Part shown: positions 1 through 64,000 of the stretch, piece after piece
How the letters are laid out: every line of letters starts with the position of its first letter
How positions within the stretch are numbered: the first letter of the stretch is position 1
Origin: a virus
Taxonomy: Duplodnaviria > Heunggongvirae > Uroviricota > Caudoviricetes
Length of the DNA stretch: 64,000 nucleotides
Virus record (IMG/VR): IMGVR_UViG_3300043119_000443
Reading direction: 5' to 3' (one strand)
Program-made: the position numbers and the translations under genes
Notes under the pieces: model-generated
Database searches by the model: none
What the model was told of the DNA's origin: nothing
Seen by the model: the letters and a program-made list of their open reading frames with translations, nothing else

Positions 1-91
1 TCCCGCCCCGCCTACCATTACCGCATTCGGTAATAACATGGCCCGGATACCCGCATCCGTACCCGATTTTACCCAAAGCGTAAAATAGTCC

Positions 92-120
92 TTGACGATG
101 TGGCACGACCCCTGCATAAC
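92..120 (+). promoter_or_regulatory. possible sigma70-like promoter (TTGACG-N17-CATAAC) ahead of first early gene
   Basis: TTGACG at 92-97, 17-nt spacer, CATAAC at 115-120, about 35 nt upstream of ATG 156; -10 is weak. Confidence 0.2.
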
Positions 121-155
121 CGGGTCAGGACCAAACAACAGCAAGGACTGACCAA

Positions 156-455
156 ATGAAGATCGAAGGTTTCGAGAAGCCCAAGCGCTCCGGTATCGGG
201 CGCTCCGGCTCGGACATCTATGGCCTGCGTGCAATGGCCGTGGGTGAGAGCGCTTTCCATGGCGCGCGTGTCACCGATGACATCAGCGGCGAGATGGAGA
301 CGGTGATCAAGACGGCGCGTCGCCTGTCCAACGCGATCGCGTTCGTGCAGAAGTCGAAGGGCATGAAGTTCTCGACGAGCACGGTCCGCGGCGACACCAC
401 ATATGGCAACTGGACTGCGCCGTCGGATGGCGTGGTCGTGACGCGGACGGCCTGA
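156..455 (+). CDS. hypothetical protein (99 aa)
   Basis: ORF with ATG start, abuts next gene; no recognisable motif. Confidence 0.4.
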   Translation: MKIEGFEKPKRSGIGRSGSDIYGLRAMAVGESAFHGARVTDDISGEMETVIKTARRLSNAIAFVQKSKGMKFSTSTVRGDTTYGNWTAPSDGVVVTRTA

Positions 456-457
456 TC

Positions 458-1006
458 ATGGTCAAGGTCGTACACGTCAAGAAGTCGCGCGGCCCCGTTC
501 CGCAACTCGATCTCCCCGCCGGAAGCTCCTACTACCACTGGAGCCTGATGTCTGGCGGGCGCGGCGTAAAGCGTTTCAGCAAGACGCCGCCGCGGCGATC
601 GCAGCTCACCAATTCCGAATTCAAGGCGGCGCTCTACGATATCGAGGACGCGCTGGAAGCCTTGTCGGACGCGGATGATCTGGACGGCATCATTGAAGAC
701 ATCCGTCAGCTCGGCTCCGAACAGGAAGAGAAGCACCAGAACCTCCCGGACAATCTCCAATACTCCGGCACGGGCGAGCTTCTTGAAGGCCGCGCTCAAG
801 CCTGCGAAGAGTGGGCGAGCGAGCTGGAGCAAGTCGAGAAGCCCGAAGAAGTCTCGGACAGCGATGTCGATGACTACATCTCGGACAACTACGAGGAAGA
901 CGAGGTCCAGCACGCGAACCGTGAAGAGATCATCGGCCTCTTGGAAGGTGAACGCTTCGACGAGTTCAAGGAAGCTGTCTCCAACTGCCAGTACGGCGGC
1001 GAGTGA
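458..1006 (+). CDS. highly acidic hypothetical protein (182 aa), candidate DNA-mimic/anti-restriction-like
   Basis: Asp/Glu-rich C-terminal half (SDSDVDDYISDNYEEDEVQ...), early-region position; function inferred only from composition. Confidence 0.45.
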   Translation: MVKVVHVKKSRGPVPQLDLPAGSSYYHWSLMSGGRGVKRFSKTPPRRSQLTNSEFKAALYDIEDALEALSDADDLDGIIEDIRQLGSEQEEKHQNLPDNLQYSGTGELLEGRAQACEEWASELEQVEKPEEVSDSDVDDYISDNYEEDEVQHANREEIIGLLEGERFDEFKEAVSNCQYGGE

Positions 1007-1185
1007 TGATACAGCTCACCATCGACACCCCGCGCTTCAAGTACGAAGTGCAGGTAAAGGAATGGCCGAATACGACCGAGTTCGGCGAACGCATGGTCCG
1101 CATCCAGTACAAGGTCGGCGACAACGTGGTGATCAAGTACCTGTCCACCGACGGGCTCGACATCGACATGCGGCGAGTTGCGTGA
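1003..1185 (+). CDS. small hypothetical protein (60 aa)
   Basis: ORF overlapping neighbours by 4 nt at both ends (ATGA / TGATG). Confidence 0.35.
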   Translation: MMIQLTIDTPRFKYEVQVKEWPNTTEFGERMVRIQYKVGDNVVIKYLSTDGLDIDMRRVA

Positions 1186-1577
1186 TGGCAGCATACCACT
1201 ACATGACGGAGGCACAGCGGCGCGAGATGTTGGCCGCTCGTGTCAAAGCAGCACGCGAGGCGATCGAGAACGGCATGAAGTTGTACGACTTCGCTGCCGA
1301 ACTCGGCGTCGCGCCCGGCGGGCTCCAGCGCTATTTCGAGCGCAACGGGCACAAGGCCATAGTGGAAGGGTTCAAGCACAACCCGAAGCACAACACGATC
1401 AAGGGCGAGGAAGCCGTCCGGCGGCTAACGATCATCATTGAGGAACAGGCCAAGGGGGATAAGTTCTTTTCTCGCTCCGCGAAACGCCTCGGCATGTCGC
1501 GTCAAGGGGTCAATGGTTGGCTCCGTCGCATCGCGCCCGATGGCGCGCACAACGCTCTTATGGATTTTGCAGAATGA
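1185..1577 (+). CDS. putative HTH DNA-binding protein (130 aa)
   Basis: In-frame tail of ORF 675..1577 starting at ATG 1185 (TGATG coupling to upstream stop); HTH-like segment SAKRLGMSRQGVNGWLRRI. Confidence 0.45.
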   Translation: MAAYHYMTEAQRREMLAARVKAAREAIENGMKLYDFAAELGVAPGGLQRYFERNGHKAIVEGFKHNPKHNTIKGEEAVRRLTIIIEEQAKGDKFFSRSAKRLGMSRQGVNGWLRRIAPDGAHNALMDFAE

Positions 1578-1765
1578 TCAGTCGAGAAGACATCCGCGCG
1601 TTCTTGGCCTCCGGCATGTACGGCGGTCCGCCGATCCACGAATCTCACCCTGACGCGATCTGCGTGGCGGTGAACCCTCATGACTACGAGTGCCCGGCGT
1701 GCAAGGCGCGTGGCACAGCACTTGCACTCCCTTGCTCATCAACTCAGCACAAGGAACCAAAATGA
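1574..1765 (+). CDS. small Cys-containing protein (63 aa)
   Basis: ATGA-coupled start at 1574; CPAC motif (DYECPACKARG). Confidence 0.3.
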   Translation: MISREDIRAFLASGMYGGPPIHESHPDAICVAVNPHDYECPACKARGTALALPCSSTQHKEPK

Positions 1766-2661
1766 CCTACGAAGAACAACAAAAAGAAGAACGTGCCGAA
1801 TCAATGAAGCTCGCCAAGACCATCGCCAAAGTCGTCTTTGGAGTGCTCGGTCTTCTCACTCTCACCGTCGCCGGATGCACATCCTTCTACACCGTCGGCG
1901 AAGGCGAACGCGCTGTCCACACTCGCACCGGCGCGCTCGTCGGCATCACCAAGCCCGGCCTGAACTTCAAGGTGCCCTTCATCGACGACGTTCGCATGAT
2001 GGACGTGCGCGAGCAACCGATCCAGTGGGCCAACACGGAAGACGGCGACAGTCGCATGAACTCCTACTCGCGCGACCAACAGCCCGCGGAGATCGCCATC
2101 AACGTGGCGTGGTCCATCCCCTCCGACGACGCGACGATCTCGGACATCTACCAGACCTACGGATCGCGCGAGCGCTTCCGCACAACGGTCATCGTCCCCA
2201 AGACGGTCGAGGCGGTCAAGAACGTGTTCGGCGGCTACGACGCGGTGACGGTCATCCAGCAACGGTCGAAGTTCAACGCGGATGTCCGCGTCGCTCTCGA
2301 CGCGCTGCTGAAGGGCTACCCCGTCATGATCAGCGCCGTGCAGGTTCAGGACATCTCGTTCTCTGACGCCTACGAGAACGCGGTCGAGGCTCGCATGATG
2401 GCACAGGTCGAAGTGCAGAAGCGCGAGCAACAGAAGCAGACCGCACAGATCGACGCCGACATGCTCGTCATCCGCGCCGAAGCTGACGCCAAGCAGACCC
2501 GCCTCCGCGGCGACGCTGAAGCGGCGGCGATCCGGGCTCGCTCGGAAGCTATCGCCTCGTCGCCCAAACTCGTCGAGCTGACGCTCGCTGAGAAGTGGGA
2601 CGGCAAACTGCCCACGACGATGGTGCCGGGCCAAGCTGTGCCCTTCATCAACGTCAAGTAG
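1762..2661 (+). CDS. SPFH/band-7 (prohibitin/HflK-like) membrane protein
   Basis: N-terminal TM helix (VVFGVLGLLTLTVAGC) followed by SPFH-type core (TRTGALVGITKPGLNFKVPFIDDVRMMDVREQ...), C-terminal coiled-coil (QKREQQKQTAQIDADMLVIRAEADAKQ). Confidence 0.75.
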   Translation: MTYEEQQKEERAESMKLAKTIAKVVFGVLGLLTLTVAGCTSFYTVGEGERAVHTRTGALVGITKPGLNFKVPFIDDVRMMDVREQPIQWANTEDGDSRMNSYSRDQQPAEIAINVAWSIPSDDATISDIYQTYGSRERFRTTVIVPKTVEAVKNVFGGYDAVTVIQQRSKFNADVRVALDALLKGYPVMISAVQVQDISFSDAYENAVEARMMAQVEVQKREQQKQTAQIDADMLVIRAEADAKQTRLRGDAEAAAIRARSEAIASSPKLVELTLAEKWDGKLPTTMVPGQAVPFINVK

Positions 2662-2703
2662 GTCGAACCTCCGTCGCGTTATAGCGGCGGTCAGTAGAGA
2701 GCG

Positions 2704-2740
2704 GAGGCCCGTCAGCAATGGCGGGCCTCTTGCCATTTAG
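2704..2740 (+). terminator. candidate rho-independent terminator after SPFH gene
   Basis: 8-bp GC stem GAGGCCCG / CGGGCCTC (2704-2711 / 2722-2729), 10-nt loop, then TTGCCATTT. Confidence 0.35.
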
Positions 2741-2755
2741 TAGGAGGAACATTTC

Positions 2756-3178
2756 ATGCCGACAGCATCACCTGAAGTTCGCAAACCGTGGCACGACAAG
2801 CGCAGGCTCGTGCATATCGCCAAGGAAGCCCGTGACGGCATTCCCAACTTCTTCGGTTGGGCGCTCGTGCCGAACGGCGACGGCGCGGCGATGGACTACC
2901 TGCTGAAGCGCGGCTACATCGATCACCGCTACACGTGGTATCGCCCCAAGGCCTCGCTCCTGATCGCGGAGCCGGAGAAGTGGACGCCTACGGAGAAGGA
3001 AACGTCGGCGCTGCGGTATCTCTCGGAAGAGTGGGACCAGAGCTACGATCTGCGCGGGCACCGCGCGATCCTCGCCGAAGAGCGCAAGCGGGTCATCGAC
3101 GCTATGCCGATGTCCCAGAGGGAAGTCGATAGCTGGCTTGTCCGGTACACGACCATGGTCCGGGTGTTCCTCCAGTGA
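2756..3178 (+). CDS. hypothetical protein (140 aa)
   Basis: Strong RBS AGGAGG at 2743-2748 then ATG 2756. Confidence 0.5.
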   Translation: MPTASPEVRKPWHDKRRLVHIAKEARDGIPNFFGWALVPNGDGAAMDYLLKRGYIDHRYTWYRPKASLLIAEPEKWTPTEKETSALRYLSEEWDQSYDLRGHRAILAEERKRVIDAMPMSQREVDSWLVRYTTMVRVFLQ

Positions 3179-3242
3179 TCCCACGTTGGGCTAAGGTTCT
3201 GTTTTGGGCGCTGATGGTAGGCGCGCTGATTATGGGTGCGTG

Positions 3243-3596
3243 ATGACTGTCTGGTATCGGGCCGTTGAGAAGAAACACTACGACTGGGTCAACATTTCCG
3301 GCGACGAGGAAAGCACTCCGTTGTTCCGCGAGGCGACGGTTGAATTGGTCGAGTACGAGGTGATCAAGGTCACGCCCCAAGGGGTGAAGATCGCGGACCC
3401 TCTGCACTGGCGCGGCTATCGCTTTGTGCTGAAGGACGCGCGCAAGCGCTTCGCCTGTTCGACCAAGCACGAGGCCATTGAAAGCTTCCGCGCCCGCAAA
3501 CTTCGGCAACTCTCCATCTTGCGTTCGCAGGCGCGTGTGGTAGAAAGTGCTATGCGATCGCTCGACAAGAAACCCGCGGGAGACTTATTCTCATGA
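3243..3596 (+). CDS. hypothetical protein (117 aa; alternative start 3204)
   Basis: ORF 3204..3596; internal ATG 3243 (MTVWYRAVEKK...) preferred, start uncertain. Confidence 0.4.
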   Translation: MTVWYRAVEKKHYDWVNISGDEESTPLFREATVELVEYEVIKVTPQGVKIADPLHWRGYRFVLKDARKRFACSTKHEAIESFRARKLRQLSILRSQARVVESAMRSLDKKPAGDLFS

Positions 3597-3697
3597 AGAA
3601 AGACGACTACGTGCAGGAAGGCCTCGCCTTCATAGCCATAATGATTATGGCCGTCGCCATGCTCTTCGCCGGATTGTTCATCGGGCTTGCCGTATGA
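3593..3697 (+). CDS. small hydrophobic peptide (34 aa)
   Basis: MKKDDYVQEGLAFIAIMIMAVAMLFAGLFIGLAV; ATGA-coupled at both ends (3593 and 3694). Confidence 0.3.
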   Translation: MKKDDYVQEGLAFIAIMIMAVAMLFAGLFIGLAV

Positions 3698-4542
3698 TCA
3701 AGGCTCACAACTTCAACGTCGTTCGCCCGCTCCCCAAGCGCATTCGCATCGGCGTTCCGCCCGGCGTCGGCGACACCTATTGGGCTCTCTGCAAGCTTGA
3801 GAGCTTCAGGGAGAGGCACGGAATCGAGCACGTGACGTTGTGCGTCAAGAAGGCGGAACTGAAGCGTGCGCTCGCGTGGCCCTCTATGGTGGACTGCGTA
3901 GACGCTGCGGAAGAGTTCGAGTTCGGCACGAACCCCGGCATCCGCGAGACAGGCTTCTCCTGCCGCAAGCCCGGCGTCGATGTCGTGATGTGGCCCAACG
4001 CGGTGATAGATCGCGGCGAACATCTGCGCAACTGGATGCCGGAGTACGAGCTGAACCTCGATATCGAGATCAAGACCCCGCCGATCTGGTCCAAGTTTAT
4101 GAATCGTCACGTGATCTACGCCAGCTCCGAAGGCGTGAACCGCGAGTGGTTTCCGGACCGCGGCCCCGGCTTCTGGCGTCACCTGATCAACGAGATCGCG
4201 GACCAGACGGGCGAACGTCCGCTGCTGATCGGCGCTGGATGGGACAAGGATTTCTTCCGCGCGATCGAGCCGGTCGAGGCGGATAGCCTGATCAGCGAGA
4301 CGACGCTCCCGGAAGTCGCGGGCTTGATCAAACACGCGAAGTCGCTTACAGGAATGATCTCCGGCATGACGATCCTCGGGAACCATTTCCGCACACCCAC
4401 TGTCGCGATATACCCGGATCGCTTCATGCCGGGGTTCCTCACATCATGGATCAAACCCGACACGCCCTACGTGCCGCTGATGGCGTCGCTAGTTCCGGCG
4501 TCGAAAGTCGTGGCCCGCATCACAAAAGATTTGGCAGGATGA
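3694..4542 (+). CDS. glycosyltransferase family 9-like (heptosyltransferase-like) protein
   Basis: N-terminal IRIGVPPGVGDTYWALCKL resembles the GT9 GDxxxxxP motif; C-terminal MISGMTILGNHFRTPTVAIY resembles GT9 G-D-S-G-x-x-H-L-A...P...L-F-G block. Confidence 0.55.
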   Translation: MIKAHNFNVVRPLPKRIRIGVPPGVGDTYWALCKLESFRERHGIEHVTLCVKKAELKRALAWPSMVDCVDAAEEFEFGTNPGIRETGFSCRKPGVDVVMWPNAVIDRGEHLRNWMPEYELNLDIEIKTPPIWSKFMNRHVIYASSEGVNREWFPDRGPGFWRHLINEIADQTGERPLLIGAGWDKDFFRAIEPVEADSLISETTLPEVAGLIKHAKSLTGMISGMTILGNHFRTPTVAIYPDRFMPGFLTSWIKPDTPYVPLMASLVPASKVVARITKDLAG

Positions 4543-4709
4543 AGAAGTTCAAGTATAACGGCGTGCGGGAGCTTGACTTCGAACGAGCCGCAGGCGAGTT
4601 CGAAGTCGAAGAAAGCGAGATACCTCCGTCGTGCCAGCGGGAACGAAGTTACCGCTGGCAAGACGATCCACGCCGTTACGACCCTCCGAAGGAAAAGAGA
4701 CGCAGATGA
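4539..4709 (+). CDS. small hypothetical protein (56 aa)
   Basis: ATGA-coupled ORF MKKFKYNGVRELDFERAAGEFEVEESEIPP... Confidence 0.3.
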   Translation: MKKFKYNGVRELDFERAAGEFEVEESEIPPSCQRERSYRWQDDPRRYDPPKEKRRR

Positions 4710-5134
4710 AACTGGAAGTCGGCAAGGTCTACCTGATGAACAATGGCGAGCGAGTCGCCATCGAACAGGCTGTGACAGTCAGCGGTCAGACGTGGTTCTA
4801 TCGCGGCGTCACGCAGCGCGGCAAGTCCATCTCGTACGATGCGAACGGCGTCGGCCAATTCATCCTCGGCGAGCGCCCCCTGTTCAACATCAAAGAACTG
4901 GCCGGGATGGAGAAGGACGAGTTCAAGGCTTTCCACAAGGGATCGCTCTGGGTCACGCACGGCGGTCGCGTCTGGGAAGTGCTGACGGTCTATACGACTG
5001 TGCCGGACGATTTCCCGGTGATCGCGAATGAGGTGTTGCCAGATGGCACGCTTCATGCAAATATCAAACGGTTCAACTGGGACGGCAAACCGCACGACGG
5101 ATCGTCCACTGTCTTGGTGAGGAATTGCACATGA
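4706..5134 (+). CDS. hypothetical protein (142 aa)
   Basis: ATG 4706 preceded by AAGGAAAAGAGA; ATGA-coupled. Confidence 0.5.
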   Translation: MKLEVGKVYLMNNGERVAIEQAVTVSGQTWFYRGVTQRGKSISYDANGVGQFILGERPLFNIKELAGMEKDEFKAFHKGSLWVTHGGRVWEVLTVYTTVPDDFPVIANEVLPDGTLHANIKRFNWDGKPHDGSSTVLVRNCT

Positions 5135-5259
5135 CGGACGGTATCATCAAAGTTATGGTGTTGATCACCATGTTCGCGTTTATGATATGGGCGACGTTGT
5201 CGTCCGTGTCGTGCGCGATCGGCGCTGGCGTGGAGCTGGTCGAGAAGGTCAGCACGTGA
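5131..5259 (+). CDS. small membrane peptide (42 aa)
   Basis: MTDGIIKVMVLITMFAFMIWATLSSVSCAIGAGVELVEKVST; ATGA overlap with upstream gene. Confidence 0.3.
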   Translation: MTDGIIKVMVLITMFAFMIWATLSSVSCAIGAGVELVEKVST

Positions 5260-5414
5260 TATTCCAGAAAGAAGACAGCACGCTTGTTCGGGTTCTCATC
5301 ATGACCCCGGCGCTGATAGTCACTCTGGTGATGATCTTACTACTTCTGCCCCCAGAGCGTACGGCGACGCGTCAAGATGAAGTTCAACAGCCGGTAAAGG
5401 CCGCGCCAAGATGA
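5256..5414 (+). CDS. small membrane peptide (52 aa, GTG start)
   Basis: GTGA overlap with upstream stop; hydrophobic stretch LIMTPALIVTLVMILLLLPP; ends in ATGA with next gene. Confidence 0.25.
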   Translation: MIFQKEDSTLVRVLIMTPALIVTLVMILLLLPPERTATRQDEVQQPVKAAPR

Positions 5415-5899
5415 CACGGTTCGAGCTTCGGGATGAAGTTCTGAAGGCGATCTTCTGGATAAGGGCGGTCCAGCTCAAATGCTATCCACGTCGGAATCAT
5501 CTGGTCGCCCCGCCTCTCCGCACGCTCAACCAGTTAGCGGAGTTGGGCATCGCGAAGGTGTTCCGTCCGAGATACACGCGCGCGGGCGAAGTGTGGTCCC
5601 TTACGCGACAGGGCCTCGATCTGATCAACGAGATCATGACCTATGAGGAAGAGAACCCGCGCTACAGCACTGAAGAAGGGCCTTCCGCTCTACTTCACCG
5701 GGGTAACTTGCTCACGTGGTCACATCGCACAGCGGTACACGAGATCGAAAACCTGCGTCGAATGCGACAGGGAAACGAAGAGCGCGCGGCCAAGAGGGCG
5801 GGCCGCACAGGATGCCATGAAACGCGCCTCCGGGCGCAACCGCGCCCCAAGGTGGCTATCTGCGTCGATGGTTGCGGAGATCGAAAGCGTATACGCTAA
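5411..5899 (+). CDS. putative winged-helix DNA-binding protein; 3' extent uncertain
   Basis: First ~85 aa protein-like (...RTLNQLAELGIAKVFRPRYTRAGEVWSLTRQGLDLINEI); no in-frame stop until 5899, downstream part is Arg-rich and overlaps the HNH gene out of frame. Confidence 0.4.
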   Translation: MTRFELRDEVLKAIFWIRAVQLKCYPRRNHLVAPPLRTLNQLAELGIAKVFRPRYTRAGEVWSLTRQGLDLINEIMTYEEENPRYSTEEGPSALLHRGNLLTWSHRTAVHEIENLRRMRQGNEERAAKRAGRTGCHETRLRAQPRPKVAICVDGCGDRKRIR

Positions 5900-6119
5900 T
5901 GCAGCTTACCTCACCAGAGAAACGGGCGAGCTTCATCGCGTCGATCATATCATCCCTCTTAATGGGGTGGACTGTTCGGGCCTGCATGTCCCTTGGAACC
6001 TCCAGATACTTACTGAGGTTGACAACGTCGCCAAGAGCAATCGCTATCGCCAAGAAGACGCGCTGGCACGTCCATTGCAATGTCTGATGGACATTCCCTT
6101 TCCGGAGCACGGCCCATGA
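5643..6119 (+). CDS. HNH endonuclease with N-terminal zinc-finger-like module
   Basis: YFTGVTCSRGHIAQRYTRSKTCVECD N-terminus; HNH core GELHRVDHIIPLNGVDCSGLHVPWNLQILTEVDNVAKSNRY; in-frame TGA (5637-5639) immediately upstream fixes the start. Confidence 0.8.
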   Translation: MRKRTRATALKKGLPLYFTGVTCSRGHIAQRYTRSKTCVECDRETKSARPRGRAAQDAMKRASGRNRAPRWLSASMVAEIESVYANAAYLTRETGELHRVDHIIPLNGVDCSGLHVPWNLQILTEVDNVAKSNRYRQEDALARPLQCLMDIPFPEHGP

Positions 6120-6517
6120 AAGTCTATGTCCCCGCTGGCATGATCAAGTACGTCCACGTCTATGAGCCGCACGGCTACATCGACGACGGCAGGAAAGACT
6201 TCATGGTCTGCATCGACGCGGAGTACATGAAGGGCTTCTCGGAGCTGAACGATTATTTCGCCAAGACGCCCCACCTCGCGGGCAAGACCGTCGTGAAGAT
6301 CAGCTCGCGCAAGCGTCCCGAAGTGAAGGCGAAGGACATCGACTTGCTGATGTACGAGCTGGACTGTCGCGTCGCCCGCAACGTCGGCAAGGACGACCTG
6401 TTTCGCGAGAAGCCGGTTATCGTCGAGTTCGAGATGAAAGAGATCAGCCCCAACATGGCCGGGTACAAGGGCTTCTATCTCGCCCTCGTCAGCGTCGAGG
6501 TGTTCTTCAATGACTAA
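6116..6517 (+). CDS. hypothetical protein (133 aa)
   Basis: ATGA-coupled to HNH gene; no confident motif. Confidence 0.45.
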   Translation: MKVYVPAGMIKYVHVYEPHGYIDDGRKDFMVCIDAEYMKGFSELNDYFAKTPHLAGKTVVKISSRKRPEVKAKDIDLLMYELDCRVARNVGKDDLFREKPVIVEFEMKEISPNMAGYKGFYLALVSVEVFFND

Positions 6518-7436
6518 GCTTTTCATCCGCGCCATGGTAGGGATTGGCGACAATCTCTACGCGCGCCCGTTCATCAAGGACTTGGCGCTGCACCATCAGG
6601 TTTCGCTGATGACAGGCTTCCCGCAGTTGTTCGGGGACATCCGTGGCATCCGTCTCGTGCGCGCCCAGACATCGCTGCCCTATGTGAAGAAGAACATCCG
6701 CGACTGGGGTGTTGACAACGACTGGCGCGGCGCTCCGCGCGAGAAGCCTGATGACGAGCACCAAATGGAGCCCGTCTTCATGGCGTACGACCCGAACGAT
6801 CCGGCCAATGTCACAGAACAGATCGAACGGGCTTTCCCGATTCGGCACCTGTACCAATTCGATCTGCCGCCCCCGGACTTCCGCGGCATCAACTCGTACC
6901 TGACGACGCTGTTCCAGACACGCAAGAAGTACGTCGTCATTCGCCCTGTCGTGGTCCGTGAGGGCTTCGGAACGTCGGCGCGTAACTGTAAGGCCAAGTA
7001 CGTCCACGAGGCTGTAGAGACGTTGAAGTCACACGGTATCCTCACGATCAGCGTGGCCCGCATCGGCGACGGTGAGACGGGGGAGGCTCCGCTCCCAGAA
7101 TGCGACATCAGCTACATGGACGGGGTGCTCAGTTTCCCGGAGATGATCGAACTGGTCCGCCATTCGGCTGGCGTCGTATCTGGCCCCGGCTTCGCTATGC
7201 CTATGGCCGTGGCGGCGAAACGTCCGCTGCTGGCGATCTGGGGCGCGCGGGGAAGGCTCGACAACCCGGAGCGTATCTTCGACCGGCGCATGGACCTTTC
7301 GCAAGTCGTCAATTCCATACCAGATAATTTCTGTAGGCACTCGACAGGGGAGTGCGCTTGCGATAAGACCATTTCCCGCTTCGGCTCGGACCTGATGAAA
7401 TTCGTGAACAAGGTACACCATGCTCTCCCCGTCTGA
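6510..7436 (+). CDS. glycosyltransferase family 9-like protein (second copy, divergent)
   Basis: MVGIGDNLYARPFIKDL (GDxxxxxP-like) and VVSGPGFAMPMAVAAKRPLLAIWG (GT9 C-terminal block-like). Confidence 0.55.
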   Translation: MTKLFIRAMVGIGDNLYARPFIKDLALHHQVSLMTGFPQLFGDIRGIRLVRAQTSLPYVKKNIRDWGVDNDWRGAPREKPDDEHQMEPVFMAYDPNDPANVTEQIERAFPIRHLYQFDLPPPDFRGINSYLTTLFQTRKKYVVIRPVVVREGFGTSARNCKAKYVHEAVETLKSHGILTISVARIGDGETGEAPLPECDISYMDGVLSFPEMIELVRHSAGVVSGPGFAMPMAVAAKRPLLAIWGARGRLDNPERIFDRRMDLSQVVNSIPDNFCRHSTGECACDKTISRFGSDLMKFVNKVHHALPV

Positions 7437-8091
7437 TCTTCTCTCTTGGAATGCTGAACTCGGCTACGGCTTCTACCCGGTTGATCAAGCCGAGTGGCCC
7501 TACGATGAGGCCTACCGCGCCAAGTACGCGGAGATGGCGGTGACGCCGATGGCGAAGCGCCTGAACATGCATCGCGTGTCGCTGGCCCTGTACGCCGCGA
7601 GCCGGGTCAGCCAAGAGGGCAAGGCGTCCACATACATCGACATCGGCCCCGGCGACGGCGCGTTCATGCGTGAGCTGTCGCGCGGTCTTCCCAAGGGTGA
7701 GGACATGGTGTTCGGGTTCGATGTCAATCCGGCCATGGTCGAACGCCTGAAGGAACAATTCCGATTTGCCAAGCCGTCCATGCCAGACATCGGCGGTAAG
7801 CCGTGGCGGTGGAGCGTGATGACGTTCTGGGACAGCTTCGAACACATCCATCGTCCGGACAAGACGATCGTGGACGCGGACAGCGTCGTGATGTCGATCC
7901 CGATCTTCCGCAACAAGGCGCACGTGCTGGAGAGCAAGCACTTCCGGCCCGACGAACACGTCTGGTACTTCACGCACGAAGGCATCGTTGCCTTCATGCA
8001 GAAGTGCGGGTTCCGCCTCATGGTGTGGGACCAAGTCGAGACAACCATCGGGCGCGAGGATATCCGCTCCTACGTCTTCTTGCGCGACTAA
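7420..8091 (+). CDS. class I SAM-dependent methyltransferase
   Basis: Motif I YIDIGPGDGAFMREL; downstream GFDVNPAMVERL and FWDSFEHIH typical of Rossmann-fold methyltransferases. Confidence 0.7.
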   Translation: MLSPSDLLSWNAELGYGFYPVDQAEWPYDEAYRAKYAEMAVTPMAKRLNMHRVSLALYAASRVSQEGKASTYIDIGPGDGAFMRELSRGLPKGEDMVFGFDVNPAMVERLKEQFRFAKPSMPDIGGKPWRWSVMTFWDSFEHIHRPDKTIVDADSVVMSIPIFRNKAHVLESKHFRPDEHVWYFTHEGIVAFMQKCGFRLMVWDQVETTIGREDIRSYVFLRD

Positions 8092-8170
8092 TCGTTAGGA
8101 AAGATTAAAGACGATGTTGACACCCATGATACTGTCTGGCACCTTCATCCCATGCAAATGGGAGGATAAA

Positions 8171-8380
8171 ATGAAGAAGCTCGAACTCAGCGATATCAAG
8201 CCCGGCACGTGGCTGGTCAACGGCGACGCCACTCCGCGGTATCGGCTGATCTGTTCGTGTGGCGAGCCCCGCAAGCTGTCGGCTGTTTCGGACACGGGGT
8301 ACATGATGTACGGCCCGACTTCGGCGGATGACCTGTTCGACTTCTATGCCAACGACGGCTGGCGCGTGGTTGAGCGCTGA
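8171..8380 (+). CDS. hypothetical protein (69 aa)
   Basis: Strong RBS GGGAGG at 8158-8163 before ATG 8171; longer ORF from 8114 lacks an RBS. Confidence 0.45.
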   Translation: MKKLELSDIKPGTWLVNGDATPRYRLICSCGEPRKLSAVSDTGYMMYGPTSADDLFDFYANDGWRVVER

Positions 8381-8694
8381 TGCTGTTCTCATTCCCCAAG
8401 CTAACGGATGACAAGGCGCGGCGCACGAAAGCCACGTGGATCATCGTCTTCCATGGGTACGATGAATCTTCGTACACGAAGAAATTCGAGATCATCATCG
8501 GCTGGTGCGCCGACCTGATGCATCCGCGTCTGGACAAGGGCAGGCTGATCCCCGCGCTGCTCGCATTGCAATGGCGGTGGGCGACGTACGAGGCTGGTTG
8601 GCCTCACGCCAAGACCTACTTCCACTGGCGCTCCGACTGGAAGGAAATCTTCCGTCGCATCAACGCCCGTCGTCTGGCCGCGGCTGACGCATGA
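8380..8694 (+). CDS. hypothetical protein (104 aa)
   Basis: TGATG coupling to upstream gene. Confidence 0.45.
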   Translation: MLFSFPKLTDDKARRTKATWIIVFHGYDESSYTKKFEIIIGWCADLMHPRLDKGRLIPALLALQWRWATYEAGWPHAKTYFHWRSDWKEIFRRINARRLAAADA

Positions 8695-8840
8695 AGTACG
8701 TCGCGCAAGTCGTGCTCTACATCTCGTTGATCGTGCTCGTCTGGATTTCGATCGGCGCGATCAAGAAGACATCCAACCTTCTCGACACCTTCGACAGCTT
8801 CGCGATCATTTCCGAAGCGATGGAAAAGGCGATCCGATAA
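8691..8840 (+). CDS. small membrane peptide (49 aa)
   Basis: MKYVAQVVLYISLIVLVWISIGAIKK...; ATGA / TAATG coupled. Confidence 0.35.
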   Translation: MKYVAQVVLYISLIVLVWISIGAIKKTSNLLDTFDSFAIISEAMEKAIR

Positions 8841-9205
8841 TGTATAGTGGATACCTGATCGGCGGTCCGTGCCACGGCAGTCGCATCTCTGCCAACCGCC
8901 CGCACTACACTGTCGCCAATGCGAGGCTGGCCCCTATTCCGCTTTGCGCGGAAGACGCGGCCAGCGCTTCCATCCGCACCGAGGACATCAAACATTACAC
9001 GTACGTCCACTCCGAAGAATATACGGAATGGGGCAACGCGGTAGCGGTGTTCATTTTGGATCGCATGGGCGCGCTGCCGCGGTTCGAGCGCGAGAAGTTC
9101 ATCCGTGCCGCGCTGACCGGCGATGGCAAGGTTCGTGCAGTGACGAAAGCAAATCAAAAGATCATCTGGCCGGAGTGCCCGGATGACTGGTGGGAAAACT
9201 TCTGA
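8840..9205 (+). CDS. hypothetical protein (121 aa)
   Basis: Coupled ORF. Confidence 0.45.
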   Translation: MYSGYLIGGPCHGSRISANRPHYTVANARLAPIPLCAEDAASASIRTEDIKHYTYVHSEEYTEWGNAVAVFILDRMGALPRFEREKFIRAALTGDGKVRAVTKANQKIIWPECPDDWWENF

Positions 9206-10110
9206 TGGCTAACATAGGGACATTGATAAAAGCGTCATCGATAGGGAAAAAGCTCGCGCCCGATTTCAAGTACCTGAAGTTCGATGACACAGCAATTGGT
9301 ATGCTGAAGAACATCGGCAACTTGCCTATCGGCGCATGGGGACCACTCGCGTTACGTCCATTCGATGACTATGTCATAGAACTGCTGGACAAAACTTCTG
9401 ATGTCACTATCGCGGCGGTGGGGTACGGGCCTTACACCTTTTTCTATTTTGACATAAAAAACTCCGCGGGCAAAATCATCGGAGTGAGGTCGGCGGGGTT
9501 TCGGTTCTTCTGGTGTGACCCAGAGGACGATTACGAAACCCAACAGATTCTAGCTGAAGAACTCGCTGTCATGAAGAAAGCGGGGATTGACTGGGAACAG
9601 ATTCAGCGCGAAGCGTGGGGCCTCAACAACAAAGACCAAAATTTTCCCATGATCATGGTCATCCCAGAAAGCGTGGACTTTGTTGCGCACTCAAAATCCG
9701 AACCCGGATATGCGCGTGACATGCTCGCGGCATTTGCGCTCCTGTCCATCGAACGTGAAGTGATAGAAATCCCAGCATCGTTCCGTTCGGGTCGCGCGTT
9801 TATCAATACCGACAGCGTACCCTCTTACGAGCCGGTCACGGTTTTCATTCGGCCCAACGCTCCCCGCGTCATAATCCAGAAAGCGGAAGATGCAGCGAAA
9901 CAAGAGCGCCTACTTCGTGAGCACGACGTTCGCTCGCATTGGCGTATTCTCAACAGGGGCACGCCTGCGGAACGACGCGTGCCTGTAAAATCACACAAGC
10001 GAGGTGACCCTGAATTGGGTCGCGTCGAAAAATCGTACGTGGTCGAACTGGACCCACTTGCCGAAGTGCGCGCGAGCACGGCAAAGAAACTTATCAAGGA
10101 AGACGCATGA
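9205..10110 (+). CDS. hypothetical protein, compositionally atypical (AT-richer) gene
   Basis: ATG 9205 overlaps upstream stop (TGATGG); ORF tool start is a GTG at 9190. GC visibly lower than flanks (~50% by eye). Confidence 0.5.
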   Translation: MANIGTLIKASSIGKKLAPDFKYLKFDDTAIGMLKNIGNLPIGAWGPLALRPFDDYVIELLDKTSDVTIAAVGYGPYTFFYFDIKNSAGKIIGVRSAGFRFFWCDPEDDYETQQILAEELAVMKKAGIDWEQIQREAWGLNNKDQNFPMIMVIPESVDFVAHSKSEPGYARDMLAAFALLSIEREVIEIPASFRSGRAFINTDSVPSYEPVTVFIRPNAPRVIIQKAEDAAKQERLLREHDVRSHWRILNRGTPAERRVPVKSHKRGDPELGRVEKSYVVELDPLAEVRASTAKKLIKEDA

Positions 10111-10955
10111 CCATCTCAGCAAAAGTAATTCTCTGTTCGCAGCTCAAAGAGCCGAATGGAGCCCCGCCCATCTGGACGCTCCAGCTCCGCTACCCACGGT
10201 TGATCCACGCGGAGTTCATGACGCACCGCGTCTTCTCGCGCAACGCGTCATCGTCGCGCGCGATCCCGGTCAAGAAGATGATCGAGGACATCCGCCTTGA
10301 CCCGGCGATGCTCGTACACTGGGGCCGCAACCAACCGGGTATGCAGGCTGATGTCGAGCTGTCGCCCGAAGAGATGAAGCTGGCGAAGCTCGAATGGCGC
10401 GCGTCCATGGAGAGCGTGATCGGGCATGTCGAGAAGCTGATTGCGCTTGGCCTTCACAAGCAGGCGGCGAACCGCCTGCTCGAACCGTACAGCCACATCA
10501 ATGTGATCGTGACGGCGACGGAGTGGGACAACTTCTTCCAGCTCCGCGATCACCGCGAGGCACAGCCGGAGATCAGGGCGCTCGCGGTGAAGATGCGCGA
10601 GGCGATGACCGACGTGTACTGGGACGAAAAGATCAATCTGCTTGAGCCCGGCCAATGGCACCTGCCCTACGTGCGCGCGAGCGAGTACGAGTACAGCGAC
10701 GTGATCAAGCAGAAGATCAGCGCCGCCCGCTGCGCCCGCGTGAGTTATATGACCCACGAGGGCAAGCCCAGCACAGTGGACGAGGACGTGGCGCTGTATG
10801 ACAAGCTGATCGTCATGAAGCCCGCCCACGCCTCTCCTATCGAGCATCAGGCCATGGCCCATGGCTTGAACAGCCTCGGAAAGTATGGCAGGTATGCGAA
10901 CTTCGTCGGTTGGCAATCGCTGCGCAACCAGATGGAACAACGAGGTGAACTGTGA
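10107..10955 (+). CDS. thyX: flavin-dependent thymidylate synthase ThyX
   Basis: ThyX signature RHRxxSxxxxSxR present as HAEFMTHRVFSRNASSSRAIP. Confidence 0.85.
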   Translation: MTISAKVILCSQLKEPNGAPPIWTLQLRYPRLIHAEFMTHRVFSRNASSSRAIPVKKMIEDIRLDPAMLVHWGRNQPGMQADVELSPEEMKLAKLEWRASMESVIGHVEKLIALGLHKQAANRLLEPYSHINVIVTATEWDNFFQLRDHREAQPEIRALAVKMREAMTDVYWDEKINLLEPGQWHLPYVRASEYEYSDVIKQKISAARCARVSYMTHEGKPSTVDEDVALYDKLIVMKPAHASPIEHQAMAHGLNSLGKYGRYANFVGWQSLRNQMEQRGEL

Positions 10956-11440
10956 AACACTTGGACGCGAAACGCTCGATGCCTTCAGCGATGATGCGGC
11001 GTTTCCGCAAGCCCAAGTCCAAGGACACGCACGTCGCGATCGCGATCAGCGCGGACCGGACCAACATCATCCTGAAGGTGGACAGCAACGTCCTGAAGGG
11101 CCGCGGCTCCGTCCAGCGCTTCAGCTTGAAGAAGCTTGGCGGCGAGGCGGCGATCAAGCGTGTGCTCATGATCTCGTCGGCGATGCTGGCCCAGAGGCAG
11201 AACGAACTCTGGAAGGACAACCACGATATCAAGGAAGTCCAGCTCAAGGCGATCGAATCGTGGAACGCCATCCTGAAAGACAACAAGCTCATCCACGGCT
11301 TCGGCACGCTCACGCCCTACTCGGCGTACTCGCCCGGCAACGAGGACAAGCCCGCTGATCGCGTCTCGCGCGCGTCGGCTGATGATCCACTTACCCGTGA
11401 TCTATTGAGGGGCAAGGGTAGCGACTGGGGTCTGGACTAG
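10952..11440 (+). CDS. hypothetical protein (162 aa, GTG start)
   Basis: GTGA overlap with thyX stop. Confidence 0.4.
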   Translation: MKHLDAKRSMPSAMMRRFRKPKSKDTHVAIAISADRTNIILKVDSNVLKGRGSVQRFSLKKLGGEAAIKRVLMISSAMLAQRQNELWKDNHDIKEVQLKAIESWNAILKDNKLIHGFGTLTPYSAYSPGNEDKPADRVSRASADDPLTRDLLRGKGSDWGLD

Positions 11441-11446
11441 ACAGGC

Positions 11447-11455
11447 GTTAACCAT
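11447..11455 (+). promoter_or_regulatory. GTTAACCAT motif (CtrA half-site-like) upstream of packaging genes
   Basis: Exact TTAACCAT 11448-11455, 22 nt upstream of TerS-candidate ATG 11477. Confidence 0.35.
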
Positions 11456-11476
11456 TGTGCCATCTTGCATGGCGCA

Positions 11477-12103
11477 ATGATGACCATGCCTGATCTCCCC
11501 GTCCCTGAACACCTGAAGTTCACGATGGACAAACTGCCCAAGCTACTCCTAGCTCTGGGTGAAGAGCCCGTGGAGATTCGAGCGTGCAAGAAGGCGAGCA
11601 TCCATCCGGTCGCGCTGGCGTTCGCCCGCAAGGCCGACCCCCAGCTCAACGAGATGATTGAATTCGCGATACAGATTGGCTTCTCTGTAGTCGAAGAGCG
11701 TATCTACGCCCGGAGCATGGGTGAGAACCGCACGCCGAAGTATTTCGAGGGCAAGCCCCTGACCTACATCGATCTGGAGACGGGCGACACGCGGTACGTC
11801 TACGAGGAAAGCCAGAGCGATTCGCTGCTGAAGAAGTTCGCGGAGCGTATCCGGCCCGACCTGTACGGCGACCAAATCCAAGTCAAGGTGGACAACCGCA
11901 CGACCCTCTATCTGCCGGAGGAAGTCATGGCTGACCAATTCGAGAAGCTTCTCGCCGCACAGGCGGACAAGACCCGGCTTATCCAGTCGGAAGGCCTGCA
12001 AGGCATGATGGACCGAATTGACGCCGCTGGTCGCACTCCCCCTATTGACGCGGAGTTCCACGAGGTCCATGAAGAGGATGACGATCTCGCGGGGCTGACC
12101 TAA
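11477..12103 (+). CDS. putative terminase small subunit
   Basis: Immediately upstream of and TAATG-coupled to the large terminase; ORF tool start TTG 11465, first ATG 11477; call is by position only. Confidence 0.45.
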   Translation: MMTMPDLPVPEHLKFTMDKLPKLLLALGEEPVEIRACKKASIHPVALAFARKADPQLNEMIEFAIQIGFSVVEERIYARSMGENRTPKYFEGKPLTYIDLETGDTRYVYEESQSDSLLKKFAERIRPDLYGDQIQVKVDNRTTLYLPEEVMADQFEKLLAAQADKTRLIQSEGLQGMMDRIDAAGRTPPIDAEFHEVHEEDDDLAGLT

Positions 12104-13536
12104 TGGTGACCATGGTTGCTGATGCTGTGATGCCCCAACCGGGCTCACAAACGCTGTTCCTCCAGTCCAGCAAGATCAAGGAAGTCCTGTTCGAAGGCGA
12201 GCGCGGCCCCGGCAAGACGTGGTCCATGCTGTTCGCATTCGCCCAGCACACCGGCAAGGGATACGGCTCACACTGGCGCGGCGTGATCTTTCGTCGCGAG
12301 AGCGGCGACCTCGACGACATCATCGAAAAGTCGAAGCGGGAATTCGGGCGGATTTACCCGGACGCGATCTACAACAAGACCGAGAAGACGTGGGTCTGGC
12401 CGGGCGGCGAGATGCTGACCTTCGCACACTTCTTCGACGAGAACGATTACTGGTCGTGGCACGGTCAGGAATTGCCCTTCATCGGATGGGAAGAGTTGAC
12501 GACGTGGCCCTCGAACAAGGGCTATCTCAGCATGTTCTCGTGCAACCGTTCCGCCGGTCCGATTAACATGCCGCGCATCATTCGATCGACCACGAACCCG
12601 TACGGCGTCGGCAAGAACTGGGTCAAGCGCCGGTTCAAGCTCCCAAGCCATCGGTACAAGGTCTGGCAGGAAGTCGAGGACGATGGGCTGATGTCCCCGC
12701 CCCGTCTCGCCATTCCAGGATTTCTTATTGAAAACAAGATACTACTTCGCACTGACCCGCGTTATGTGCAGACGCTTAAGCAGTCTGCGGCAGGCAACCA
12801 AGAGAAGCTGAAAGCTTGGCTCTTTGGTGACTGGGACGCGGTGTCGGGCGGCATGTTCGACGACATCTGGAACGCTGGCGTCCATGTCGTCAAGCCCTTC
12901 TATATCCCGAACACATGGACGATCCGACGGGCGTATGACTGGGGCGGTGCCAAGCCCGGCTCGTACGGCCTATGGGCGGAAAGTAATGGTGACTGCGTCG
13001 AGGTTGGGCCGGGCAAGTATCACGGCCTCGTGCCCGGCGATAGCTTCCGTATCGGCGAATGGTACTCGACTAGCGGCCAAGAGGATGAGGGCCTGAACCT
13101 CACGCCTCTGGAGATCGCCAAATGCATGGTCGAGTGCGAGGAACGGGCGGGCGTCCGCGGTCGCGTCACGGCTGGCCCGGCTGACGTGAACATATTCGAC
13201 AAGAGCCACGGGCGATCGATTTACGATACGCTCCGGGCCGACCCGTTCCATCTCCGATTCGACATGGCGGACAAGGGTCCGAACAGCCGGAAGATGGGCT
13301 GGCAAGTCGCGCGCGAGCGTTTGCTGAACTCCATTCCGGGTGAATTCGGAACACGTGAGCGCCCCGGATTGTTCATCTTTAGCACATGCACTCACTTCAT
13401 TGATTTGGTGCCTACGCTGCCGCGAGACTTGAAAGACCCAGATGATGTTGATACAAAGAGCGAGGATCACATCGGCGACGAACTCCGTTACTACCTGCGG
13501 AGGGCTTCACGTCGCGCCGGACGACAGCGAGGATAA
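12103..13536 (+). CDS. terL: terminase large subunit
   Basis: Walker A GERGPGKT near N-terminus, 477 aa, followed by portal gene. Confidence 0.9.
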   Translation: MVTMVADAVMPQPGSQTLFLQSSKIKEVLFEGERGPGKTWSMLFAFAQHTGKGYGSHWRGVIFRRESGDLDDIIEKSKREFGRIYPDAIYNKTEKTWVWPGGEMLTFAHFFDENDYWSWHGQELPFIGWEELTTWPSNKGYLSMFSCNRSAGPINMPRIIRSTTNPYGVGKNWVKRRFKLPSHRYKVWQEVEDDGLMSPPRLAIPGFLIENKILLRTDPRYVQTLKQSAAGNQEKLKAWLFGDWDAVSGGMFDDIWNAGVHVVKPFYIPNTWTIRRAYDWGGAKPGSYGLWAESNGDCVEVGPGKYHGLVPGDSFRIGEWYSTSGQEDEGLNLTPLEIAKCMVECEERAGVRGRVTAGPADVNIFDKSHGRSIYDTLRADPFHLRFDMADKGPNSRKMGWQVARERLLNSIPGEFGTRERPGLFIFSTCTHFIDLVPTLPRDLKDPDDVDTKSEDHIGDELRYYLRRASRRAGRQRG

Positions 13537-13540
13537 CCAT
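13533..13540 (+). promoter_or_regulatory. ATAACCAT variant of TTAACCAT motif overlapping portal start codon
   Basis: ggATAACCATGg, ATG 13539 is the portal start. Confidence 0.25.
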
Positions 13541-15203
13541 GGTTTCGCAACGCGATAAAGAGAATCCGGCGACACCGGGACTGTTTCACACGGTCATGGA
13601 TGAGCGCTGGGACTTGGTCAATTCGCTGCTCGGCGGAACCGAGGCGATGCGTCTGGCCGGTACGCTGTACCTCCCGCAGCACAGCCGCGAGTACGATGAA
13701 GACTATCGCGAGCGCCTGAAGCGTTCGATCCTGATCAACTATTTCGACCTGACCGTGGCGACGCTGTCGGGTAAGCCGTTCACCGAAGCCCTGCAATTCG
13801 GCGACGACGTGCCGGAGCAAATCCGCGGCGTGCTCGTCAAGGACGAGTCCGAGAAGAGCGAGAGCGCGGAGAAGGACGTTCTCCTGACTGGCGGCTGGAT
13901 CGAGGACATCGATCTGGAAGGCAATCACATCGACCAATTCGCGGCGCGCGTCTTCCGGGATGGTGTCTCGAAAGGGTACACTCACATTCTGGTGGACACC
14001 CCGGCGAAAGACCCGTCCCGGACGTACACCCTCGCTGACGAGAAGGCAGAGGGCATCCGCCCCTACTTCGTTCACATCCATCCCGAAAACGTGATCGCGG
14101 CCAACTGCGTCCGCCAAGACGGCGTCGAGCTGCTGACCCACATCCGCTGGTACGAATCGACCACGAAGCGCGACGGCTTCGCGGAAGTCGAAGAGCTGGT
14201 CATCCGCGAGATGACGCTGAAGACTAACGCGGAAGGCAAGCGCTACGTCGAGACGGGCATGTACCGGAAGCTGGAAGGCAAGACCGGCGCGTCCGCTAAG
14301 TCGTGGCAGAAGGTCGATGCCAAGCCCACTGACCTTGATTACATTCCGATTTTCACGTTCTACGCGCGCCGTGACGGCTTCATGGTTTCGAAGCCCCCGC
14401 TGCTTGATCTGGCGCACATGAACGTGCTGCACTATCAGCGTTATTCGGACCACATGAACGCCCTGACCGTGGCTTCGTTCCCGATCTTGGCCGCGTCCGG
14501 CGTCGCCCCGGAGGACGCGGGAAGCGTCACGATCGGTCCGCGCAACGTGCTCACGCTGGAAGACCCGAACTCCAAATACTACTACGTCGAGCATCAGGGT
14601 CTTGCCCTTACGTCATCCAAGGAAAACCTCGCCGATCTGGAGAACCAGATGGGTCTGTACGGCGCGTCGCTCCTGCGCAAGCGCCCGGACCGCGAGACGG
14701 CCACGTCGCGTTCTATCGAAGAGAAGAACACGTCGTCGGACCTTCAGCGTATGGCGTTTGGCTTCAAGGACACTCTCGAAAACTGCTTCAAGGCGATGGC
14801 CCAGATGGGCGGCGTCGGCACCGAGGGCGGCACCATCATGATCCACACCGACTTCGCGTTCGAAGGCGGCGACGTGGTCGATCTGCAAACGCTGCAAGTC
14901 GCGTACGACAAGCGCGCGATCTCGCGCGTCGGCTTCATCAACGAGCTGAAGCGCCGCGGTATTCTCGCGGAAGACTTCCACTCGGATGAAGACTTGGCCC
15001 ACCTCGTCAAAGAAAAGCAGGAACAGATGGGCGCGTTCTACAATCCGAAGATGGCCGAGATCGGCGAACAGACCAAGGGTCAGCTCGCCGTCGCGGACAA
15101 GACCAAGGAAACGCAGCTCGAACTCGCGGACAAGAACGCGGAAGTCGCCAAGGAAGTCGCCAAGAATGGCCCGGTTAAGGCCGGGATCAAGAAGAAGGAA
15201 TAA
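13539..15203 (+). CDS. portal protein
   Basis: 554 aa, directly after terL and before scaffold/capsid; acidic with Lys-rich C-terminus. Confidence 0.75.
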   Translation: MVSQRDKENPATPGLFHTVMDERWDLVNSLLGGTEAMRLAGTLYLPQHSREYDEDYRERLKRSILINYFDLTVATLSGKPFTEALQFGDDVPEQIRGVLVKDESEKSESAEKDVLLTGGWIEDIDLEGNHIDQFAARVFRDGVSKGYTHILVDTPAKDPSRTYTLADEKAEGIRPYFVHIHPENVIAANCVRQDGVELLTHIRWYESTTKRDGFAEVEELVIREMTLKTNAEGKRYVETGMYRKLEGKTGASAKSWQKVDAKPTDLDYIPIFTFYARRDGFMVSKPPLLDLAHMNVLHYQRYSDHMNALTVASFPILAASGVAPEDAGSVTIGPRNVLTLEDPNSKYYYVEHQGLALTSSKENLADLENQMGLYGASLLRKRPDRETATSRSIEEKNTSSDLQRMAFGFKDTLENCFKAMAQMGGVGTEGGTIMIHTDFAFEGGDVVDLQTLQVAYDKRAISRVGFINELKRRGILAEDFHSDEDLAHLVKEKQEQMGAFYNPKMAEIGEQTKGQLAVADKTKETQLELADKNAEVAKEVAKNGPVKAGIKKKE

Positions 15204-15206
15204 GCC

Positions 15207-15734
15207 ATGACGCCGAACTTCGAACGCATCTTCGAACGTATGCTGGCTCATGAAGGCGGCTACGTCGATCACCCCAAAGACCCCGGCGGCGCGACCAATC
15301 TTGGCGTGACGCAACGGGTCTTCAACGAGTATCTGGCCGCGTCCGGCATCGCGCCGTACAGCGTCAAGATGATCACGCGCCAACAAGCCAAGGCGATCTT
15401 CAACGTCAAATACTGGATGGCCGTCAAGGGCGACAAGCTCCAGCACGGCTGGGATTATGCGGTCGTGGACTTCGCCTATAACTCCGGACCGGGGCGCGCG
15501 GTGCGCGTTCTTCAGACCGTTCTGGGACTGACCCCGGATGGCGTTGTTGGTCCGAAAACCGTTGCCGCGGTGTTCCACGCACCGAAGGAAAAACTGGCTG
15601 AATACAACGCGAAGCGCCTCGAATTCATGAAGTCGCTTGACCACTGGCCGACCTTCAAGAACGGCTGGACGGCGCGGGTTCAGGAAGTCGATGGGAAGTC
15701 CCAGATCGACTGGGAGCGCGGGCGCGGGGCTTGA
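15207..15734 (+). CDS. glycoside hydrolase family 108 lysozyme-like protein with C-terminal peptidoglycan-binding domain (putative endolysin / virion-associated lysin)
   Basis: N-terminal HEGGYVDHPKDPGGATNLGVT (GH108 catalytic block); C-terminal LGLTPDGVVGPKTVAAV PG_binding-like segment. Confidence 0.8.
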   Translation: MTPNFERIFERMLAHEGGYVDHPKDPGGATNLGVTQRVFNEYLAASGIAPYSVKMITRQQAKAIFNVKYWMAVKGDKLQHGWDYAVVDFAYNSGPGRAVRVLQTVLGLTPDGVVGPKTVAAVFHAPKEKLAEYNAKRLEFMKSLDHWPTFKNGWTARVQEVDGKSQIDWERGRGA

Positions 15735-15737
15735 CGC

Positions 15738-15746
15738 GTTAACCAT
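15738..15746 (+). promoter_or_regulatory. GTTAACCAT motif adjacent to TTGAC, upstream of scaffold gene
   Basis: cTTGACgcGTTAACCATgttctgCCATTTTGG directly after GH108 stop. Confidence 0.35.
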
Positions 15747-15841
15747 GTTCTGCCATTTTGGGGTCACTCGAAAGGCGTGAGGCCGGTCGGGGATCGTGGC
15801 GAGAGGCCACAGCACTACCCCAAAGCGCGAGGCAAAGGGAC

Positions 15842-16678
15842 ATGGAATACGAATTTGATTTCGACAATGGCATCGATTCACTCGATGGCGTTCCGGACGA
15901 CCTGAAGCATTTCTACACCAAGGAAGGCTCAGTCTACAAAGTGGCCCCGACGATGGTCGGCGCGGCCAAGCGTATCAACGGTCTTTCGACGAACCTGAAG
16001 ACCGAACGCACCAAGGTCACCAACAAGAACAAAGAAGCTCAAGAATTCCGCATGTCGGCGTCCGGCTTCAAGTCTATCGTCGAAGCTCTCCCCGATCTCC
16101 CGGAAGACCAGCGCACGCCTGAAGGCCTGAAGGCCTATCTCGACGCGCTCGCCGTCAAGGCAACCGCCGGTGGCAAGAAAGGCGACGACGCCGTGCGCCA
16201 GATCGAGGCCGTCAAGGCTGAGATGGCTCGCGACAAGGCCGAAGCCCTGAAGGCCAAGGACGGCGAACTCGCCCAGATGCAGGGCTCGCTCTTCAACTAC
16301 ATGGTCGGCGATGTCGCCAACTCGGCGCTGTCGGAGCACAAGGGCAACTCGCTCTTCCTGCGTCCGCACATCGATCGCCAGACCAAGGTCGTCAAGCAGG
16401 ACGACGGCACGTACGCCGTCCGCGTTCTCGACGACAAGGGCGAGATTCGCTACAACGGCCAAGGCGATCCGATGACTGTTCCGCAGCTCGTCGAAGCCAT
16501 GAAACGTGACGACAAATTCGCTCCCGCATTCGAGGGGCGAGTTGCAAGTGGGGGCGGCAATACGTCGTCCAAGAAGACCGACCAACGTCAAGCGAATACC
16601 GTCGATCCGACCCAGAAATCTTCGAAACAGAAGATCGCTGACGGCCTCCGTGCTCGACAGGCGGCGCGGGGCAGATAA
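15842..16678 (+). CDS. putative scaffolding protein
   Basis: Charged, Ala/Lys/Glu-rich predicted coiled-coil protein between portal and capsid; ATG 15842 (ORF tool start 15758). Confidence 0.5.
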   Translation: MEYEFDFDNGIDSLDGVPDDLKHFYTKEGSVYKVAPTMVGAAKRINGLSTNLKTERTKVTNKNKEAQEFRMSASGFKSIVEALPDLPEDQRTPEGLKAYLDALAVKATAGGKKGDDAVRQIEAVKAEMARDKAEALKAKDGELAQMQGSLFNYMVGDVANSALSEHKGNSLFLRPHIDRQTKVVKQDDGTYAVRVLDDKGEIRYNGQGDPMTVPQLVEAMKRDDKFAPAFEGRVASGGGNTSSKKTDQRQANTVDPTQKSSKQKIADGLRARQAARGR

Positions 16679-16684
16679 GCTCTG

Positions 16685-16697
16685 CCATTAACCATGG
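16685..16697 (+). promoter_or_regulatory. CCATTAACCATGG motif + TTGACA-like element upstream of capsid gene
   Basis: gCCATTAACCATGGACTTGACagtccatcaatgg, 130 nt upstream of capsid ATG 16826. Confidence 0.35.
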
Positions 16698-16825
16698 ACT
16701 TGACAGTCCATCAATGGCTTGGTACAAGAAGGGCATCGGTGCTTAGTGGCATTGGTGCCCTTTCCATTTTGGAGGGCCACACCGGCACTCCACGCCCTTA
16801 AGGGCACAGACAAAGGAATACAAAC

Positions 16826-17797
16826 ATGGCTGTTCTGTCAGAAGTTCAAGCAGGCCTCCTGACCCAAGACGAACTCGTCGCGGGCATCATCGAAGACATC
16901 ATCACCGTGAACCAGATGTATCAGGTTCTCCCCTTCGACAACTACGAAGGCACGGGCCTGACGGTCAACCGCGAGAACGTCCTCGCTGGTGCTGGTCTTG
17001 CCGCGGTTGGTGCATCGCTGGCGGGCGCGGTCCCGGCCAACGGCATTCCGTCCATCGCCGGTGTCGGCGCGGGTACGAACTTCAAAGACCCCGCGACTTG
17101 GACGCAGGAAACCTTCACCCTGAAGACCATCATCGGCGACGCCGAAGTGAACGGTCTGGTGCAGGCTCAGCTTTCGGATATGACCGACCAGACGGCTTCG
17201 CAGATCGCCGCGAAAGCCAAGCAGGTTGGCCGTATCTACCAAGACCTTCTGATCAACGGCAACGAGAGCGTTTCCTCGCTCCAGTTCGACGGCCTGCTCG
17301 TCCTCGCGGACAGCCAAGTCGATGCGACTGGCGGCGGCGCTCTGTCCTTCATCGACATGGATACCGCCATGGATGAAGTGAAGGACAAGGATGGTGTCGT
17401 GGATTACATCGTCATGGCGTCCCGCACGCGCCGGGCCTACAAGGCCCTGCTCCGCGCTCTCGGCGGTGCCGCGATCGACGACGTTGTCACGCTCGAAAGC
17501 GGCGACATCGTGATTGCCTACGAAGGCGTCCCGATCTTCCGCAACGAGTACATGCCGACGGACCTCGGCGAAACTGCCGCCCAGACGGACACTGCCGTGA
17601 TCTTCGGCACGTTCGACGACGGCACTCGCCAGTACGGTGTCGCCGGTCTGACCTCCCGCTCCAACGGCGGCATCATGGTCGATGAGATCGGCGCGCTGGA
17701 AGGCTCCGATGCCACGCTGACCCGCGTCAAGTGGTACGCTGGCCTCGCGCAGTTCTCGCGCAAGGGTCTGACGATCCTCGCCAACGTGACGAACTAA
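16826..17797 (+). CDS. major capsid protein
   Basis: 323 aa after scaffold, strong terminator downstream, Gly/Ala-rich N-terminal region; call is by position only. Confidence 0.7.
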   Translation: MAVLSEVQAGLLTQDELVAGIIEDIITVNQMYQVLPFDNYEGTGLTVNRENVLAGAGLAAVGASLAGAVPANGIPSIAGVGAGTNFKDPATWTQETFTLKTIIGDAEVNGLVQAQLSDMTDQTASQIAAKAKQVGRIYQDLLINGNESVSSLQFDGLLVLADSQVDATGGGALSFIDMDTAMDEVKDKDGVVDYIVMASRTRRAYKALLRALGGAAIDDVVTLESGDIVIAYEGVPIFRNEYMPTDLGETAAQTDTAVIFGTFDDGTRQYGVAGLTSRSNGGIMVDEIGALEGSDATLTRVKWYAGLAQFSRKGLTILANVTN

Positions 17798-17820
17798 TCT
17801 TCGCCACAGACTTGACAAAT

Positions 17821-17861
17821 CGAGCCCGGAGGGTTTACCTTCCGGGCTCGATCCGTTTTTA
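17821..17861 (+). terminator. rho-independent terminator after capsid gene
   Basis: CGAGCCCGGA-GGGTTTACCT-TCCGGGCTCG hairpin (17821-17850) followed by ATCCGTTTTT. Confidence 0.6.
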
Positions 17862-17878
17862 GCCCAAGGAACCTGACC

Positions 17879-18409
17879 ATGAAATCCGTGCCATTCGAAA
17901 CCCGCGCCTTCTACGCCTACGGCCATCCGAAGAACCCCCGGACCCCGGCGAACAGCAAGATCGACCTGTCCGGCATTCGGATGATCGGCGGGTTCAAGTT
18001 CACCGATGGAGCCATGTCGCTCTATCTCCCTGCTCTGAAGTCGGAGCGCAATGCCGCCTACCTCGAACGGTTGTTCGGCATTCATAACGAGGTACTTCAA
18101 CGTGTGGATGTTCCTACGCGGTCGCGCACCTTCTCACCGCAATCCGAATCTCAAGGCGTACTCGGCCTCATTGACGCGGGTGCTCCCGTCGCCGAAGGAC
18201 AACCGACCGAGGGGAGCGGACCTGCTAAAGCCAGCGGTCCCGACGGAGCTGCACTGGAAGCCATCCGGGGGCAACGTGGAGTCAGTGGCGCGAAGAAAGG
18301 TTCCAGTGTCGCCACCCCGACAAAACTGGACGCCGCCCAACGGGCCGCGCTCTTAGGCAATGGTCCGGGCGCGGACAAGCTCAACATCAACGCCGACGAT
18401 CTGACGTAA
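17879..18409 (+). CDS. hypothetical head-associated protein (176 aa)
   Basis: Position between capsid and adaptor; Gly/Ala/Pro-rich C-terminus. Confidence 0.4.
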   Translation: MKSVPFETRAFYAYGHPKNPRTPANSKIDLSGIRMIGGFKFTDGAMSLYLPALKSERNAAYLERLFGIHNEVLQRVDVPTRSRTFSPQSESQGVLGLIDAGAPVAEGQPTEGSGPAKASGPDGAALEAIRGQRGVSGAKKGSSVATPTKLDAAQRAALLGNGPGADKLNINADDLT

Positions 18410-18523
18410 GCTTCGACGCCTGATCAACGTCACGCAAGGCCTGCCCTCACCGGCGGGCCTTGCACTTTACGGTCCCAACATGATACAGAGAGCTTGCCCG
18501 CATCCGGGCCGGAGGAACGTGAA

Positions 18524-18709
18524 ATGAAAATGAATTGGCCGTATATCTTCGACCGTCTCAAGGAACTCAGCACGTGGCGTATGCTCGCCGCGGTCGCCGC
18601 TGGTGTTGGTGTCGTCGTCACCGCTGGACAAGTCCAGATGGTGTTCGGCGCTTTCACGGCGGTCGTCACCCTGATCGAAGCGTTCCAACCGGACGCCCCG
18701 AAAGCCTAA
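18524..18709 (+). CDS. small membrane protein (61 aa)
   Basis: RBS GGAGG 18511-18515 then ATG 18524; TM helix LAAVAAGVGVVVTAGQVQMVFGAFTAVVTLI; followed by hairpin 18716-18743. Confidence 0.4.
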   Translation: MKMNWPYIFDRLKELSTWRMLAAVAAGVGVVVTAGQVQMVFGAFTAVVTLIEAFQPDAPKA

Positions 18710-18760
18710 GTGACTGCAAGGCCCATCGAAAGATGGGCCTTGCGCTTCACAGGGCTAGAT

Positions 18761-18773
18761 GGTAACCATATGG
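18761..18773 (+). promoter_or_regulatory. GGTAACCATATGG motif upstream of adaptor gene
   Basis: Variant of TTAACCAT motif 25 nt upstream of ATG 18798. Confidence 0.25.
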
Positions 18774-18797
18774 TCGCACAATCGGAGCCCCACCCTC

Positions 18798-19310
18798 ATG
18801 GCCTTCACAGTTCAGGACGACAACGGTTCGGTCGCTGACGCGAACGCCTATATCTCGGTCGCCTTCTTCACGACCTATCACGCCGATCGCGCCCAGACTT
18901 ACACGGGCGATACCGCGGCGATCCAAGCGGCCATCGTCCGCGCCACCCAGTATCTCGATACCCGCTTCACCTTCGTGGGCTATGTCCCGAACGTCGATCA
19001 GACGACCAAATGGCCGCGCCTGTCCGCGCGCGACAACAACGATCGCCTCCGCTACGACATCCCCCGCGAGATCAAGAACGCCACGGCAGAGTACGCGCGT
19101 ATCGCGCTCGCCGCCACGCTCAACCCGACGCCCACGCGCGACGAATACGGTGTGTCGATCAAGTCGCGGTCGAGCCGCGCCGGGCCAGTGTCCGAATCAT
19201 TCGAGTACGCTGATGGCGCTGTCTTCAAGATGCCGAAGTACCCCATCGCGGATCAATGGCTGATCGCTTCCGGCCTCGTTGAGCGCAGTGGCCGAATCAA
19301 CAGGGGGTAA
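18798..19310 (+). CDS. putative head-tail adaptor (gp6-like connector)
   Basis: N-terminus YISVAFFTTYHADRAQ...AAIQAAIVRATQYLDTRF resembles the head-tail connector ISVAEAKAHLR...AAREYAE pattern; position after head genes. Confidence 0.45.
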   Translation: MAFTVQDDNGSVADANAYISVAFFTTYHADRAQTYTGDTAAIQAAIVRATQYLDTRFTFVGYVPNVDQTTKWPRLSARDNNDRLRYDIPREIKNATAEYARIALAATLNPTPTRDEYGVSIKSRSSRAGPVSESFEYADGAVFKMPKYPIADQWLIASGLVERSGRINRG

Positions 19311-19312
19311 GA

Positions 19313-19726
19313 ATGTCCGACCATTCGTCATTCGTCACCCTAGCTTCACGACTTCTCCAGAAGAACGGGCGATCGTCCACCCTAACGATCCGGACGACTA
19401 CGCCCGGCGCGAACCCTTGGGACATCGCGGTCACGACCGACATCCCCCTTACGGTGATCATGATGTTCGTCCCGACCACGGTCAAGGACGATAAAGGCAC
19501 GATCATCCCCGGCAACTTCCAGCGCTGCTATTTCGCTTCCGCGGATGCCGAAGCGGCTTACGCTGACTGGGTGCTGACCAATGCCCCGTCGCTGGATGAC
19601 AGCTTGCCCATCCTGACGACCAAGGATGTGATCACGGACGGCGATCGCGAGTACCGCATCGTCCGCCTCGGTCAGCTCAAGCCGGGCGACCAATCCATTC
19701 TGTATGATCTTCTGGTCGCGGGGTAA
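19313..19726 (+). CDS. hypothetical structural protein (137 aa)
   Basis: Position in head-tail joining region. Confidence 0.4.
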   Translation: MSDHSSFVTLASRLLQKNGRSSTLTIRTTTPGANPWDIAVTTDIPLTVIMMFVPTTVKDDKGTIIPGNFQRCYFASADAEAAYADWVLTNAPSLDDSLPILTTKDVITDGDREYRIVRLGQLKPGDQSILYDLLVAG

Positions 19727-19729
19727 GCC

Positions 19730-20179
19730 ATGTCCATGAACTCTGCACAGGCACGCGTCGCGATCTACGAGCTTTGGGATGACGCATGGCAAGATGTCAC
19801 CGGATGGGCCGCGCTGCCCGGCGTGACCGTTGAGCCCCCTGTCTACTACGACAATATCGCCCCTGACGCCGCGCCCCGGTCGGACGCTATCAAGGTGGAA
19901 GTCAGTGTGATCCATACTGACAAGCCCATGGATAGCTTTGGGAACGGTCGCCCCAACTACAGGGCCACTGGAATAGTGGTCGTGAAGTTCTACGTTCCCA
20001 AGGATCAAGGATTGACTTTGGCAGACAGTATGGTTAATATCGCCCGGCGAGCACTGCAAGGTGTCCGCGGTTCTTCGGGGCTGGTGCTCCGGGGTATGTC
20101 AAGCAACGAGGAAGGCGCGGCGGATCGCTGGTTTGTGGTTCGCACTGTCACCCCATTTGAATACGAGGATGCAAGTTAA
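19730..20179 (+). CDS. hypothetical structural protein (149 aa), possibly neck/tail terminator
   Basis: Position; ATGA/TAATG coupling into the tail gene. Confidence 0.4.
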   Translation: MSMNSAQARVAIYELWDDAWQDVTGWAALPGVTVEPPVYYDNIAPDAAPRSDAIKVEVSVIHTDKPMDSFGNGRPNYRATGIVVVKFYVPKDQGLTLADSMVNIARRALQGVRGSSGLVLRGMSSNEEGAADRWFVVRTVTPFEYEDAS

Positions 20180-21744
20180 TGCCTTCCAATAAGATCGACA
20201 GCAATTTCACCGGCCTCCGCTTCGCTCCCGAAGCGGTCGGCTACATCGGCTATCTGCCGGGCGAAACCCATCCTGACGACGGCGTTCTGCCGGGCGGCAC
20301 GCCCGAGTGGAAACCCCTCGAACCGAACTCGTACAGCGACTTCGGTGGACAGATTTCGACCGTTGCCCGCACGCCGATCACGGCGAGCCGTCAGCGCTCC
20401 AAAGGCGTGACGACCGATCTCGACGCCTCCGCTGGCTTCCAGATCGACTTCACGGAAGACAACATTCAAGACCTGATGCCCGGCTTCTTCTTCGCTGACT
20501 GGCGTCTGGCCGCGACCCCGCTCTACACCGGCGAGAACGCCGCGATCACGGGTACGGCTGTTATCGGCGGTGTCGCCCAGTCATTCATCGACGGCATCGA
20601 CACCTTCTACGCTGTCGGCGATCTCATCCGCACGTCGGGCTTCACGAACGACGCCAACAATGGCGTGTTCGTCGTCTCGAACGTCAGCACGCCCGACCAG
20701 ATCACGGTCACGAACCTTGCCAGCGGTGCGCCCGGCCTCGTGGTCGAAGCCAACAACGCCAACGTCAAGGTCCGCAAGGTCGGTCGTCGCTTCGCTTCTG
20801 CCGATCTCTCGGTCGATGTGAGCGGTGGCTTCCCGGCTCTCGACAGCGCCGCGTTCACGATGACCGGCCTGAACCTCGTGCCCGGCCAGTGGATTTACAT
20901 CGGTGGCGACGCCACGGCGAACCAATTCGCGAACGCCAACAACAACGGCTTCGCGCGCGTCCAGTCCGTTACGGCGGGCTCGATCTTCCTCGACAAGACG
21001 CAGAACACGATGACCACGGACGCGGGAACGGGCAAGCTCATCACCCTGTTCTTCCCCGACCTGATCAAGAACGAAAACGACCCGACCCTGATCCTCACGA
21101 AGTCCTTCCAGTTCGAGCGTTCGCTCTCGACGGCGGGCTACGAGTACGTTAAGGGCGCGGTTGGCAATACGCTGGCGATCAACGTCGCGACGGCTGACAA
21201 GGTCAACATCGACCTCGCGTTCGTCGCCACGGATCACGTCGCTCAGGTTGGCCGCAAGTCGGGCACGTTCCCGGACATCGCGACTTCGGCCACGGCTTTC
21301 AACACGTCGTCCGACTTCTCCCGCATCCGCACCGCGGAAACGGGCGTCGCGGCTGACCCGCTGTTCGCCTTCATCACCGACCTGACGCTCAGCATCAACA
21401 ACAACGTCACACCGGCCAAGGCCGTCGGCGTGCTCGGCGCGTTCGACATGACCGTCGGCGACTTCGTTGTCGAAGGCAACATCACTGCCTACTTCAGCGA
21501 CGTGGCCGCGGTCAACGCCGTCCGCGACAACGCTGACGTGACGGTTGACTTCGCCCTGTCGAAAGACAACGCGGGCTGGGTGTTCGACATCCCGCTCCTG
21601 ACCCTCGGCGAAGGCCGTCTCGCGGTCGAGAAAGACGCGCCGATCACTCTGCCCGTCTCGCTCGCCGGTGCGAAGCACGAAACCCTGCTTACCACGCTCA
21701 TCGCGTGCTACTTCAACTACCTGCCGGATGCGGCAGCGGCATAA
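20179..21744 (+). CDS. putative major tail protein (521 aa)
   Basis: Large Thr/Ala/Gly-rich protein upstream of chaperone-like genes and tape measure; terminator follows. Confidence 0.45.
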   Translation: MPSNKIDSNFTGLRFAPEAVGYIGYLPGETHPDDGVLPGGTPEWKPLEPNSYSDFGGQISTVARTPITASRQRSKGVTTDLDASAGFQIDFTEDNIQDLMPGFFFADWRLAATPLYTGENAAITGTAVIGGVAQSFIDGIDTFYAVGDLIRTSGFTNDANNGVFVVSNVSTPDQITVTNLASGAPGLVVEANNANVKVRKVGRRFASADLSVDVSGGFPALDSAAFTMTGLNLVPGQWIYIGGDATANQFANANNNGFARVQSVTAGSIFLDKTQNTMTTDAGTGKLITLFFPDLIKNENDPTLILTKSFQFERSLSTAGYEYVKGAVGNTLAINVATADKVNIDLAFVATDHVAQVGRKSGTFPDIATSATAFNTSSDFSRIRTAETGVAADPLFAFITDLTLSINNNVTPAKAVGVLGAFDMTVGDFVVEGNITAYFSDVAAVNAVRDNADVTVDFALSKDNAGWVFDIPLLTLGEGRLAVEKDAPITLPVSLAGAKHETLLTTLIACYFNYLPDAAAA

Positions 21745-21782
21745 GGGCCTAGCCCGCGGGCTCTCAGAAGAAAGGGCGGCTA

Positions 21783-21818
21783 GGGGCCGGAGAGAAATCT
21801 CCGGCCCCTTTCATTTTG
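21783..21818 (+). terminator. rho-independent terminator
   Basis: GGGGCCGGAGA-gaaa-TCTCCGGCCCC hairpin then TTTCATTTTG. Confidence 0.6.
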
Positions 21819-21848
21819 TCTATTGACCATAATCCGGCCCGGTGGTAG

Positions 21849-21862
21849 CCATTAACCCTAAC
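21849..21862 (+). promoter_or_regulatory. CCATTAACCCTAAC motif upstream of 21889 gene
   Basis: Same 14-mer core recurs at 23191 and 62484. Confidence 0.35.
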
Positions 21863-21888
21863 GCTTCACAGCCAAGGGAATACCAACC

Positions 21889-22347
21889 ATGTCCATGTAC
21901 TCTGCCTTCAAGACCGACGCCAAGAAAGAGGCCGAAGGCATTTTCGTTGAATTCGGCGAGTTCCGGGTTCTCATCCGTCGCGCCGGTGGGGCGAACAAGC
22001 TCTACGCCAAGACGATGGAAAAGCTGGTCGCGCCGCACCGGCGTATGCTTCAGCTCGGGCAACTGGCCGAAGGCGTCATGAAGTCCATCCTCGCCGAAGG
22101 CTACGCCAAGGCGGTCATCATCGACTTCCAGTACAAGGTCGAGGATGTCGGCGACGGCCTGTCCGAACCGACGATGGAATGGAAGTCCGGCATCGAACTC
22201 GCCGACGGCACCATGGGCGAAGTGACCGAAGAGCGGGTCAAGGAAATCCTGCTCGACGTGCCGTTCATCTTCGACACGATCAAGGACGCCGCGGAATCGA
22301 TCGCGTCCTTCAAGTTCGAGGGTGACGAGGCCGCAGTAAAAAACTAA
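21889..22347 (+). CDS. acidic protein, putative tail assembly chaperone-like (152 aa)
   Basis: Acidic small protein between major tail candidate and tape measure. Confidence 0.4.
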   Translation: MSMYSAFKTDAKKEAEGIFVEFGEFRVLIRRAGGANKLYAKTMEKLVAPHRRMLQLGQLAEGVMKSILAEGYAKAVIIDFQYKVEDVGDGLSEPTMEWKSGIELADGTMGEVTEERVKEILLDVPFIFDTIKDAAESIASFKFEGDEAAVKN

Positions 22348-22367
22348 CCGACGTTCTCACCTACCAT

Positions 22368-22724
22368 ATGGTCCATGGTGAGAACGAGGTTCAGATCGCC
22401 ACGGCAGCGGCCAAACGCCGTGGCGACATCCCCGACTTCCTGAAGAATTGCCCCCAACTGGAAGAGGGGCTTGAAATCTATTGGGACGCCTTCGGTGTCC
22501 TGACCACTACGCGTCTGATGGGACAGGGTTTTATCGGCCCTATCCCGTGGACTGCTATCATCCAGTATTGCGATCGCTACGAGCTGGACTTCGAACAGAG
22601 CGAGCGCATGATTGCTTATTTGCGGGCTTTGGATAAAGTGTATCAAGAACACTTCCACAGTCGGATAAAGGCATCATGGCAAAAAACCTCGCCCCCAGCC
22701 CCCTCGCCAGCTTCCAAGTCCTAG
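22368..22724 (+). CDS. tail-assembly-chaperone-like ORF (candidate G of a G/GT pair)
   Basis: Ends 40 nt after an A6 run; next ORF overlaps in -1 frame. Confidence 0.4.
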   Translation: MVHGENEVQIATAAAKRRGDIPDFLKNCPQLEEGLEIYWDAFGVLTTTRLMGQGFIGPIPWTAIIQYCDRYELDFEQSERMIAYLRALDKVYQEHFHSRIKASWQKTSPPAPSPASKS

Positions 22725-23182
22725 CCGACAATCTCCAGATTCTCAGCGACCGATTTCGGAATAACGTGGCCGTGATGGCGAAGAAGGCGGCTATCGTGGT
22801 CGTCGAGGCTGGCGCTGTCCGCACGCCTGTCGATACCTCGGAAGCCCGGTCCAACTGGACGCTCGGAACCTCCACGGTGACCGTCGTACGCCCACCCTAC
22901 GTCTCGGGCAAGCGCAATCTGGGGATAGGGGAGCGCACGGCTTACCAGTCGGTCGTGTCCGCCGCTCAGCGCAACGCCAGAGCGATATCCACGTCGGCGG
23001 TGGTCAACGGTCGCCCGATCAACGTCAGCAACCCTACGCCCTATATCGGCCTCCTGAACGCTGGTTCTTCGCGTCAGAACCCGGAGGGAAACTTCGACGC
23101 GATTGCTATCCAGCTCGCGAAGGGGTACATCGAATCGTATGTGCGTACAGGCAAGCTATTGACTAATTTCGACGCAGTGTAG
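22676..23182 (+). CDS. ORF in -1 frame overlapping previous by 49 nt (candidate T part / independent protein)
   Basis: ATG 22676 followed by AAAAAAC (22681-22687); immediately upstream of tape measure gene. Confidence 0.4.
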   Translation: MAKNLAPSPLASFQVLADNLQILSDRFRNNVAVMAKKAAIVVVEAGAVRTPVDTSEARSNWTLGTSTVTVVRPPYVSGKRNLGIGERTAYQSVVSAAQRNARAISTSAVVNGRPINVSNPTPYIGLLNAGSSRQNPEGNFDAIAIQLAKGYIESYVRTGKLLTNFDAV

Positions 23183-23190
23183 ATTGTGCG

Positions 23191-23206
23191 GCATTAACCC
23201 TAACGG
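23191..23206 (+). promoter_or_regulatory. GCATTAACCCTAACGG motif 10 nt upstream of tape measure start
   Basis: Repeat of the 21849 and 62484 core. Confidence 0.35.
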
Positions 23207-23215
23207 TGCTTAACG

Positions 23216-26119
23216 ATGGCTACCCAGCCTATTGTCATTTCGGTCACGGTGAACGGCGCGAACAACGCCGCTCGCCAGATCACGAATGTCGGCACCGCCG
23301 CCGGTCGCGCGGAGCGTTCCGTCTTCAATCTGCGCAACCTGCTTCTCGGCTTCTCGGTCGTCTCGCTCGCCAAGGGTCTTCTGGCGATCACGGACGTTGC
23401 GACCCGACTGGACAACCGCCTCAACGTGCTGACCGGCTCACAAGCCCGGTCGAACGAACTCTTCCGCGAGCTGCTGAAAGTCTCGAACGATACGCGATCC
23501 GATCTGGAAGAGACGGTCAACAACTACGCGCGCCTCGAACGCTCTACGCAGGGGTATAACCTCACGGGCCGCGAGCTGCTTGATCTCACCAAGGGCATCA
23601 ACCAGTCGTTCAAGATTTTCGGTAACACGTCGGCGGAATCCGCGGCGGCGCTGGTCCAGTTTACACAGGGCCTTAGCGTGGGCGTGTTGCGCGGCGACGA
23701 ATTGCGCTCCGTTTTGGAACAGGCCCCGCGTTTGGCGAAGGCGATCGCGGACGGCTTGAATGAAATCCCGGAGGGTCAAGAACTCGCGGGCAAGTTCGGT
23801 CGTCTGTTCAAGGACTTCGAATCGGGCGCGATCTCGTCGGAGCTTCTGTCGGGTAGCTTGCGCCAGCTCGGCGCGACCGGCAAGCTGACCGGCGAGCTGA
23901 TCACCAAGGCGCTGCTCACCCAGTTGGGCAAGCTCAACGAAGAGTTCGAGCGCACGACGCCCACGATTGAAGACAGCATCACGATCGTCAAGAACAACTT
24001 CATCGCCCTCGCGCGCGATCCGTCGTTCCGTCTTTTCGCCAAGTCGGTGGCGACGGCGCTGATCAACTTCGCGGAAGAAATCCCGAAGGTAGTGGACGCG
24101 ATCAGGCCCTTCATCGTTATTCTGGCTGAAGGTGTCGGCCTTTTCTCGGACCTCATTTCGATCGGCGCGGAATTCGTCGGTGCCATCTCGGAGTTGTTCG
24201 TTAGTCTGGCTGAAACGGCGCTTGGCGCTTTCGGTGTCGTTGCAACCGCGGGTGAAGACTCGGGCGTCACGTTCTCGAAAGTGTTCGTCAACGCTTTCGG
24301 TATCATCTTCAATTCGTTCAAGACGGTCATAGACACTCTTGTCCGGGGTGCCGCTTTCATCGGCGGTTTCATCGCGGGTGTGGCTAAGGACATTTTCCTC
24401 GCATTCGACGTTGCGTTCGACGCTATCTCCGGTGCCGCGGAAGGCCTGATCAACTTCCTGATCGACGGCCTAAATGTGTTCAAAGGCGAAAGTGAAAAGA
24501 TCGCCAAGGTCAATTTCACTTCGGACAACGACCAGTTCAAGAACGAATTCCTCAACCCTCTTGAAGCGGGTACTGATGCCGCGAACAAGATGAGCGCTGC
24601 GGTGGACAAGGTGTTCGCGCCGTTCGAAGTCGCGGGCGAGAAAGCTGGCAATGCGATCGTGGCTTTCAGCCAGCGTTCCGCGGACGCCCTCGCGAAGATC
24701 AGGTCGGAAGTCCAAGAAGTCGCCGACACCGTTAATGAAATTACCGGCGATGCTGAAGCACTGCCGGTAGAAACGCAGTTGAATGCGAATGACCAGCGCC
24801 GTCTGGACAGCTTCCTCGATCGTCTTGCCGATCTGCGCGAAGGCGCGGATAGCGGTGTAGAAGGTCTGCGCGAGCTGAAGCGCGCCCAAGAACAGTACGA
24901 CAAGCTCGCGGGCAACGACGAGATCGCGAAGAAGCTGCAAGGCCGGTCCAAACAGGAAGAAGAATTCGCGGCGCTTCGCACGAAGTACAGCCTGCAAGCC
25001 GTGGCCGACCTCATGCAAGAAAGCATGGCGCAGGAAGACGCCGCGCAATCTTCACTGGATCACTATCGGGCGTATCGTCTGCTTACGAAAGCGCTCAAGG
25101 ACGGCGACGACGTTACGCAAGCGCAGATCGACACGCTCGCCGCCCAGCTTAAGGTCGAGCGCGATGTCATCGACGCTCAGCGTGAGAAGGACAACATCCT
25201 CGACAGCCTGACGCGCAAAGCGGACCAGTACAACGCGGTCCTGAAGGCGACCAACGAGCTGTTGGGCAAAGGCACGATCACCGAACAGCAACAGGCTCAA
25301 TTCCTGAAAGAGACGGACGTTGGCCGCGGCGTGGAAGACGCGAAGCAATTCGTCGCTGATGAATCGTTGAACCCTGAAGACAAGATCGCTCGCGAGCTGG
25401 AGCTGCTTCAGGCAGAAGAAGACGCGCGTATCGCTTTCATTGACGAGGCCGCACTTCTGAACCAAGAGAGGCTGGTGGAGTACGAACAACTCCGTCTCGA
25501 CACGATCGAAGCGTACTCCAAAAAGGAAACGGAAATCCGTCTGGCGGCGCAAAGCCTCCAGTACCAGAACGCATCTTCGGCGTTCGGCGATCTCGCGGAG
25601 CTGTCGAAAGGCTTCGTGAAGGAAAGCTCGGGCGTATACAAAACGCTGTTCGCCGTGTCCAAGGCATTCGCGATCGCTGACGGCTTCGTGAAGCTGAACC
25701 AAGCCATCATGAACGCGTCCGTGTCCCTGCCCTTCCCGGCGAACCTCGCGGCCATGGCGCAAGTCGGTGCGGCTGGCCTCGGACTGCTGGCGTCTATCAA
25801 GGGCGCAGTGGCCCCTGACGTGGCCCTGAAGGACGGTGGCTTCGTTGTCGGCCCCGGCGGTCCGCGAGATGACGCGGTCAACGCGGCGCTCTCGAACGGC
25901 GAATTCGTCGTGCGCGCGGACGCCGCGGCCCGTAACGCGGACTTGCTGGAGGCGATCAACTCTGGCCGATTTAATTCTGGACAAGGCGGCGGTTTGACGC
26001 TAAACCTGACCCAGAACGTGAACGGCGTGACGGACGCGCAAGGCTTCCGCGCATCTGGCCGTCAAGTTGCACAGGATACGGCTCGCGTCGTCGAGCGCGC
26101 CATCGCGAGGAATAGTTAA
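23216..26119 (+). CDS. tail tape measure protein
   Basis: 967 aa, Ala/Leu/Glu-rich coiled-coil, hydrophobic Gly/Ala/Ile/Phe-rich stretches (GAISELFVSLAETALGAFGVVA..), position before distal-tail genes. Confidence 0.85.
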   Translation: MATQPIVISVTVNGANNAARQITNVGTAAGRAERSVFNLRNLLLGFSVVSLAKGLLAITDVATRLDNRLNVLTGSQARSNELFRELLKVSNDTRSDLEETVNNYARLERSTQGYNLTGRELLDLTKGINQSFKIFGNTSAESAAALVQFTQGLSVGVLRGDELRSVLEQAPRLAKAIADGLNEIPEGQELAGKFGRLFKDFESGAISSELLSGSLRQLGATGKLTGELITKALLTQLGKLNEEFERTTPTIEDSITIVKNNFIALARDPSFRLFAKSVATALINFAEEIPKVVDAIRPFIVILAEGVGLFSDLISIGAEFVGAISELFVSLAETALGAFGVVATAGEDSGVTFSKVFVNAFGIIFNSFKTVIDTLVRGAAFIGGFIAGVAKDIFLAFDVAFDAISGAAEGLINFLIDGLNVFKGESEKIAKVNFTSDNDQFKNEFLNPLEAGTDAANKMSAAVDKVFAPFEVAGEKAGNAIVAFSQRSADALAKIRSEVQEVADTVNEITGDAEALPVETQLNANDQRRLDSFLDRLADLREGADSGVEGLRELKRAQEQYDKLAGNDEIAKKLQGRSKQEEEFAALRTKYSLQAVADLMQESMAQEDAAQSSLDHYRAYRLLTKALKDGDDVTQAQIDTLAAQLKVERDVIDAQREKDNILDSLTRKADQYNAVLKATNELLGKGTITEQQQAQFLKETDVGRGVEDAKQFVADESLNPEDKIARELELLQAEEDARIAFIDEAALLNQERLVEYEQLRLDTIEAYSKKETEIRLAAQSLQYQNASSAFGDLAELSKGFVKESSGVYKTLFAVSKAFAIADGFVKLNQAIMNASVSLPFPANLAAMAQVGAAGLGLLASIKGAVAPDVALKDGGFVVGPGGPRDDAVNAALSNGEFVVRADAAARNADLLEAINSGRFNSGQGGGLTLNLTQNVNGVTDAQGFRASGRQVAQDTARVVERAIARNS

Positions 26120-26124
26120 CCATG
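26115..26124 (+). promoter_or_regulatory. GTTAACCATG overlapping start codon of distal tail gene
   Basis: aataGTTAACCATGtcg; ATG 26122. Confidence 0.3.
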
Positions 26125-26739
26125 TCGTTCCATGACGTGCGCCTCCCCGTAGACGTTGAGCGCGGAGCCAGAGGTGGCCCCGGCTTCAACACTGGCGTTT
26201 CCGCGCTCGCTTCAGGCAAGGAACAGCGCAACATTAATTGGGCGCAACAGCGGTGTGCATACGATATTTCTTATGGCATTGGCTCGAAACAGCTCTACCG
26301 GGAAATCCTCAACTTCTTCTATGTGCGCCGTGGCCGGGCGTACGGCTTCCGGTTCAAGGATTGGGCGGATTATACGCTGACCGATGAGAACATCGGCACG
26401 GGCAATGGCGTGTTGACGGCGTTCCAGATCACCAAGACATACAGCGACGCCGCGGCATCGTACGTTCGCAACATCTACAAGCCGGTCAGCGGAACCATTC
26501 AAGTTTACAAAGCAGGCGTTTTGCAAACCGTGACTACGCATTACACCATTAACCATTCGACCGGCGTCATCACGTTCTTGGTCGCGCCGACGGGCGGACA
26601 GGCGATCACGGTCACCGGCGAGTTCGACGTTCCGGTCCGATTCGACACCGACAGTCTGGACGTGACCCTCCAGTGGGTCGAGGCCGGTCAGGTGCAAGGC
26701 ATCCCCCTCGTTGAACTTCGCCCGGAAGATTTGGCCTAA
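26122..26739 (+). CDS. distal tail protein, DUF2460 (RcGTA g12-like)
   Basis: N-terminus MSFHDVRLPVDVERGARGGPGFNTGV... and size/position after TMP match the GTA-type conserved phage protein family. Confidence 0.75.
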   Translation: MSFHDVRLPVDVERGARGGPGFNTGVSALASGKEQRNINWAQQRCAYDISYGIGSKQLYREILNFFYVRRGRAYGFRFKDWADYTLTDENIGTGNGVLTAFQITKTYSDAAASYVRNIYKPVSGTIQVYKAGVLQTVTTHYTINHSTGVITFLVAPTGGQAITVTGEFDVPVRFDTDSLDVTLQWVEAGQVQGIPLVELRPEDLA

Positions 26740-28424
26740 TGCGTCTTGTCCCAGCCCTACTCGCAACGCACCTCGATCAAGAGGTCACGTCGCTCGCGAC
26801 GGTGTGGAAGATCATCCGTCAGGACAACGTCACGTTCCGCCTGACGGATTGCGACGTGCCGCTGACAGTGGCCGGGGAGGTCTATTCCTCGGTCAACTCG
26901 TATCAGCGTACCGCCATTGATACAGCGCTTGGCCTGCGATCCGACAACATGGAAATCAACGGCTTCTTTGATAACGCATCGATCACGCAACAGGACATCG
27001 ACAACGGCCTGTTCGATGGCGCGGAGCTGCGCATCTGGATCGTCAACCATCTCGATACGTCGCAAGGCGTCATCGCGCTCATGCGCGGTAAGCTCGGAGA
27101 ATTCGAACACACCGAAGAAGGCCTGTTCAACGCCACCTTCCGGTCGATCGCGGAAGCTTTTCGCAACCGTATCGGCAACAAGTCGTCTGCCACATGCAGG
27201 ACCGAACTCGGCTCGCTGAAGTGCAAGGTGCCCGTCCAGCCGCCGCTCGTTCAACGTGGCCGGTCTTATGCCGTCGGCGACTTCGTGCGCGTCTTGACCA
27301 ACGCTTCTGGCATCACTCGATACGCGGTTCCGTTCGTCAACCCCAGCTTCGAAAGCGCTCTCGGCGCGGAGTGGGATGTCGTCCAAGGCTTCGTGACGCG
27401 CAGTACCAACCTTGAAGGCATCGGCCCGTACGTCGGCTCCCAGCTTCTTCGTGGCGACACCAACGGCGCGACCAATCAAGTCGAACAGGTAGTCGATCTC
27501 GACACCATCGTGGGCCTCGATCTCGATCTCATCGACACGGGCCGTGCGACGATCTCTGGTGGGGCTCGCGCCCTGTCCGGCACGCTGACATCAGTCCCCA
27601 AGGGGCGCGTCGTGTACGAGCTTCTGGATGAAGCTGACGACGTGACGGCGGTCCTGCTCGACACCGACTTCATCACCTTCTACCCGCAACTGACGTGGGT
27701 CCAGCAAACCTACGCCGACAAGCCTATCCCGCCGCTGTCGCGCAAGCTTCGCGTCACGCTCTGGATGCAGCGCGACCCAGCGACGCTTTACGCCCGGATC
27801 GCGTTCGACGACATCCTGTCCGAGATCACGACCTACGCCAGCGGCTACGGGTTCCAGACATCGTTCGAGAACCGTATCTACGAATGCACCACGGCGGGCG
27901 CTACGGCGACTTCCGCGCCGACCTATGACACTGTCGTAGGCAACCCCACCACGGACGGCACAGCGGTCTTCACGGCCCGCGAGGCGTTCATGAGGCACGC
28001 CACGATCGCGACTGTCACAGACCGCAGGACTTTCACGATCACTGTGACAGAGAGCCGGGCGGTGGACGCATGGTTCGCCGACGGCTCAGTCACCATTGAG
28101 AGCGGGGCCAATCTGGGTAAGACCATTGAAGTCAAAACGTGGACGGATGCAGGGAACATTGTGCAGTGCTTCCTGCCCTTCGCTTTTGACCTTGCGCCGG
28201 GTGACCAGTTGCGCATCTCTCCGGGGTGTGACAAAACCAGACCGACGTGTCGTGACAAGTTCGTGATCACCGGATCGACCGACTTTGCTCTCGGGAATGT
28301 GAAGAACTTCCGCGGTGAACCTGACGTGCCTATCCAAGAAACGCTCCAACTGAAAACCGCCACTTCGGTCCAGCCGCGCGCACCGGCATCGTCCACGCCG
28401 CGCTCCGGCAGCAAATACGGATAA
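26739..28424 (+). CDS. tail hub protein, DUF2163 + phage BR0599-type C-terminal domain (RcGTA g13-like)
   Basis: N-terminus TSLATVWKIIRQDNVTFRLTDCD; C-terminus CDKTRPTCRDKFVITGSTDFALGNVKNFRGEPDVP (Cys-rich BR0599-type motif). Confidence 0.75.
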   Translation: MRLVPALLATHLDQEVTSLATVWKIIRQDNVTFRLTDCDVPLTVAGEVYSSVNSYQRTAIDTALGLRSDNMEINGFFDNASITQQDIDNGLFDGAELRIWIVNHLDTSQGVIALMRGKLGEFEHTEEGLFNATFRSIAEAFRNRIGNKSSATCRTELGSLKCKVPVQPPLVQRGRSYAVGDFVRVLTNASGITRYAVPFVNPSFESALGAEWDVVQGFVTRSTNLEGIGPYVGSQLLRGDTNGATNQVEQVVDLDTIVGLDLDLIDTGRATISGGARALSGTLTSVPKGRVVYELLDEADDVTAVLLDTDFITFYPQLTWVQQTYADKPIPPLSRKLRVTLWMQRDPATLYARIAFDDILSEITTYASGYGFQTSFENRIYECTTAGATATSAPTYDTVVGNPTTDGTAVFTAREAFMRHATIATVTDRRTFTITVTESRAVDAWFADGSVTIESGANLGKTIEVKTWTDAGNIVQCFLPFAFDLAPGDQLRISPGCDKTRPTCRDKFVITGSTDFALGNVKNFRGEPDVPIQETLQLKTATSVQPRAPASSTPRSGSKYG

Positions 28425-28436
28425 CGAGAACCACAT

Positions 28437-31400
28437 ATGGGACTTCGGTTAGGCCTCGCGAAACAGAACATAGAAGTCGGCAAAGTCGAAGAGTTTGCTG
28501 GCGGCGGATCGTATGGGAAAAACATCCCGTACGTGTTCGGCTCGCGCGTGGTCGAGGGTATGCCGCTCTGGTTCGCGCCAATCGAAGAGCGCGTTACCAA
28601 GAAGTCCAAGAAGAAAGGCCAAATCCTCGGCATCGGCGGCACAAAGGTCACCACGACCACGTACGACTACTACGCGTCATTCGCCATGTGGTTTGGCGAA
28701 GGCCCGGCCACCAAGCTCGTGCGTCTCTGGATGGACGATCTTCTGGTGTTCGACGGCGCGGAAGTCGATCTCACTGACCCGGACATCGCCCCGTTCACCG
28801 TGTTTCAGACGCGCTTCGGCAGGCGTCAGATAGTCAACGAACAGTTCAAGATACAGCAAGAGAACCGTATCCCCTACACGGTCTATCTCGGCTCGGAAGA
28901 CCAAGACCAAGACCCGACCATCGTAGCGACCGAAGGCGCGGCTAACACTCCCGCGTATCGCGGGATGTGCTACATCGTGTTCAATCGCGTCAAGCTCGAA
29001 CAGTTCGACAACAAGATTCCGAAAGTCCGTGCGGAGTTCATCTTCGATGTCGGCGGCTCGGACATCAGCATCAGCGAGACGACGCTTGCGGTCGAAGTGA
29101 ATGACCGCGCGCAATTGCAGATCGACTACAAGCGCGGCCTGATCTACACGATGAACGACGGCGTGAACGAAGTCAGCCTCGTCACGCTCGGCTTGGATGG
29201 CACGCTCATCCGCAGCGTGACGTACCCCGATTCGCTGGACGAGGGTTCCGTCGTGATCGACATGGAATTCAACCAGCACTACTCGCGCCGGGGTACGGGT
29301 GGCATCAGACATAACTCGTTCACCGGCGCTGCGGAATACACGGACCATACCAACACCAAGCCACTCACGGGTCGTTTCGGCGGCACGATGCTGTACGCTT
29401 CACCGGGCAGCACGACGCGTTTCCTTTTCACGTCGGGCAGGACATCGTCCTCGATCCACAGGGACATCGCGTCCCACAACATTGAGGTCGGCCAGATCGC
29501 CAACATCTCCGTCTCCACGACTGGAGGCATGACTTCATATGTAACTCCGACTGCCCCGAACGACGCGCGCTTCGGCTTCGCTTACTACATCACCGGCGGT
29601 GTACTTTCCATGGTACGTTGCGACGGTGCGAACGGCACGTTCAAGTCCGACTATGCGACGATGCTCCCCGCCGCGTTCAACCTCGACAGCTTCGACGTAT
29701 CGAGCGCTGCGAAGATCGGCTGGGACGATGGCAATGACCGCGTTGTCGGATTTGTCGCCGGTATCAAGAACAGCGTGTCGGTTGTCCGCATCTTCGCGTG
29801 GTCGGAAGCGACAGGCCTTGCGTGGGTGACCGAAGTTCCGTTCGGCCTGTTCTCCACTGAAGAATACAACATGACCTTCCCGCGCCTGAATGGTGGGCGA
29901 TGGGCGTGGACCAATGGCTCGCAAATCTGCGCCGTCGAGCTTACGGATGGGAAGATCACGACGCAATACGACGGCGTCAACAACGGGTACGTCGGCATCA
30001 GCGGCACAACGCTGTCGCAGGCGTATGACGACAGCACGAACAAACTGTATATGCTCCAGCGCAACGCTGCTGCACCGGACGATCTGCAAGTCATCCAGCT
30101 TTTCCTCGGTGAACAGACGGGCTCTTCGCTGTCGAGCATCGTCCGTAAAGTCGCGAGCGAGTGCGGCTTGGTCGAGGGATATGACTTCGATGTCAGCGCC
30201 ATCGACGACATCCCTGTCCCCGGATACCTGATCTCCAAGACGGATGAGGGCAAGAAGCATCTCGATCCGCTGCTGGAGTTCTTCCAGATCAACGTGGTCG
30301 AGCGCGACCATCGTATCTATTTCGAGGAACGTCAGACCGTGTCGCTCGACACGCTGACCACGGATGACATGCTGTCCGGCAGCAAGGGACAGGTGTTCAA
30401 GCGCGATCGCCAAGAAGAGAGCGCGCTCCCCCAGACCTACGAAGTCGAGTACGTGGACCGCATCCGCGACTACGAGAAAGGCATCCAGCGCGCCAGCCGC
30501 GTGAAGTTCCCTATCCCAACGACGGCGTCTACGAACACCGAGAACTTTGCGATCGACATCGCGCTCAATCCGTCCGATGCCAAACAGCAAGTCGAGAAGC
30601 TGATGTACGCCTCGTGGATCGAGCGTAACGCGTATGAGTTCGGCCTGCCTCAACGGTGGCTCGCCTTTACACCGGGCGATCTCGTGACCTTCGTACAGCC
30701 TTCGGGCTATACGAGCGATATCATGTTCGACAGGCTCGCTATCGGCGCGGACTTCACGATGAAGGCGAACACCGTCGAGCAATCGACCGGGATGTACGTT
30801 TCGTTCGCTACCAGCACCACGGGTAGCTGGAACGATCCGCCCATGTACCTGTCCGCCCCGTCCGAACCGTTCCTGCTCGACATCCCGTTCCTGACGGATG
30901 ACGACGTGCCGACGACCGACAACCTGTCCATCGGATATTGGGCGGGCTCGGACTATGGCGCAGAAACAAACTCTTGGCCGGGCGCGTTCATTCACCGCTC
31001 GTACGATAACCTGATCTATACGCAGTTGGACGCGCGTGTGAACCGCTCCAACTGGGGAATCCTCACGTCGGCGCTCGCCGCGCCCGACAGCCCGTGGGTC
31101 ACCGACAATACCAACGTGGTCAGCGTCTTCATGAACTCCGGCTATCTGGCCGCGTCCGAGTACACGATCTCGAAAGACGACATGCTGACCGGGCTCTACA
31201 ACCGCGCCGTTATCTGCCATGCGGATGGCACGTTCGAGCTGATCTACTTCTCCGAAGTCGTCGAAGTCAGCGATCGTGCGCTGGAGCTTCATTCGCTTCT
31301 CCGTGGCCGTCGTGGGACCGACACCAATCTGGTCGCCGCGGCTGGCGATCGTATCGTCTTCCTGTCGGATGGACTGTACGACGACGACATTTCGACCTAT

Positions 31401-31865
31401 GGCATCTTCGCCCAGCCCATCGCCCAGACGCTCGCTGATGACCAGTTCTACAAGGTCGTGACGCGCGGCCTTCTGGTCAGCGAGACGCTGGCTGAAACGA
31501 CCAAATACACGTGCGCCGATCTCAAGCCGTATGCCCCGGATCATGTCACTGCGTTCCTTGACACCATTGGCGATATCGTCATCAACTGGGAGCGCCGTAC
31601 CCGCATCGGCGGCGAGATGGAAGACTTGATTGACGTACCACTGTCCGAAGAGACTGAGGCGTACGAGATTGACATCTACAACGTCGCGGGTACAACTGTC
31701 CTCCGGACGTTGACTTCGACGGTGTCTCAGGTGGATTACCTCGCCGCCAACGTCCTTACGGATCAACTGACTGCAACTCCGGCCACGCTCAAGGTCGGGG
31801 TCTACCAAATGAGCGCAACAGTCGGACGCGGCTTTGGCCGCATAATCACGGTCGAGGTCGGATAA
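28437..31865 (+). CDS. large tail host-specificity protein (RcGTA g15 / gpJ-like)
   Basis: 1142 aa; N-terminal segment KKKGQILGIGGTKVTTTTYDYYASFAMWFGEGPATKLVRLWMDD resembles the conserved N-terminal core of GTA g15-family proteins; follows g12/g13-like genes. Confidence 0.7.
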   Translation: MGLRLGLAKQNIEVGKVEEFAGGGSYGKNIPYVFGSRVVEGMPLWFAPIEERVTKKSKKKGQILGIGGTKVTTTTYDYYASFAMWFGEGPATKLVRLWMDDLLVFDGAEVDLTDPDIAPFTVFQTRFGRRQIVNEQFKIQQENRIPYTVYLGSEDQDQDPTIVATEGAANTPAYRGMCYIVFNRVKLEQFDNKIPKVRAEFIFDVGGSDISISETTLAVEVNDRAQLQIDYKRGLIYTMNDGVNEVSLVTLGLDGTLIRSVTYPDSLDEGSVVIDMEFNQHYSRRGTGGIRHNSFTGAAEYTDHTNTKPLTGRFGGTMLYASPGSTTRFLFTSGRTSSSIHRDIASHNIEVGQIANISVSTTGGMTSYVTPTAPNDARFGFAYYITGGVLSMVRCDGANGTFKSDYATMLPAAFNLDSFDVSSAAKIGWDDGNDRVVGFVAGIKNSVSVVRIFAWSEATGLAWVTEVPFGLFSTEEYNMTFPRLNGGRWAWTNGSQICAVELTDGKITTQYDGVNNGYVGISGTTLSQAYDDSTNKLYMLQRNAAAPDDLQVIQLFLGEQTGSSLSSIVRKVASECGLVEGYDFDVSAIDDIPVPGYLISKTDEGKKHLDPLLEFFQINVVERDHRIYFEERQTVSLDTLTTDDMLSGSKGQVFKRDRQEESALPQTYEVEYVDRIRDYEKGIQRASRVKFPIPTTASTNTENFAIDIALNPSDAKQQVEKLMYASWIERNAYEFGLPQRWLAFTPGDLVTFVQPSGYTSDIMFDRLAIGADFTMKANTVEQSTGMYVSFATSTTGSWNDPPMYLSAPSEPFLLDIPFLTDDDVPTTDNLSIGYWAGSDYGAETNSWPGAFIHRSYDNLIYTQLDARVNRSNWGILTSALAAPDSPWVTDNTNVVSVFMNSGYLAASEYTISKDDMLTGLYNRAVICHADGTFELIYFSEVVEVSDRALELHSLLRGRRGTDTNLVAAAGDRIVFLSDGLYDDDISTYGIFAQPIAQTLADDQFYKVVTRGLLVSETLAETTKYTCADLKPYAPDHVTAFLDTIGDIVINWERRTRIGGEMEDLIDVPLSEETEAYEIDIYNVAGTTVLRTLTSTVSQVDYLAANVLTDQLTATPATLKVGVYQMSATVGRGFGRIITVEVG

Positions 31866-32587
31866 TGACTACCCCCATTCTCAGCATTGCTGAAGTCTCA
31901 CAATCGCAGTCCAACAAGGAAGTGACGATCAACGAGGCCATCCGTGCGCTTGAAGAAGCAATGCAGGCAACTCGCACCGCCGCGATCGTGGCCGCAACGA
32001 CGCTGACGACCGCGCAGTTCACCGACTTCTTCCGGCATGTCTTCACTGGCACGTTCGGCGCGACGACGGTCACCGTCCCGAACACTCAACGCCTGTTCTA
32101 CGTCCTGAACAACACCAACGGAAACCTGACGATACGTGCAGGGTCGTTTGCTGTTACGGTTGTGATCGAGCCCGGTCAGGGGCGGTTGCTGCATTGCGAC
32201 GGGTCGGATGAGATCACCGAAGTCGGCGGATCGAGCGCTGGCGGCAACGACCATCTCGTCTCGCTGTTCCTCGCGGGCGCGGGCGTGGACGAGAGCAAAG
32301 ACCTGACGTACATCTTCACACGGGCTGTCGATTTCCCGTTGAACCTGACGGACTCGCGCGGTCACGCGGCCACTGTCCACACTGGTTCGTTCGATGTCAC
32401 TATAACCCTCAAGAAGAACGGCGTGGCCTTCGGGTCGGTCGAATTCTTCACCAGCATCAGCACCGCCCACTTCGCTGGCTCGGCCACGAGCTTCGCCGCT
32501 GGGGATCGCCTTACCTTCTCATGCCCGGCGGCGTTCGAAACTCTGGCGGGCATTGCCATCACTCTCGTTGGTGAGATCGTAGCCTAA
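31865..32587 (+). CDS. DUF2793-like tail fibre/spike protein
   Basis: N-terminus MTTPILSIAEVSQSQSNKEVTINEAIRALEEA matches the DUF2793 N-terminal consensus (..L.LP.i...Q.qKhVThNEal..LDal). Confidence 0.5.
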   Translation: MTTPILSIAEVSQSQSNKEVTINEAIRALEEAMQATRTAAIVAATTLTTAQFTDFFRHVFTGTFGATTVTVPNTQRLFYVLNNTNGNLTIRAGSFAVTVVIEPGQGRLLHCDGSDEITEVGGSSAGGNDHLVSLFLAGAGVDESKDLTYIFTRAVDFPLNLTDSRGHAATVHTGSFDVTITLKKNGVAFGSVEFFTSISTAHFAGSATSFAAGDRLTFSCPAAFETLAGIAITLVGEIVA

Positions 32588-33855
32588 TGGCCGCTGGTGT
32601 ATTTTCCAAAGTTGTCCACTTCACTACGCCCGCTTCGACGGGCGACTATGATGTTACGGACGTAGGCATCACAGAGACGCCGAAGCTGGTGATCCTGATC
32701 GGTGGCGCGTCTGGAGCTGGCGAAACCATCGACGCGCGCTTCACCATAGGTGCGTACGATGGCACGGATCAAAACTTCAACGCGGTGTTCGCCCAAGATG
32801 GCGTGCCCGCATCCAACACCGACCGTCGTCGCAACACAGGGCAGATTTACCGCAACGTCGAGAACACTGCGTTCCTCGCCGCTTCCGCTGTGTCCTTCCT
32901 ATCGAATGGCGTGCGTCTCAATTTCGCAACGACGACGGTTGGCCGTCGCATCATGGCTATCTTTTTCTGGGGAGATGACTTCTCCGGGAAAGTCGGCACG
33001 ATCGCTTACGGCACCGGCACTTCGGCGATTGCGGTAACGGGCCTCGGCTTCCAGCCTAACGCTGTGCTATTCCACGCCATCGGACAGGGCGCGGCCAACA
33101 CGGCACTCGGCCTCGGTGTGATGACGCTCGGCATGGCCGCGGACAACAGCGGGGGCATCCAACGTCGAGGCTTCTTCCTGTTCTCGACAGAACCGCGAGG
33201 CGCTGGCCCCGGTCCGTCGTTGTTGATCGACGACACAGTCGCCAACGGCGAACTCTACGGCTCCAACAACACCGGAGACGCCGACCCCGGCCTTGTCATC
33301 GCGTTCAACTCGTTCGACGCAGGCGGGTTCACCGTCACTCCGGCGATAAGCACCGGCAGCGTGACTGGGGCTTATATTGCAATGAGGTTCGGCGGGCGCG
33401 ACGTGACTCTGACGAGCATAGCTTCGCGCACGACGGTAGGCATAGACACCATCTCTCTTGGCTACCAACCCGAATTCTGTTTCGGTGTATCGACACGTCT
33501 TCCGAGTTTCAACAGCGTGGTCGAGCTTGGGAACGACGCTTCCAACTGGAGCGTGTTCGCTGCGGATGGAGACAATGTCCAAGGCGCACAGGCGCTCGCC
33601 GAAAGATACAACACGGACCCGACCCAGTGTAACGAGTGGCTGGATCAAGACAACATGATCCGCATCGGATCGTTGTCCGATCCGGGCATAGAAACGAACC
33701 CGCTCGTGGTAGCCCAGATGACAGCCGTGGCCGATGGTATCGAGCTGAACTACACGACGGTGAATGCGACCGCTCGCCAAAGCTGGATGTTCTCCGTCGA
33801 AGGTGAAGCACCTCCCGCATCCCTCTACGCCGCCAGCCGATTCTTCTTCAACTAA
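32587..33855 (+). CDS. putative tail fibre protein (422 aa)
   Basis: Gly/Thr/Ala/Ser-rich, coupled (TAATG) to previous fibre gene. Confidence 0.4.
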   Translation: MAAGVFSKVVHFTTPASTGDYDVTDVGITETPKLVILIGGASGAGETIDARFTIGAYDGTDQNFNAVFAQDGVPASNTDRRRNTGQIYRNVENTAFLAASAVSFLSNGVRLNFATTTVGRRIMAIFFWGDDFSGKVGTIAYGTGTSAIAVTGLGFQPNAVLFHAIGQGAANTALGLGVMTLGMAADNSGGIQRRGFFLFSTEPRGAGPGPSLLIDDTVANGELYGSNNTGDADPGLVIAFNSFDAGGFTVTPAISTGSVTGAYIAMRFGGRDVTLTSIASRTTVGIDTISLGYQPEFCFGVSTRLPSFNSVVELGNDASNWSVFAADGDNVQGAQALAERYNTDPTQCNEWLDQDNMIRIGSLSDPGIETNPLVVAQMTAVADGIELNYTTVNATARQSWMFSVEGEAPPASLYAASRFFFN

Positions 33856-33865
33856 CGAGACGGAC

Positions 33866-34549
33866 ATGCCGAAGCCTATGGATCGACCCGGACGCGCATT
33901 GTGGGCAGCTCAGCCGGACCCTGACTACGAGGGTAAGGCGGTCATATGCATCGGCGGCGGTCCGTCGCTCAAGGGCTACGATCTGGAGCCTTACCGGCAC
34001 ATTCCGACTATATCGGTAAACCAGTCGTTCGAGATCGCGCCGTGGGCCAAGTACCATCTGTTCGCTGACCGCCGCTGGTATATGTGGAACCAACAGGCCG
34101 TGGACGCGTCGCCGTCGATCAAGGTGACCGTCGGCAAATCGCTGTTCCCGGACGGGCTCGACTTCCGCCGCATGATCCGCGACAAGGACGCCGGGCTCTG
34201 CCACGAGCGGACGCATCTGGCGGGCATCGACAGCGGTTGCGTGGCCGTCAATCTGGCGTTCCACCTTGGCGCTTCCCGGATCATCCTGCTCGGATATGAC
34301 AGTGGGTACAGCGAGACGGGCGAAAGCCACTACCACAACAAGCACCAGACGCCGTCGAATCCGATGTACTATACCGACCGCTACGGTCCACGCCTGTCCG
34401 GCCTCTGCCAGAGGCTCAGGGACGTGGGCGTGCCCGTGGTGAGGGCAACACCGCCCGGACGGCCAGATATCCCCTACGTGGCTCTCCCAGAGGCTCTGAC
34501 GGCCCCTCTGCCCCCATGCGAAGGGCTCATCTCGACTTTTGTGCCTTAA
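33866..34549 (+). CDS. DUF115/Maf-like (MptE-like) protein, possible glycosyltransferase
   Basis: ICIGGGPSLKGYDL...ISVNQSFEIAPWAKYHLFADRRWY resembles the GxGPSL...VN...D signature of motility-accessory-factor type enzymes. Confidence 0.4.
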   Translation: MPKPMDRPGRALWAAQPDPDYEGKAVICIGGGPSLKGYDLEPYRHIPTISVNQSFEIAPWAKYHLFADRRWYMWNQQAVDASPSIKVTVGKSLFPDGLDFRRMIRDKDAGLCHERTHLAGIDSGCVAVNLAFHLGASRIILLGYDSGYSETGESHYHNKHQTPSNPMYYTDRYGPRLSGLCQRLRDVGVPVVRATPPGRPDIPYVALPEALTAPLPPCEGLISTFVP

Positions 34550-34880
34550 GGTAGGAAATAGCAGCTTCCAGAACGACCGGAGTTCTTAGGTATCCGATTC
34601 CGAGATTGCACTTGCGGCACAGCAATCCCCTGACAACCCCAGTATCATGGTCGTGATCAATGCATGGCTTGGTTTCTTCAAGTTCAAAGGGCGTGTGGCA
34701 TATCGCGCAAGATGAATTTTGGCGGGCCATCATGCCGTCGTATTGGACTCGGGTCAGCCCGTACTGCCGGAAGAAGTTCTTTGATCTCCACTTCGCCTGA
34801 TACGCGTTGTACTTCTCGCGGTTATTGACCCGCCAAGCGGTTATCGCGGCCTTGTTCTTTTCTGGATCGGCGAAGGGCAT
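34527..34880 (-). CDS. recombination endonuclease VII family (HNH-like) nuclease
   Basis: CAICHTPF...CIDHDHDTGVVRGLLCRKCNLGIG (Endo VII zinc-binding/catalytic signature); start taken at first ATG (ORF tool start is TTG at 34928); AT-richer than surroundings; opposite strand to neighbours. Confidence 0.7.
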   Translation of the reverse strand: MPFADPEKNKAAITAWRVNNREKYNAYQAKWRSKNFFRQYGLTRVQYDGMMARQNSSCAICHTPFELEETKPCIDHDHDTGVVRGLLCRKCNLGIGYLRTPVVLEAAISYLKAQKSR

Positions 34881-34933
34881 TCGGGCTCTGTACCATGCTT
34901 GACCTTTTGGGTCAACGAGTATATTCAACGACC

Positions 34934-35194
34934 ATGATTTCCAAGGATGACAGACACCATTGGTTGTTCCGTCGGCGTTACCTGTTTGTGGTAACGGCGT
35001 TCATCATGCTTTTGATGGGCTGGTCAGCCCTTGGCATGGCCGGAGATAGCCTCGGTGAAGTCATCCTGACCAACGGCTTCTGGACGCTCGCGGCCCTGAC
35101 CGGCACCTACGTTTTCGGTGCCACGTGGGACCATGCGAACCAGCGGAAGTTCGGAAAGACCAACGAACCGGCCAGCGAACCGGCCAAGGGATAG
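34934..35194 (+). CDS. putative holin-like membrane protein (86 aa)
   Basis: Two predicted TM helices (FVVTAFIMLLMGWSALGMAG; FWTLAALTGTYVFGATW) directly upstream of spanin pair. Confidence 0.4.
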   Translation: MISKDDRHHWLFRRRYLFVVTAFIMLLMGWSALGMAGDSLGEVILTNGFWTLAALTGTYVFGATWDHANQRKFGKTNEPASEPAKG

Positions 35195-35200
35195 ACCATC

Positions 35201-35641
35201 ATGCCTATGTGGATCATCAATATCGGCTTATGGATCAAGGGTAACCCGATCCAAGCCCTGCAAATGCTTGCCGTTACGGCGCTTATAGGGCTTGCGACAT
35301 GGTGGTATTTCGACTATACAGGGACCAAGCGTGAAAACGCGGACCTGAAGGCGAAAGTCGAGCAAGTCGAAGCCAACTACGAAGCGGCCAAGACCCGGAT
35401 CGATGACTTCGTTTTAGCCCAAGAAAAGTTCGATGCTGATCTGGAAAAGCTCCGGCAATCTTCGATCCAAATTCGCGGCCAAGTTCGTGACGCACTGAAA
35501 GGCCTGAAAGCCGCGGAGATCGAAAGTGAGTTTGCAAATGATCCCTCTGGCGCTGAAGCCGCTCTTAATCGGCGCGTTGCTGACCTGTTCAGCATGTTCG
35601 AGTCTGTCACCGGCTCCCGCGCCGCTTCCGACCCCCGCTAA
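35201..35641 (+). CDS. i-spanin (Rz-like)
   Basis: N-terminal TM (ALQMLAVTALIGLATWWYF) then coiled-coil (ENADLKAKVEQVEANYEAAKTRIDDF...). Confidence 0.55.
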   Translation: MPMWIINIGLWIKGNPIQALQMLAVTALIGLATWWYFDYTGTKRENADLKAKVEQVEANYEAAKTRIDDFVLAQEKFDADLEKLRQSSIQIRGQVRDALKGLKAAEIESEFANDPSGAEAALNRRVADLFSMFESVTGSRAASDPR

Positions 35642-35858
35642 GGCCATCCTCCCCCTTCCGGAGCCCGTCATCACGCAGGACGTGAAATCCTATCTGCGCG
35701 TCGGCCCCAACGACATCCCGAACTCCGGCGGTGACGTGTTCGTCGTCTACCCGGCTGGCGAGCACGAAAAGCTGATGGAGAACATCGCCGAACTATACCG
35801 CTGGGTGGCCGAAGCCATGGCTCAGCTCGAATTCTACCGCCAGCGAGAGGGATCGTAA
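35538..35858 (+). CDS. o-spanin (Rz1-like lipoprotein) overlapping i-spanin out of frame
   Basis: Signal peptide MIPLALKPLLIGALLTCSAC with lipobox-like LLTC, Pro-rich mature N-terminus; embedded 104 nt into the i-spanin gene. Confidence 0.5.
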   Translation: MIPLALKPLLIGALLTCSACSSLSPAPAPLPTPAKAILPLPEPVITQDVKSYLRVGPNDIPNSGGDVFVVYPAGEHEKLMENIAELYRWVAEAMAQLEFYRQREGS

Positions 35859-36115
35859 TGTCCGAAGAGCCTGAACAATCCGCCAGCTTCGTTGAGCGGC
35901 ATCTCCAGACGATGATCATGGCCGCGCTCGGCGCTGTCTGCGCGTGGATGGCTATGACCACGCAAGGCCTGACCGTGAGCGTCGCCACGCTGACAGAGAA
36001 GGTATCGAACCTTCAGGCGCAAATAAGCGAACAGGGTGACAACAATTTCGAGTCCGAGATCGCCGACTTGAAGGCCCGCGTGTTCGTTCTGGAAAAGTCG
36101 CTCGACGCCAATTAA
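35858..36115 (+). CDS. membrane/coiled-coil protein (85 aa), possible lysis regulator
   Basis: TM segment IMAALGAVCAWMAMTT then coiled-coil; TAATG-coupled to o-spanin. Confidence 0.4.
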   Translation: MSEEPEQSASFVERHLQTMIMAALGAVCAWMAMTTQGLTVSVATLTEKVSNLQAQISEQGDNNFESEIADLKARVFVLEKSLDAN

Positions 36116-36119
36116 CTAT
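36112..36119 (+). promoter_or_regulatory. TTAACTAT motif next to TTGACTTGCGACTTTGAC
   Basis: aaTTAACTATTGACTTGCGACTTTGACgcag upstream of 36174 gene. Confidence 0.2.
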
Positions 36120-36173
36120 TGACTTGCGACTTTGACGCAGTCATGGTGCGCCGAAGTCAAACAGGAGCCGACA

Positions 36174-37823
36174 TTGGGATCGACGACCAATTTACGCGTG
36201 CTGAGTGAAACTCGCGCGCTGATGGACCAGCACGGCTCAACGGACAAAGTCGCAGAGATCATGGGCGTGTCGCGCCGCGCGATCCGGGAACGCCTCGCCC
36301 AGTCCGCCGACCTGAAGGTCAAGCCCATGTGGGGCGGCTCGAAAGAGGGCAAGGTCAAGATCGAGAAGAAGGCGCTCCCCAAGGGCTCCAATATCAGCCG
36401 GTACATCGTCACCAGCGCCCAGAACAATACCGCGATCCACGACGGCTTGTGGGCCAACCTTGAAGCGTACGCGGATGATCTTGGCGCGGAGATCATGATC
36501 TCCACCTTCACGTACAACCACAACGCGTTCGGCGAGATGTCCGTCAAGAAGGGCACGAAGGTCGAACACCAAGACCGGCTCTGGTATGACCCCCGCATCG
36601 TCCCCTTCATCGTCGATCGCCGCGTAGAGCTTGCTCCGGGCCTCGCGTGGTGCGGCGAGACGAACATCCTCCCCACCAAGGTCCATCCTCTCACCGGCTA
36701 CGAGACGTACACTGGACGCAAGTCGGGCATCATCCCGCACGCCAAGGTCGCCATGCAGTCGATCGCGTCCAGCAAGCACGAGCCGACCAAGTTCATGTAC
36801 TCTACCGGCGCTCTGACGCTGAAGAACTACATCCACAAGGACGCCGGGCTCAAGGCCGAATTCCATCACAGCTTCGCCGCCCTGATCGTCGAAGTGGACA
36901 GCGACGGCGACTGGTTCGTTCGCCAGCTCTCCGCTGACGACGATGGCAACTTCCAAGACCTGAACAAAGTGGTCGCCGATGGCAAGGTCCGCACGATCAA
37001 GCCGACCAAGGCTGACCCCAACATCGTTCTCGCCCTCAACCCCGGCGATGTCCACCACGCGAAGCTGGAAGACTGGATGAAGTCCCTGTTCTGGGGCAAG
37101 AACGGGATCAAGGACCAGCTCCGTCCGGCTTACGAGTTCGAGCACGATCTGTTCGACATGGACCGGCGATCGCACCACGATATGAAAGACGCTCACCAGA
37201 TGTACGACAAGTACATCCGCGGCAAGGACAAGGTTGAGGATGAGGCGCGCGAGTGCGCCCTGTTCCTCGCCAACGAGGTCTATCGCCCATGGTGCGAGAC
37301 AGTGGTCGTCGATAGCAACCACGATGAAGCGCTCGAACGGTGGCTTCGCGAAGCTGATTATCGTACCGACCCGCCGAACGCCCTGTACTTCCTGAAGCTC
37401 CAGCTCGCCAAGTATGAGGCGATCTCGCGCGGAGACGATGACTTCCACCTTCTCGAATACGCGCTGAATCAAGTCTGCGACACCAAGGCCCGCTTCCTCC
37501 GGGAAGACGAGAGCTTCGTTATCGCACGCGAGTTCGGCGGCGGTATCGAGTGCGGCAACCATGGGCACCGAGGCTCGAACGGGGCGCGCGGCGGCACCGC
37601 TAACCTTTCCAAGATCGGACGCAAGGCCAACTACGGCCACATCCATGGCGCGGTCATCATGCTAGGCGCGTGGTGGGCTGGCGTTATGGGTGCGCTCGAT
37701 CAGGGCTATAACAAAGGCCCGTCCAACTGGTCGCACAGCTTTATCGTGACCTACGCCAACGGCAAGCGCGCGATGATCACGATCTGGAACGGTAAGCCGT
37801 GGGCAGGATTCAAGCAGCGGTGA
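36174..37823 (+). CDS. calcineurin-like metallophosphoesterase with N-terminal HTH
   Basis: Phosphoesterase motifs LNPGDVHH, VVVDSNHDE (GNHE-like), ECGNHGHRG, YGHIHGAV (GHxH); N-terminal VAEIMGVSRRAIRERL; TTG start 36174 after AGGAG (alternatives: TTG 36132, ATG 36222). Confidence 0.5.
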   Translation: MGSTTNLRVLSETRALMDQHGSTDKVAEIMGVSRRAIRERLAQSADLKVKPMWGGSKEGKVKIEKKALPKGSNISRYIVTSAQNNTAIHDGLWANLEAYADDLGAEIMISTFTYNHNAFGEMSVKKGTKVEHQDRLWYDPRIVPFIVDRRVELAPGLAWCGETNILPTKVHPLTGYETYTGRKSGIIPHAKVAMQSIASSKHEPTKFMYSTGALTLKNYIHKDAGLKAEFHHSFAALIVEVDSDGDWFVRQLSADDDGNFQDLNKVVADGKVRTIKPTKADPNIVLALNPGDVHHAKLEDWMKSLFWGKNGIKDQLRPAYEFEHDLFDMDRRSHHDMKDAHQMYDKYIRGKDKVEDEARECALFLANEVYRPWCETVVVDSNHDEALERWLREADYRTDPPNALYFLKLQLAKYEAISRGDDDFHLLEYALNQVCDTKARFLREDESFVIAREFGGGIECGNHGHRGSNGARGGTANLSKIGRKANYGHIHGAVIMLGAWWAGVMGALDQGYNKGPSNWSHSFIVTYANGKRAMITIWNGKPWAGFKQR

Positions 37824-37884
37824 TACAAACTGTCGGCACAGTGACTAACATTGCCGACGAATAGTAACACTGTGACTGTTAGTG

Positions 37885-38223
37885 TCAGGCCGGACGGTTA
37901 AACTGCTTCAGCGGATGGCCGTTCGGCAGCATTTGAACCTGCTCATCCACGTTCGTCCTCGCCGCCATGTACCGATGGAAGCCTTGGCCGCGGCTGGTCA
38001 CGCACCGTATGTTCACGAAGTCGGGGTCGTCGATCGTGTCTGCGACGTGCAACAGGCCTGCGTAGCTGAGAATGATCATGGAATTGTGGGCTACCCGCCC
38101 CCTGACGCGACGCGTCTTCTCGCCCCGGCTGGTTTCATCCACAATGGCGAACAGGATGAGCTTTTCCTCCGGGCGAAGGACTTTGTATTGCTCGGCATAG
38201 GGTAGAGGCGGATTGCGTTTCAT
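37885..38223 (-). CDS. hypothetical protein (112 aa)
   Basis: Convergent with previous gene; first ATG used (ORF tool start is TTG at 38259). Confidence 0.3.
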   Translation of the reverse strand: MKRNPPLPYAEQYKVLRPEEKLILFAIVDETSRGEKTRRVRGRVAHNSMIILSYAGLLHVADTIDDPDFVNIRCVTSRGQGFHRYMAARTNVDEQVQMLPNGHPLKQFNRPA

Positions 38224-38267
38224 AAACGAATGGAAGCATGAACCATGCCAAGCCGTCAAGCCTAAAC

Positions 38268-38301
38268 GCGAAACGCCCCTCCGACCGGGGCCAGAGGGGC
38301 G
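38268..38301 (-). terminator. candidate terminator downstream of RNR gene (minus strand)
   Basis: CGCCCCTC / GAGGGGCG 8-bp stem (38274-38281 / 38294-38301), then TTTCGCGTTT on minus strand. Confidence 0.3.
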
Positions 38302-38333
38302 AGCGCAAGGGCTACGAGGACCAGTCGCAGCGC

Positions 38334-38342
38334 GTTAACCAT
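38334..38342 (+). promoter_or_regulatory. GTTAACCAT motif between RNR stop and downstream gene
   Basis: gcGTTAACCATatccggg. Confidence 0.25.
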
Positions 38343-38350
38343 ATCCGGGA

Positions 38351-40261
38351 TTAGCGGATTTCGCAAGCCCCGCCAGCGCACGCCAGCTCTTGACTTCCGA
38401 CGGTCATGTCATCTTCCTCGACCATATCGTTCCAGACGACGCCGACCGGCTGTTGACTTACCAGTCTGTCATAACGGTCCTTGGTGATCGATTCGTAAGG
38501 CATTTGCTTGTAAGTCCCGCCATCGTGGGGCAGGAAGCTCAGCCCGCCGCAGATGTCGAAGTTCTTGTAGACCCAAGCGCCGACCGCCAGCCATTCGTCT
38601 TCCCGGATATAGACCGTGGTCGAAGGATTGTGGTCACACCAGTTTACAGCGTACGTCTTCCAGAATTCGAGCTGTTCGATGGCCGTCATCTTGGGCTTGT
38701 CCGCCGCCGGGGATTTGATCGGGAATTCGATCACCATGGCGGCAGGGTTCATCTGGTCAGCTTCCATCATGAAGTTCTTGTCGAACATGAACTTCGTGAG
38801 GGGGTCTTTAGCGTCATTGCGGACGCGCCTGACGTAGTATTCGGAGTGCCGCTCGTGGATGCCGCTCGCGCTGTCAACGAGCTGGGAGACGGTCCCAGAC
38901 GGCTTCACGCACGTGATGGCGGCAGAGGGATTGATCCCGATCGCGGCAGCTTCCGCCTTGTTGGTGTCGCGAGCCAGACGACGCAGCGCGCCCAGCATCC
39001 CGGCGAGGAACGTATTGTCCGGCGACAGGATCGCGGCATCGTGGATGCCGGTGATCGACACGCCAAGCAGACGTTCTTCCTCGGCGTTCTCCTGCCACTT
39101 CTTCCGGATGTAGCGGTAGTTCGTCAGCGTCGATTGCCACGTCCCAAGGATGGTCGCGAGGCGGACCTTGCGCTCCAGAGACATTTCCGAATCGTCGGCG
39201 CGGGCGACCACTTCCGTCAGGTTGCAGAAGCCCATCGATCGCAGGATGATCTCGCCGCAAGGGTTCGTGCCGAACTCATGCTTCTCATCACGCCCAGTCT
39301 CACGGCACTTGGCCTTGGCAGCGGCGCGGTTGAAGATGCCACGCTCGCCAGACTTGGACTTATACAGCGCCATCCATTCGTCCATGAACAGCGCCATCTC
39401 GGGCTTGTCCTTATAGGCGACGGAGTTGTTGGCGAGCTGACGGTGGCCGGTCTTCTCCCACCATGCGCCAGACTTGGCCTCGCGCATACGAAGGTCGGAC
39501 AGGTTCGAGAGCGAGATCAGGGCCGACCGGCGGACGCCCCCAACGACGACCACGTCAGCGATATAGCAGACGATGTCATGGACTTCGATGCTTTCGAGCT
39601 GGCGACCGGCGGCGTTCTTGAACATGGCGACGGTGAAGTCATACAGGCGACGCAGCGGAGCGGGGCCGGAGGCGCGACCGCCGAAGGTCTTCAGACGGGC
39701 TCCAGCAGGGCGTACGCCGCTGTCATCCCATTCCGGTATCTCGCCTGCCCAGAGCGCAGCGATGAGCTGCTTGTAGGCCTTGGCCCAGCCAAGCTTGCTG
39801 TCGCCGACTTTGATCGCGTAACCGGCGGGATGGAATTCCTCCGGCACGGCGGGGAGCTTGCTGACGTGCTGACGCTCAACGGAGAAGCCGACGCCAGTGC
39901 CGCACATGAGGATGTATAGAATTTCGTCGAAGGCGCGCGGATGATCGACGGCGATGTACGAGCAATTGAAGCCCGCAATGTGGTCGCGATCAAGCGCTTC
40001 GCCAGCGGTCATCAGCGCCCGCATCGACGGCATGATCTCCAGCTTCAGGATCGCCATCGTGATCTCGGCGACAACGAACGGATCGGCAGTGTAGCCGTGT
40101 TGCTTGTGCAGGTGCGAAACCATATACTCCATATAGCGTACGACGGTTTCACCCCAGCTCTCCCGACGTTTCTTGTCATCGAGATACCGGGCGTATCGCG
40201 ACTTGTGAATAAAAGCTTGGTAGTCCGTTGGGAGTTCAACGGAGGTGATGTCGTTCTGCAT
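38351..40261 (-). CDS. nrdJ: ribonucleotide reductase, class II (adenosylcobalamin-dependent, NrdJ-like)
   Basis: 636 aa; active-site block NPCGEIILRSMGFCNL; RBS AAGGAA before ATG. Confidence 0.8.
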   Translation of the reverse strand: MQNDITSVELPTDYQAFIHKSRYARYLDDKKRRESWGETVVRYMEYMVSHLHKQHGYTADPFVVAEITMAILKLEIMPSMRALMTAGEALDRDHIAGFNCSYIAVDHPRAFDEILYILMCGTGVGFSVERQHVSKLPAVPEEFHPAGYAIKVGDSKLGWAKAYKQLIAALWAGEIPEWDDSGVRPAGARLKTFGGRASGPAPLRRLYDFTVAMFKNAAGRQLESIEVHDIVCYIADVVVVGGVRRSALISLSNLSDLRMREAKSGAWWEKTGHRQLANNSVAYKDKPEMALFMDEWMALYKSKSGERGIFNRAAAKAKCRETGRDEKHEFGTNPCGEIILRSMGFCNLTEVVARADDSEMSLERKVRLATILGTWQSTLTNYRYIRKKWQENAEEERLLGVSITGIHDAAILSPDNTFLAGMLGALRRLARDTNKAEAAAIGINPSAAITCVKPSGTVSQLVDSASGIHERHSEYYVRRVRNDAKDPLTKFMFDKNFMMEADQMNPAAMVIEFPIKSPAADKPKMTAIEQLEFWKTYAVNWCDHNPSTTVYIREDEWLAVGAWVYKNFDICGGLSFLPHDGGTYKQMPYESITKDRYDRLVSQQPVGVVWNDMVEEDDMTVGSQELACAGGACEIR

Positions 40262-40275
40262 GGTGAAGTGGTTCC

Positions 40276-40725
40276 TTAGAAGCTGATGCCCGCCGCGGCC
40301 CGTAGAATATCTTCGGGTTTTGCGTTCGGTGCGATGACGGAGATGTCCGACAGATGCCGTTCGTTGGTCCGCCAGATCGACTTTTCGCCGTCTAACCGGA
40401 GCTTCCCGATGTCACATCCACGGATGAGGTAGACTTTCATCTTAGCCGCCATCCCAGTTTTGATCAAGACCCAAGCGTTGCCGCCAGCGTTCCAGCGCGA
40501 CTTCAGCCAGCCCGGCTGTGCCTTGCGGAAGGTGATCTCGACTTCATCGCTCGTCTTGAAGGTGACGCCGCGTTTCAGCTCGATCTTGAACGCCGATCCT
40601 TTGTAGCATCCGTCAACGTCAGGCGTACCCGACCCAACGCTGTTCTCCACACGTTCGGCGTGCAGTTCCTTGATCGTTTTCCAGACGGGCTGAATCCAAG
40701 CCCATAGTCCTGCGTCAATTGCCAT
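40276..40725 (-). CDS. VRR-NUC / PD-(D/E)xK family nuclease
   Basis: GTPDVDGCYKGSAFKIELK...AQPGW matches the VRR-NUC G-x-PD...E-x-K...Q..W pattern. Confidence 0.55.
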   Translation of the reverse strand: MAIDAGLWAWIQPVWKTIKELHAERVENSVGSGTPDVDGCYKGSAFKIELKRGVTFKTSDEVEITFRKAQPGWLKSRWNAGGNAWVLIKTGMAAKMKVYLIRGCDIGKLRLDGEKSIWRTNERHLSDISVIAPNAKPEDILRAAAGISF

Positions 40726-40734
40726 GTGGTTCCC

Positions 40735-41280
40735 TTACTGCGGTTTGTGGAATGCGAGGCCGTACACCGTCTTGCACAGTTCGGTGATCGTGCCGTCGTT
40801 GGTGACTTCATAGTGGACGGGGAGATGGGGGATGTCCCGCTCGCTCGGGTGAAGGTCCGGCCACGTGTCGGGATGCGGATCGGTGGCCGGGCGGCGGATA
40901 CGGATGAGGATGCCGTTGTTACGCTCGACGATCGCCGCTTCATTGAAGAAGCGCATGTCGGCGGTGACCACGAGGCGCTTGCCTTGGCAGCGAGCGGCCC
41001 ACAGGCTTGTCCAGAGTTCGTCGGCAATCAGGTTGCGACCCCATTCGGTGCCAAGCTTCTGCATCGCGTAGCGGGGCGAGCGGCCACAGAGAAGCGGGTG
41101 GGGCTCTTCCTTGAGCTTGCGGTCCTCGATCTCTTCGGTCGTCAGGCCGATGGCACGCATCATGTCCTTCAGACCGTCAGCGAATTTGATGCCCTTGAAG
41201 CCGTAGTTCTGGATGAGGTATTCGGCGGCAGTGTCCTTGCCCGATCCGATGAACCCGGTGATTCCGACGATGTGGGTCAT
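40735..41280 (-). CDS. deoxynucleoside monophosphate kinase
   Basis: P-loop GITGFIGSGKDT at N-terminus; start at ATG 41280 with RBS AAGGAAGA (ORF tool start is TTG at 41337). Confidence 0.6.
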   Translation of the reverse strand: MTHIVGITGFIGSGKDTAAEYLIQNYGFKGIKFADGLKDMMRAIGLTTEEIEDRKLKEEPHPLLCGRSPRYAMQKLGTEWGRNLIADELWTSLWAARCQGKRLVVTADMRFFNEAAIVERNNGILIRIRRPATDPHPDTWPDLHPSERDIPHLPVHYEVTNDGTITELCKTVYGLAFHKPQ

Positions 41281-41304
41281 GTGGTCTTCCTTCTTGCTTG
41301 GGGA

Positions 41305-41313
41305 ATGGTTAAC
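41305..41313 (-). promoter_or_regulatory. TTAACCAT motif (minus orientation) about 25 nt upstream of dNMP kinase start
   Basis: plus strand ggaATGGTTAACgcgg. Confidence 0.3.
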
Positions 41314-41342
41314 GCGGCCTCGCGACGGCGTCAACAACTATT

Positions 41343-42860
41343 TCAAATCAGGCCGCGCATTTCGATGATCGTTTTCAGACCAAGCCCGGCCACTTGCTCA
41401 CGAATATCAATCTTGAACTCTTGAGCTTCTAGGATGTACCCGAACACTGAGTTCTCGACTTCAAAGTCAATGATGTCGATCGTCTTGCCGCCGACCTTGG
41501 TCGCGCGCTCGTCGGCCTGTTCGCGCACGACGATGTCGAACGTGTGCGACATCCAGATAATAACATCGGCAGAGGACAGGTTGAGGCCGATGCCTCCACT
41601 CTTCGGCTGGCCGATGAAGACCGCGATTTCGGGATTGTTCATGAAGCTGTCGATCGCCGACTGCTTCTCTTGCTTGCTCATCCCCGTGCCGAAGTACGTC
41701 ACGTGCGGGATATCGGCCTTTGTCAGAACCGCGGCCATCAGTTCGAGATCGTGGGTGTAGTTGGCCCAGATGATATACTTCTTGCGCTTGATCTCGCCTT
41801 TGACCGGCCCGTCCTCTTTCGTGACCGGCGATCTGCCTTCGGACACTTCGTTGAGGATCGCTTGCACGAGCGGGTTCTGGCCGGGCTCGATAATGTCATG
41901 AGCAACGCTATGCTCGTCGTAATACCAACCGCCCGCGATCTGCGCGAGCTTGCTGAGAAGTCCAGCGCCGCTGACTTCGTACTCGTTTAGCAGACCGTCC
42001 TTCTCGACCTTCTTGTAGAGGTTCTTCTGCTTGTCGGTCATCTCGACCACGCGCCGGATGCGATTGAGCTTCGGCATGTCGTCGCAATCTTCGCGTCGCA
42101 CGATGGACGTGTACTTAGCCTGACGCATGGCTAGGTCTTCAAGGTTCTTGTACCCGGTGATCTCTTGGTAGCTTCGACCGTCACGCGTGTTGCGCGTTAC
42201 CTCGGTCGCGATATGCGCCTTGAATGCGCCGTGCGTCTTGAACCCTAGCGCCGACGGTTCGAGGATTTCATACTGGCCCCAGATGCGGAGCGGCGTGTTA
42301 CCGCCAATCGATCCGGACATGATCCGGACCCAGTTGCACGCCTTGCCCAGCGCACGGGCGACGCGCCCACGCGACGATGATGGCGATCCGAACATATGGC
42401 ATTCGTCGATCACCAGAAGCACGCGGCCATGGCGTGCGCGAATCATGTCGGTCAGGTACTTCTTGCCATTCTCGGTGCGGATGCTGTCCGACCCGATGGC
42501 GAAAATCTGGAGGCGACCGTTGTATACCTTGGTCGTCATAGTCTGTGCGAATCGGGCCTTGTAGCCCTGATTGCCAGCGGCGGCGGGATTGTAGATGAAG
42601 GTCGAAGCGTTGCCAGCGAAGTGGACGGGAAGCTCGCGCTTGATCCAGTTCGTCTGGACGCCATCGGGAGCGATGACTATCATCGCCTCGATCTCACGCC
42701 CACGGTGCAGGTAGTCGGCAAGATCGAAGATAGCCTTCGTCTTTCCAGTCCTCATCGACCAAGCCATCGCACGCTTGCGCTCGTTGCGGTTCTCTTCGAA
42801 CTCGCGAGCTTGGTGCTTGTATGGCTTGGTCTTAGAGCGGTATGGAGGCTCTGTAATCAC
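41343..42860 (-). CDS. SNF2/DEAD-like superfamily 2 helicase
   Basis: PYKHQ N-terminal motif, DECH box (VIDECHMFGS), helicase C-terminal motifs; GTG start 42860 in GTGA overlap with upstream stop (ORF tool start 42941 would overlap by 85 nt). Confidence 0.7.
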   Translation of the reverse strand: MITEPPYRSKTKPYKHQAREFEENRNERKRAMAWSMRTGKTKAIFDLADYLHRGREIEAMIVIAPDGVQTNWIKRELPVHFAGNASTFIYNPAAAGNQGYKARFAQTMTTKVYNGRLQIFAIGSDSIRTENGKKYLTDMIRARHGRVLLVIDECHMFGSPSSSRGRVARALGKACNWVRIMSGSIGGNTPLRIWGQYEILEPSALGFKTHGAFKAHIATEVTRNTRDGRSYQEITGYKNLEDLAMRQAKYTSIVRREDCDDMPKLNRIRRVVEMTDKQKNLYKKVEKDGLLNEYEVSGAGLLSKLAQIAGGWYYDEHSVAHDIIEPGQNPLVQAILNEVSEGRSPVTKEDGPVKGEIKRKKYIIWANYTHDLELMAAVLTKADIPHVTYFGTGMSKQEKQSAIDSFMNNPEIAVFIGQPKSGGIGLNLSSADVIIWMSHTFDIVVREQADERATKVGGKTIDIIDFEVENSVFGYILEAQEFKIDIREQVAGLGLKTIIEMRGLI

Positions 42861-43399
42861 CTGCCGTAGTGAGCCTTCACAGCACGAATGGAATGAGAGA
42901 CGGTTGTGTGATGAATTGCATGACCGCCGCTGCCAATCCACTCACGGATGTTTTGTTCAGCATCATCCACCAGCAAATTTGGGGCGTCCACGAAACCATT
43001 TCGCGTAGCATAGTTCACCTTGTCCTTCCGCTGGCAGATGATGACACGCTCATGCGGAATGTGCAGAGTGTTCCGGGCGTATTCCAGCTTGACGCGGCGG
43101 ATCATGTCTTGGGTTTCGTCATCCTTCGCGAAGGACGGAAGCGCAGTGAGAAGATACGTTTCATCTCGCGCGAACGCGGCGGCGATCAGCTCGTGAGCGC
43201 CCGGCGTGACCGGCATCGTCAGCCAGAACTTCTCTGTCCGCATGATGTCATTGGTGGCTTTCTGGATGTCCTTCTGTTCCTGCGTCCACGTCGCCGGATC
43301 AGTTGTGTACCATGACCCCTCCCATGGCGGCACGCCAAGGTCGATCGCGTGGCCGCGGAAGTCACCGAGAGTATCGTCAACGTCGAGAAAAATGGTCAT
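42857..43399 (-). CDS. HAD-family 5'(3')-deoxyribonucleotidase
   Basis: HAD motif I FLDVDDTLGDF at N-terminus; size ~180 aa. Confidence 0.6.
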   Translation of the reverse strand: MTIFLDVDDTLGDFRGHAIDLGVPPWEGSWYTTDPATWTQEQKDIQKATNDIMRTEKFWLTMPVTPGAHELIAAAFARDETYLLTALPSFAKDDETQDMIRRVKLEYARNTLHIPHERVIICQRKDKVNYATRNGFVDAPNLLVDDAEQNIREWIGSGGHAIHHTTVSHSIRAVKAHYGR

Positions 43400-43404
43400 G
43401 GCGT

Positions 43405-43755
43405 TTAGCCCCTTGCTTGATCGTATACTATTCCGGTTTCGAGGTCGTAGTCAACCATCTTCCACTCGCGCCGGTTCTCAACGCGGAGGCCGTAACAATC
43501 AGCCCACGCGAGAGCCCCGTAGAACAGACGACGGGTGTATTTGAACTTCGCACCACTTGCGGTCCATGACAATCCATCATCTATCGGCCAGTCTTCACCA
43601 ATGCAAAACTTCATAGTGTCGCTGAGATGGTTGAAGTTGTCCTTCACAAAGATACCCAGAGCATCGTATTCGTGGTCGCTCATGACGTTCGTGCTGAATT
43701 CATAGTACAGCAACGCGGCCATGAGCAATCTGCGAGCGGCGAGATCGGGGGTCAT
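43405..43755 (-). CDS. hypothetical protein (116 aa)
   Basis: ATGA-coupled to DNA polymerase stop; LLMAALLYYEFSTNVMSDHEYDAL N-terminus. Confidence 0.4.
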   Translation of the reverse strand: MTPDLAARRLLMAALLYYEFSTNVMSDHEYDALGIFVKDNFNHLSDTMKFCIGEDWPIDDGLSWTASGAKFKYTRRLFYGALAWADCYGLRVENRREWKMVDYDLETGIVYDQARG

Positions 43756-46016
43756 TTGCGATACCGATGCAGGATGTCAGCTTCAGATTTCAGCGGGAAG
43801 CCCGCGGCCCAAGGTGGCAATTGTTCCATGATCTTCTCGAACTCTTTCGCGTCGCCCTTGCTTCGCAGAACTTCGGCGATCAGCTCGTCATGGACGGTCA
43901 GGATCGGATGATATTTGCCGGTGCGATGACACTCGACCATGGCGTACGCCATCAGGTCGCGACAGATGCCTTGCACGATGTTCTCGACCAGCGCGCCGCC
44001 GTACGTGTGGGTCTTGCCCCACTGCTTAGTCAGGCCGTCAACGGCGTAGTATCGAATCGTCGGCTTGAAGACCGGGTCGCCGTTCCTGTCCTTGAACTTG
44101 GTTTCTTCCATCTTCAGGTATGCGAACGGGTACGACAGCATCCGGGCCGAAGGCAGACGGCAGAACAGGAAGTTGCCGACCTTCTTCCAGTGCAGTTTCT
44201 TGTTGCAGCACGGAACCCACTGACCGGGCTTCTGAAGCGCAGCGATCGCGGCGTTCTCGACTTCACGCCACGTCTTCTTCACCTCGTCATACTTGCCGCG
44301 ATAGCGATCGACGATGTACTTCGCCATGATCAGCGGGGGCAAAGTCTCTTCGCTGATGAAGTAGCCGGGCGCGTAGATCGCCGCCTGTTTGGGATCACGG
44401 AACAGCTCTTCCAGTTCCGCCCAGTCAGCCTCCGGCACGAGGGCTCGCGCCATCTCTTCGGTGAAGAAGATTTTGTACTTCGCACACGTCTCAAGGAACT
44501 TCACCGCGCCCATGCCGTAGCCAAGACCGAGGATCGCCTGCTTGCCTAGCTGGCGTTCTTTCTCGTCGGCCTTCGTGAGATGGCGGCGATAAATCTCCAT
44601 GGCGATGTCGAGATAGATGTCCTTGCCGCTCGCGAAGATGTCGAGGGCGATCTGGCAGTCCGCCAGCCACATGACGCCGCGCGCTTCGACAGCCGCGTAG
44701 TCGCCGACGGCCAGCTCGTATCCCATACGCGGAATGATCAGGCCGCGGATAACATCCGACAGAAAGTTGATCGGCATGTCGGACAAGCGCATCAGCTCAT
44801 CCACGGACATCAGTTTGATGTCGGCGGCGAGCTTGTCCATGTCCAGCTTGCCCTTGGCGGTACGATAGTTCTCGTGCGGCTTGCCGGGACGTTTGAGGTT
44901 GTGGAGCTGTAGACCCTTGCCGGACCAGCGCCCGGTTTGGGCTCCCCAGTACATGAGGTTCGAGCGGGCGAGATGATCCTCAAGACAACGGGCGACGGCC
45001 TTCTTGTACTTGGACGTGGTCGTGCGGTTGATATCCCGCACCAGCTCGACCACGCGACGCACGTGTGAGCTGATCTCCGGGTCTTCAAGCACCTTGTCCA
45101 GCGTCTCGCCTTGAAGGTCGTCCAGCTCTTTGTAAGCCAGATCGAGATGCTGTTTTATGCGATCCCGCGCGCCGCCGGTGACCGTCGGGTCTTGCATCAG
45201 CTCGCGCAATTCAGTGTTCATCACGTGCTTGGCGTCTTCAGCAAGACGCATAGCCGCTTCGGCAAGTTCCATGTCGATCTTGACGCCGCGTTCGTTCATC
45301 TCTTGATCGACGAACCAGATTTCCCATTCGAAGGGTATCAGGTCGGGCAGCTCTTTCGAGACATCGTATTCCGCCCGCACGTCCTGCTTGTTATATTCGG
45401 CGCAACGCAGGAACGTGGCCGTGTCACCGGGCCATCGGCGGGGATTGTCCTTGGTGGGATCACGGGGCTTGTAGAGCGACTTCAGCGCGTTGCTGCCCTC
45501 GCCCACGTCTTTCTGATGTTTGACGCTCAGAACCTTCGCCAATCGCTCCAGATCGCGCGGTAGTGCGTATGCCGCGCCTTTAGCTGCGGAGCATCGCCAC
45601 TGACGGATAGGTATCTGGGGCCAGCCCCATTTGCGTACGCAGATGCACGTCCACACAGCACGCTCGAACTCAGCGTTGTGTGCTTCGAAGATCAGGCCAT
45701 CAGCGATCGCCTTGACCAGAGACGGCGGACAGACCGGAAGGCCGGTCAGTTCATCCAGATCAGGCTTGGGCACCTCAATGGCGGGCACGAGAACGCGCGG
45801 CTGGCCTTTGCGTTCGCCGACCTTGTACGGCTCCCCCAGCACCGCCGGTTGAGCGACGGTTGGTCCCCAGAAGATGTCGGGATTTTCGATGGCGTCGCCG
45901 ATGGCCCACGCCAGCATCATCACCTCCGTAGAGGGATCGCCAGCGTAGCGCCAAGCGCCGACATCGATACCGACTTCAGATCGGGTTTCGAAGTCTAGGG
46001 TTACGTGCTTAGACAA
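43752..46016 (-). CDS. family A DNA polymerase with 3'-5' exonuclease domain
   Basis: Exo I LDFETRS; pol motif B RQLGKQAILGLGYGMG; motif C TVHDELI; apparent TTG start overlapping stop of upstream gene. Confidence 0.85.
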   Translation of the reverse strand: MSKHVTLDFETRSEVGIDVGAWRYAGDPSTEVMMLAWAIGDAIENPDIFWGPTVAQPAVLGEPYKVGERKGQPRVLVPAIEVPKPDLDELTGLPVCPPSLVKAIADGLIFEAHNAEFERAVWTCICVRKWGWPQIPIRQWRCSAAKGAAYALPRDLERLAKVLSVKHQKDVGEGSNALKSLYKPRDPTKDNPRRWPGDTATFLRCAEYNKQDVRAEYDVSKELPDLIPFEWEIWFVDQEMNERGVKIDMELAEAAMRLAEDAKHVMNTELRELMQDPTVTGGARDRIKQHLDLAYKELDDLQGETLDKVLEDPEISSHVRRVVELVRDINRTTTSKYKKAVARCLEDHLARSNLMYWGAQTGRWSGKGLQLHNLKRPGKPHENYRTAKGKLDMDKLAADIKLMSVDELMRLSDMPINFLSDVIRGLIIPRMGYELAVGDYAAVEARGVMWLADCQIALDIFASGKDIYLDIAMEIYRRHLTKADEKERQLGKQAILGLGYGMGAVKFLETCAKYKIFFTEEMARALVPEADWAELEELFRDPKQAAIYAPGYFISEETLPPLIMAKYIVDRYRGKYDEVKKTWREVENAAIAALQKPGQWVPCCNKKLHWKKVGNFLFCRLPSARMLSYPFAYLKMEETKFKDRNGDPVFKPTIRYYAVDGLTKQWGKTHTYGGALVENIVQGICRDLMAYAMVECHRTGKYHPILTVHDELIAEVLRSKGDAKEFEKIMEQLPPWAAGFPLKSEADILHRYRK

Positions 46017-46296
46017 GGCCGTCCAGACCGTCGATCGCCGTCTCGTAGGTTTCGAGAATTGCGTCCGCTTCTTCCCGCTCTTGGCGGTCCATGCGGCGGC
46101 GACGGATCACAGCGCGAAGCGCCTTCGTGTCATAGCCCATCGACTTCGCTTCGGCGTAGATGTCTTTCTGCGCGCCCTTGTGCTCGTCGATGTCCTCTTG
46201 GACGCGTTCGATCCGGGCAACCATATTGCGGAGCGCCTTCTTGGCGTTGTCGCCGAGGTTCGTGGCGACCGCATCGACGTTGATTTCGTCTTCCAT
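46009..46296 (-). CDS. DUF2312 / GapR-like nucleoid-associated DNA-binding protein
   Basis: RIERVQEDIDEHKGAQKDIYAEAKSMGYDTKALRAVIRRRRMDRQEREEADAILETY closely resembles the GapR core (...VYAEAKGNGFDVKVLKKVVRIRKQD...EEDAILDLY). Confidence 0.6.
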   Translation of the reverse strand: MEDEINVDAVATNLGDNAKKALRNMVARIERVQEDIDEHKGAQKDIYAEAKSMGYDTKALRAVIRRRRMDRQEREEADAILETYETAIDGLDGLV

Positions 46297-46586
46297 CAGA
46301 CCAGTCCTTCAAGTGAAACTTCAGGCGCATAGACGCGCACTTCGATGGTCGCCATCATACCCGTGATCATCTTCAGGTCAAGCGAATACTCGCTGCGACC
46401 GATGGCGTATGCGATCGTCTCGATCACACCGTCCATAGTTGTTTCATGGGCGAGGAAGATGACTGTGTCTCCGGCGCGCGACGTATCGTGGACGACCAAA
46501 TTCTTGTTGTGCCAGAGAAGGTCGCCGACGATGATCTTGTGCAGATCATCGCGTAGCTGGGTCAGTTCGTTCTTCGCGTGTTTCAA
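46296..46586 (-). CDS. hypothetical protein (96 aa, apparent TTG start)
   Basis: TTGA overlap with MazG stop; ATGA overlap downstream. Confidence 0.35.
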   Translation of the reverse strand: MKHAKNELTQLRDDLHKIIVGDLLWHNKNLVVHDTSRAGDTVIFLAHETTMDGVIETIAYAIGRSEYSLDLKMITGMMATIEVRVYAPEVSLEGLV

Positions 46587-47236
46587 CGGTTGTCACCTGA
46601 TCCGCTCAGCGTGCCCTTGGCTTTCCGGGCAGCGAGCTTTTTGATGTTGATCTCCATAGCCATCTGGAGCGAGAAGCTGAGATCGTTGCTGATGAACATC
46701 AGCGATTCGATCGCCTCGTGCATGTGGCGGATGATCTTGCCGCGGCGATCGGCGGTAAGTGTCAGGCTCGATACGGAGCCGTTGCCCGCGTCGCCGACGC
46801 GGAGTTGACCGGGCACGAAGTCGAGAGGCATCCCGTAGCCGTCGTCGCGCATCGCCTTGCCGAGTTGTTCGGCGATCTGGCCGACGATCGCGTTGAGCTT
46901 CAGCGCTTCCCTGTCGATGTTGCCGGTGCCTTTGACAACGATCACAGGCTCCCTGCCGAAGATCGAATAGAGATCGGTTTCGAGTTCGTCGGCCATGGCG
47001 GCGAGATACCACATCACGTCGCCGATTTCCTTGACGATGAGTTCGACCCTGCCGGGGCGAAGGCCGAAGTGGCGGGGCTCGTAGTTCTCCGTCATGAATG
47101 CAGTGTGGACGTGGTCAGCAAGCTCACCTGCTTCGCCGTTCATCTTGAGGGCACAGTACATCATGCCATGGGGGCTCATTCGCCCCGGATAGATCGCGGT
47201 GCCACTGGCCTCGCGCTGATAGGCGTTCAAATTCAT
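46583..47236 (-). CDS. mazG: MazG-like nucleotide pyrophosphohydrolase
   Basis: YCALKMNGEAGELADHV and DIGDVMWYLAAMADELE (EExxE/D MazG-type helices); start at ATG 47236. Confidence 0.7.
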   Translation of the reverse strand: MNLNAYQREASGTAIYPGRMSPHGMMYCALKMNGEAGELADHVHTAFMTENYEPRHFGLRPGRVELIVKEIGDVMWYLAAMADELETDLYSIFGREPVIVVKGTGNIDREALKLNAIVGQIAEQLGKAMRDDGYGMPLDFVPGQLRVGDAGNGSVSSLTLTADRRGKIIRHMHEAIESLMFISNDLSFSLQMAMEINIKKLAARKAKGTLSGSGDNR

Positions 47237-47252
47237 TGGACTGGTCCTCCTA

Positions 47253-47283
47253 CAAAAAGGGCCGCTCGTGAGAGCGGCCCTTT
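47253..47283 (-). terminator. rho-independent terminator after SSB-like gene (minus strand)
   Basis: GGGCCGCTC-gtgag-AGCGGCCC hairpin (47259-47280) with A5 on plus strand = T5 after the hairpin on minus strand. Confidence 0.5.
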
Positions 47284-47331
47284 CCATCTGGCACCAAGCC
47301 CCAGCGGGCTACGACCCTACAGTCGCTATTC

Positions 47332-47973
47332 CTAGAACAGACCGCCGCCGCCTTCGTTCGCGGCTTCATCGAAGCCGAGTTCCGAGGCGTCGAGGCCAGC
47401 GCCGCCGGAGAACGCTTTCGAAGCGTCCTCGGTGCCGCCGCCGAGACGTTCGCCGTCGCGGATGAAGGCGAGAGAGCGAAGGCCGAAGCTGACACCCTTG
47501 TTGCCTTTGGCTTCATAGGCGAAGCAGTTCAGCTTGGCTTGGACTTGCGCGCCGCTGTAGAACAGCGAATTGTCGTCCACGTCGATCACAGTGGCAACGC
47601 CGTTCTGGACGACGTACTTGCCCAGCGTCGGTTTCTGTTCCGTGGAAGCACGGAAGAAAATCTTGCCGGGTTCGAAGCCTTTGTGTTTCGACAGGTCCGC
47701 AGCGTCGCGGAACGGCCACTTGTAGTTCCCCTTCGGATTGCCGCTGGCGTCGAGGCATTCCGGGCCGAACTTCGCCACGAGGGTTTTCTTGGCGACATCC
47801 TTCATGGCGGCGAGCCGCTTCTGGTCGGAGGCCGACAGCTTCTTCGGGTCGAAGATGAAGGTGGAGCTGAACTTCATCACACCGTTGTCGTCAGGGCGGG
47901 CCTTATCGACGTTGATGAAAGAAGCGGTCACGATGGGGGACGTGACGATTTCGTTGACAGGTTTGGTAGACAT
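47332..47973 (-). CDS. putative ssDNA-binding protein (phage SSB-like, DUF2815-like)
   Basis: N-terminus MSTKPVNEIVTSPIVTASFINVDKARPDDNGVMKFSSTFIFDPKK and acidic Gly-rich C-terminal tail ...DASELGFDEAANEGGGGLF; RBS AAGGAAGG. Confidence 0.55.
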   Translation of the reverse strand: MSTKPVNEIVTSPIVTASFINVDKARPDDNGVMKFSSTFIFDPKKLSASDQKRLAAMKDVAKKTLVAKFGPECLDASGNPKGNYKWPFRDAADLSKHKGFEPGKIFFRASTEQKPTLGKYVVQNGVATVIDVDDNSLFYSGAQVQAKLNCFAYEAKGNKGVSFGLRSLAFIRDGERLGGGTEDASKAFSGGAGLDASELGFDEAANEGGGGLF

Positions 47974-48034
47974 AGTTTGTGCCTTCCTTGGCAGAGATGT
48001 TCGCTGAACGACATTGGACAGCGATAAGTAGTTC

Positions 48035-48412
48035 TTACTCGTCTTCTTCGGAGATAGCAAGTGCGGCATTATAGGCCGTCAGGGATGGCATCCGTCCATC
48101 CTTGAATGCTTTGCGCCAGTAGTCAGGCACGTTCGAGTGGTCGCCAGACTGCTTCGCCATGATCAGTTTGCGCGCCGCGGCTCGCACCTGCTCAGGTTCA
48201 TATGCAGCGGCTTCGCACGTCGCTTCGAATTCTTCCTTGTACTTCTTGTCGTAGAACCACAAGCGCGCTTCCGTCACGCACTTATGCTTGTCTTTCGCCT
48301 TCATGCCAGCGCCGACGAACCCCAGAGCGTCGCACAACATACGGAAGACTTTCGCTTTCCATAGCTGCGCCTCTGGCGATTGATCGTCATAGTCATTCGA
48401 GTTCGCTGGCAT
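48035..48412 (-). CDS. hypothetical protein (~125 aa)
   Basis: Start set at first ATG (MPANSNDYDD...) by residue count from ORF end 48499. Confidence 0.35.
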   Translation of the reverse strand: MPANSNDYDDQSPEAQLWKAKVFRMLCDALGFVGAGMKAKDKHKCVTEARLWFYDKKYKEEFEATCEAAAYEPEQVRAAARKLIMAKQSGDHSNVPDYWRKAFKDGRMPSLTAYNAALAISEEDE

Positions 48413-49862
48413 CCAGTTCGTCGCCTTCGAAAGCGTCCGATGCGGTGGCCTTCGCGGCTTCGCGCTTGTCGGTAGATTTGACGAGCACAAGAGCACCATC
48501 CGGACGCTCGGTCAACCCCTTGACGAGCTTCGCGGCTTCCGGGCTCATCTCTTCAATGTCCGTGAAGCTCTTCAGCTTGCGCGGCTGGTAGAGAACTTCC
48601 TCGTCGTCGAAGAACATGCCAAGCGTTTCCGCGATCTCATTCTGGTCACCAGCCCAGCAGCGCTTGGTCGCCTGACGCACCAGCTTGTAGTCCGGCAATG
48701 CCGTACCTTGGCTGACCATGTTGAACGCCTGAAGTCGCACAGCCTTCGCGAATTGCTCGATCAGGTCGGCGGCATTCAAGAGGCGCTTCAGCGTCTCGGG
48801 GTCTTGCTTCAATGCAACCAGCTTCGCCATCTCGTTGGCCTTCGTTTTCGTCCACTCGTTGATCAGCTTGGCCGACGGAGAACCTTTGTTCGCGCCGGAC
48901 TTGGTGACCATGTCCTTCGTGGCTTCAGCCGCGAGATCGCCCAGCTCTTCAATGGACAGGCCATCGTCAGCGAAGCCAGCGGCCATCGCCCGTTGCGCTT
49001 CCTGACGGAAGGCGGGGCACACAGTCTTGGCCTTGCAGAAGCCGCACCAGTCGCCGACAGCGAATGCATCGGCGGGGTACGCTGCATCGACGCCAGCGGC
49101 TTTGGCCGCGTCAGCGATGGCGTTCATCGCATCGACTCGGGTCGCAGCGTCTTTCAGCTCAGCGACAAAATCTTCGATCAGTGCAGTCGGGTCAATCTTC
49201 CACGGGCGCACCGGCCCGTCGGCGTGGAACGCACGCGGCTGGCCGACGAACAGCTCGATCTCTTCCGGCATCAGGTCTTCATCGAACCAGCCGATAATGT
49301 CATCCCAGCAAACCTCGATCAGCTTGCCGAGGGCGTAATACTTGAGCTGCGGATTGTCCTCAACTTCCACGACCTTTCCACGGCCATGTTTGTAATCGAA
49401 CACGCCGAGATAGACCTTCGGCACGAATACCGAGGTGTCGTTGGTGCCGAACATATCATCGCGGCCCAGCGCCTTGGCGAGCGAGAAGCCCGTCTCGACG
49501 CCGACTTGGACGGTGTGGCCCAACAGCTCCAGCTCGAAAATCTTGTTGTTGATCGCGTCGAGATAAACCTGTACGGCCTTCGCCATCTCTTCGGTGACTT
49601 CGAATTCGAGACGCGTGCGCTTCTTGGGCTTCGCGTACAGCGGCTCATCCTTGTGCGCCTCCGATCCGTCGCCCCACATGCCGATGAAGGCAGACGCGGG
49701 CTTATCGGCCTTCGTGGCTTCTTCGCAGACCATGTGCGCAACGGTGCCTTCGGCAGCGTACGTCGATGTGGTGTTCGGGAACGGCGCGGATAGCGGGACC
49801 GATGCCGGGCACTTCATCCAGCGCTCGGACGACGATGCGCCAAGGATTGCGTGTACGGTCAT
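48393..49862 (-). CDS. DUF2800-type PD-(D/E)xK (Cas4/RecB-like) nuclease
   Basis: N-terminus HAILGASSSERWMKCPASV...EGTVAH, DYKHGRG, C-terminal Cys cluster CGFCKAKTVCPA. Confidence 0.65.
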   Translation of the reverse strand: MTVHAILGASSSERWMKCPASVPLSAPFPNTTSTYAAEGTVAHMVCEEATKADKPASAFIGMWGDGSEAHKDEPLYAKPKKRTRLEFEVTEEMAKAVQVYLDAINNKIFELELLGHTVQVGVETGFSLAKALGRDDMFGTNDTSVFVPKVYLGVFDYKHGRGKVVEVEDNPQLKYYALGKLIEVCWDDIIGWFDEDLMPEEIELFVGQPRAFHADGPVRPWKIDPTALIEDFVAELKDAATRVDAMNAIADAAKAAGVDAAYPADAFAVGDWCGFCKAKTVCPAFRQEAQRAMAAGFADDGLSIEELGDLAAEATKDMVTKSGANKGSPSAKLINEWTKTKANEMAKLVALKQDPETLKRLLNAADLIEQFAKAVRLQAFNMVSQGTALPDYKLVRQATKRCWAGDQNEIAETLGMFFDDEEVLYQPRKLKSFTDIEEMSPEAAKLVKGLTERPDGALVLVKSTDKREAAKATASDAFEGDELDASELE

Positions 49863-50077
49863 ACTACGATCTCCACGGACCAGCCTCGGTTCTCGATAAA
49901 AGAAATAACCTCGTCACGGGTGTCCCACAATTTTTCCCCGGTGATCAGCCATTCACGGCCATTGTCATCCCTGAAGACCTTCCATTGTCCATCAGTTCTC
50001 TCGACAATGTCGATGAGAATTCGTTTGCCTGATGGACTCGTGATGACAGCGGTGCAATCCGGAGGGGACGTATCCAT
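49859..50077 (-). CDS. small hypothetical protein (72 aa)
   Basis: ATGA/TAATG-coupled. Confidence 0.4.
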   Translation of the reverse strand: MDTSPPDCTAVITSPSGKRILIDIVERTDGQWKVFRDDNGREWLITGEKLWDTRDEVISFIENRGWSVEIVV

Positions 50078-50316
50078 TACGCGATCCTCGCCGACTGCCA
50101 GCCCTTCGTTTCATGCAGCACGCGCACGGTCCTGCCGAATTTCTCGGTCGGGCGTTTCATGCGCCGCATCTGCGCCTTGAGCTGGTGGAAGTGCTTGCGC
50201 ACGTTGGCGCGCGACTGGAGGAAGCCGACCGGGTTTGCTTCAGTCTGGCCGAAGAAACGGGTGGGGCGGATGCCCGACGGGCCGGGAACCTTGACGTGGT
50301 CTTTGTGCTTACGCAT
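50077..50316 (-). CDS. small basic protein (79 aa), possible DNA-binding
   Basis: RBS AAGGAA; Lys/Arg/His-rich. Confidence 0.4.
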   Translation of the reverse strand: MRKHKDHVKVPGPSGIRPTRFFGQTEANPVGFLQSRANVRKHFHQLKAQMRRMKRPTEKFGRTVRVLHETKGWQSARIA

Positions 50317-50338
50317 GAGAATTTCCTTGGCAGGCGCG

Positions 50339-50371
50339 GTTACACTACGGGAACCATTCCCGTAGTGTAAC
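50339..50371. promoter_or_regulatory. perfect 33-bp palindrome (15-bp arms, 3-nt centre)
   Basis: GTTACACTACGGGAA-cca-TTCCCGTAGTGTAAC between genes ending 50390 and starting 50316 (minus strand). Confidence 0.5.
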
Positions 50372-50389
50372 GGAGCGCAACAGATAGAG

Positions 50390-51058
50390 TTAGCTGATGA
50401 CCATCAGCGCCGTGAGCTTCGCAAGAGCCGCGCCGTATTGGGCGGGGCTCAGCTCGCTCCACTTCTTGACACCGAATTCGGCAGCGACGGCCTTCACTTC
50501 GGCGATCTTGCCAGCGGCGACGGCGTTGGCACCGGCGGCGCGGAGATCGGCCTCGGTGATCTCAGCCGACGGCTTGTGGGCGGGGGCTTCAGCCGGAGCG
50601 GGAGCCGGGGCTTCAGCCGGAGCGGGCGTTTCAGCGGGCGCTGAAACCGGGGCATCCGGTGCATCGCCGCCGAGGGACGCCTTGAACGACTGCGGATCGC
50701 CATAGACGGTCTGCGCGCGGAAAGCTTCCGCTTCCTCGATCGTCAGGCCAGCGGCGTTCTCTTCCTTCGTGCGACGGATGCGCTTGGCATCGGACGAGCC
50801 GCCGCCCGCACCTTGGGCGCTGACCGTGATGGTTTCCGGAACTTCGCCGACGAACTTCTTGGTAATCTCAGGAACCGACGGCGGCGAATAGGTGTTAACC
50901 ACTGCGGGCGCACCGGCGATGGCGGCACCAGCGAGAAGGGCGGCGAGGTTGCCGCCGGAGATCGTGATGTTGAATTCGGCTGATGGTTGTGAAGAGCCGA
51001 GTACGGCGAGAGCGGAAGCAAGCTCCGGCCCGGCGGTGGAAATGTGAAGGGTGTTCAT
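50390..51058 (-). CDS. hypothetical protein with Pro/Ala-rich linker
   Basis: Start at ATG 51058 (M62 of longer ORF); PAPAEAPAPAPAEAPAHKP linker; C-terminal helical domain. Confidence 0.4.
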   Translation of the reverse strand: MNTLHISTAGPELASALAVLGSSQPSAEFNITISGGNLAALLAGAAIAGAPAVVNTYSPPSVPEITKKFVGEVPETITVSAQGAGGGSSDAKRIRRTKEENAAGLTIEEAEAFRAQTVYGDPQSFKASLGGDAPDAPVSAPAETPAPAEAPAPAPAEAPAHKPSAEITEADLRAAGANAVAAGKIAEVKAVAAEFGVKKWSELSPAQYGAALAKLTALMVIS

Positions 51059-51137
51059 GAGGGCGTTGATCCTTTTTCTGAAGCGCTCGAACGTGTCATG
51101 CCAGAGACGTGCCACGGGGTCAACAACTTTTTTGTGG

Positions 51138-51166
51138 TTGACTTGGTCCGTACCCGGACGTATGAA
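51138..51166 (+). promoter_or_regulatory. sigma70-like promoter for primase-helicase gene
   Basis: TTGACT (51138-51143), 17-nt spacer, TATGAA (51161-51166), 27 nt upstream of ATG 51193; overlaps near-palindrome GTCAACAAC-ttttttg-TGGTTGAC. Confidence 0.4.
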
Positions 51167-51192
51167 GGCGATCGACCAAAGCGCGAGAACAC

Positions 51193-53769
51193 ATGACCCA
51201 ACCCGTCCCCAATGCGAAGTGGCTCCGACAATATCAGCCACTCGGGAACCGACTTATTCCTCTCTGTGATTATCGTGCGCTGTCCAAACAGGGCAAGCCT
51301 CTTGGTAAGACGCCATCCGTAAAGGACTGGACTAAGGACACATTCGAACACGCCAATATGGTTAAGTGGATGGAGGATGGCAATAACGTCGGCTTCCGTC
51401 TAGGCGACGGCTGGGGCGTTCTCGATTACGACCCAAGGCGCGATCCAGTCATTATGAAGTTGAAGCAAGAGAACGTCCACGATGATGTTCTCAGACTGCG
51501 TGAAACCGTCGGGCAGCGGAGCATCGACAGGCTTCTTGCTGACGTTGGTATTCAGCACGGCCAATACGCATTCGTCGAGACGGGCGGGCGCGGCCTGCAC
51601 ATCTACCTGAAAATCCCGGTGGGGTTCCGCGGGCGCGAACAGCTCAAGGAATATCCGGGCGTCGAATTCAAGCACAGCAACCGCCGCTACGTCGTCGCCA
51701 TGGGGTCAATCCATCCCGGCGATGAGAAGGAAGGCATTGCGCCGGGCAACTATTACAAGCCGGGCGACCAGTCGTTCGCGCTTATGAACACGATCTCATC
51801 GCCGCCGAAGCTCACGGAGCTTTTCAGCCACATCGATCCACCAGATTACGTCAAGCAAGCAGGAGAAGAGAGCTTTGGTCGGTTTTCGTCTTTCCAGCTT
51901 GCCGACACGCTCGCGTTGATTCCGCCGGAGACATTCCGGTCGGGGTCAGACCCATCATGGGAACAGTTCATGATGGCGTGCCACTGGATGACAGGCGGCA
52001 CGGGGCGTGAAGAATTCACTGACTGGTCCATCAGCGACCCGATGTACTCGGACCAAGATGAGATCATCCGCAGGCGTTGGGACAGTCTCACGCCGAAGGT
52101 GGACAGCCTGAAGACCGGGCTTGTCTTCAAGGTGCTCGCCCAGCTCAACATACCGCGCAGCAAATGGCCGACGGAAAGCGCGAGCGTCATGTTCGCGTCC
52201 GATCTGGACGACTTTTCGGCGCAAGAGCTTGAGGGCGAGATCATGCCCGAAAGCGCTGAAGCCAAGATCGTCAAGGCGATGAACGATGAGCACGCTCTCG
52301 TCATGATGACGACCGAACCCTTCTACATGGGCAACACCTATCACACGCTGTCCGGCACCGTTATTCCGGTGTTCCGCAAGCGCAGCGCCATGGTGGAGAT
52401 ATACGCGAACAAATCGCTGATAACCTCTGTCGCACAAGCGGGCGGTGAGAAGAAGATGGAGATGACCCACTTCGATTTCTGGCGTCGCCACCCCCAGCGC
52501 CGTCAATACATGGGCGTCGATTTCGCACCGGGCAGCGATCCGGAATTCATGACGCCCACTGGCATGTACTATAACACATGGCGCGGCTGGCCGTTCGATC
52601 CGGAGTTCCGCGGCAACGGAAACTGGGACAGGCTGAAAGAGATATTTTTCGAGAACATCTGCGACCGCGACAGAGAGATGTTCGACTACGTCATGAAGTG
52701 GATGGCGTACTCCGTCCAGCATCCGGCGGGCGCGCAGCGCGTGGCGTTCGTCATGCAGGGCGACAAAGGTCTTGGCAAGTCGATGTTCGCGAACGCATGG
52801 CGCGATATGTTCGGCAAGCACGGCCTGACGACCGATGAGAAGGACGACGTGTTCGGTCGCTTCAACAACCAGATGTCATCGACGCTCGCGCTCTTCCTTG
52901 ACGAAGCCCTGTTCGCCGGTGACAAATCCATCGACGGCAAGGTCAAGCAGCGTATCAACTCTCCGACGATCCGCGTCGAAGAGAAGTACATGCCCCAAGT
53001 CAATATCAAGAACCATCTGAAGTTCATGATCGCGTCCAACGATCAGCACGTGGTCGCGGCAACGCAGGGCGAGCGCCGTTACGTCGTGACGGATGCCAAG
53101 ATGAACATCCGCAAGCCGAATGCGATCTATGAGAAGGCGCATGAAGACCTGTACGGCACGCGCCAGCGCCCGCACACCGACGGCATTCAGGCGATGTTCT
53201 ATGACCTGATGCACCATGAGATCGGCGACTTCGAACCGGAGCGCGATCGCGTCACCTCGTCGGCGCTTCGCCGCCAAGTCCGTATCGAGTACGGCGACCG
53301 GGCCGAATGGTGGATCGAACGCATCGTCAACGAATCGATGCCGATGATGTTTGACCCCTCACCGACATACCGGGCGACTAAGGGCGTTGTAGCTAACTGG
53401 CATAAGCGACCGATTGCAGTGCCCGTCACTGCATTGCGTGAATCCATGAAGCTGTTTATGGGTGATCGGCTCAAGGGCGAACTACTGTTCGACTTCAAGG
53501 CGCGCTTCCTGACCGCCATCCAGTTCATGCTCCCGGAGACGACGGAGAGCAAGCGTCGGATGAAGCTCCCGGAAGGGATCGACTTCATGGGCGTCGATGC
53601 CGCAGAGAACGGGATGGCCGAATGCATCGTTCTGCCGCCGCTCCCCGTGTGCCGGGCGCACGTCGAAAACCTGTTTGGCAATCTCACCGGCGAAGTGATG
53701 CAGGATTTCGAGGCCGATGATCGATATGGTGTGGATGACATCGGCGACGATCTGGATGGTCTTGTCTGA
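51193..53769 (+). CDS. bifunctional primase-polymerase / D5-P4-type SF3 helicase
   Basis: N-terminal prim-pol-like region (GFRLGDGWGVLDYDPRRD...GRGLHIYLKIP), C-terminal Walker A GDKGLGKS and D5_N-like region. Confidence 0.8.
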   Translation: MTQPVPNAKWLRQYQPLGNRLIPLCDYRALSKQGKPLGKTPSVKDWTKDTFEHANMVKWMEDGNNVGFRLGDGWGVLDYDPRRDPVIMKLKQENVHDDVLRLRETVGQRSIDRLLADVGIQHGQYAFVETGGRGLHIYLKIPVGFRGREQLKEYPGVEFKHSNRRYVVAMGSIHPGDEKEGIAPGNYYKPGDQSFALMNTISSPPKLTELFSHIDPPDYVKQAGEESFGRFSSFQLADTLALIPPETFRSGSDPSWEQFMMACHWMTGGTGREEFTDWSISDPMYSDQDEIIRRRWDSLTPKVDSLKTGLVFKVLAQLNIPRSKWPTESASVMFASDLDDFSAQELEGEIMPESAEAKIVKAMNDEHALVMMTTEPFYMGNTYHTLSGTVIPVFRKRSAMVEIYANKSLITSVAQAGGEKKMEMTHFDFWRRHPQRRQYMGVDFAPGSDPEFMTPTGMYYNTWRGWPFDPEFRGNGNWDRLKEIFFENICDRDREMFDYVMKWMAYSVQHPAGAQRVAFVMQGDKGLGKSMFANAWRDMFGKHGLTTDEKDDVFGRFNNQMSSTLALFLDEALFAGDKSIDGKVKQRINSPTIRVEEKYMPQVNIKNHLKFMIASNDQHVVAATQGERRYVVTDAKMNIRKPNAIYEKAHEDLYGTRQRPHTDGIQAMFYDLMHHEIGDFEPERDRVTSSALRRQVRIEYGDRAEWWIERIVNESMPMMFDPSPTYRATKGVVANWHKRPIAVPVTALRESMKLFMGDRLKGELLFDFKARFLTAIQFMLPETTESKRRMKLPEGIDFMGVDAAENGMAECIVLPPLPVCRAHVENLFGNLTGEVMQDFEADDRYGVDDIGDDLDGLV

Positions 53770-53783
53770 ACTTGACTTCTTTG

Positions 53784-53792
53784 GTTAACTAT
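53784..53792 (+). promoter_or_regulatory. GTTAACTAT motif next to TTGAC after primase gene
   Basis: aaCTTGACttctttgGTTAACTATGGctactg. Confidence 0.25.
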
Positions 53793-53825
53793 GGCTACTG
53801 ATAGGGGTGTAGAGGTCACACCCCC

Positions 53826-54155
53826 ATGGCAGTTCAAATTCGTGTATCCAAAGATGGACAGTTCGTCGGCGAGTCCATCAAGGGCGCACCGGCGATCGAC
53901 GAGGATGTTACCCCGGCAACGAGCCCTTCGTGGAGCGCGGCTTTTCCCGTTTTGACCAACTCCGGCCAAGAGCGGCTGGTTGAGTTCATCGTCGATGAAG
54001 ACGTTGAAATTGCTGTAGTTCGTGGCAACCGCAGCGTCAACACCGTCACCCCTATTCGTTTGATCCTGCCCGTCGCGGGTACGATGATTCACACTTTGCT
54101 GCTCAGCCTGCCGGGCGAGACGACAACGTGGAACTTCTATTTCAGGACACCATAA
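53826..54155 (+). CDS. hypothetical protein (109 aa)
   Basis: ORF directly upstream of giant gene. Confidence 0.4.
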   Translation: MAVQIRVSKDGQFVGESIKGAPAIDEDVTPATSPSWSAAFPVLTNSGQERLVEFIVDEDVEIAVVRGNRSVNTVTPIRLILPVAGTMIHTLLLSLPGETTTWNFYFRTP

Positions 54156-54158
54156 TAC

Positions 54159-57100
54159 ATGACAACGAAGTTTTATCCCGATCCTGTATCGACTGGCGTT
54201 CTCCCTAACTCGATCACCAACAACGATCTGGTTCAGGTTCCCGCCCTGACGGTTAAGGGTAACCAGACGAACGCGACCGCCGATGTCAACGACATCGCAG
54301 CGTCCACGAACGATCGCCTGTTCGCGCGCGTCTCGGACGTTCTGGCGTTTACCCAGCTCACCAACGGCATGGTCGCGACCAACACCATTGGCCTCGACAA
54401 GCTGGCTGACGCCGCTGCGGTGTCCGTCCTTGGCCGTTCGGCTGGCACCGGCGGTGCTCGCGCCGACATCACGGCAAGCGCCAACGGACAGTTCCTTGGC
54501 CGCTCGGGCGGTACTCTGTCCTTCCAAGCCATCACCGGCGCTCTCGTCTCGAACACTCCGGCGGGCAACCTCATCGCGACTGACGCACAAGGCGCGATCA
54601 ACGAACTTGATTCCGAGAAGGCCGGGCTCACGCTCGCCAACACCTTCACCCAAGACAACACGTTCAACGGGTACGTCTCCGCTGCGTCGCTCCGCATCGG
54701 CGCGAACGAAGTCGTTGACGCGAACCGTATCTTCCGTCCGCGCTCTTATACCATCTCGACTGTCCCCAGCGTCACCGCGACGGGCCTCATCCACGTCTCC
54801 GATCTCGGCGGCGGTGGTGCCACGCTTCAGTCGAACGGCTCCGAGTGGAACCGTGTCAAGGAAGAAGGCACGATCAACGTCACTGTCGATGCCAACCTCA
54901 CTTTCACGTGGGATCGCCTGACCGACGCTCCGGTGACCCGTGCTAACGTCGCTCTTACCGCTGACCGCACTGTCACGCTCTCCACGACTGGATGCGCCAA
55001 CGGTGACCGCGCCGCGTTCGTGCGTTCTGCCGCAGCGACCGGCGCGTTCAACTGGAACATCGCGGGCAACACCACGACGGCTCTGGCCGCGGCTCTGGAC
55101 TGGGTCGTGTACGAGTTCGACGGCACGCAATGGAACATGATCCAGAAGTTCAGCGCGGGCGGCGGTGGCGGCGGCACGTACACCGCTGGCGCTGGCCTCG
55201 ACCTCGTTGCGGATGAGTTCTCTATCGAGACTGGCGGCGTTGTCGAAGGTATGCTCGCCAACGATGCGGTCACGTTCGCGAAGATGCAGAACATCGCGAC
55301 CGACCGACTGATTGGCCGCGATACGGCTGGCACGGGTGATCCGGAAGTGATCACTGTTGGTGGTGGCCTCGAATTCACCGGCTCTGGTGGCATCCAGACT
55401 TCAGCCTTCACGGGCGATGTCACGAAGTCCGCTGGGGGCACGGCCCTCACGATCGGCAACGATGCCGTCAGCTTCGCGAAGATGCAGAACATCGCCAGCG
55501 ATCGTCTGATCGGTCGCGACACCGCCTCGACCGGCGATCCCGAAGAGATCACTGTCGGTGGCGGTATCGAGTTCACGACGACTGGCGGCATCCAGACTTC
55601 GGCCCATACGGGCGATGTCACGAAAGCCGCTGGCGGCACTGCGACTACGATCGCCGCCAACGCCGTGTCGGATGCCAAGTTCCGCCAGAGTGCGGCGCTG
55701 TCCGTCGTTGGCCGTTCGGCCAACTCTACCGGCAACGTCGCTGATATCGCAGCGGGCGCAAACGATCGTCTTCTGACGCGCGTCGCGGACGTTCTCGCCT
55801 TCACGCAGATCACCAATGGCATGATCCCTGTCAACACCGTTGGCGTTGACAAGCTCGCTGTGTCCGCTACGGACCGCCTCGTTGGCCGTGATACGGCTTC
55901 CGCTGGCGCAGGCGAAGAGATCACTGTCGGCGGTGGCCTCGAATTCACCGGCTCTGGCGGTATCCAGACGACGGCCTTCACGGGCGATGTCACCAAGACC
56001 GCGGGTGGCACTGCGCTGACGATCGCTAACGACGCGGTGTCGTTCGCGAAGATGCAGAACATCGCTACTGACCGACTGATTGGCCGTGACACGGCATCGA
56101 CGGGCGACCCCGAAGAGATCACTGTCGGTGGTGGTATCGAGTTCACGACGACTGGCGGCATCCAGACTTCGGCCCATACGGGCGATGTCACGAAAGCCGC
56201 TGGCGGCACTGCGACCACGATCGCCAACGACGCGGTGACGAACGCGAAAGCCGCCAACATGGCCGCGCGTACCGTCAAGGTCAACGCGACCAACGCTTCT
56301 GCCGACCCGCAAGACCTTCAGGGCACGACGGCTCTCCACGTTCTGCGCGTCAACGCCGCTGGTGATGGACTTGAATTCGGTGCTGTGACCAGCGGAACGA
56401 CTTACACGGCTGGCGCGGGCCTCGACCTTGTCGCCGATGAATTTTCTATCGAGGCGGGCGGCGTGGTTACGACCATGCTCGCCAACGACAACGTCACGTT
56501 CGCGAAGATGCAGAACATCGCCAGCGATCGCCTGATTGGCCGTGACACTGCATCGACGGGCGATCCGGAAGAGATCACTGTCGGTGGCGGTATCGAGTTC
56601 ACGACGACTGGAGGCATCCAGACTTCGGCCTTCACCGGCGATGTCACCAAGACCGCTGGCGGAACGGCCCAGACGATTGCCAACAACGCCGTCTCCGACG
56701 CGAAGTTCCGCCAAAGTGCGGGCGTGTCCGTCGTCGGTCGTTCTGCCAACTCTACCGGCAACGTCGCGGATATTACCGCTGCGGCCAACGATCGTATCCT
56801 GACGCGCGTCTCTGACGTTCTTGCGTTCACTCAGCTCTCGGACGGGATGGTGCCGACCAACACCATCAGCGCGACTAAGATGGCCCTGACCGCGACTGAC
56901 CGTCTTATCGGTCGCGACACCGCTTCCGGCGGTGCGGGCGAAGAGATCACGGTCGGTGGTGGCCTTGTGTTCACCGGCACCGGCGGTATTCAGACGACGG
57001 CCTTTACCGGCGATGTCACCAAGACGCTTGGGGGCACGGCCCTCACGATCGCGAACAACGCTGTCACCGACGGCAAGTTCCGCCAGAGCGCGGCCACGTC

Positions 57101-58475
57101 TGTCGTTGGACGTTCGGCTGGCACGACTGGCGACGTTGCGGATATCGCCGCGGCGACCAACGGTCACTTCCTCGGTCGCTCGGGCGGCACGCTGTCGTTC
57201 CAAGCAATCACCGGCGCGCTCGTCACCAACGTCGCAGCGGGCAACATCGTCGCGACCACTGTGCAGGATGCGATCAACGAGCTGGATGGCGACAAGGCCG
57301 GGCTCACCCTCGCTAACATTTTCACTATCGGTCAATTTATTCGCACGACTACGGCTGTTGCGCTCAACTTGGATGGCGACGGGGCCTCTCCCGCAATCCG
57401 TCAAACCCGTTATGGTGCGGTAAGCGGCGCTTCGAACTTCGACCAGCGTAAGGCGCGCGGTTCGTTCGCCTCACCGACGGCGGTGCTTACCAACGACATC
57501 CTCTCGCAGAACATTTCGTCAGGGTACGGCGGAACGACGTTTCAACAGGCGTTTGTAGCGGCAGTTACGGTCATCGAGACTACTCCGTCCGACACGGCGA
57601 TGGGCTCGCGATGGACGGGCGAACTTTCGGCTATTGGTAGCGTCACGCCGACCGAGATTTTCAGGTGGGAAGTCGCTACCGGCTTCTCAATGTACGGTGC
57701 CAACCCCGTTATCGACAACAACCGTATCTTCCGTCCGCGGTCCTACACCGTCTCGACGCTCCCGACTGTCACCACGACGGGTATCATCCACTGCTCCGAT
57801 CTCGGCGGCGGTGCCGGTACGCTCATCTCGGACGGCACGGGCTGGACGCGTGAAGACACCACTGGCACGATCACGATCGCGACCGACGCCGGACACACCT
57901 TCACGTGGGATCGCCTAACGGACGCTCCGGTCACGCGCGGCAACGCTACGCTGACTGCGAACCGCACTGTTACGCTGTCCGGAACCGGATGCCGCAACGG
58001 CGACCGCGCCATGTTCGTCCGACTCGGTGGCGGTGCGTTCAACTGGAGCATCGCGGGCGGCACGACCTTCGACCTGACCGCCGCGAACCAGTTCTGCACG
58101 TTCGAGCACGACGGCACGTCTTGGAACATCATCGACGCGGGCAACATCTCCATCTCTGGCGGTAGCTCTGGCGTGGCCGTGGAAGAAGAAGGCGGTGCCG
58201 TCGCCACGGCGACCACTTTGAATTTCATCGGCTCCGGCGTTACCGCTACCAACGCAGGCGGCGGACAGGTGGATGTCACTATCTCTGCGGGCGGTGGTGT
58301 GGACGTGGAAGACGAGGGCGCTGTCGCTCTCGCCGCGGCCACTACCTTGAATTTCGTCGGTGCTGGTGTTACTGCTACGAACGCTGGCGGCGGACAGGTG
58401 GATGTCACCATTCCGGGGAACTCCGGACCTTCTCTTGGTCTGTATCTCGGTATCCGTAGCTCAATGTACTTTTAA
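54159..58475 (+). CDS. giant repeat-rich fibre-like protein (1438 aa)
   Basis: Gly/Thr/Ala-rich; ~8 tandem ~63-aa units (DRLIGRDTASTGDPEEITVGGGIEFTTTGGIQTSAHTGDVTKAAGGTATTIANDAVSFAKMQNIA...) and duplicated N-/C-proximal domains. Confidence 0.7.
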   Translation: MTTKFYPDPVSTGVLPNSITNNDLVQVPALTVKGNQTNATADVNDIAASTNDRLFARVSDVLAFTQLTNGMVATNTIGLDKLADAAAVSVLGRSAGTGGARADITASANGQFLGRSGGTLSFQAITGALVSNTPAGNLIATDAQGAINELDSEKAGLTLANTFTQDNTFNGYVSAASLRIGANEVVDANRIFRPRSYTISTVPSVTATGLIHVSDLGGGGATLQSNGSEWNRVKEEGTINVTVDANLTFTWDRLTDAPVTRANVALTADRTVTLSTTGCANGDRAAFVRSAAATGAFNWNIAGNTTTALAAALDWVVYEFDGTQWNMIQKFSAGGGGGGTYTAGAGLDLVADEFSIETGGVVEGMLANDAVTFAKMQNIATDRLIGRDTAGTGDPEVITVGGGLEFTGSGGIQTSAFTGDVTKSAGGTALTIGNDAVSFAKMQNIASDRLIGRDTASTGDPEEITVGGGIEFTTTGGIQTSAHTGDVTKAAGGTATTIAANAVSDAKFRQSAALSVVGRSANSTGNVADIAAGANDRLLTRVADVLAFTQITNGMIPVNTVGVDKLAVSATDRLVGRDTASAGAGEEITVGGGLEFTGSGGIQTTAFTGDVTKTAGGTALTIANDAVSFAKMQNIATDRLIGRDTASTGDPEEITVGGGIEFTTTGGIQTSAHTGDVTKAAGGTATTIANDAVTNAKAANMAARTVKVNATNASADPQDLQGTTALHVLRVNAAGDGLEFGAVTSGTTYTAGAGLDLVADEFSIEAGGVVTTMLANDNVTFAKMQNIASDRLIGRDTASTGDPEEITVGGGIEFTTTGGIQTSAFTGDVTKTAGGTAQTIANNAVSDAKFRQSAGVSVVGRSANSTGNVADITAAANDRILTRVSDVLAFTQLSDGMVPTNTISATKMALTATDRLIGRDTASGGAGEEITVGGGLVFTGTGGIQTTAFTGDVTKTLGGTALTIANNAVTDGKFRQSAATSVVGRSAGTTGDVADIAAATNGHFLGRSGGTLSFQAITGALVTNVAAGNIVATTVQDAINELDGDKAGLTLANIFTIGQFIRTTTAVALNLDGDGASPAIRQTRYGAVSGASNFDQRKARGSFASPTAVLTNDILSQNISSGYGGTTFQQAFVAAVTVIETTPSDTAMGSRWTGELSAIGSVTPTEIFRWEVATGFSMYGANPVIDNNRIFRPRSYTVSTLPTVTTTGIIHCSDLGGGAGTLISDGTGWTREDTTGTITIATDAGHTFTWDRLTDAPVTRGNATLTANRTVTLSGTGCRNGDRAMFVRLGGGAFNWSIAGGTTFDLTAANQFCTFEHDGTSWNIIDAGNISISGGSSGVAVEEEGGAVATATTLNFIGSGVTATNAGGGQVDVTISAGGGVDVEDEGAVALAAATTLNFVGAGVTATNAGGGQVDVTIPGNSGPSLGLYLGIRSSMYF
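55180..57070 (+). repeat. in-frame tandem coding repeats inside giant gene (approximate bounds)
   Basis: ttcgcgaagatgcagaacatcgc recurs at 55273, 55471, 56053, 56497; unit ~190 nt, nested in larger ~440-580 nt super-repeats. Confidence 0.7.
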
Positions 58476-58487
58476 GGAAACGCAACC

Positions 58488-58901
58488 ATGGTCGCCAACG
58501 TCGAACCGATTTTCACCCACATCCCGAACATCGGGATCGCGGACGCATGTACCGCCGCCAACACGACGAAAGACCTCACGTCGGGCACGAGCTATCTCGC
58601 GTTCACGGCGGGCGCAGACGGGGCGTTCCTTCAGAAGCTCACCATCAGGCCGAAGGGTACGAACGCGGTCACGGTTATGCGCGTGTTCCTCAACAACGGC
58701 GGTGCGACGACTACGGCCACGAACAACGTGCTGTTTGCAGAACTCAGCTTGCCCGCCACGACCAACGTCGAAAACGCTTCGATCGTGGGCTACGAGTTGC
58801 CGATGAACATCGCTCTCCCGGCTGGCTGGCGCGTCTACGTCACGCTCGGCTCGGTCGTCGTCGGTGGCTACGCAGTGTCGGGTGTCGGTGGAGACTACTA
58901 A
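58488..58901 (+). CDS. hypothetical protein (137 aa)
   Basis: TAATG-coupled to first Gly-rich gene. Confidence 0.4.
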   Translation: MVANVEPIFTHIPNIGIADACTAANTTKDLTSGTSYLAFTAGADGAFLQKLTIRPKGTNAVTVMRVFLNNGGATTTATNNVLFAELSLPATTNVENASIVGYELPMNIALPAGWRVYVTLGSVVVGGYAVSGVGGDY

Positions 58902-59749
58902 TGCTCTCCAACACACTAAACATCCGTAACGAGAAGCGGACGTTCAAGTTCTTCTCTCGCGGGGTGGACTACCAACCGTATAGTCCGTCGCCGGAAGCCG
59001 TCGCTATTCAGATTTTCGCAGTCGGAGCTGGCGGCGGCGGCGGACGAGGCTTCACGGGCATCGCGGGCGCGGCTCGCGGTGGTGGCGGCGGGGGCGGCGG
59101 GGGTGGTATCCTCCGGGCTGTCCTGCCGACGTTCCTGCTCCCCGATACAATCTTCCTGAAGCCGGGCATAGGCGGTGCGACTACCGTCGCAGGTAGCGCC
59201 TCCGTCATCAGCCTTCGCCCCATCGACGCAACGGCCAACAATATCTATACGGTCGGCGGTGGCGGTGCAGGCGGTACTGGTACGGGCGCTGCGGCGGGCT
59301 CTGCGGGCTCCGCAGGCGTCATCGGTACCAACGGCATATTCTCGGACCTCGGTGTGTTCCTGTCGATCGCTGGCCTCGCTGGCGTGGCAGGCGGCGGTGT
59401 TGCTGCTGCCGGTGTCAGCATCACACCGACGCGTATCGTCTCGGGCGGCGCGGGCGGCGCGGGCTGTACCGGCGCGGACCTCGCGGGTGGCAACATCACC
59501 GCATCGGGCTTCTTCCCCCTTATCTCCGGTGGGGGCGTCTCTGGCGGCGAAGGCTTCAGCGGTATCACGTCTTGGAAACCATTCTTCGCATCGGGCGGGT
59601 CGGGTGCTGGTTCGTTCAACGCTGGCCCCGGTGGGCGTGGTGGCCCCGGCGGCATAGGTTCCGGTGGCGGTGGCGGCGGCGCGGGCACAACCGGCGGCGA
59701 CGGCGGACGTGGCGGCGACGGCATCATCTTCATCACCGAACTCTTCTAA
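58901..59749 (+). CDS. glycine-rich protein (282 aa), paralog 1
   Basis: KRTFKFFSRGVDYQPYSPSPEAVAIQIFAVGAGGGGG...GGDGGRGGDGIIFITELF; long poly-Gly tracts. Confidence 0.55.
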   Translation: MLSNTLNIRNEKRTFKFFSRGVDYQPYSPSPEAVAIQIFAVGAGGGGGRGFTGIAGAARGGGGGGGGGGILRAVLPTFLLPDTIFLKPGIGGATTVAGSASVISLRPIDATANNIYTVGGGGAGGTGTGAAAGSAGSAGVIGTNGIFSDLGVFLSIAGLAGVAGGGVAAAGVSITPTRIVSGGAGGAGCTGADLAGGNITASGFFPLISGGGVSGGEGFSGITSWKPFFASGGSGAGSFNAGPGGRGGPGGIGSGGGGGGAGTTGGDGGRGGDGIIFITELF

Positions 59750-59765
59750 TCGACGGGAGACAGTA

Positions 59766-60620
59766 ATGTTCTACGATCCGTCGAACATGCGCCAAACCAA
59801 GCGCACGTTTAAGTTCGTCTCTCGCGGTGTGGACTGGCAGGCGTTCCTTCCCTCGCCGGAAGCCGTCGCGCTTGAAATCTTCATGGTCGGTGGCGGCGGC
59901 GGTGGCGGCAATGGCTTCTCACGGGGCGCGGGCGCTCCGGGCGGTGGTGGCGGCGGCGGTGGTAGCGGCGGTATCTTCCGGGCTGTAATCCCGACCATTC
60001 TTCTGCCAGATACGATCTTCCTGAAACCGGGCATAGGTGGCGCTGCTGTCACTGCGGGTAGCGCCTCCATCATCGGTCTGCGCGCGGCTGACTCCACTAC
60101 TTCCAACATATACACGGTGGGTGGAGGTTCTAATGGTGGTACGGGCACGGCAGCGGCAGCGGGCACTCTAGGCAACGGGGGCGCGGTCGGCACCAGTGGC
60201 CTGTTCTCTGACTACGCTGACTTCCTCGCGATCGCTGGTCAGGCTGGCGTAGCCGGGGGCGCGCAGACTGGTGCAGTGGGAGCCAGCGTGACACCGTCGC
60301 GTATCGTGACGGGCGGCGCTGGCGGTGCTGGTTGCACCACAACCGACTTCGCGGGTGGCAACATCACCGCGACCGGGCTTATCCCCCTAGTGTCGGGCGC
60401 TGCGGGCGGCACTGGCGAATCGGGCAGCAACGGCCTTTCGAACTTCAAACCCTTCCTGTCCTGCGGCGGTGCGGGCGGTGGCTCGCGCAACACCTTCAGC
60501 GCTGGCGCGGGTGGTCAAGGTGGCCCCGGCTCTGGCGGCGGTGGCGGTGGTGCGGGTGTCACCGGCGGCGCGGGTGGACGTGGCGGCGACGGCGTGATAT
60601 TCATAACTGAAATCTTCTAA
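59766..60620 (+). CDS. glycine-rich protein (284 aa), paralog 2
   Basis: Same architecture as 58901..59749, colinear along whole length (KRTFKFVSRGVDWQAFLPSPEAVALEIFMVGGGGGG...GGAGGRGGDGVIFITEIF). Confidence 0.55.
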   Translation: MFYDPSNMRQTKRTFKFVSRGVDWQAFLPSPEAVALEIFMVGGGGGGGNGFSRGAGAPGGGGGGGGSGGIFRAVIPTILLPDTIFLKPGIGGAAVTAGSASIIGLRAADSTTSNIYTVGGGSNGGTGTAAAAGTLGNGGAVGTSGLFSDYADFLAIAGQAGVAGGAQTGAVGASVTPSRIVTGGAGGAGCTTTDFAGGNITATGLIPLVSGAAGGTGESGSNGLSNFKPFLSCGGAGGGSRNTFSAGAGGQGGPGSGGGGGGAGVTGGAGGRGGDGVIFITEIF

Positions 60621-60634
60621 GGGAAGGAACCCCC

Positions 60635-61132
60635 ATGGCCTTTACTGAAACGACCCACTCGACGACGTTCTACGCCCAGATGTACGATCCGGCCAAACCG
60701 GAGCGTGGCTTCGGCGCGTTCGTCAATCGCGTCACGGTCAAGGAATACGAGGATGGCACTCGCGTCGTCGAGCCGGAAGTCCAGAAGGACATGGCCGTCG
60801 CCGTGAAAGAGGGTATCACCCTCCCGTCGGTGCTGGCCGAATTCAACATGATCTCCGCGGCGCGCGTCGTGGAGCTGGAAGCGATCGTCAAGGTTGAAGA
60901 TGACGAGAAAGCCGCTCTCAAGTCTCAGGTTGAGCGTATGACCGCCCAGATCGTCGAGCTGCGCGAAGTCCTGATCGAGACGGCGCAGGCATTGCGCGAC
61001 GCCACGAACGGTGCTGAAGTCGCTCGGGTGGACGCCTCCCTGATGTCCAGCGCAGACGCGATCGCCACGGTTGATGCGATCAAGGCCGACAACAACAAGT
61101 CGATCTGGAACCCGCTTAGCTGGTTCCGTTGA
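60635..61132 (+). CDS. hypothetical protein (165 aa)
   Basis: Follows Gly-rich paralogs; coiled-coil segment. Confidence 0.4.
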   Translation: MAFTETTHSTTFYAQMYDPAKPERGFGAFVNRVTVKEYEDGTRVVEPEVQKDMAVAVKEGITLPSVLAEFNMISAARVVELEAIVKVEDDEKAALKSQVERMTAQIVELREVLIETAQALRDATNGAEVARVDASLMSSADAIATVDAIKADNNKSIWNPLSWFR

Positions 61133-61139
61133 TACAAAC

Positions 61140-61167
61140 CCTCGGTACTTGGCCGTAAGTACCGAGG
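61140..61167. terminator. bidirectional terminator hairpin between convergent genes
   Basis: CCTCGGTACTT-ggccgt-AAGTACCGAGG perfect 11-bp stem. Confidence 0.5.
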
Positions 61168-61169
61168 AA

Positions 61170-61616
61170 TCACTTCTTCAGCTTGACCCAACGGACCTTG
61201 CCGCCGGTCTTGGTGTCGTACTTGCACGCGATCCGAACGGCCTGTTGGGGTGTCGCCCCCATTTCGAGCGCGCCCAGCGCCACGTCAGCGCCCGTGCCAG
61301 CGACAAAGAAGTCACCCTCGACGACGTGATAGCCAAACAGATCGTGGAACTCGACGTTACCGTCCGGCCTGACGAGGATCGCTTGCGCCTCGCGCCCTTC
61401 GACGCCGAAACCGGGGCGGTCCCCATATTCCTCATCGTTCATGAACCAGTCAACGATCCGGGTCGCTAGGGAGGCCGTCCCAGCCACGCCTATGAGCGCG
61501 CCGTCCTTGGCACGTCGGAATACCTTCCGCATCGACATCTCTCTTGTAGTGCCATAGGTGAGCTGGGAATCGCCCGCCATCACCCCATGCTTCCGAGAGA
61601 AGACAATCGTGGTCAT
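61170..61616 (-). CDS. HslV-like N-terminal-nucleophile peptidase (proteasome beta-type fold)
   Basis: MTTIVFSRKHGVMAGDSQLTYG...KVFRRAKDGALIGVAGTASLA...GTGADVALGALEMG parallels the HslV Thr1-TIV..R..G.V..GD.Q.T.G.......KV.RL...V..GFAG and GSG...A.GA blocks. Confidence 0.6.
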   Translation of the reverse strand: MTTIVFSRKHGVMAGDSQLTYGTTREMSMRKVFRRAKDGALIGVAGTASLATRIVDWFMNDEEYGDRPGFGVEGREAQAILVRPDGNVEFHDLFGYHVVEGDFFVAGTGADVALGALEMGATPQQAVRIACKYDTKTGGKVRWVKLKK

Positions 61617-62005
61617 ATCAACCCGTCCAATTCATCATCAGGCGTTAAATCTGCAATGATGCAATCGTGCTTGTCATCGACGATTTGGTCAAGATCGACG
61701 GGGGTGTCATCCCCCAGATCGTCCTGTTCGATGGGGGTACTATCCCCTTTCTTGGAACGCCTTTTCGACTGGGTGCCATGCCCCGTATCTATGAGCCCGG
61801 CCCGTGTGTCATTTATGTCGCCGACGTAGGTGTCGATCGTCTTGCCGCCGCGTTTGCTGTCAAGGTACTTTCGCACCTTGGCCTGAATTTCCTTGGAGGG
61901 GCACCGGATGGTGAGGATGTCGGAGCCGCCGTATTCCTTCACGGCTTGGTCGCAAACTTCCCTGATCTGTTCGTCGGTCGAAAGCCAGTTGTCCGCCATG
62001 TGCAT
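61613..62005 (-). CDS. hypothetical protein co-transcribed with HslV-like gene (130 aa)
   Basis: 4-nt ATGA overlap with HslV-like gene; acidic C-terminus. Confidence 0.4.
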   Translation of the reverse strand: MHMADNWLSTDEQIREVCDQAVKEYGGSDILTIRCPSKEIQAKVRKYLDSKRGGKTIDTYVGDINDTRAGLIDTGHGTQSKRRSKKGDSTPIEQDDLGDDTPVDLDQIVDDKHDCIIADLTPDDELDGLI

Positions 62006-62192
62006 CTCGATTGCATGAATTCGCGATTTCGAGGCTTATCAGACTGTCAGATAAATGTCCACATTTTTCTGACGGAGTGTTTGCGGCCCAGCTTCGACCT
62101 CGCTTTTGGCGCGTCTATGGCCGGGCCGCGTCACACTATCCGGATGTCGCGCTTGGGGCAGGGGTGCCAAGACGGGAGGGACGTGGAATTCG

Positions 62193-62321
62193 AATTTGGA
62201 TGAGGCCGCGGAAAAAGTCAATCTTGAAATGCTGGGAGGCCGCGGGGGACTTCAGACTCGGGACGCTGGGAGGCCGCGGGGGACTTCAGACTCGGCCATG
62301 GTTTGCATGAAATTTGGATGA
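62193..62321. repeat. tandem 31-bp direct repeat (x2, 34-bp period) flanked by 11-bp direct repeats AATTTGGATGA
   Basis: GCTGGGAGGCCGCGGGGGACTTCAGACTCGG at 62231-62261 and 62265-62295; AATTTGGATGA at 62193-62203 and 62311-62321. Confidence 0.7.
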
Positions 62322-62334
62322 AAAATCCGGCGCG

Positions 62335-62560
62335 GCGTTATGGTTAACGCGAATTAAGGTTAATGAAACGAAACCGCCGTTAGGGTTAATAGCAACGATC
62401 GCTGTTAATCTTAACACGTGGCGGTGGTCGCGTTAAGGAATCGCGTTAATCTTAACAGGTCGTACCCTATGTGATGTGGGCCGGGGTAGGGAATTAACCC
62501 TAACTCCCGGCCCGGTGTAAAAATCGGCCGATTTGCCATTAACTATCCGCCATTGGACAT
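62335..62560. promoter_or_regulatory. AT-rich intergenic cluster of TTAA / TTAAC boxes (iteron-like), candidate origin or regulatory hub
   Basis: ATGGTTAAC (62340), TTAA x2 (62354, 62360), GGTTAAT (62384), GTTAATCTTAACA x2 (62404-62416 and 62445-62457), TTAACCCTAAC (62484-62494), CCATTAACTAT (62537-62547). Confidence 0.45.
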
Positions 62561-63219
62561 GGTCGCCTCCATTGCAGCGCCCCAGTCGGGTCGGGGCCGG
62601 GGGTGAGATTTTGGATCACCTCCTTTCGTCCGGCATGACGCCGGGATGTCTTCAGCGTTGCACGATCCGGGCCACGCTTCAAGCCCGCCGCCAGTACGGG
62701 GAAGGTTTTCGAATTCCGAGCCGCCACGGATCGCGGATCATGGTCCACATGAAAAGCGTCCAGTGATCCGCAAAGCGCCCCCATTGAAAGACTCGGATAG
62801 GCTCTAGCCCGGTCCTGCGTCGCCAGTGGGCGAGGGGTTCGCCATGGCGGGCCGGTGGGGAGCCCGGCGGCAGGCGATCTTGCCAGCGACCGCCGTACGC
62901 GCGCCGGTTCCGTCTCAGGCTGGCATGGCGGCAGGGCATGTCAATGCTCTCCGTCGGGGTGAAGCTTGCGCAGACGCGCGCGTTGGCGGGAGCGCGATTT
63001 GCTCGCCGCCTTCTTCTTTGCGTCCGGAACGATGACCGGGCGAAAGATAGGGAGCGCAAGGTTGCGCGCCGGGACGTTGCGGGGCTTAGGGGGTTCTCTC
63101 TTCTTCACGGTCCACCTGTCGGTTGATGATCCGCTTTTCATGCAAGGGCAATGCCGCCCAGTTCCATCCGTGATAATCGACCCAGTCGCCGCGCGTGGTG
63201 AGATGTTGCCGGACCTTGA

Positions 63220-64000
63220 TCATGCCGCCACACGCGCCTTGGGAGCGTCCACAAGCCGGTCGCTCTCGACGATGACCAGCGCCGACTTGGCGCGCGTCAC
63301 AGCGACGTAACACAGGTTGCGTTCCTGCTGCTGCTGCCACGGTTGCGTGGCCCATTTGGACGGGCACAGGGAGCGGTCCAGCCAGAAGACGCGGTCAGCC
63401 TCCAGACCCTTCGCCTTGTGGATCGTGCAAAGCGTGGTCGCGTTGCGCACGTCTTCAAACAGCGTCCGGATGATGTCCAGAAGCGCCGGGATGGTCCGCG
63501 CGTTTTCGTCCAGCGAGTCGATCAGGCAAAGGATCGCGTCCACCTTGTCGGCGACTGCCGCCGCCTTGGCCGGTTGCTTCGCAGCGGTCGCTTTCTCGAC
63601 CTCACGGTCGCGGAACGCCGAAAGCTTTTCGACCAGCCGGTCGATGCCTTTCGCGCGCTGCTTTTCGATCAGCTTCACCAGACCCTCGCCGATCTCTTTT
63701 CCGAGAATGCGGACCGGCTTGCGCGCCTTCAGCATTTTGTAGCCGAGGGCGATCAGGGGCTTGGTATTGCGGCAGACGACAAGGTCAGCCGGGGCGAGCA
63801 TGTCCAGCGACCAGTCCGCCATAGTGTCAACCGTGCCTTCCGGGGCCGTGGACGCGGGCAGGATGTGGCCGACCCACTGGCGCGCGTAGTTCACCACGGA
63901 TTGCGCACAGCGATAGGACACGCTCAGGGGGAGCGTGGACGCGTTGAATTCCGAGGCGATCATGCCGAGGCTTTCCGAGTCCGCGCCGCGAAAGCCATAG
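63220..64000 (-). CDS. UvrD/Rep-like SF1 helicase, C-terminal part (5' end outside window)
   Basis: Motif VI YVAVTRAK, TIHKAKGLE; translation upstream of first Met continues open to window edge with YGFRGAD (UvrD motif III). Confidence 0.65.
   Translation of the reverse strand, partial: YGFRGADSESLGMIASEFNASTLPLSVSYRCAQSVVNYARQWVGHILPASTAPEGTVDTMADWSLDMLAPADLVVCRNTKPLIALGYKMLKARKPVRILGKEIGEGLVKLIEKQRAKGIDRLVEKLSAFRDREVEKATAAKQPAKAAAVADKVDAILCLIDSLDENARTIPALLDIIRTLFEDVRNATTLCTIHKAKGLEADRVFWLDRSLCPSKWATQPWQQQQERNLCYVAVTRAKSALVIVESDRLVDAPKARVAA

What the first reader, a model, noticed from the sequence alone, without database searches (positions are those of the whole stretch)
11447..53792. Recurrent TTAACCAT (CtrA half-site-like) motif at starts of late and replication genes
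Exact TTAACCAT occurs at least 7 times (11448, 15739, 16688, 26116, 38335; reverse orientation at 41305 and 62340). One-mismatch variants sit at 13533 (ATAACCAT), 18762 (GTAACCAT), 21852/23194/62484 (TTAACCCTAAC), 36112/53785/62540 (TTAACTAT). My rough expectation for one AT-rich 8-mer in about 128 kb of two-strand sequence at about 62% GC is roughly 1. Most copies lie 10-130 nt upstream of, or overlapping, start codons of packaging/structural genes (TerS candidate, portal, scaffold, capsid, adaptor, tail chaperone, tape measure, distal tail), often beside TTGAC. TTAACCAT is the well-known half-site of the alphaproteobacterial cell-cycle regulator CtrA (full site TTAA-N7-TTAAC). This suggests late transcription of this phage is wired to host CtrA, or to a phage factor with the same specificity, i.e. 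to host cell-cycle or motility state.
Basis: partly seen in the sequence, partly recalled or inferred. Interest (0 to 1): 0.8.

Follow-up and report, generated by a model that had tools for sequence, protein, structure and literature searches.

The report
Host CtrA-type boxes at phage promoters
An uncultured ~80-kb tailed phage that probably infects a stalked or budding alphaproteobacterium carries the recognition sequence of the host cell-cycle regulator CtrA in front of its packaging, head, tail and some replication genes, which extends a phage strategy first described in 2022 from a few unknown genes to the virion-building genes.

Summary
TTAACCAT occurs 10 times against about 0.3-0.5 expected and is the most over-represented 8-mer in the window. 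Seven copies are non-coding or at gene junctions (TerS, scaffold, capsid, tape-measure/next-gene junction, dNMP kinase, an RNR-side spacer, and a TTAA cluster at 62.3-62.55 kb). Three copies are coding and probably incidental. Two related variants are also enriched: TTAACTAT and TTAACC[C/T]TAAC. The window covers 64 kb of a roughly 80-kb genome. In an 87%-identical relative, the missing arc holds all 13 canonical TTAA-N7-TTAA boxes, set in tandem arrays. That is the signature published for CtrA-regulated alphaproteobacterial phages (Mascolo et al. 2022). Two independent markers point to an alphaproteobacterial host, probably in the Caulobacterales: a GTA-type host-specificity tail protein and a phage GapR gene. 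No phage-encoded response regulator, sigma factor or RNA polymerase was found. Brevundimonas phage Delta, whose gap-region sites bind CtrA in published experiments, also has a TTAACCAT directly upstream of its capsid gene. Host CtrA (possibly with SciP) reading these sites is the best explanation, at confidence about 0.6. Binding, and whether the effect is activation or repression, are untested. This is a new variant of a known kind.

The parts
11448..11455 (+). GCGTTAACCAT, 21 nt upstream of the candidate TerS start codon (ATG 11477). It lies in the spacer of a possible TAGACA-17-CATCTT promoter and overlaps the 5' arm of a strong hairpin (11453-11479).
   Evidence: Relatives have TTAATCAC here (2 mismatches) while the hairpin is conserved (z -3.45 and -4.0), so this is the weakest of the promoter-proximal sites.
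15739..15746 (+). GCGTTAACCAT between the endolysin stop (15734) and the scaffold gene, 2 nt after a TTGACG -35-like box.
   Evidence: Exact in relA and relB; TTAACCTT in the 77%-identical L002, which keeps the same TTGAC context.
16688..16695 (+). ATTAACCATG 130 nt upstream of the major capsid gene, ending 4 nt before a TTGACA-17-TACAAG promoter-like site.
   Evidence: Exact in relA and relB. In L002 the TTAACCAT has moved to between the -35 and -10 boxes, and a GGTTAAC remains upstream. Brevundimonas phage Delta has a TTAACCAT at the equivalent position upstream of its capsid gene.
18762..18769 (+). Decayed copy (GTAACCAT) about 40 nt upstream of the likely head-tail adaptor start codon. It overlaps the -10 of a predicted TTCACA-17-TATGGT promoter and follows a hairpin.
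   Evidence: Relatives have exact TTAACCAT.
21852..21862 (+). TTAACCCTAAC 26 nt upstream of the tail-assembly chaperone gene, just after a strong terminator (21782-21809) and a TTGACC-17-TAGCCA promoter-like site.
   Evidence: Identical in relatives.
23194..23204 (+). TTAACCCTAAC 11 nt upstream of the tape-measure gene start codon, downstream of a TTGACT box.
   Evidence: Relatives have TTAACCTTAAC, so this motif class is TTAACC[C/T]TAAC.
26112..26123 (+). ATAGTTAACCAT, a near-palindrome (TTAACCAT on the + strand, TTAACTAT on the - strand). It spans the tape-measure stop codon (TAA, 26117-26119) and the start codon of the next tail gene (ATG 26122).
   Evidence: Conserved in relA and relB. Absent in the 68%-identical L091, where the junction is TAATG.
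36112..36119 (+). TTAACTAT abutting a TTGACT -35-like box, about 52 nt upstream of the likely start codon of the 563-aa 'DNA transfer protein' gene.
   Evidence: Identical in relatives.
38335..38342 (+). GCGTTAACCATA in the 91-nt spacer between two minus-strand genes (the RNR stop codon at 38351 and the start codon of the next gene at 38259), in the opposite orientation to those genes.
   Evidence: The motif is exact in relatives while the 4 nt immediately after it differ.
41305..41312 (-). GCGTTAACCAT 24 nt upstream of the dNMP kinase start codon. It lies 16 nt downstream of TTGACG, i.e. at the -10 position of that promoter-like site.
   Evidence: Identical in relatives.
53785..53792 (+). GGTTAACTATGG after the primase stop codon, preceded by TTGACT, 33 nt upstream of the next gene (53826).
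   Evidence: Relatives have TTAATTAT.
62340..62547 (.). Cluster of 11 TTAA / 10 TTAAC in about 205 bp of a 670-bp intergenic region. It contains GCGTTAACCAT (62340-), two TTAACCCTAAC, two TTAATCTTAAC and one TTAACTAT. No pair has the canonical N7 spacing. It is the only part of the phage's dense TTAA regions that falls inside the window.
   Evidence: Homologous to the relA 2.6-2.9 kb cluster.
20030..20037 (-). Coding copy (M-V-N in ORF 19730-20179). It overlaps the -10 of a predicted + strand promoter, TTGACT-17-TAATAT. Probably incidental.
   Evidence: Relatives have TTAGT here.
26549..26556 (+). Coding copy (I-N-H) inside the GTA-g12-like tail gene. Probably incidental.
   Evidence: In L091 the same amino acids are encoded by ATC AAT CAC, so the DNA word is not preserved.
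51358..51365 (-). Coding copy (ATGGTTAA, giving M-V-K, on the + strand) 55 codons into the primase gene.
   Evidence: Substitutions against relA in 51193-51357 fall 27/10/6 on codon positions 3/1/2, so the ORF starts at 51193 and this copy is intragenic.

Best explanation
The TTAACCAT copies, together with the related TTAACTAT and TTAACC[C/T]TAAC words, are binding sites for the host response regulator CtrA. They are in its ungapped 'extended half-box' form, (G/A)TTAACCAT(A/G), which in Caulobacter also marks promoters co-occupied by the CtrA antagonist SciP.

The phage is an uncultured siphovirus of about 80 kb, of the YuA/Delta capsid type, and very probably infects an alphaproteobacterium, perhaps one of the Caulobacterales. 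Its CtrA sites come in two tiers.
1. Dense arrays of canonical TTAA-N7-TTAA boxes in a low-GC region of small genes. This region lies just outside the window. Only a smaller satellite cluster, at 62.3-62.55 kb, is inside the window.
2. Single ungapped boxes placed at, or within a few bases of, sigma-70-like -35/-10 elements in front of the packaging, head, tail and some nucleotide-metabolism transcription units.

As inferred, phosphorylated CtrA occupies these sites. Depending on position, it would help recruit RNA polymerase (sites next to or overlapping -35: scaffold, capsid, 36112) or occlude the promoter (sites on -10: dNMP kinase, adaptor). Phage gene expression, including virion production, would then follow the host's cell-cycle or motility state.

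What is shown: enrichment, non-coding bias, co-orientation with downstream genes, conservation in relatives, canonical arrays in relatives, host-lineage markers, and absence of a phage regulator with a known fold. What is inferred: CtrA binding, the direction of regulation, and the timing.
For: 1. Ten copies against 0.3-0.5 expected; the top 8-mer in an unbiased scan.
2. An exact match to the published CtrA ungapped site (PMC3692519; PMC6180460) and to the CtrA/SciP consensus (G/A)TTAACCAT(A/G) (PMC4083442). Nine of 10 copies, and all 7 non-coding copies, are preceded by G or A.
3. Seven of 10 exact copies are non-coding or at gene junctions in a window that is 90% coding. TTAA is depleted overall and 8.6 times denser in non-coding DNA.
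4. By my tally, about 11 of 14 non-coding sites point toward the downstream gene.
5. The relative relA (79,283 bp, 77-90% nucleotide identity, collinear with the window) has 19 TTAACCAT (0.78 expected) and 156 TTAAC. All 13 of its TTAA-N7-TTAA boxes lie within 5.5 kb of the arc the window lacks. A module occurs 4 times there: TTAA-N7-TTAA-N2-TTAA-N7-TTAA-N2-TTAAC-N16-TTAACC.
6. This matches the signature of phages for which CtrA binding and CtrA-dependent expression were demonstrated (Mascolo 2022).
7. Sphingomonas phage MMDA13 has the same 12-mer, TGCGTTAACCAT, 4 times in its gap region, yet shares no small or DNA-binding protein with this lineage.
8. Brevundimonas phage Delta has 6 TTAACCAT (0.25 expected): 4 in its gap region (sites there bind CtrA in published experiments), 1 directly upstream of its capsid gene, and 1 in its replication module.
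9. Host markers. The GTA-type host-specificity tail protein has 113 phage homologs, at least 84 of them from alphaproteobacterial phages. A phage GapR gene (PF10073, E = 6e-24) has its 80 nearest bacterial homologs all in Alphaproteobacteria, mostly Hyphomonadaceae and Maricaulaceae.
10. Controls. Ninety-eight other phage loci (1.5 Mb) have 17 copies against 64 expected. YuA and Xoo-sp2, which have the same capsid type but non-alphaproteobacterial hosts, have none.
11. Motif bases are 91.7% conserved against relA, compared with 83.8% for non-coding DNA overall; permutation p = 0.04.
12. No CtrA homolog, response regulator, sigma factor or RNA polymerase is encoded in the window or in the relative's extra arc.
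Against: 1. There are no binding or expression data for this phage, and its host is inferred, not known.
2. The window has no canonical full CtrA box. The arrays are seen only in relatives, not in the window's own missing arc.
3. The site position relative to -35-like boxes is not constant: from 4 nt upstream of the box to 16 nt downstream of it. No single activation geometry applies, and no transcription start site is known.
4. The TerS-upstream copy is degenerate in relatives (TTAATCAC) while an overlapping hairpin is conserved.
5. The junction copy at 26116 is absent in a 68%-identical relative.
6. The TTAACC[C/T]TAAC class has half-sites 6-7 bp apart, not the canonical 11 bp.
7. In the relative's arrays, the TTAACC next to the boxes can also be read as GGTTAA plus a T-run that closes terminator hairpins on the other strand.
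8. The conservation excess is modest (p = 0.04), because the relatives are close.
9. Rhodobacter phage RcSimone-Hastad, which has an alphaproteobacterial host and the same capsid type, has no such sites. The feature is therefore optional.
Confidence: 0.6

Rival explanations
1. A phage-encoded sequence-specific DNA-binding protein of unrecognised fold, such as one of the many small ORFans, reads the TTAAC-type words as its own operator or activator site. On this view the resemblance to the CtrA box is mimicry or coincidence.
For: Most small ORFs in the window and in the relative's extra arc have no Pfam match, so an unknown regulator cannot be excluded. Several sites contain the palindrome GTTAAC, and one is a near-perfect 12-bp palindrome (26112-26123), which would suit a dimeric phage repressor.
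Against: The same 12-mer occurs in MMDA13 and the same 8-mer pattern occurs in Delta. These phages share no detectable small or DNA-binding protein with this lineage. The relatives' arrays use the exact 11-bp TTAA-N7-TTAA spacing of CtrA. CtrA is published to bind such sites in Delta's gap region. No HTH, response-regulator or sigma domain was found in about 90 ORFs scanned.
Confidence: 0.15
2. TTAACCAT is a core promoter element (a -10- or -35-like hexamer variant) of the phage's middle or late promoters. It would be read directly by host RNA polymerase holoenzyme, or by an alternative host sigma factor, and would not be a transcription-factor site.
For: Sites are co-oriented with downstream genes and sit 0-130 nt upstream of start codons. 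At the dNMP kinase gene the motif lies exactly 16 nt after TTGACG. In the relative's modules it lies 16 nt after the last TTAAC. Experimentally trapped promoters in YuA occupy the same relative positions, before the scaffold, adaptor and tape-measure genes.
Against: The distance to -35-like boxes ranges from -12 to +16 nt, and the distance to start codons ranges from 0 to 335 nt. That is unlike a fixed core element. One conserved site is inverted relative to its gene (38335). No GGAAC-N16-CGTT (ECF-type) or TGGCAC-N5-TTGC (sigma-54) context was seen on manual inspection. No phage sigma factor or RNA polymerase was found.
Confidence: 0.1
3. The words are by-products of other constraints and have no shared reader. 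These constraints would be AT-rich nucleoid-protein (GapR/MucR-type) binding tracts, hairpin or terminator sequences, stop/start junctions (TAA-CC-ATG), and codon usage (ATG GTT AA., ATT AAC CAT).
For: Three copies are coding. The copy at 26116 is a stop/start junction. The TerS and capsid copies overlap hairpins. The TTAACC next to the relative's arrays doubles as a terminator stem and T-run on the other strand. The phage encodes a GapR-like protein that favours AT-rich DNA.
Against: A 20-30-fold excess of one exact 8-mer, extending to an 11-mer (GCGTTAACCAT, 5 copies against 0.04 expected), cannot arise from heterogeneous by-products. The hairpins are not general: the regions folded at 15739 and 41305 show no significant structure (z -0.47 and +0.55). 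Other junctions in the window do not use this word. The word is not enriched in 1.5 Mb of other phage DNA.
Confidence: 0.07
4. The sites reflect selection linked to a restriction-modification or methylation system that targets GTTAAC (HpaI-type) or a related word.
For: Eight GTTAAC palindromes occur in the window, five of them inside GCGTTAACCAT.
Against: Phages normally avoid restriction sites and do not accumulate them. The enrichment is intergenic, oriented, and asymmetric (CCAT on one side only). No DNA methyltransferase was recognised: the only methyltransferase hit is a generic SAM-dependent Methyltransf_23 domain.
Confidence: 0.03

Closest known systems
Alphaproteobacterial phages with clustered CtrA-binding sites ('LPEG' phages; Brevundimonas phage vB_BsubS-Delta, phiCbK-like phages, Mesorhizobium Cp1R7A-A1; Mascolo et al. 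2022, PMC9437464)
   Same: A low-GC intergenic or small-gene region is packed with TTAA-N7-TTAA boxes (seen here in the 87%-identical relative). Sites are intergenic and the host is alphaproteobacterial. The genome architecture resembles Delta's: TerS/TerL lead a structural module that contains the lysin; the replication module has PolA, helicase, SSB and dNMP kinase; the primase is divergently transcribed; and there is an ancillary module with thymidylate synthase and UvrD. PolA is 37% identical to Delta's. Delta also carries a TTAACCAT upstream of its capsid gene.
   Different: [quoted passage not shown] Here a second, dispersed tier of ungapped boxes sits in front of the TerS, scaffold, capsid, adaptor, chaperone and tape-measure genes and some nucleotide-metabolism genes. 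The dense region in the relative spans about 6 kb with four repeated cassettes, not one 1.3-kb gap. No binding or expression data exist for this phage.
Sphingomonas phage vB_StuS_MMDA13: 12-bp imperfect direct repeat TGCGTTAACCAT (Marmo et al. 2020, PMC7472734)
   Same: The extended word is identical: GCGTTAACCAT occurs 5 times in this window and 4 times in MMDA13. One MMDA13 copy is inverted over the first start codon downstream of the gap region. The host is an alphaproteobacterium.
   Different: In MMDA13 all four copies lie in a single 1.2-kb gap region (L005 8731-8953), and none lies at a structural gene. The two phages share only a UvrD helicase (56% identity) and a few tail proteins.
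Caulobacter CtrA/SciP-controlled S-phase promoters (class II flagellar, pilus secretion; Fumeaux et al. 2014, PMC4083442)
   Same: The consensus is the same, (G/A)TTAACCAT(A/G). Sites lie at or next to the -35/-10 elements of sigma-70-type promoters.
   Different: Those are host chromosomal promoters. In this phage, neither promoter activity nor CtrA or SciP occupancy has been measured.
Bacillus phage phi29 Spo0A boxes and LexA-controlled phages (host master regulators co-opted by phages; cited in PMC9437464)
   Same: The logic is the same: a phage places binding sites for a host developmental or stress regulator in its own promoters, so that it reads the host's state.
   Different: The regulator, the host clade and the site architecture all differ. 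The parallel is functional only.
Gene transfer agents of Alphaproteobacteria (RcGTA), whose production depends on CtrA (background knowledge; see also PMC6363796)
   Same: Phage-like head and tail genes are tied to the CtrA phosphorelay. This phage carries a GTA-type host-specificity tail protein and a GTA-g12-like tail gene.
   Different: In RcGTA, CtrA acts indirectly through GafA, and the element is a domesticated host locus. Here the boxes lie directly at the promoters of an autonomous phage.

Membership tests
CtrA-binding site (cis-element of the alphaproteobacterial CtrA regulon) | The sequence matches TTAA-N7-TTAA(C) or the ungapped TTAACCAT form. | tested here: met
   There are 10 exact TTAACCAT copies, 9 of them preceded by G or A. 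There is no full box in the window, but 13 full boxes occur in the unseen arc of the 87%-identical relative.
CtrA-binding site (cis-element of the alphaproteobacterial CtrA regulon) | The organism in which the site acts encodes CtrA, i.e. the host is an alphaproteobacterium. | tested here: inconclusive
   The host is not identified directly. Indirect support comes from the GTA-type host-specificity protein, whose homologs are almost confined to alphaproteobacterial phages, and from the phage GapR gene, whose 80 nearest bacterial homologs are all alphaproteobacterial. A portal-based scan of genomes found no prophage relative.
CtrA-binding site (cis-element of the alphaproteobacterial CtrA regulon) | The site lies in promoter DNA, near -35 (activation) or over -10 (repression). 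| tested here: inconclusive
   Sites adjoin TTGAC-type boxes, and two of the three consensus promoter predictions overlap sites. No transcription start is known, and sigma-70 consensus hits are not enriched (3 vs 3.6 expected).
CtrA-binding site (cis-element of the alphaproteobacterial CtrA regulon) | Phosphorylated CtrA binds specifically (EMSA, footprint or ChIP). | not testable with these tools
   This needs protein and DNA experiments.
Phages with skewed, intergenic CtrA-site distribution (LPEG signature, Mascolo et al. 2022) | Predicted full CtrA boxes are strongly concentrated in one genomic region. | tested here: met
   In relA all 13 full boxes lie between 14.4 and 19.9 kb of 79.3 kb, and 89 of 156 TTAAC hits lie between 14 and 20 kb. 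This is met for the lineage. In the window itself only the satellite cluster at 62.34-62.55 kb is visible.
Phages with skewed, intergenic CtrA-site distribution (LPEG signature, Mascolo et al. 2022) | Sites are preferentially intergenic. | tested here: met
Phages with skewed, intergenic CtrA-site distribution (LPEG signature, Mascolo et al. 2022) | The phage adsorbs to pili or flagella, and its gene expression depends on CtrA. | not testable with these tools
   The phage is uncultured.
Phage-specific promoter read by a phage-encoded RNA polymerase or sigma factor | The phage encodes an RNA polymerase or sigma factor. | tested here: not met
   No such domain was found in about 70 window ORFs or in 20 ORFs of the relative's extra arc.
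Phage-specific promoter read by a phage-encoded RNA polymerase or sigma factor | A long conserved consensus lies at a fixed distance from the transcription or gene start. | tested here: not met
   The conserved core is only 8-11 nt. The distance to start codons ranges from 0 to 335 nt, and the offset to -35-like boxes varies.
SciP-associated extended CtrA box | The site fits the consensus (G/A)TTAACCAT(A/G). | tested here: met
   All 7 non-coding copies have G or A upstream, and 5 of 7 have G or A downstream. SciP occupancy cannot be tested here.

The most novel reading that the evidence does not exclude
The dispersed boxes are composite CtrA/SciP sites that place the phage's virion-assembly operons (TerS, scaffold, capsid, adaptor, chaperone, tape measure) under direct host cell-cycle control. 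They would be silent in the swarmer or G1 cell that the phage infects, where SciP is present, and switched on by phosphorylated CtrA in the predivisional cell. That would supply the missing late-gene mechanism for 'lytic deferment'. The occurrence of a TTAACCAT upstream of the capsid gene in both this lineage and the only distantly related phage Delta would then reflect convergent or long-maintained selection for capsid expression timed by CtrA.
Probability: 0.3. Interest if true: 0.7.

Novelty: new variant of a known kind. Interest (0 to 1): 0.5.

Why it matters
Published work showed that some alphaproteobacterial phages borrow the host cell-cycle regulator CtrA. It tied this only to a handful of genes of unknown function in gap regions or terminal repeats. 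If the dispersed boxes found here are functional, the coupling reaches the genes that build and fill virions, and some replication genes. That gives a concrete, testable route by which a phage could time particle production to the host's developmental stage. It also suggests that full-box PSSM scans miss a second tier of ungapped sites, including one in the already studied phage Delta. Finally, it adds a freshwater, probably Caulobacterales-infecting lineage to the list of phages with this strategy.

Tried and rejected
1. Megablast of 20 kb of the window against 50,697 phage records found no match. The phage is new at the nucleotide level.
2. tblastn with a C. crescentus CtrA sequence recalled from memory found no homolog in the window.
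3. A regex search for full CtrA boxes in the window found none.
4. Exact-protein lookup of the capsid protein gave only unlabelled JGI metagenome contigs and no host information.
5. A genome-collection scan with a portal alignment found no prophage or MAG relative.
6. The sigma-70 consensus scan was not enriched (3 vs 3.6 expected), so it cannot define the promoters.
7. The idea that TTAACCAT is a fixed -10 or -35 element was rejected because its spacing to TTGAC boxes varies.
8. ECF-type (GGAAC-N16-CGTT) and sigma-54 (TGGCAC-N5-TTGC) contexts were checked by eye around the sites and not found.
9. The idea that 51358 marks the primase start codon was rejected by the codon-position substitution pattern.
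10. The idea that every site carries a hairpin was rejected. Only the TerS and capsid sites do.
11. The idea of a regulator shared with MMDA13 was rejected by an all-against-all BLASTP.
12. The more distant relatives L095-L097 and L124 show no enrichment in the stretches fetched, so they were not useful for footprinting.

Full report
**1. The observation**

TTAACCAT occurs exactly 10 times in the 64-kb window: 11448+, 15739+, 16688+, 20030-, 26116+, 26549+, 38335+, 41305-, 51358-, 62340-. Dinucleotide-preserving shuffles give 0.49 copies on average, and none of 100 shuffles reaches 10. An unbiased scan of all k-mers against a second-order Markov background ranks it first of 20,705 8-mers (10 vs 0.31, p about 2e-12). 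The scan also shows an extended form, GCGTTAACCA(T), present 5 times against 0.04 expected, and a second word, ATTAACCCTAAC, present 4 times. Among single-mismatch variants, only TTAACTAT (4 vs 0.07) and TTAACCCT (4 vs 0.16) are enriched. Its portal 'variant' (ATAACCAT at 13533) is only the TerL-stop/portal-start junction; it carries an indel in relatives and is at chance frequency. Its GTAACCAT at 18762 is at chance level as a word, but relatives have exact TTAACCAT there, so it is a decayed genuine site.

**2. What the window is**

PHROG and Pfam scans identify a siphovirus. On the + strand the genes are thymidylate synthase, TerS, TerL, portal, endolysin, scaffold, major capsid, adaptor, tail tube, chaperones, tape measure, and GTA-like distal tail genes that include an 1142-aa host-specificity protein. 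A minus-strand replication block follows: class II RNR, dNMP kinase, SNF2 helicase, PolA, a GapR-like protein, MazG-like protein, an Enc34-type SSB and a DUF2800 nuclease. After that come a prim-pol/helicase, a 1438-aa DUF5907 fibre protein and a UvrD-type helicase. No phage in a 50,697-record collection matches at the nucleotide level. The portal is about 41% and the capsid about 50% identical to those of YuA-, Bordetella FP1- and Xanthomonas-type phages.

**3. Where the sites are**

About 10% of the window is non-coding. Five exact copies are strictly non-coding (p = 1.4e-3), and six if the junction copy is counted (p = 1.3e-4). The 41305 copy lies in an over-called 5' ORF extension, 24 nt upstream of a start codon preceded by a Shine-Dalgarno sequence. 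The tally for exact copies is therefore as follows.
- Seven copies are non-coding or at junctions. They lie upstream of TerS, scaffold, capsid and dNMP kinase, at the tape-measure/next-gene junction, in a spacer beside the RNR gene, and in the 62.3-kb cluster.
- Three copies are coding.
  - 26549 encodes I-N-H. In the 68%-identical relative L091 the word dissolves through synonymous changes.
  - 20030 is not conserved in relatives.
  - 51358 lies 55 codons inside the primase gene. The true primase start at 51193 is shown by substitutions falling 27/10/6 on codon positions 3/1/2.

The enriched variants add sites upstream of the adaptor (18762), chaperone (21852), tape measure (23194), the 563-aa 'DNA transfer' gene (36112) and the gene after the primase (53785). 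TTAA as a tetramer is depleted overall (45 vs 68 expected) and 8.6 times denser in non-coding DNA. About 11 of 14 non-coding sites point toward the downstream gene. Two strong terminators (17819-17852 and 21782-21809) mark unit boundaries just before site-bearing spacers, and two of only three consensus promoter predictions overlap sites. In Pseudomonas phage YuA, experimentally trapped promoters are annotated at the same relative positions: before the scaffold-like gene, before the adaptor region, and before the tape-measure gene.

**4. Relatives and the unseen part of the genome**

Protein-seeded searches of IMG/VR recovered two close relatives from lake viromes. One of them could be rebuilt without conflicts into a single 79,283-bp contig, relA. 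relA is collinear with the window at 72-90% nucleotide identity and wraps around: window 58,856-64,000 corresponds to relA 1-4,290, and window position 13 corresponds to relA 20,402. The window is therefore 64 kb of a circularly permuted genome of about 80 kb, and about 16 kb is unseen.

In relA, TTAACCAT occurs 19 times (0.78 expected) and TTAAC 156 times. All 13 canonical TTAA-N7-TTAA boxes lie between 14.4 and 19.9 kb. That region has low GC (41-55%), contains small genes, and ends just before window position 1. Four repeated cassettes there read TTAA-N7-TTAA-N2-TTAA-N7-TTAA-N2-TTAAC-N16-TTAACC(A/C). The window's own cluster at 62,340-62,547 (11 TTAA in about 205 bp, with no N7 pair) is a smaller satellite of this system.

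**5. Conservation of the sites**

- The scaffold, capsid, junction, 36112, 38335, 41305 and 62340 sites are exact in relA and relB.
- At 38335 the four bases immediately after the motif differ while the motif is intact.
- In the 77%-identical L002, the capsid-upstream TTAACCAT has moved to the other side of the TTGACA box. That is site turnover with retention of the motif.
- The TerS site is degenerate in relatives (TTAATCAC), although an overlapping hairpin is conserved (-20.7 and -20.4 kcal/mol; z -3.45 and -4.0).
- Over 132 motif positions, identity to relA is 91.7%, against 83.8% for all aligned non-coding DNA and 87.2% for the immediate flanks (permutation p = 0.04).

**6. What the motif is known to be**

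TTAACCAT is the published ungapped or 'half' CtrA site (PMC3692519; PMC6180460). (G/A)TTAACCAT(A/G) is the MEME consensus of SciP ChIP-seq targets, interpreted as an extended CtrA half-box at S-phase promoters (PMC4083442). All 7 non-coding copies here have G or A upstream.

Mascolo et al. 2022 (PMC9437464) showed that several alphaproteobacterial phage lineages concentrate CtrA boxes in gap or terminal-repeat regions. They also showed that CtrA binds such sites and that reporter expression changes in a ctrA-ts strain. They note that Sphingomonas phage MMDA13 has four copies of TGCGTTAACCAT in its gap region, which is the same extended word as here. [quoted passage not shown]

**7. Specificity controls**

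- YuA and Xoo-sp2, which share the capsid type but have gammaproteobacterial hosts, have no copy and no TTAAC excess. Rhodobacter phage RcSimone-Hastad also has none.
- Brevundimonas phage Delta has 6 copies (0.25 expected): four in its gap region, where sites bind CtrA in published experiments, one at 9797 directly upstream of its major capsid gene, and one at 43371 in its replication module, co-oriented with the genes.

The two-tier pattern therefore recurs in a phage that is only distantly related (PolA 37% identical).

**8. Host**

No direct host link was found. Two independent markers point to the Alphaproteobacteria.
- The 1142-aa tail protein is a GTA-type host-specificity protein. Of its 113 phage homologs, at least 84 come from phages of Caulobacter, Rhodobacter, Brevundimonas, Roseobacter, Dinoroseobacter and Erythrobacter.
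- The phage encodes a GapR-like nucleoid protein (PF10073, E = 6e-24). All 80 of its nearest bacterial homologs are alphaproteobacterial. Most are Hyphomonadaceae or Maricaulaceae (Hyphomonas, Henriciella, Hyphobacterium, Oceanicaulis), with up to 78% identity over the best-matching segment.

From background knowledge, these are dimorphic, CtrA-governed bacteria with a GC content close to the phage's 59.7%.

**9. Rivals**

- **A phage-encoded reader.** This is disfavoured. No response regulator, HTH protein, sigma factor or RNA polymerase was found in about 90 ORFs. MMDA13, which has the same 12-mer, shares only a UvrD helicase and a few tail proteins with this lineage. Unknown small proteins cannot be excluded.
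- **A fixed core-promoter element.** This is disfavoured because the offset to TTGAC-type boxes varies: +2 and +4 nt at scaffold and TerS; 4 and 0 nt upstream of the box at capsid and 36112; +16 nt, i.e. at -10, at dNMP kinase; and over a predicted -10 at the adaptor.
- **By-products of junctions, codons or hairpins.** These explain at most a few copies.
- **Restriction-site logic (GTTAAC).** This predicts avoidance of the word, not intergenic accumulation.

**10. Mechanism and its limits**

The best-supported model is that phosphorylated host CtrA, possibly modulated by SciP, occupies these boxes. By the positional rule reported for Caulobacter (activation near -35, repression over -10; PMC6180460), the scaffold, capsid and 36112 sites look like activation sites, and the dNMP kinase and adaptor sites look like repression sites. 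Without transcription start sites this remains inference. Three things are unexplained: the 6-7-bp half-site spacing of TTAACC[C/T]TAAC, the inverted but conserved site at 38335, and the fact that in the relative's cassettes the TTAACC can also be read as the end of a terminator on the other strand.

**11. Verdict**

The finding is genuine, and the CtrA reading is the best explanation (about 0.6). As a phenomenon it belongs to a kind described in 2022. The new element is the dispersed tier of ungapped boxes at virion and replication promoters, which is also detectable upstream of the capsid gene of the already studied phage Delta. Interest is moderate (0.5). It would be higher (about 0.7) if direct cell-cycle gating of late genes by CtrA/SciP were shown.

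Noticed in passing
window 46009-46296 (-): A 95-aa GapR-like nucleoid-associated protein (PF10073, E = 5.8e-24) is encoded between PolA and the MazG-like gene. All 80 of its closest bacterial homologs are alphaproteobacterial, mostly Hyphomonadaceae and Maricaulaceae. A phage copy of a replication-linked host chromosome-structuring protein is of interest in itself.
   Followed up: partly
window 62238-62296; relA 14310-14504: A tandem direct repeat, GGCCGCGGGGGACTTCAGACTCGG, occurs twice beside the TTAA cluster. The same GGCCGNGGGGGACTTCA unit recurs 3-4 times next to the CtrA-box arrays in the relative. It is a second repeated element of unknown role that co-localises with the TTAA regions.
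   Followed up: partly
window 51059-51192: The divergent region between the primase gene (true start codon at 51193) and a minus-strand gene (start codon at 51058) contains an inverted repeat, GTCAAC-N12-GTTGAC (about 51120-51145), that resembles an operator. It contains no TTAAC.
   Followed up: no
window 11453-11479: A strong hairpin (11-bp stem, -20.7 kcal/mol, z -3.45) covers the candidate TerS start codon (11477). It is conserved in relatives (z -4.0) even though the overlapping TTAACCAT is degenerate there. It could be a translational or transcriptional control element for TerS.
   Followed up: partly
window 16693-16710: The hairpin ATGGACT-TGAC-AGTCCAT starts immediately after the capsid-upstream TTAACC. 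Its loop and 3' arm contain the TTGACA -35-like box (z -2.9 for the folded stretch 16684-16730).
   Followed up: partly
relA 20330-20406 (L122 8288-8364), just upstream of window position 1: The close relative carries a tRNA-Ile(GAT) gene directly before the point where the window starts. The window itself has no tRNA gene.
   Followed up: yes
relA 10692-11105 (-), outside the window: A 137-aa ORF in the relative's extra arc has a weak match to the C-terminal domain of ribosomal protein L7/L12 (E = 2.9e-5, just below the Pfam cutoff).
   Followed up: no
relA 15140-15190, 16694-16730, 17236-17275, 18176-18215: In each of the four CtrA-box cassettes of the relative, the TTAACC on the + strand reads on the - strand as GGTTAA plus a T-run following a GC-rich hairpin. 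That looks like a rho-independent terminator for the upstream minus-strand gene, so terminator and CtrA half-site appear to be fused.
   Followed up: partly
L126 9797-9804 and 43371-43378 (Brevundimonas phage Delta, MN862068): The published phage Delta has two TTAACCAT copies outside its gap region. One is directly upstream of the major capsid gene DELTA_15. The other lies between DELTA_51 and DELTA_50 in the replication module. Neither is mentioned in the 2022 paper's main text.
   Followed up: partly
window 34527-34928 (-), 43405-43755 (-), 1690-2661 (+): Accessory genes were noted in passing: recombination endonuclease VII, a small protein resembling the N-terminal domain of NAD-dependent DNA ligase, and an SPFH/Band-7 protein.
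   Followed up: no

What the first reader, a model, noticed from the sequence alone, without database searches (positions are those of the whole stretch)
54159..58475. 1438-aa fibre-like giant protein built from tandem ~63-aa repeats and duplicated flanking domains
The gene contains about 8 near-identical units (consensus ...DRLIGRDTASTGDPEEITVGGGIEFTTTGGIQTSAHTGDVTKAAGGTATTIANDAVSFAKMQNIA). The N-proximal ~250-aa block is duplicated near the C-terminus (FRPRSYTISTVPSVTATGLIHVSDLGGGG... versus FRPRSYTVSTLPTVTTTGIIHCSDLGGGAG...). The C-terminal ~40-aa segment is also duplicated. Such DNA-level repeats are recombinogenic and suggest a rapidly evolving receptor-binding or decoration protein. It is located away from the main tail module, next to the replication genes.
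Basis: seen in the sequence. Interest (0 to 1): 0.6.

Follow-up and report, generated by a model that had tools for sequence, protein, structure and literature searches.

The report
Modular phage fibre with docking tail
The 1438-residue gene is real and most likely encodes the long shaft of a phage host-recognition fibre; it is the first gene of a widespread, undescribed three-gene set (fibre, small conserved protein, glycine-rich "brush" protein) found in phages, gene transfer agent hosts and bacterial chromosomes.

Summary
The ORF (54159-58475, +, 1438 aa) is real, and the same protein is recorded on three public contigs. The repeat description needs correcting. There are six canonical 66-aa (198-nt) units, not about eight of 63 aa, and shorter related modules lie between them. 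The units are 71-94% identical in protein but only 69-85% in DNA. The N-proximal block is duplicated near the C-terminus, with a 124-aa insertion in the second copy. The C-terminal 43-aa unit is duplicated.

The units match Pfam DUF5907. The duplicated 140-aa domain "D" belongs to a large family with no Pfam model. It is usually the last domain of phage tail-type proteins.

The gene heads a conserved module of three genes: fibre, a 137-aa protein (p137), and a glycine-rich protein of about 285 aa (two copies here). The same module occurs in an unrelated phage, in 80 bacterial genome loci, and in cultured Rhodobacter phages. In those phages it lies between the baseplate protein and the lysis genes.

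Best reading: a trimeric fibre shaft whose short C-terminal tail docks p137 and a polyglycine "brush" adhesin. Virion location is untested. This is a new variant of a known kind, of moderate interest.

The parts
54159..58475 (+). Giant fibre gene, 1438 aa. Module order: N-A-C-D-(Gly6)-E-B-B-A-B-B-A'-E-B-A-B-C-X-D-F-F-tail.
   Evidence: ORF and translation. Pfam DUF5907: 102.9 bits, 9 stretches. Module map. Identical protein recorded on 3 contigs.
54159..54419 (+). N-terminus (about 12 aa) plus module A1 (aa 28-87). No recognisable virion-anchor domain.
   Evidence: A is related to B and C (hhalign 96-99%).
54420..54683 (+). Module C1 (aa 88-175), containing the ..PAGN.IATDAQGAINELD.EKAG motif.
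   Evidence: 61% identical to C2. C modules hit phrog_16348, of unknown function.
54726..55148 (+). Domain D1 (aa 190-330), the internal copy of the knob domain. It is followed by a Gly6 linker at 55158-55175.
   Evidence: 60% identical to D2. D-family profile search. Linker DNA.
55158..55298 (+). Module E1 (aa 334-380), a lead-in to the B units.
   Evidence: Repeated at 56382-56522. Related to the second half of B.
55299..55694 (+). B1 and B2, two 66-aa DUF5907 units (aa 381-512).
   Evidence: Tandem Repeats Finder period 198.
55695..55868 (+). Module A2 (aa 513-570).
55869..56264 (+). B3 and B4 (aa 571-702).
   Evidence: Tandem Repeats Finder period 198.
56265..56522 (+). A' (aa 703-741) and E2 (aa 742-788).
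56523..57092 (+). B5 (aa 789-854), A3 (aa 855-912) and B6 (aa 913-978).
57093..57353 (+). Module C2 (aa 979-1065).
57354..57722 (+). Domain X (aa 1066-1188), an all-beta domain that precedes D in most relatives.
   Evidence: AlphaFold2 pLDDT 85-96. Present in the X-D proteins.
57723..58148 (+). Domain D2 (aa 1189-1330), the second copy of the knob domain.
   Evidence: pLDDT 90-98. Family of 2886 cluster representatives. D is the C-terminal domain in 101 of 137 proteins. Its partner domains are tail-type.
58170..58427 (+). F1 and F2, two 43-aa units (VDVEDEG..TLNF.G.GVTATN.GGGQVDVTI).
   Evidence: Period 129. The unit is widespread in 300-600-aa phage proteins. Some of these carry a T4 gp9/gp10-type N-terminus.
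58428..58472 (+). C-terminal tail GPSLGLYLGIRSSMYF, the proposed docking peptide.
   Evidence: Conserved in the D-F-tail clade. Analogous short hydrophobic tails end the gene upstream of p137 in the bacterial loci and in RcFrancesLouise gp23. The docking role is inference.
53826..54155 (+). orf109, a small upstream gene conserved only in close relatives.
   Evidence: 81% identical in L001-L003. No family match.
58488..58901 (+). p137, a highly conserved 137-aa partner protein (adaptor or chaperone).
   Evidence: 190 homologues at 52-100% identity. Always found after a fibre gene. No Pfam, PHROG, NCBIfam or PDB match.
58901..59749 (+). Glycine-rich 'brush' protein, copy 1 (282 aa).
   Evidence: Matches the profile of the downstream genes of the bacterial loci over its full length (E 6e-67). 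The family profile hits Bxb1 gp33 'tail wing brush', PDB 9d93 (E 6.9e-5). Weak Pfam Gly_rich_2 match.
59766..60620 (+). Glycine-rich 'brush' protein, copy 2 (284 aa), a tandem paralogue.
   Evidence: phrog_754 'minor tail protein' (E 6e-7).
60635..61132 (+). p165, a small helix-rich protein and the last gene of the + strand block.
   Evidence: 40% identical to the L082 neighbour. No significant family match.
61139..61168 (.). Hairpin with a 12-bp stem between convergent genes. It probably ends the primase-to-p165 transcription unit.
   Evidence: This is a consensus scan only.

Best explanation
The gene encodes the shaft of a host-recognition fibre, most likely a trimeric side or tail fibre.

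Build of the protein. It is assembled from interchangeable beta-rich modules:
- DUF5907-type units A, B, C and E form the rod.
- Two copies of a compact beta-sandwich knob (D) sit along the rod. The second follows an X domain.
- Two 43-aa F units follow, then a 15-aa hydrophobic/glycine C-terminal tail.

The three-gene system. The protein works with the two gene types encoded directly downstream:
- p137, a very conserved 137-aa protein.
- A polyglycine 'brush' protein, present here as two paralogues.

Proposed mechanism (inferred). The conserved C-terminal tail of an otherwise freely variable shaft docks p137. p137 either acts as a fibre-tip assembly chaperone or bridges to the brush protein. 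The brush, together with the D knobs, contacts the cell surface, probably polysaccharide.

Variation. Recombination between the diverged repeat modules changes the length and order of the shaft between related phages. The whole cassette moves between unrelated phage backbones, which would explain its position beside the primase gene here.

Shown: the anatomy, the homologies, the synteny and the copy-number difference between relatives.
Inferred: trimer state, virion attachment, tail-p137 docking and receptor type.
For: Repeat family:
- DUF5907 match of 102.9 bits against a cut-off of 27.
- 379 homologues, whose other domains include Mtd_N, DUF2793, Beta_helix, a YadA-type stalk and Gly_rich_2.

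Fold evidence:
- X and D fold with pLDDT 85-98.
- In BFVD there are 96 hits at E<=1e-3. The named ones are tail fibres, S74-chaperone fibre proteins and Mtd_N proteins.

The D family:
- 2886 cluster representatives.
- D is the C-terminal domain in 101 of 137 proteins.
- Pfam partners are DUF2793 (12 of 80), Phage-tail_3, Phage_fiber_2, Phage_T7_tail, the GpJ FNIII domain, Mtd_N and Rcc01698_C.

The F unit: proteins built of F repeats carry the T4 gp9/gp10 N-terminal motif.

The three-gene module recurs in:
- The window itself.
- L082, a phage with a P22-type portal and coat that shares only this cassette with the window.
- 80 bacterial genome loci. 64 of 79 have the Gly-rich gene downstream, and 19 of 79 upstream genes carry B units.
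- Cypionkella chromosomes, where the fibre is a DUF2793 protein. DUF2793 is the family of the RcGTA tail fibre Rcc00171 (PMC5026251, PMC7296036).
- Cultured phage RcFrancesLouise, with the order tape measure, minor tail proteins, peptidase, megatron-like gp22, gp23 (DUF2793, 102 bits), gp24 (p137 homologue), gp25 (Gly_rich_2, 34.3 bits), holin, endolysin.

The brush protein:
- The family profile hits Bxb1 gp33 'tail wing brush' at E 6.9e-5.
- That domain has been likened to the phage S16 gp38 polyglycine adhesin (PMC13243192) and is described as an antireceptor domain (PMC13243795).
- A natural fusion, P0066, has DUF5907 followed by Gly_rich_2 at its C-terminus. This places the brush at the distal end of such fibres.

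Variation between relatives:
- A one-unit (198-bp) difference between contigs 98.5% identical in their flanks.
- A reshuffled module order in P0002.
Against: - No direct evidence that the protein is in the virion.
- The gene is not in the tail operon and appears co-oriented with the primase gene.
- No recognisable N-terminal anchor domain.
- No PHROG or NCBIfam hit, and no match in 50,697 deposited phage records.
- The repeat region modelled only moderately as a monomer (pLDDT 64, pTM 0.32) and has no significant PDB fold match.
- p137 has no detectable relative of known function, so its role is a guess.
- The window's own Gly-rich proteins are below the Pfam threshold (13.8-15.8 bits).
- The Bxb1 gp33 match has heavy compositional bias.
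- The C-terminal tails differ between clades and were compared without a formal alignment.
- The one-unit difference between L002 and L003 could be a short-read assembly error.
Confidence: 0.6

Rival explanations
1. It is a head (capsid) fibre or decoration fibre, not a tail fibre. It would be anchored on capsid vertices through a small base protein (p137). This resembles the RcGTA head spike, where a Leu/Gly-alternating peptide of the fibre plugs into a pentamer of a small jelly-roll base protein.
For: - The gene lies outside the tail operon.
- One DUF5907 protein (P0028) is encoded between the portal and the protease/capsid genes.
- The tail ..SLGLYLGI.. has hydrophobic residues alternating with Gly or small residues. 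The RcGTA head-fibre peptide I-A-L-G-L-G-L-G-L, which binds the Rcc01079 pentamer, has the same pattern (PMC7296036).
- No N-terminal tail-anchor domain is present.
Against: - Neither p137 nor its family profile matches Rcc01079 or any other PDB chain.
- In RcFrancesLouise the module follows the baseplate megatron homologue and precedes the lysis genes.
- The partner domains of D and F are tail-type.
- The brush domain of Bxb1 is on the tail (PMC13243192).
- The module's fibre in Rhodobacteraceae belongs to the DUF2793 family of the RcGTA tail fibre (PMC5026251).
Confidence: 0.13
2. p137 is only a tail-fibre assembly chaperone, of the Tfa or T4 gp38/gp57 type. The Gly-rich proteins are independent minor tail proteins. 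Under this reading the fibre binds receptors through its own D knobs, and the three genes are merely neighbours.
For: - Small genes directly downstream of fibre genes are commonly chaperones (general knowledge of lambda Tfa, Mu and P2).
- In most family members D is the last domain, the usual place for a receptor-binding tip.
- The fusion proteins P0066 and P0255 lack a p137-like segment between fibre and brush.
Against: - The order fibre, p137, Gly-rich is kept in about 64 of 79 bacterial loci and in three kinds of phage.
- This holds even though the fibre body is unrelated between loci, which argues for a functional unit.
- Fusions of fibre modules with the brush domain exist.
- This rival overlaps the best explanation and differs only in the role of p137 and the brush protein.
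Confidence: 0.18
3. The giant ORF, or its repeat number, is an assembly artefact: a chimera, collapse or expansion of repeats in a short-read metagenome assembly.
For: - The source is a metagenome.
- The region holds repeats of 129-198 bp.
- A close relative differs by exactly one unit. Mis-assembly could also produce that.
Against: - The units differ at 15-31% of nucleotides, and the longest exact match is 83 nt, so reads can be placed uniquely.
- The identical 1438-aa protein is recorded on 3 contigs, and p137 on 5.
- A syntenic 1436-aa homologue exists in a related 79-kb contig.
- The reading frame is intact throughout.
Confidence: 0.04
4. It is not a virion protein. It would be a cell-surface or secreted adhesin made during infection or by the host, like the Bdellovibrio MAT fibres. 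The chromosomal loci would then be bacterial adhesin operons.
For: - The chromosomal modules in Cypionkella lie among housekeeping and polysaccharide genes, not in a prophage.
- The gene is co-oriented with an early-type gene, the primase.
Against: - No signal peptide or membrane anchor is visible at the N-terminus.
- Rhodobacteraceae keep GTA fibre genes at stand-alone chromosomal loci next to polysaccharide genes (PMC5026251), which explains that context.
- The same module sits in the tail-fibre slot of a cultured phage.
Confidence: 0.05

Closest known systems
T-even long tail fibre tip: gp37 shaft plus separate gp38 polyglycine adhesin (phages S16, T2, PP01)
   Same: - A long trimeric shaft gene is followed by a separately encoded glycine-rich protein that would sit on the shaft's C-terminal tip and bind the receptor (PMC12032242).
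- The Gly-rich family here matches the Bxb1 gp33 brush, whose fold has been likened to S16 gp38 (PMC13243192).
   Different: - No sequence relation of the shaft to gp37.
- An extra, very conserved 137-aa gene lies between shaft and Gly-rich gene.
- The Gly-rich gene is duplicated.
- The profile search did not hit S16 gp38 directly.
- The host phage is a siphovirus-type genome, not a T4-like myovirus.
RcGTA tail fibre Rcc00171 (DUF2793 family) and its homologues in Rhodobacter phages
   Same: - The three-gene module in Cypionkella chromosomes and in RcFrancesLouise starts with a DUF2793 fibre.
- Many D-domain proteins start with DUF2793.
- The stand-alone chromosomal location beside polysaccharide genes matches rcc00171 (PMC5026251).
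   Different: - The window protein has no DUF2793 domain.
- Rcc00171 is 371 aa with a rod, knob and beta-propeller foot (PMC7296036), not DUF5907 repeats.
- Neither paper read here on the RcGTA structural genes (PMC5026251, PMC7296036) mentions a p137-like or brush partner for Rcc00171.
Pfam DUF5907 repeat proteins
   Same: The six B units and the related A and C units match PF19264 above threshold. In 122 homologues the number of B units ranges from 1 to 8, with a median of 3.
   Different: The family has no described function, no paper in the searched library and no solved structure. This protein is at the upper end of copy number and adds D, X, F and the tail.
Mycobacteriophage Bxb1 gp33 'tail wing brush' / Pfam Gly_rich_2 'minor tail proteins'
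   Same: The downstream Gly-rich proteins share the motif pattern P.G....I...GaGGGGG...GGGGGGG.G.i.R..vP...L and the ..GdG.V.I.. ending. They also hit phrog_754 'minor tail protein'.
   Different: This concerns the neighbours, not the giant protein. The hosts are Gram-negative-type (alphaproteobacterial relatives), not mycobacteria. The Pfam scores of the window copies are below threshold.
Bdellovibrio MAT (mosaic adhesive trimer) fibres
   Different: No sequence homology. MAT fibres are bacterial surface proteins with signal sequences. The match is at the level of fibre beta-helix or sandwich fold, with rmsd 4.5-6 A.

Membership tests
Pfam DUF5907 (PF19264) repeat proteins | Whole-protein score above the Pfam gathering threshold, with several repeat stretches | tested here: met
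   102.9 bits against a cut-off of 27, E 1.1e-29, 9 stretches.
Phage tail fibre (generic) | Gene located in the tail or baseplate operon, downstream of the tape measure and distal tail proteins | tested here: not met
   The gene follows the primase at 54 kb, while the tail genes lie at 20-34 kb. The homologous module does occupy that slot in RcFrancesLouise.
Phage tail fibre (generic) | Recognisable N-terminal virion-attachment domain (for example DUF2793, Mtd_N, T7-tail N, or the gp9/gp10 N-terminus) | tested here: not met
   No such Pfam hit on the whole protein or on aa 1-174. Only about 12 residues precede the first repeat module.
Phage tail fibre (generic) | Fold and domain kinship with known fibres or tailspikes | tested here: met
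Phage tail fibre (generic) | Homotrimeric fibre present in the virion and needed for adsorption | not testable with these tools
   Needs multimer modelling, proteomics, electron microscopy or genetics.
Two-component fibre with separate polyglycine adhesin (T-even gp37/gp38 type) | Glycine-rich (polyglycine-II) adhesin encoded just downstream of the shaft gene | tested here: inconclusive
   - Two Gly-rich genes follow the shaft gene, but p137 lies between.
- The family profile hits the Bxb1 gp33 brush (E 6.9e-5) and not S16 gp38.
- The link from gp33 to gp38 rests on PMC13243192.
Two-component fibre with separate polyglycine adhesin (T-even gp37/gp38 type) | Adhesin bound to the C-terminal tip of the shaft trimer | not testable with these tools
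   Only indirect support: fusion proteins carry the brush at the C-terminus, and shafts have a conserved C-terminal tail.
RcGTA tail fibre Rcc00171 / DUF2793 family | DUF2793 (PF10983) N-terminal domain | tested here: not met
   Absent from the window protein. Present in module homologues.
RcGTA head spike (Rcc01079 base + Rcc01080 fibre) | Small base protein homologous to Rcc01079 | tested here: not met
   p137 alone and its 40-sequence profile give no significant PDB match.
S74 intramolecular-chaperone fibres and tailspikes | C-terminal Peptidase_S74 auto-cleaving chaperone domain | tested here: not met
   No Pfam hit of that kind on the whole protein or on its C-terminal segments.
Fibre-p137-brush three-gene module (defined here) | A fibre gene ending in a short hydrophobic tail, then a p137 homologue, then a Gly-rich protein of about 285-305 aa | tested here: met
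   Window 54159-60620. The same order occurs in L082, in 64 of 79 bacterial loci and in RcFrancesLouise.

The most novel reading that the evidence does not exclude
Fibre-p137-brush may be an unrecognised, portable, three-part receptor-binding system shared by unrelated phages, Rhodobacteraceae GTA-type chromosomal loci and other bacteria. In it, almost any fibre shaft can be used, provided it ends in a short docking peptide. That peptide plugs into the strongly conserved p137 adaptor, which carries a polyglycine brush adhesin. In this phage the shaft is a fusion of two complete fibres with two knobs, and the brush gene is duplicated. That arrangement would give several binding specificities on one appendage.
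Probability: 0.3. Interest if true: 0.65.

Novelty: new variant of a known kind. Interest (0 to 1): 0.45.

Why it matters
Tail fibres decide which bacteria a phage or gene transfer agent can reach, and modular fibres are the main handle for re-targeting phages.

If the module works as proposed, it gives three things:
- A function for DUF5907 and for a family of about 2,900 clusters (domain D) that has no annotation.
- A conserved plug (C-terminal tail plus p137) that lets very different shafts carry the same brush adhesin. This is a natural adaptor that could be exploited for host-range engineering.
- A testable link between phage fibres and the stand-alone fibre loci of Rhodobacteraceae that produce gene transfer agents.

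A cultured system exists in which to test it: Rhodobacter phage RcFrancesLouise gp23-gp25.

If only the conservative reading holds, this is one more mosaic tail-fibre gene, useful mainly for annotation.

Tried and rejected
Searches that found nothing:
- PHROGs and NCBIfam on the giant protein.
- tblastn and megablast against 50,697 phage records. Nothing for the whole protein or its C-terminal third. Only weak hits (best E 1e-4) for the repeat region.
- PDB sequence searches with the whole protein, the D profile, p137 and the p137 profile.
- Literature search for DUF5907: no paper.
- Look-up of the window's own contig: not on record.

Tests with negative or uninformative results:
- Foldseek of the repeat-region model against the PDB. 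The best hit was the adenovirus fibre shaft at E 6, so no conclusion can be drawn.
- Homology of p137 to the N-terminal domain of P0003: none.
- BLASTP of P0255 against the Gly-rich protein. It was uninformative because of composition.
- An HMM scan for full-length Gly-rich domains in the fetched proteins, to count fusions. It returned none at the stringent length cut-off. The fusion claim therefore rests on Pfam for P0066 and on reading the P0255 sequence.
- The sigma-70 promoter scan gave no more sites than shuffled sequence.

Ideas considered and rejected:
- S74 chaperone fibre, trimeric autotransporter and DGR target (Mtd-like). No supporting domain is present in this protein.
- The long antisense ORFs inside the gene as real genes. 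They are the expected by-product of GC-rich repeats and have no support.

Full report
**1. The observation**

The window holds one ATG-initiated ORF at 54159..58475 on the + strand, encoding 1438 aa. The protein is rich in Thr, Ala and Gly (about 14% each).

A self dot-plot shows extensive internal repetition. The best off-diagonal 25-residue window has 25/25 identities, against a mean of 10.7 and a maximum of 12 in 30 shuffles.

Tandem Repeats Finder reports period-198 arrays at 55255-55655 and 55865-56248, and a period-129 array at 58169-58408. The repeat finder gives six in-register copies of the 198-nt unit.

Using the protein's own segments as queries, I derived a module grammar:
- N[1-30], A[28-87], C[88-175], D[190-330], a Gly6 linker;
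- E, B, B, A, B, B, A', E, B, A, B;
- C[980-1064], X[1066-1189], D[1189-1327], F[1339-1380], F[1381-1423];
- a 15-aa tail ending ..SMYF.

- The unit is 66 aa, not about 63.
- There are six canonical copies, starting at aa 381, 447, 571, 637, 789 and 913.
- They are not one tandem array.
- The duplicated N-proximal block is split in its second copy by the 124-aa X domain.

**2. Age of the repeats and the artefact question**

The six B units are 71-94% identical in protein. In DNA they are only 69-85% identical, and 45-71% at third codon positions. The longest exact shared stretch is 83 nt.

The copies are therefore old. Their protein sequence is held by selection while synonymous sites have drifted. 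This also makes assembly collapse unlikely.

Three further points argue against an artefact:
- The identical protein is recorded on three public contigs.
- p137 is recorded on five contigs.
- A syntenic 1436-aa homologue exists in a related 79-kb contig.

**3. What the modules are**

*DUF5907 units.* Pfam places the repeats in DUF5907 (102.9 bits, nine stretches). No paper in the searched library mentions this family. Profile-profile comparison shows that A, the first half of C, and E are shortened relatives of B (hhalign 96-99%). D, X and F are unrelated to them.

A search of 5.8 billion proteins found 379 relatives. Nearly all are long proteins (about 800-2100 aa) from metagenomes. Where other domains are present, they include Mtd_N, DUF2793, Beta_helix, a YadA-type stalk, the phage tail repeat and Gly_rich_2. 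Among 122 homologues the number of B units ranges from 1 to 8, with a median of 3.

*Domain D.* D has no Pfam match. A profile of 17 D domains finds 2886 cluster representatives at E<=1e-3, and 1016 at E<=1e-10. In 101 of 137 proteins examined, D is the extreme C-terminal domain. Its Pfam partners are DUF2793 (12 of 80), Phage-tail_3, Phage_fiber_2, the T7 tail-fibre N-domain, the GpJ FNIII domain, Mtd_N and Rcc01698_C.

*The F unit.* F is a widespread tandem repeat in 300-600-aa phage proteins. Some of these begin with the T4 gp9/gp10 N-terminal motif.

**4. Structure**

An AlphaFold2 model of aa 913-1438, built with 35 homologous segments, gave pLDDT 85-98 for X and D. Both are all-beta. The B, C and F parts and the tail were below 70.

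- an Acinetobacter phage tailspike (10.8);
- the CBA120 TSP4 N-terminal domains (9.5);
- a long tail fibre proximal subunit (8.5);
- the T5 L-shaped fibre (8.2-8.3);
- gp9 (8.1);
- a capsid spike (6.5).

The rmsd values are high, so I read this as fold class rather than homology.

Foldseek against BFVD gave 96 hits at E<=1e-3. Those with names are tail fibres, S74-chaperone fibre proteins and Mtd_N proteins.

A model of aa 327-790 gave pLDDT 70-86 within each B unit. Each unit has a short helix at ..AKMQN.. and about six three-residue strands. The pTM was only 0.32, and there was no significant PDB match. That is what one would expect if the units only make sense in a trimer.

**5. Genomic context in the window**

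The window is a siphovirus-type phage genome. It carries a terminase, portal, major head protein, tape measure protein and tail proteins at 12-34 kb, and a replication block at 38-54 kb. Its portal is about 41% identical to those of Bordetella FP1 and YuA-like phages.

The giant gene follows the primase (51193-53769) and a 109-aa ORF. After it come:
- a 137-aa gene (58488-58901);
- two tandem paralogous glycine-rich genes (58901-59749 and 59766-60620);
- a 165-aa gene;
- a strong hairpin at 61139-61168, which faces convergent genes.

**6. The turn in the analysis: a conserved three-gene module**

A 486-aa protein, P0121, has the architecture C-C-X-D-F-tail. This matches the last third of the giant protein. 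It is encoded in a phage with a P22-type portal and coat. There it is followed by a 136-aa gene (68% identical to p137), a 284-aa Gly-rich gene, a small gene and an HslV-like gene, just upstream of the packaging genes. tblastx shows that this cassette is the only thing the two phages share in the 21 kb available.

p137 has 190 homologues. All are 135-142 aa long and 52-100% identical.

A scan of one genome per bacterial species found 106 loci, of which 80 were fetched. Most are Alphaproteobacteria (Cypionkella, Pseudorhodobacter, Phyllobacteriaceae, Hyphomicrobiales, Aestuariivirga). Undibacterium and Planctomycetes also appear.

In these loci:
- The gene upstream of p137 varies in length and content. 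19 of 79 carry B units and none carries D, X or F. It nevertheless ends in a short hydrophobic peptide, for example ..KYGVQVALNQQAFIN, ..IGKTLALGASQFIS, ..NAHGQIHARMLVMG or ..LYLYNNF.
- The gene downstream is a protein of 283-312 aa with about 30% glycine in 64 of 79 loci.
- A profile of those downstream proteins matches both window Gly-rich proteins over their full length (E about 1e-67, with non-glycine motifs aligned).

In Cypionkella chromosomes the upstream gene is a DUF2793 protein, and the locus lies beside polysaccharide genes rather than in a prophage. DUF2793 is the family of the RcGTA tail fibre Rcc00171, whose gene also lies beside polysaccharide genes (PMC5026251; structure in PMC7296036).

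The module also occurs in ten cultured Rhodobacter capsulatus phages. In RcFrancesLouise the gene order is:
- tape measure protein;
- two minor tail proteins;
- peptidase;
- the megatron homologue gp22 (GTA_TIM, Phage-tail_3, Rcc01698_C);
- gp23 (DUF2793, 102 bits; tail ..VKHGLSLALGAGAFIN);
- gp24 (the p137 homologue);
- gp25 (Gly_rich_2, 34.3 bits);
- holin and endolysin.

That is the canonical tail-fibre position.

**7. The glycine-rich partner**

A 14-sequence profile of the Gly-rich family hits PDB 9d93 chain Qa, the mycobacteriophage Bxb1 gp33 'tail wing brush'. The E-value is 6.9e-5. Compositional bias is heavy, but non-glycine motifs and the ..GDG.V.I.. ending align.

That domain has been described as a polyglycine-II bundle resembling the S16 gp38 tail-fibre adhesin (PMC13243192). 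'Brush' or polyglycine-rich domains are discussed as antireceptors (PMC13243795). Gp38 is a monomeric adhesin at the distal tip of T-even long tail fibres (PMC12032242).

Natural fusions exist. P0066 has DUF5907 units followed by Gly_rich_2 at its C-terminus. P0255 has X-D followed by a Gly-rich C-terminal region (from reading the sequence). These place the brush at the distal, C-terminal end of such fibres.

**8. Variation between relatives**

Contigs L002 and L003 are 98.5% identical in 10 kb of flank. Their fibre genes differ by one 198-bp unit: E-BBB-A-BBB-A against E-BBB-A-BB-A.

The window's gene and P0002 have flanks about 86% identical and carry the same modules in a different order and number. 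P0002 reads N-A-X-D-E-BBB-A-BB-A-C-X-D-D-F-tail.

P0003 (932 aa) has C-X-D-C-X-D-F-tail and no B units.

The poly-Gly linker is 6, 7 or 8 residues long in the three relatives.

One caveat remains: short-read assembly could create a one-unit difference.

**9. Most likely mechanism**

Shown:
- the protein's modular anatomy;
- its kinship with fibre and tailspike proteins;
- its membership of a conserved fibre-p137-brush module that sits in the tail-fibre slot of a cultured phage;
- the mobility of the cassette;
- the variability of the shaft.

Inferred:
- The protein forms a trimeric fibre with two knobs (D1, and X-D2).
- Its C-terminal tail docks p137, as adaptor or chaperone, and through it or beside it a polyglycine brush adhesin.
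- The target is probably surface polysaccharide.
- The two brush paralogues may give alternative specificities.

Unexplained:
- how the N-terminus is fixed to the particle, since there is no anchor domain;
- why the module lies beside the primase gene;
- what p137 is.

I put 0.6 on the tail-fibre-shaft reading. The rivals are:
- chaperone-only p137 with independent minor tail proteins, 0.18 (this overlaps the main reading);
- head fibre, 0.13;
- non-virion adhesin, 0.05;
- assembly artefact, 0.04.

**10. Comparison with known systems, and novelty**

The system works most like the T-even gp37/gp38 arrangement of a shaft plus a separate polyglycine adhesin. It also resembles the DUF2793 fibres of RcGTA-like elements. 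The window protein fails the sequence-defined membership tests for both:
- it has no DUF2793 domain;
- it has no relation to gp37;
- the Gly-rich family profile gave no direct gp38 hit.

It is a member of Pfam DUF5907.

I found no description of the three-gene module, of p137, or of the D family in the libraries and papers searched. The giant protein itself has no counterpart among 50,697 deposited phage records.

I classify the finding as a new variant of a known kind: a mosaic phage receptor-binding fibre. The giant gene on its own is of moderate interest. The module it belongs to is more interesting.

Noticed in passing
window 58488-60620 (+); loci L082, L088-L170: A conserved three-gene module: a fibre with a short hydrophobic C-terminal tail, then a 137-aa protein, then a protein of about 285 aa with about 30% glycine. 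It occurs in unrelated phages, in 80 bacterial genome loci and in cultured Rhodobacter phages. It appears to be undescribed.
   Followed up: yes
window 58901-59749 and 59766-60620 (+): The glycine-rich 'brush' gene is present as two tandem paralogues, where the related cassette in L082 has one. These may be alternative adhesins.
   Followed up: partly
window 61170-61616 (-): An HslV/proteasome-like Ntn peptidase gene (phrog_1040, E 2e-30) lies next to the cassette. A 43%-identical copy lies next to the same cassette in the otherwise unrelated phage L082.
   Followed up: partly
L088 and L089 (Cypionkella aquatica and a related contig), 8374-11280: The chromosomal fibre-p137-brush loci lie beside UDP-glucose dehydrogenase and epimerase (polysaccharide) genes and not in a prophage. 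This echoes RcGTA rcc00171, which lies beside EPS genes. They may be GTA accessory loci.
   Followed up: partly
window 55158-55175; L002, L003: The poly-glycine linker after domain D1 is 6, 7 or 8 residues long in three related phages. The coding sequence is a run of GGC/GGT triplets and could slip.
   Followed up: no
window 61139-61168: A hairpin with a 12-bp stem lies between the convergent genes p165 (+) and the HslV-like gene (-). It is probably a bidirectional terminator closing the primase-to-p165 block.
   Followed up: no
window 54827-57404 (-): Very long antisense ORFs (488 and 667 aa) lie inside the giant gene. They are expected for GC-rich repeats, and there is no evidence that they are genes.
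   Followed up: no
window 12103-37823: The phage backbone is distantly related to Bordetella FP1 and YuA-like siphoviruses (portal 41% identical). The main tail module has its own large tip protein (28437-31865, 1142 aa) and possible fibre genes (31865-33855). The giant fibre would therefore be an additional appendage.
   Followed up: partly
L085 10001-12634 (protein P0028): In another phage, an 877-aa DUF5907 protein is encoded between the portal and the prohead protease/capsid genes. This is an unusual place for a fibre gene and the main hint for a head-fibre role in some family members.
   Followed up: no

Follow-up and report, generated by a model that had tools for sequence, protein, structure and literature searches.

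The Fibre Cassette

The window, that is, the whole 64,000-nucleotide stretch of viral DNA analysed here, belongs to a siphophage. Its plus strand encodes the terminase, portal, scaffold, major capsid protein, tail tube and tape measure, together with an RcGTA-type baseplate (DUF2460, hub and an Rcc01698-like "megatron"). A replication module lies on the minus strand; a primase gene is located at 51193–53769. Beginning 390 nt after the primase gene, five tightly spaced genes form a fibre cassette, whose features are the following.

54159–58475, plus strand: fibre shaft protein of 1438 aa with DUF5907 repeats, first gene of the cassette
58431–58472, plus strand: C-terminal peptide of the fibre (last 14 residues, SLGLYLGIRSSMYF), hydrophobic, proposed docking peptide
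58488–58901, plus strand: 137-aa jelly-roll protein, conserved, proposed adaptor
58901–59749, plus strand: glycine-rich paralog 1 (gene 1), 282 aa
59766–60620, plus strand: glycine-rich paralog 2 (gene 2), 284 aa, same fold as gene 1
60635–61132, plus strand: 165-aa protein, last gene of the cassette
61139–61168, minus strand: terminator-like hairpin with a 12-bp stem (pattern scan, consensus match only)

The hairpin separates the cassette from convergent minus-strand genes. The cassette adjoins the primase gene (51193–61132) and is located about 20 kb from the tail module (20179–33855); the fibre genes of RcGTA are likewise found outside the structural cluster.

The 1438-aa fibre matches Pfam PF19264 (DUF5907) in nine stretches (E 1e-29). 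Tandem repeats of 198 nt (55255–55655 and 55865–56248) and 129 nt (58169–58408) occur in its gene, and the protein carries twice a domain of about 170 residues (residues 157–329 and 1156–1326; 58% identical, E 1e-64). The initial annotation, made from the sequence of the window, had placed the two glycine-rich genes after this giant repeat protein. They do form one operon with it, but they do not follow it directly, the 137-aa gene being located in between.

Small genes located directly 3′ of fibre genes often encode assembly chaperones; T4 gp38 is a chaperone, but its counterpart in T2 and S16 is an adhesin. In Pam3, the fibre gene is followed by a gene encoding a 162-aa chaperone (PMC9608196). 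The glycine-rich proteins could, by the same token, be fibre assembly chaperones similar to T4 gp38 or Tfa and be missing from the mature virion, and the initial annotation had allowed for their turning out to be ordinary tail-fibre chaperones. We regard this as very unlikely, since the glycine-rich proteins have no match to a chaperone family and their solved homologs (see below) are virion components. A chaperone family or structure match (Tfa, T4 gp38, Pam3 gp25) was found neither for gene 1 and gene 2 nor for the 137-aa and 165-aa proteins.

The 165-aa protein, with homologs detected in L005 and L007 alone, the two closest phages, was considered separately as a candidate chaperone of the Pam3 gp25 type. 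It exhibits weak family matches, all below the cut-offs, with nothing useful in NCBIfam. Its search against PDB sequences gave no match, so that no homolog of Pam3 gp25 was detected by this route and a gp25-like role for this protein is unsupported.

Two Glycine-Rich Paralogs

The boundaries of both genes are well defined. The ATG of gene 1 overlaps the TAA of the upstream 137-aa gene (TAATG), and gene 2 is preceded by a GGGAGA Shine-Dalgarno sequence. Together with the starts of their homologs, these signals indicate that the longer ORFs obtained mechanically, at 58547–59749 and 59664–60620, begin too early. Two proline-rich ORFs of the minus strand (59245–59736 and 59771–60193) were also discarded: they are mirror images of GGN codon runs and not genes.

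As the initial annotation had recognized, both ORFs encode adjacent, colinear glycine-rich proteins of about 280 residues. They share 65% identity over their full length, with two one-residue gaps (BLASTP with composition-based statistics, E 2e-59), and both have the conserved termini it had described, KRTFKF.SRGVD.Q...PSPEAVA at the N-terminus and GGRGGDG.IFITE.F at the C-terminus. Glycine accounts for 29–30% of the residues in the two proteins. Their local alignment score is 968, whereas 300 composition-preserving shuffles give 152 ± 16 (z = 51); the similarity thus far exceeds the chance expectation from 30% glycine. At the nucleotide level, the genes are 70% identical, with dS of 0.87, dN of 0.26 and dN/dS of 0.30, which indicates an old duplication with both copies kept by purifying selection. 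Gene 1 and gene 2 are thus true paralogs.

Identity between the paralogs is lowest at residues 201–245, with further divergence at 96–113 and 126–170. The comparison with homologs, which the initial annotation had suggested, revealed that the differences concentrate in columns which are also variable across the family, conservation being 0.42 in columns where the paralogs differ vs 0.63 where they agree.

Family Membership and Fold

A word-indexed search detected 632 relatives of gene 2, nearly all of them stand-alone proteins of 280–320 residues, and many carrying the Pfam domain PF21722 (Gly_rich_2). An exhaustive profile search retrieved 3761 clusters at 50% identity (E ≤ 1e-3), most of about 300 residues, 1092 of which were found at E ≤ 1e-30. 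The family has no NCBIfam name and is annotated merely as "hypothetical", and no description of PF21722 or Gly_rich_2 was found in a literature search. Among GenBank phages, the 8-kb region had no match by blastn in distant mode and gene 1 had none by tblastn, a result to which the BLAST low-complexity filter may contribute.

With 13.8 and 15.8 bits, respectively, gene 1 and gene 2 score under the PF21722 gathering cut-off of 24.3 bits. Their coverage of the model is nearly complete (positions 9–223 and 13–223 of 226), and PF21722, which is matched at E ≤ 1e-3 by 34 of 51 aligned family members, is the sole family matched. Bxb1 gp33 is a clear member of PF21722 (45.4 bits), and a glycine-rich homolog from Cypionkella reaches 28.9 bits. 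The profile of the glycine-rich family searched against PDB sequences matches Bxb1 gp33 (E 2e-4), and hhalign aligns the family with this protein at 96.5% probability. Given the coverage of the whole domain and the homology to members, gene 1 and gene 2 are treated here as probable divergent members of the PF21722 homologous group, which the Pfam model does not formally capture.

The AlphaFold2 model of gene 2, calculated with the family alignment as input, has a pLDDT of 92.1 and a pTM of 0.88. It contains about a dozen short strands, most residues being neither helix nor strand (DSSP), and it superposes on solved glycine-rich lattices. The closest structural relatives are Bxb1 gp33 and Pam3 gp24, in agreement with the Foldseek ranking, and the model displays the β-sandwich of the "brush" class, with interleaved glycine-rich loops and superposable on solved members. 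Remote homology and structure prediction, both proposed as checks by the initial annotation, hence recovered the solved fold of these two proteins.

Bxb1 gp33 has been described as the "tail wing brush" (PMC12646305). In Pam3 gp24, a fibre of the virion, the loops of a TNF-like sandwich extend into a glycine-rich domain; this domain contains 12 Gly motifs, and its distal tip is variable and binds the receptor (PMC9608196). Bundles of glycine-rich polyproline-II-type helices have been reported in both proteins, as well as in gp29 and S16 gp38 (PMC13243192). By analogy with the bundles of gp33 and gp24, the poly-Gly tracts of the window proteins are most likely structural lattice elements rather than disordered low complexity. 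Gene 1 and gene 2 thus most likely belong to a known class, the polyglycine-rich "brush" adhesins, and do not represent a new kind of protein.

A different character had been suggested by the initial annotation, which likened the C-termini to a GGxGxD Ca-binding-type nonapeptide and raised collagen-like or β-roll folds. Each C-terminus does contain one GGRGGDG(I/V)I nonapeptide match, and the high glycine content of both proteins would suit a Ca2+-binding RTX β-roll or a collagen-like triple helix. Both are nevertheless almost certainly wrong. The GGxGxDxUx match is single in each protein, without a tandem array, and its Asp is kept in just 27 of the 51 family members. The longest G-X-Y run amounts to five triplets in gene 1 and three in gene 2, with about 4% proline. 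Neither protein has an RTX or collagen match in Pfam at E ≤ 1, and the confident model fits another, already solved fold.

The solved relatives differ from the window proteins in their surroundings. Bxb1 gp33 (PDB 9D93, chains Qa/Qb; PF21722) has the same fold, but its partners gp30 (the carboxypeptidase "wing base") and gp31 (the "wing arm") are without counterpart here, the 137-aa protein having no detectable similarity to gp31. Bxb1, which has a mycobacterial host, encodes a single copy, while the window phage combines two copies with a long repeat fibre and an RcGTA-type baseplate. Pam3 gp24 (PDB 7YPX/7YFW) shares the fold in its distal part and possesses its own trimerising N-terminal helical shaft, docked to a myophage baseplate. 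In the window phage, by contrast, a protein of its own, of 1438 aa, serves as the shaft, and the 137-aa protein stands in between. The best functional analogy is S16 gp38 (PDB 6F45), an adhesin encoded after the fibre gene which caps the fibre tip and consists of a polyglycine-II sandwich with variable tip loops (PMC13243192, PMC9608196); gene 1 and gene 2 showed no qualifying fold or sequence similarity to gp38 of the S16/T2 type. The resemblance to the glycine-rich (TG) domain of ALK/LTK, animal receptor tyrosine kinases which bind cytokines, is at the level of the fold only (15–17% identity in structural alignment), with no likeness in family or function.

A Conserved Module in Phages and Bacterial Genomes

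With the 137-aa protein as a probe, 158 IMG/VR loci and 107 bacterial-genome loci were identified, 80 of each being fetched. This protein has 190 homologs, the columns of an alignment of 44 sequences being 66% identical on average, and it is conserved more than either neighbour gene. It has no family name in Pfam or NCBIfam, and its family profile matched no PDB sequence. In 88 of 130 loci, including the window, its stop codon and the start codon of the first glycine-rich gene overlap as T(A/G)ATG.

On the other side, the upstream fibre gene nearly always stops about 10 nt 5′ of the 137-aa gene. The upstream ORFs range from 60 to 2636 aa and are varied in domain content (150 loci, 128 distinct C-termini), but they share a conserved hydrophobic C-terminal peptide of about 14 residues. 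Over these 150 loci, their C-termini are hydrophobic in 57–75% of cases at positions −10 to −7, −4 and −2, vs a background of 30%, with frequent Gly at −13 and −11. The peptide listed above for the window is replaced by variants such as KYGVQVALNQQSFVN and LNAHGQIHARMLVMG in other loci. From this pattern, the hydrophobic C-terminal peptide of the fibre is proposed to act as a docking peptide.

In loci without a glycine-rich follower, the 137-aa gene is followed instead by other receptor-binding-like proteins or by more divergent glycine-rich proteins, and followers of either type tend toward an aromatic-Pro start segment. Followers which are not glycine-rich, e.g., a β-helix-like protein of 503 aa, were found in L019, L022, L055, L061, L063, L067, L073 and the Undibacterium set L119–L154; in the latter set, the fibre also has a distinct end (…LYLYNNF). 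In the literature searched, no description was found of a module made of a docking peptide, a jelly-roll adaptor and one to three adhesins, with chromosomal copies by GTA-type fibres.

Copy Number of the Glycine-Rich Genes

In the 160 loci fetched, the 137-aa gene is directly followed by zero to three glycine-rich copies and never by more than three. Among loci having enough downstream sequence, zero, one, two and three copies were counted in 13, 17, 5 and 27 IMG/VR loci, which were not dereplicated (the three-copy arrays represent 18 distinct groups), and in 10, 45, 1 and 1 bacterial genome loci. Examples of three-copy loci are L015, L021, L036, L057 and L083 in IMG/VR and L109 among the genomes. 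From the ceiling of three copies, we infer that one adhesin may sit on each subunit of a three-fold adaptor.

Paralogs inside three-copy loci are 32–54% identical to each other. When arrays are compared, the best match is found at the same position in 434 of 918 comparisons vs about a third by chance, which is a weak signal of position-specific orthologs, such as an ancient fixed heterotrimer might have left.

The closest relative found, L005 (IMGVR_UViG_3300017716_002524), is 77–89% identical to the window in nucleotide sequence across the region. Its only glycine-rich gene is located at 1550–2398, and gene 2 is absent. Close relatives therefore differ in copy number, and a single copy is enough. 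The L005 gene was also considered as a possible recombinant of gene 1 and gene 2; this was ruled out, as it is orthologous to gene 1 from end to end (79–82% amino acid identity).

In solved homologs, it is the distal loops that vary (PMC9608196). The simplest reading of the pair in the window, judging from sequence divergence, is that the two paralogs would provide two binding specificities.

Tail or Head Location of the Fibre

DUF2793 forms the N-terminus of the upstream fibre in the majority of alphaproteobacterial genome loci, which come from Cypionkella, Pseudorhodobacter, Phyllobacteriaceae, Hyphomicrobiales and Aestuariivirga. In Cypionkella aquatica, for example, this domain covers residues 24–110 of the fibre (E 3e-32), and the associated glycine-rich protein scores above the Pfam cut-off. 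DUF2793 is the domain of Rcc00171, the tail fibre of RcGTA (PMC5026251), which is attached to the megatron protein of the baseplate (PMC7296036). Rcc00171 itself ends in its own β-propeller foot and has not been described with a glycine-rich partner. The fibre of the window phage lacks DUF2793, although the baseplate is of the RcGTA type.

The Cypionkella aquatica trio of DUF2793 fibre, 137-aa and glycine-rich genes (L085; BSPP01000003.1, 8374–11280) is located among housekeeping genes. It adjoins the genes for a UDP-glucose dehydrogenase and an epimerase, with no phage genes within 10 kb. Other genomes of Cypionkella and Pseudorhodobacter contain further such trios, whose 536-aa fibres are near-identical (L093–L105). 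The Cypionkella/Pseudorhodobacter trio may represent a gene-transfer-agent tail-fibre locus.

The initial annotation had suggested that the glycine-rich proteins are fibre-associated or collar components. The first of these terms is supported by the operon shared with the 1438-aa fibre, by the relatives gp33 and gp24, which are virion fibre or tail-tip proteins, and by the genome homologs, which follow a DUF2793 fibre. As for the second, the same proteins with the same fold could be carried by head or neck (collar) fibres instead of a baseplate tail fibre. The head spikes of RcGTA offer a parallel, since they combine a jelly-roll base with a terminal docking peptide (PMC7296036): the ring of the base grips one fibre via a terminal peptide of alternating Ile/Leu-Gly. 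The nearest fold of the 137-aa adaptor is a capsid cement protein, and one relative carries the cassette between its tail-completion and tail-tube genes. We nonetheless judge a head or neck position unlikely. The prevalence of DUF2793 among the alphaproteobacterial upstream fibres argues for the tail, and gp33 and gp24 are tail components. The glycine-rich and 137-aa family profiles match no RcGTA chain among PDB sequences, the base (Rcc01079) and the fibre (Rcc01080) of the head spike included. A tail fibre location is therefore favoured.

Proposed Assembly and Function

Collectively, these data support that gene 1 and gene 2 probably encode paralogous virion adhesins of the polyglycine "brush" class. 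The two genes make up the distal part of the five-gene fibre operon. Each glycine-rich protein would fold about ten β-strands into a TNF-like sandwich. The glycine-rich loops between the strands, with about 12 Gly motifs, would pack into a lattice, made up of polyglycine-II helices in the solved homologs, and contact with the host surface would be made by the more variable loops at its far end.

Regarding their attachment, the hydrophobic C-terminal peptide of the 1438-aa fibre would bind the 137-aa jelly-roll protein. The latter would in turn hold the glycine-rich proteins, possibly via their N-terminal aromatic-Pro segment and first strand. The two paralogs would provide two surfaces for binding, combined within the same tip or distributed over separate fibres. 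Exchangeable fibre-tip adhesins are the best reading of these proteins. Their paralogy, the selection on them, the homology of fold and the conserved module are demonstrated here, while virion incorporation, docking order, stoichiometry and receptor binding are inferred.

A broader and distinctly more doubtful proposal, whose parts are to be taken jointly, is that the locus exemplifies a plug-in tip system. A hydrophobic end of about 14 residues on any fibre shaft, the 137-aa adaptor and up to three interchangeable receptor-binding proteins would assemble with three-fold symmetry, one protein per subunit, the tip proteins being usually of the polyglycine "brush" type and sometimes of other folds. 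The same tentative proposal would make this system widespread, apparently undescribed, and common to alphaproteobacterial phages and to chromosomal, possibly GTA-linked, tail-fibre loci, with the second paralog of the window phage as a recently retained or added second specificity.

Significance

Few solved structures contain proteins with polyglycine-II lattices; in phages, such proteins are found at the point that decides host range. The family is large (3761 clusters) and known only as "hypothetical", so that the fold and the probable role proposed here can be assigned to thousands of proteins from metagenomes. The part deserving follow-up is the module around the glycine-rich proteins. If the three-part docking module is real, it would constitute a compact and naturally exchangeable handle for fibre retargeting, and it would connect the fibres of phages with those gene-transfer-agent loci of Rhodobacterales and Hyphomicrobiales that encode tail fibres.
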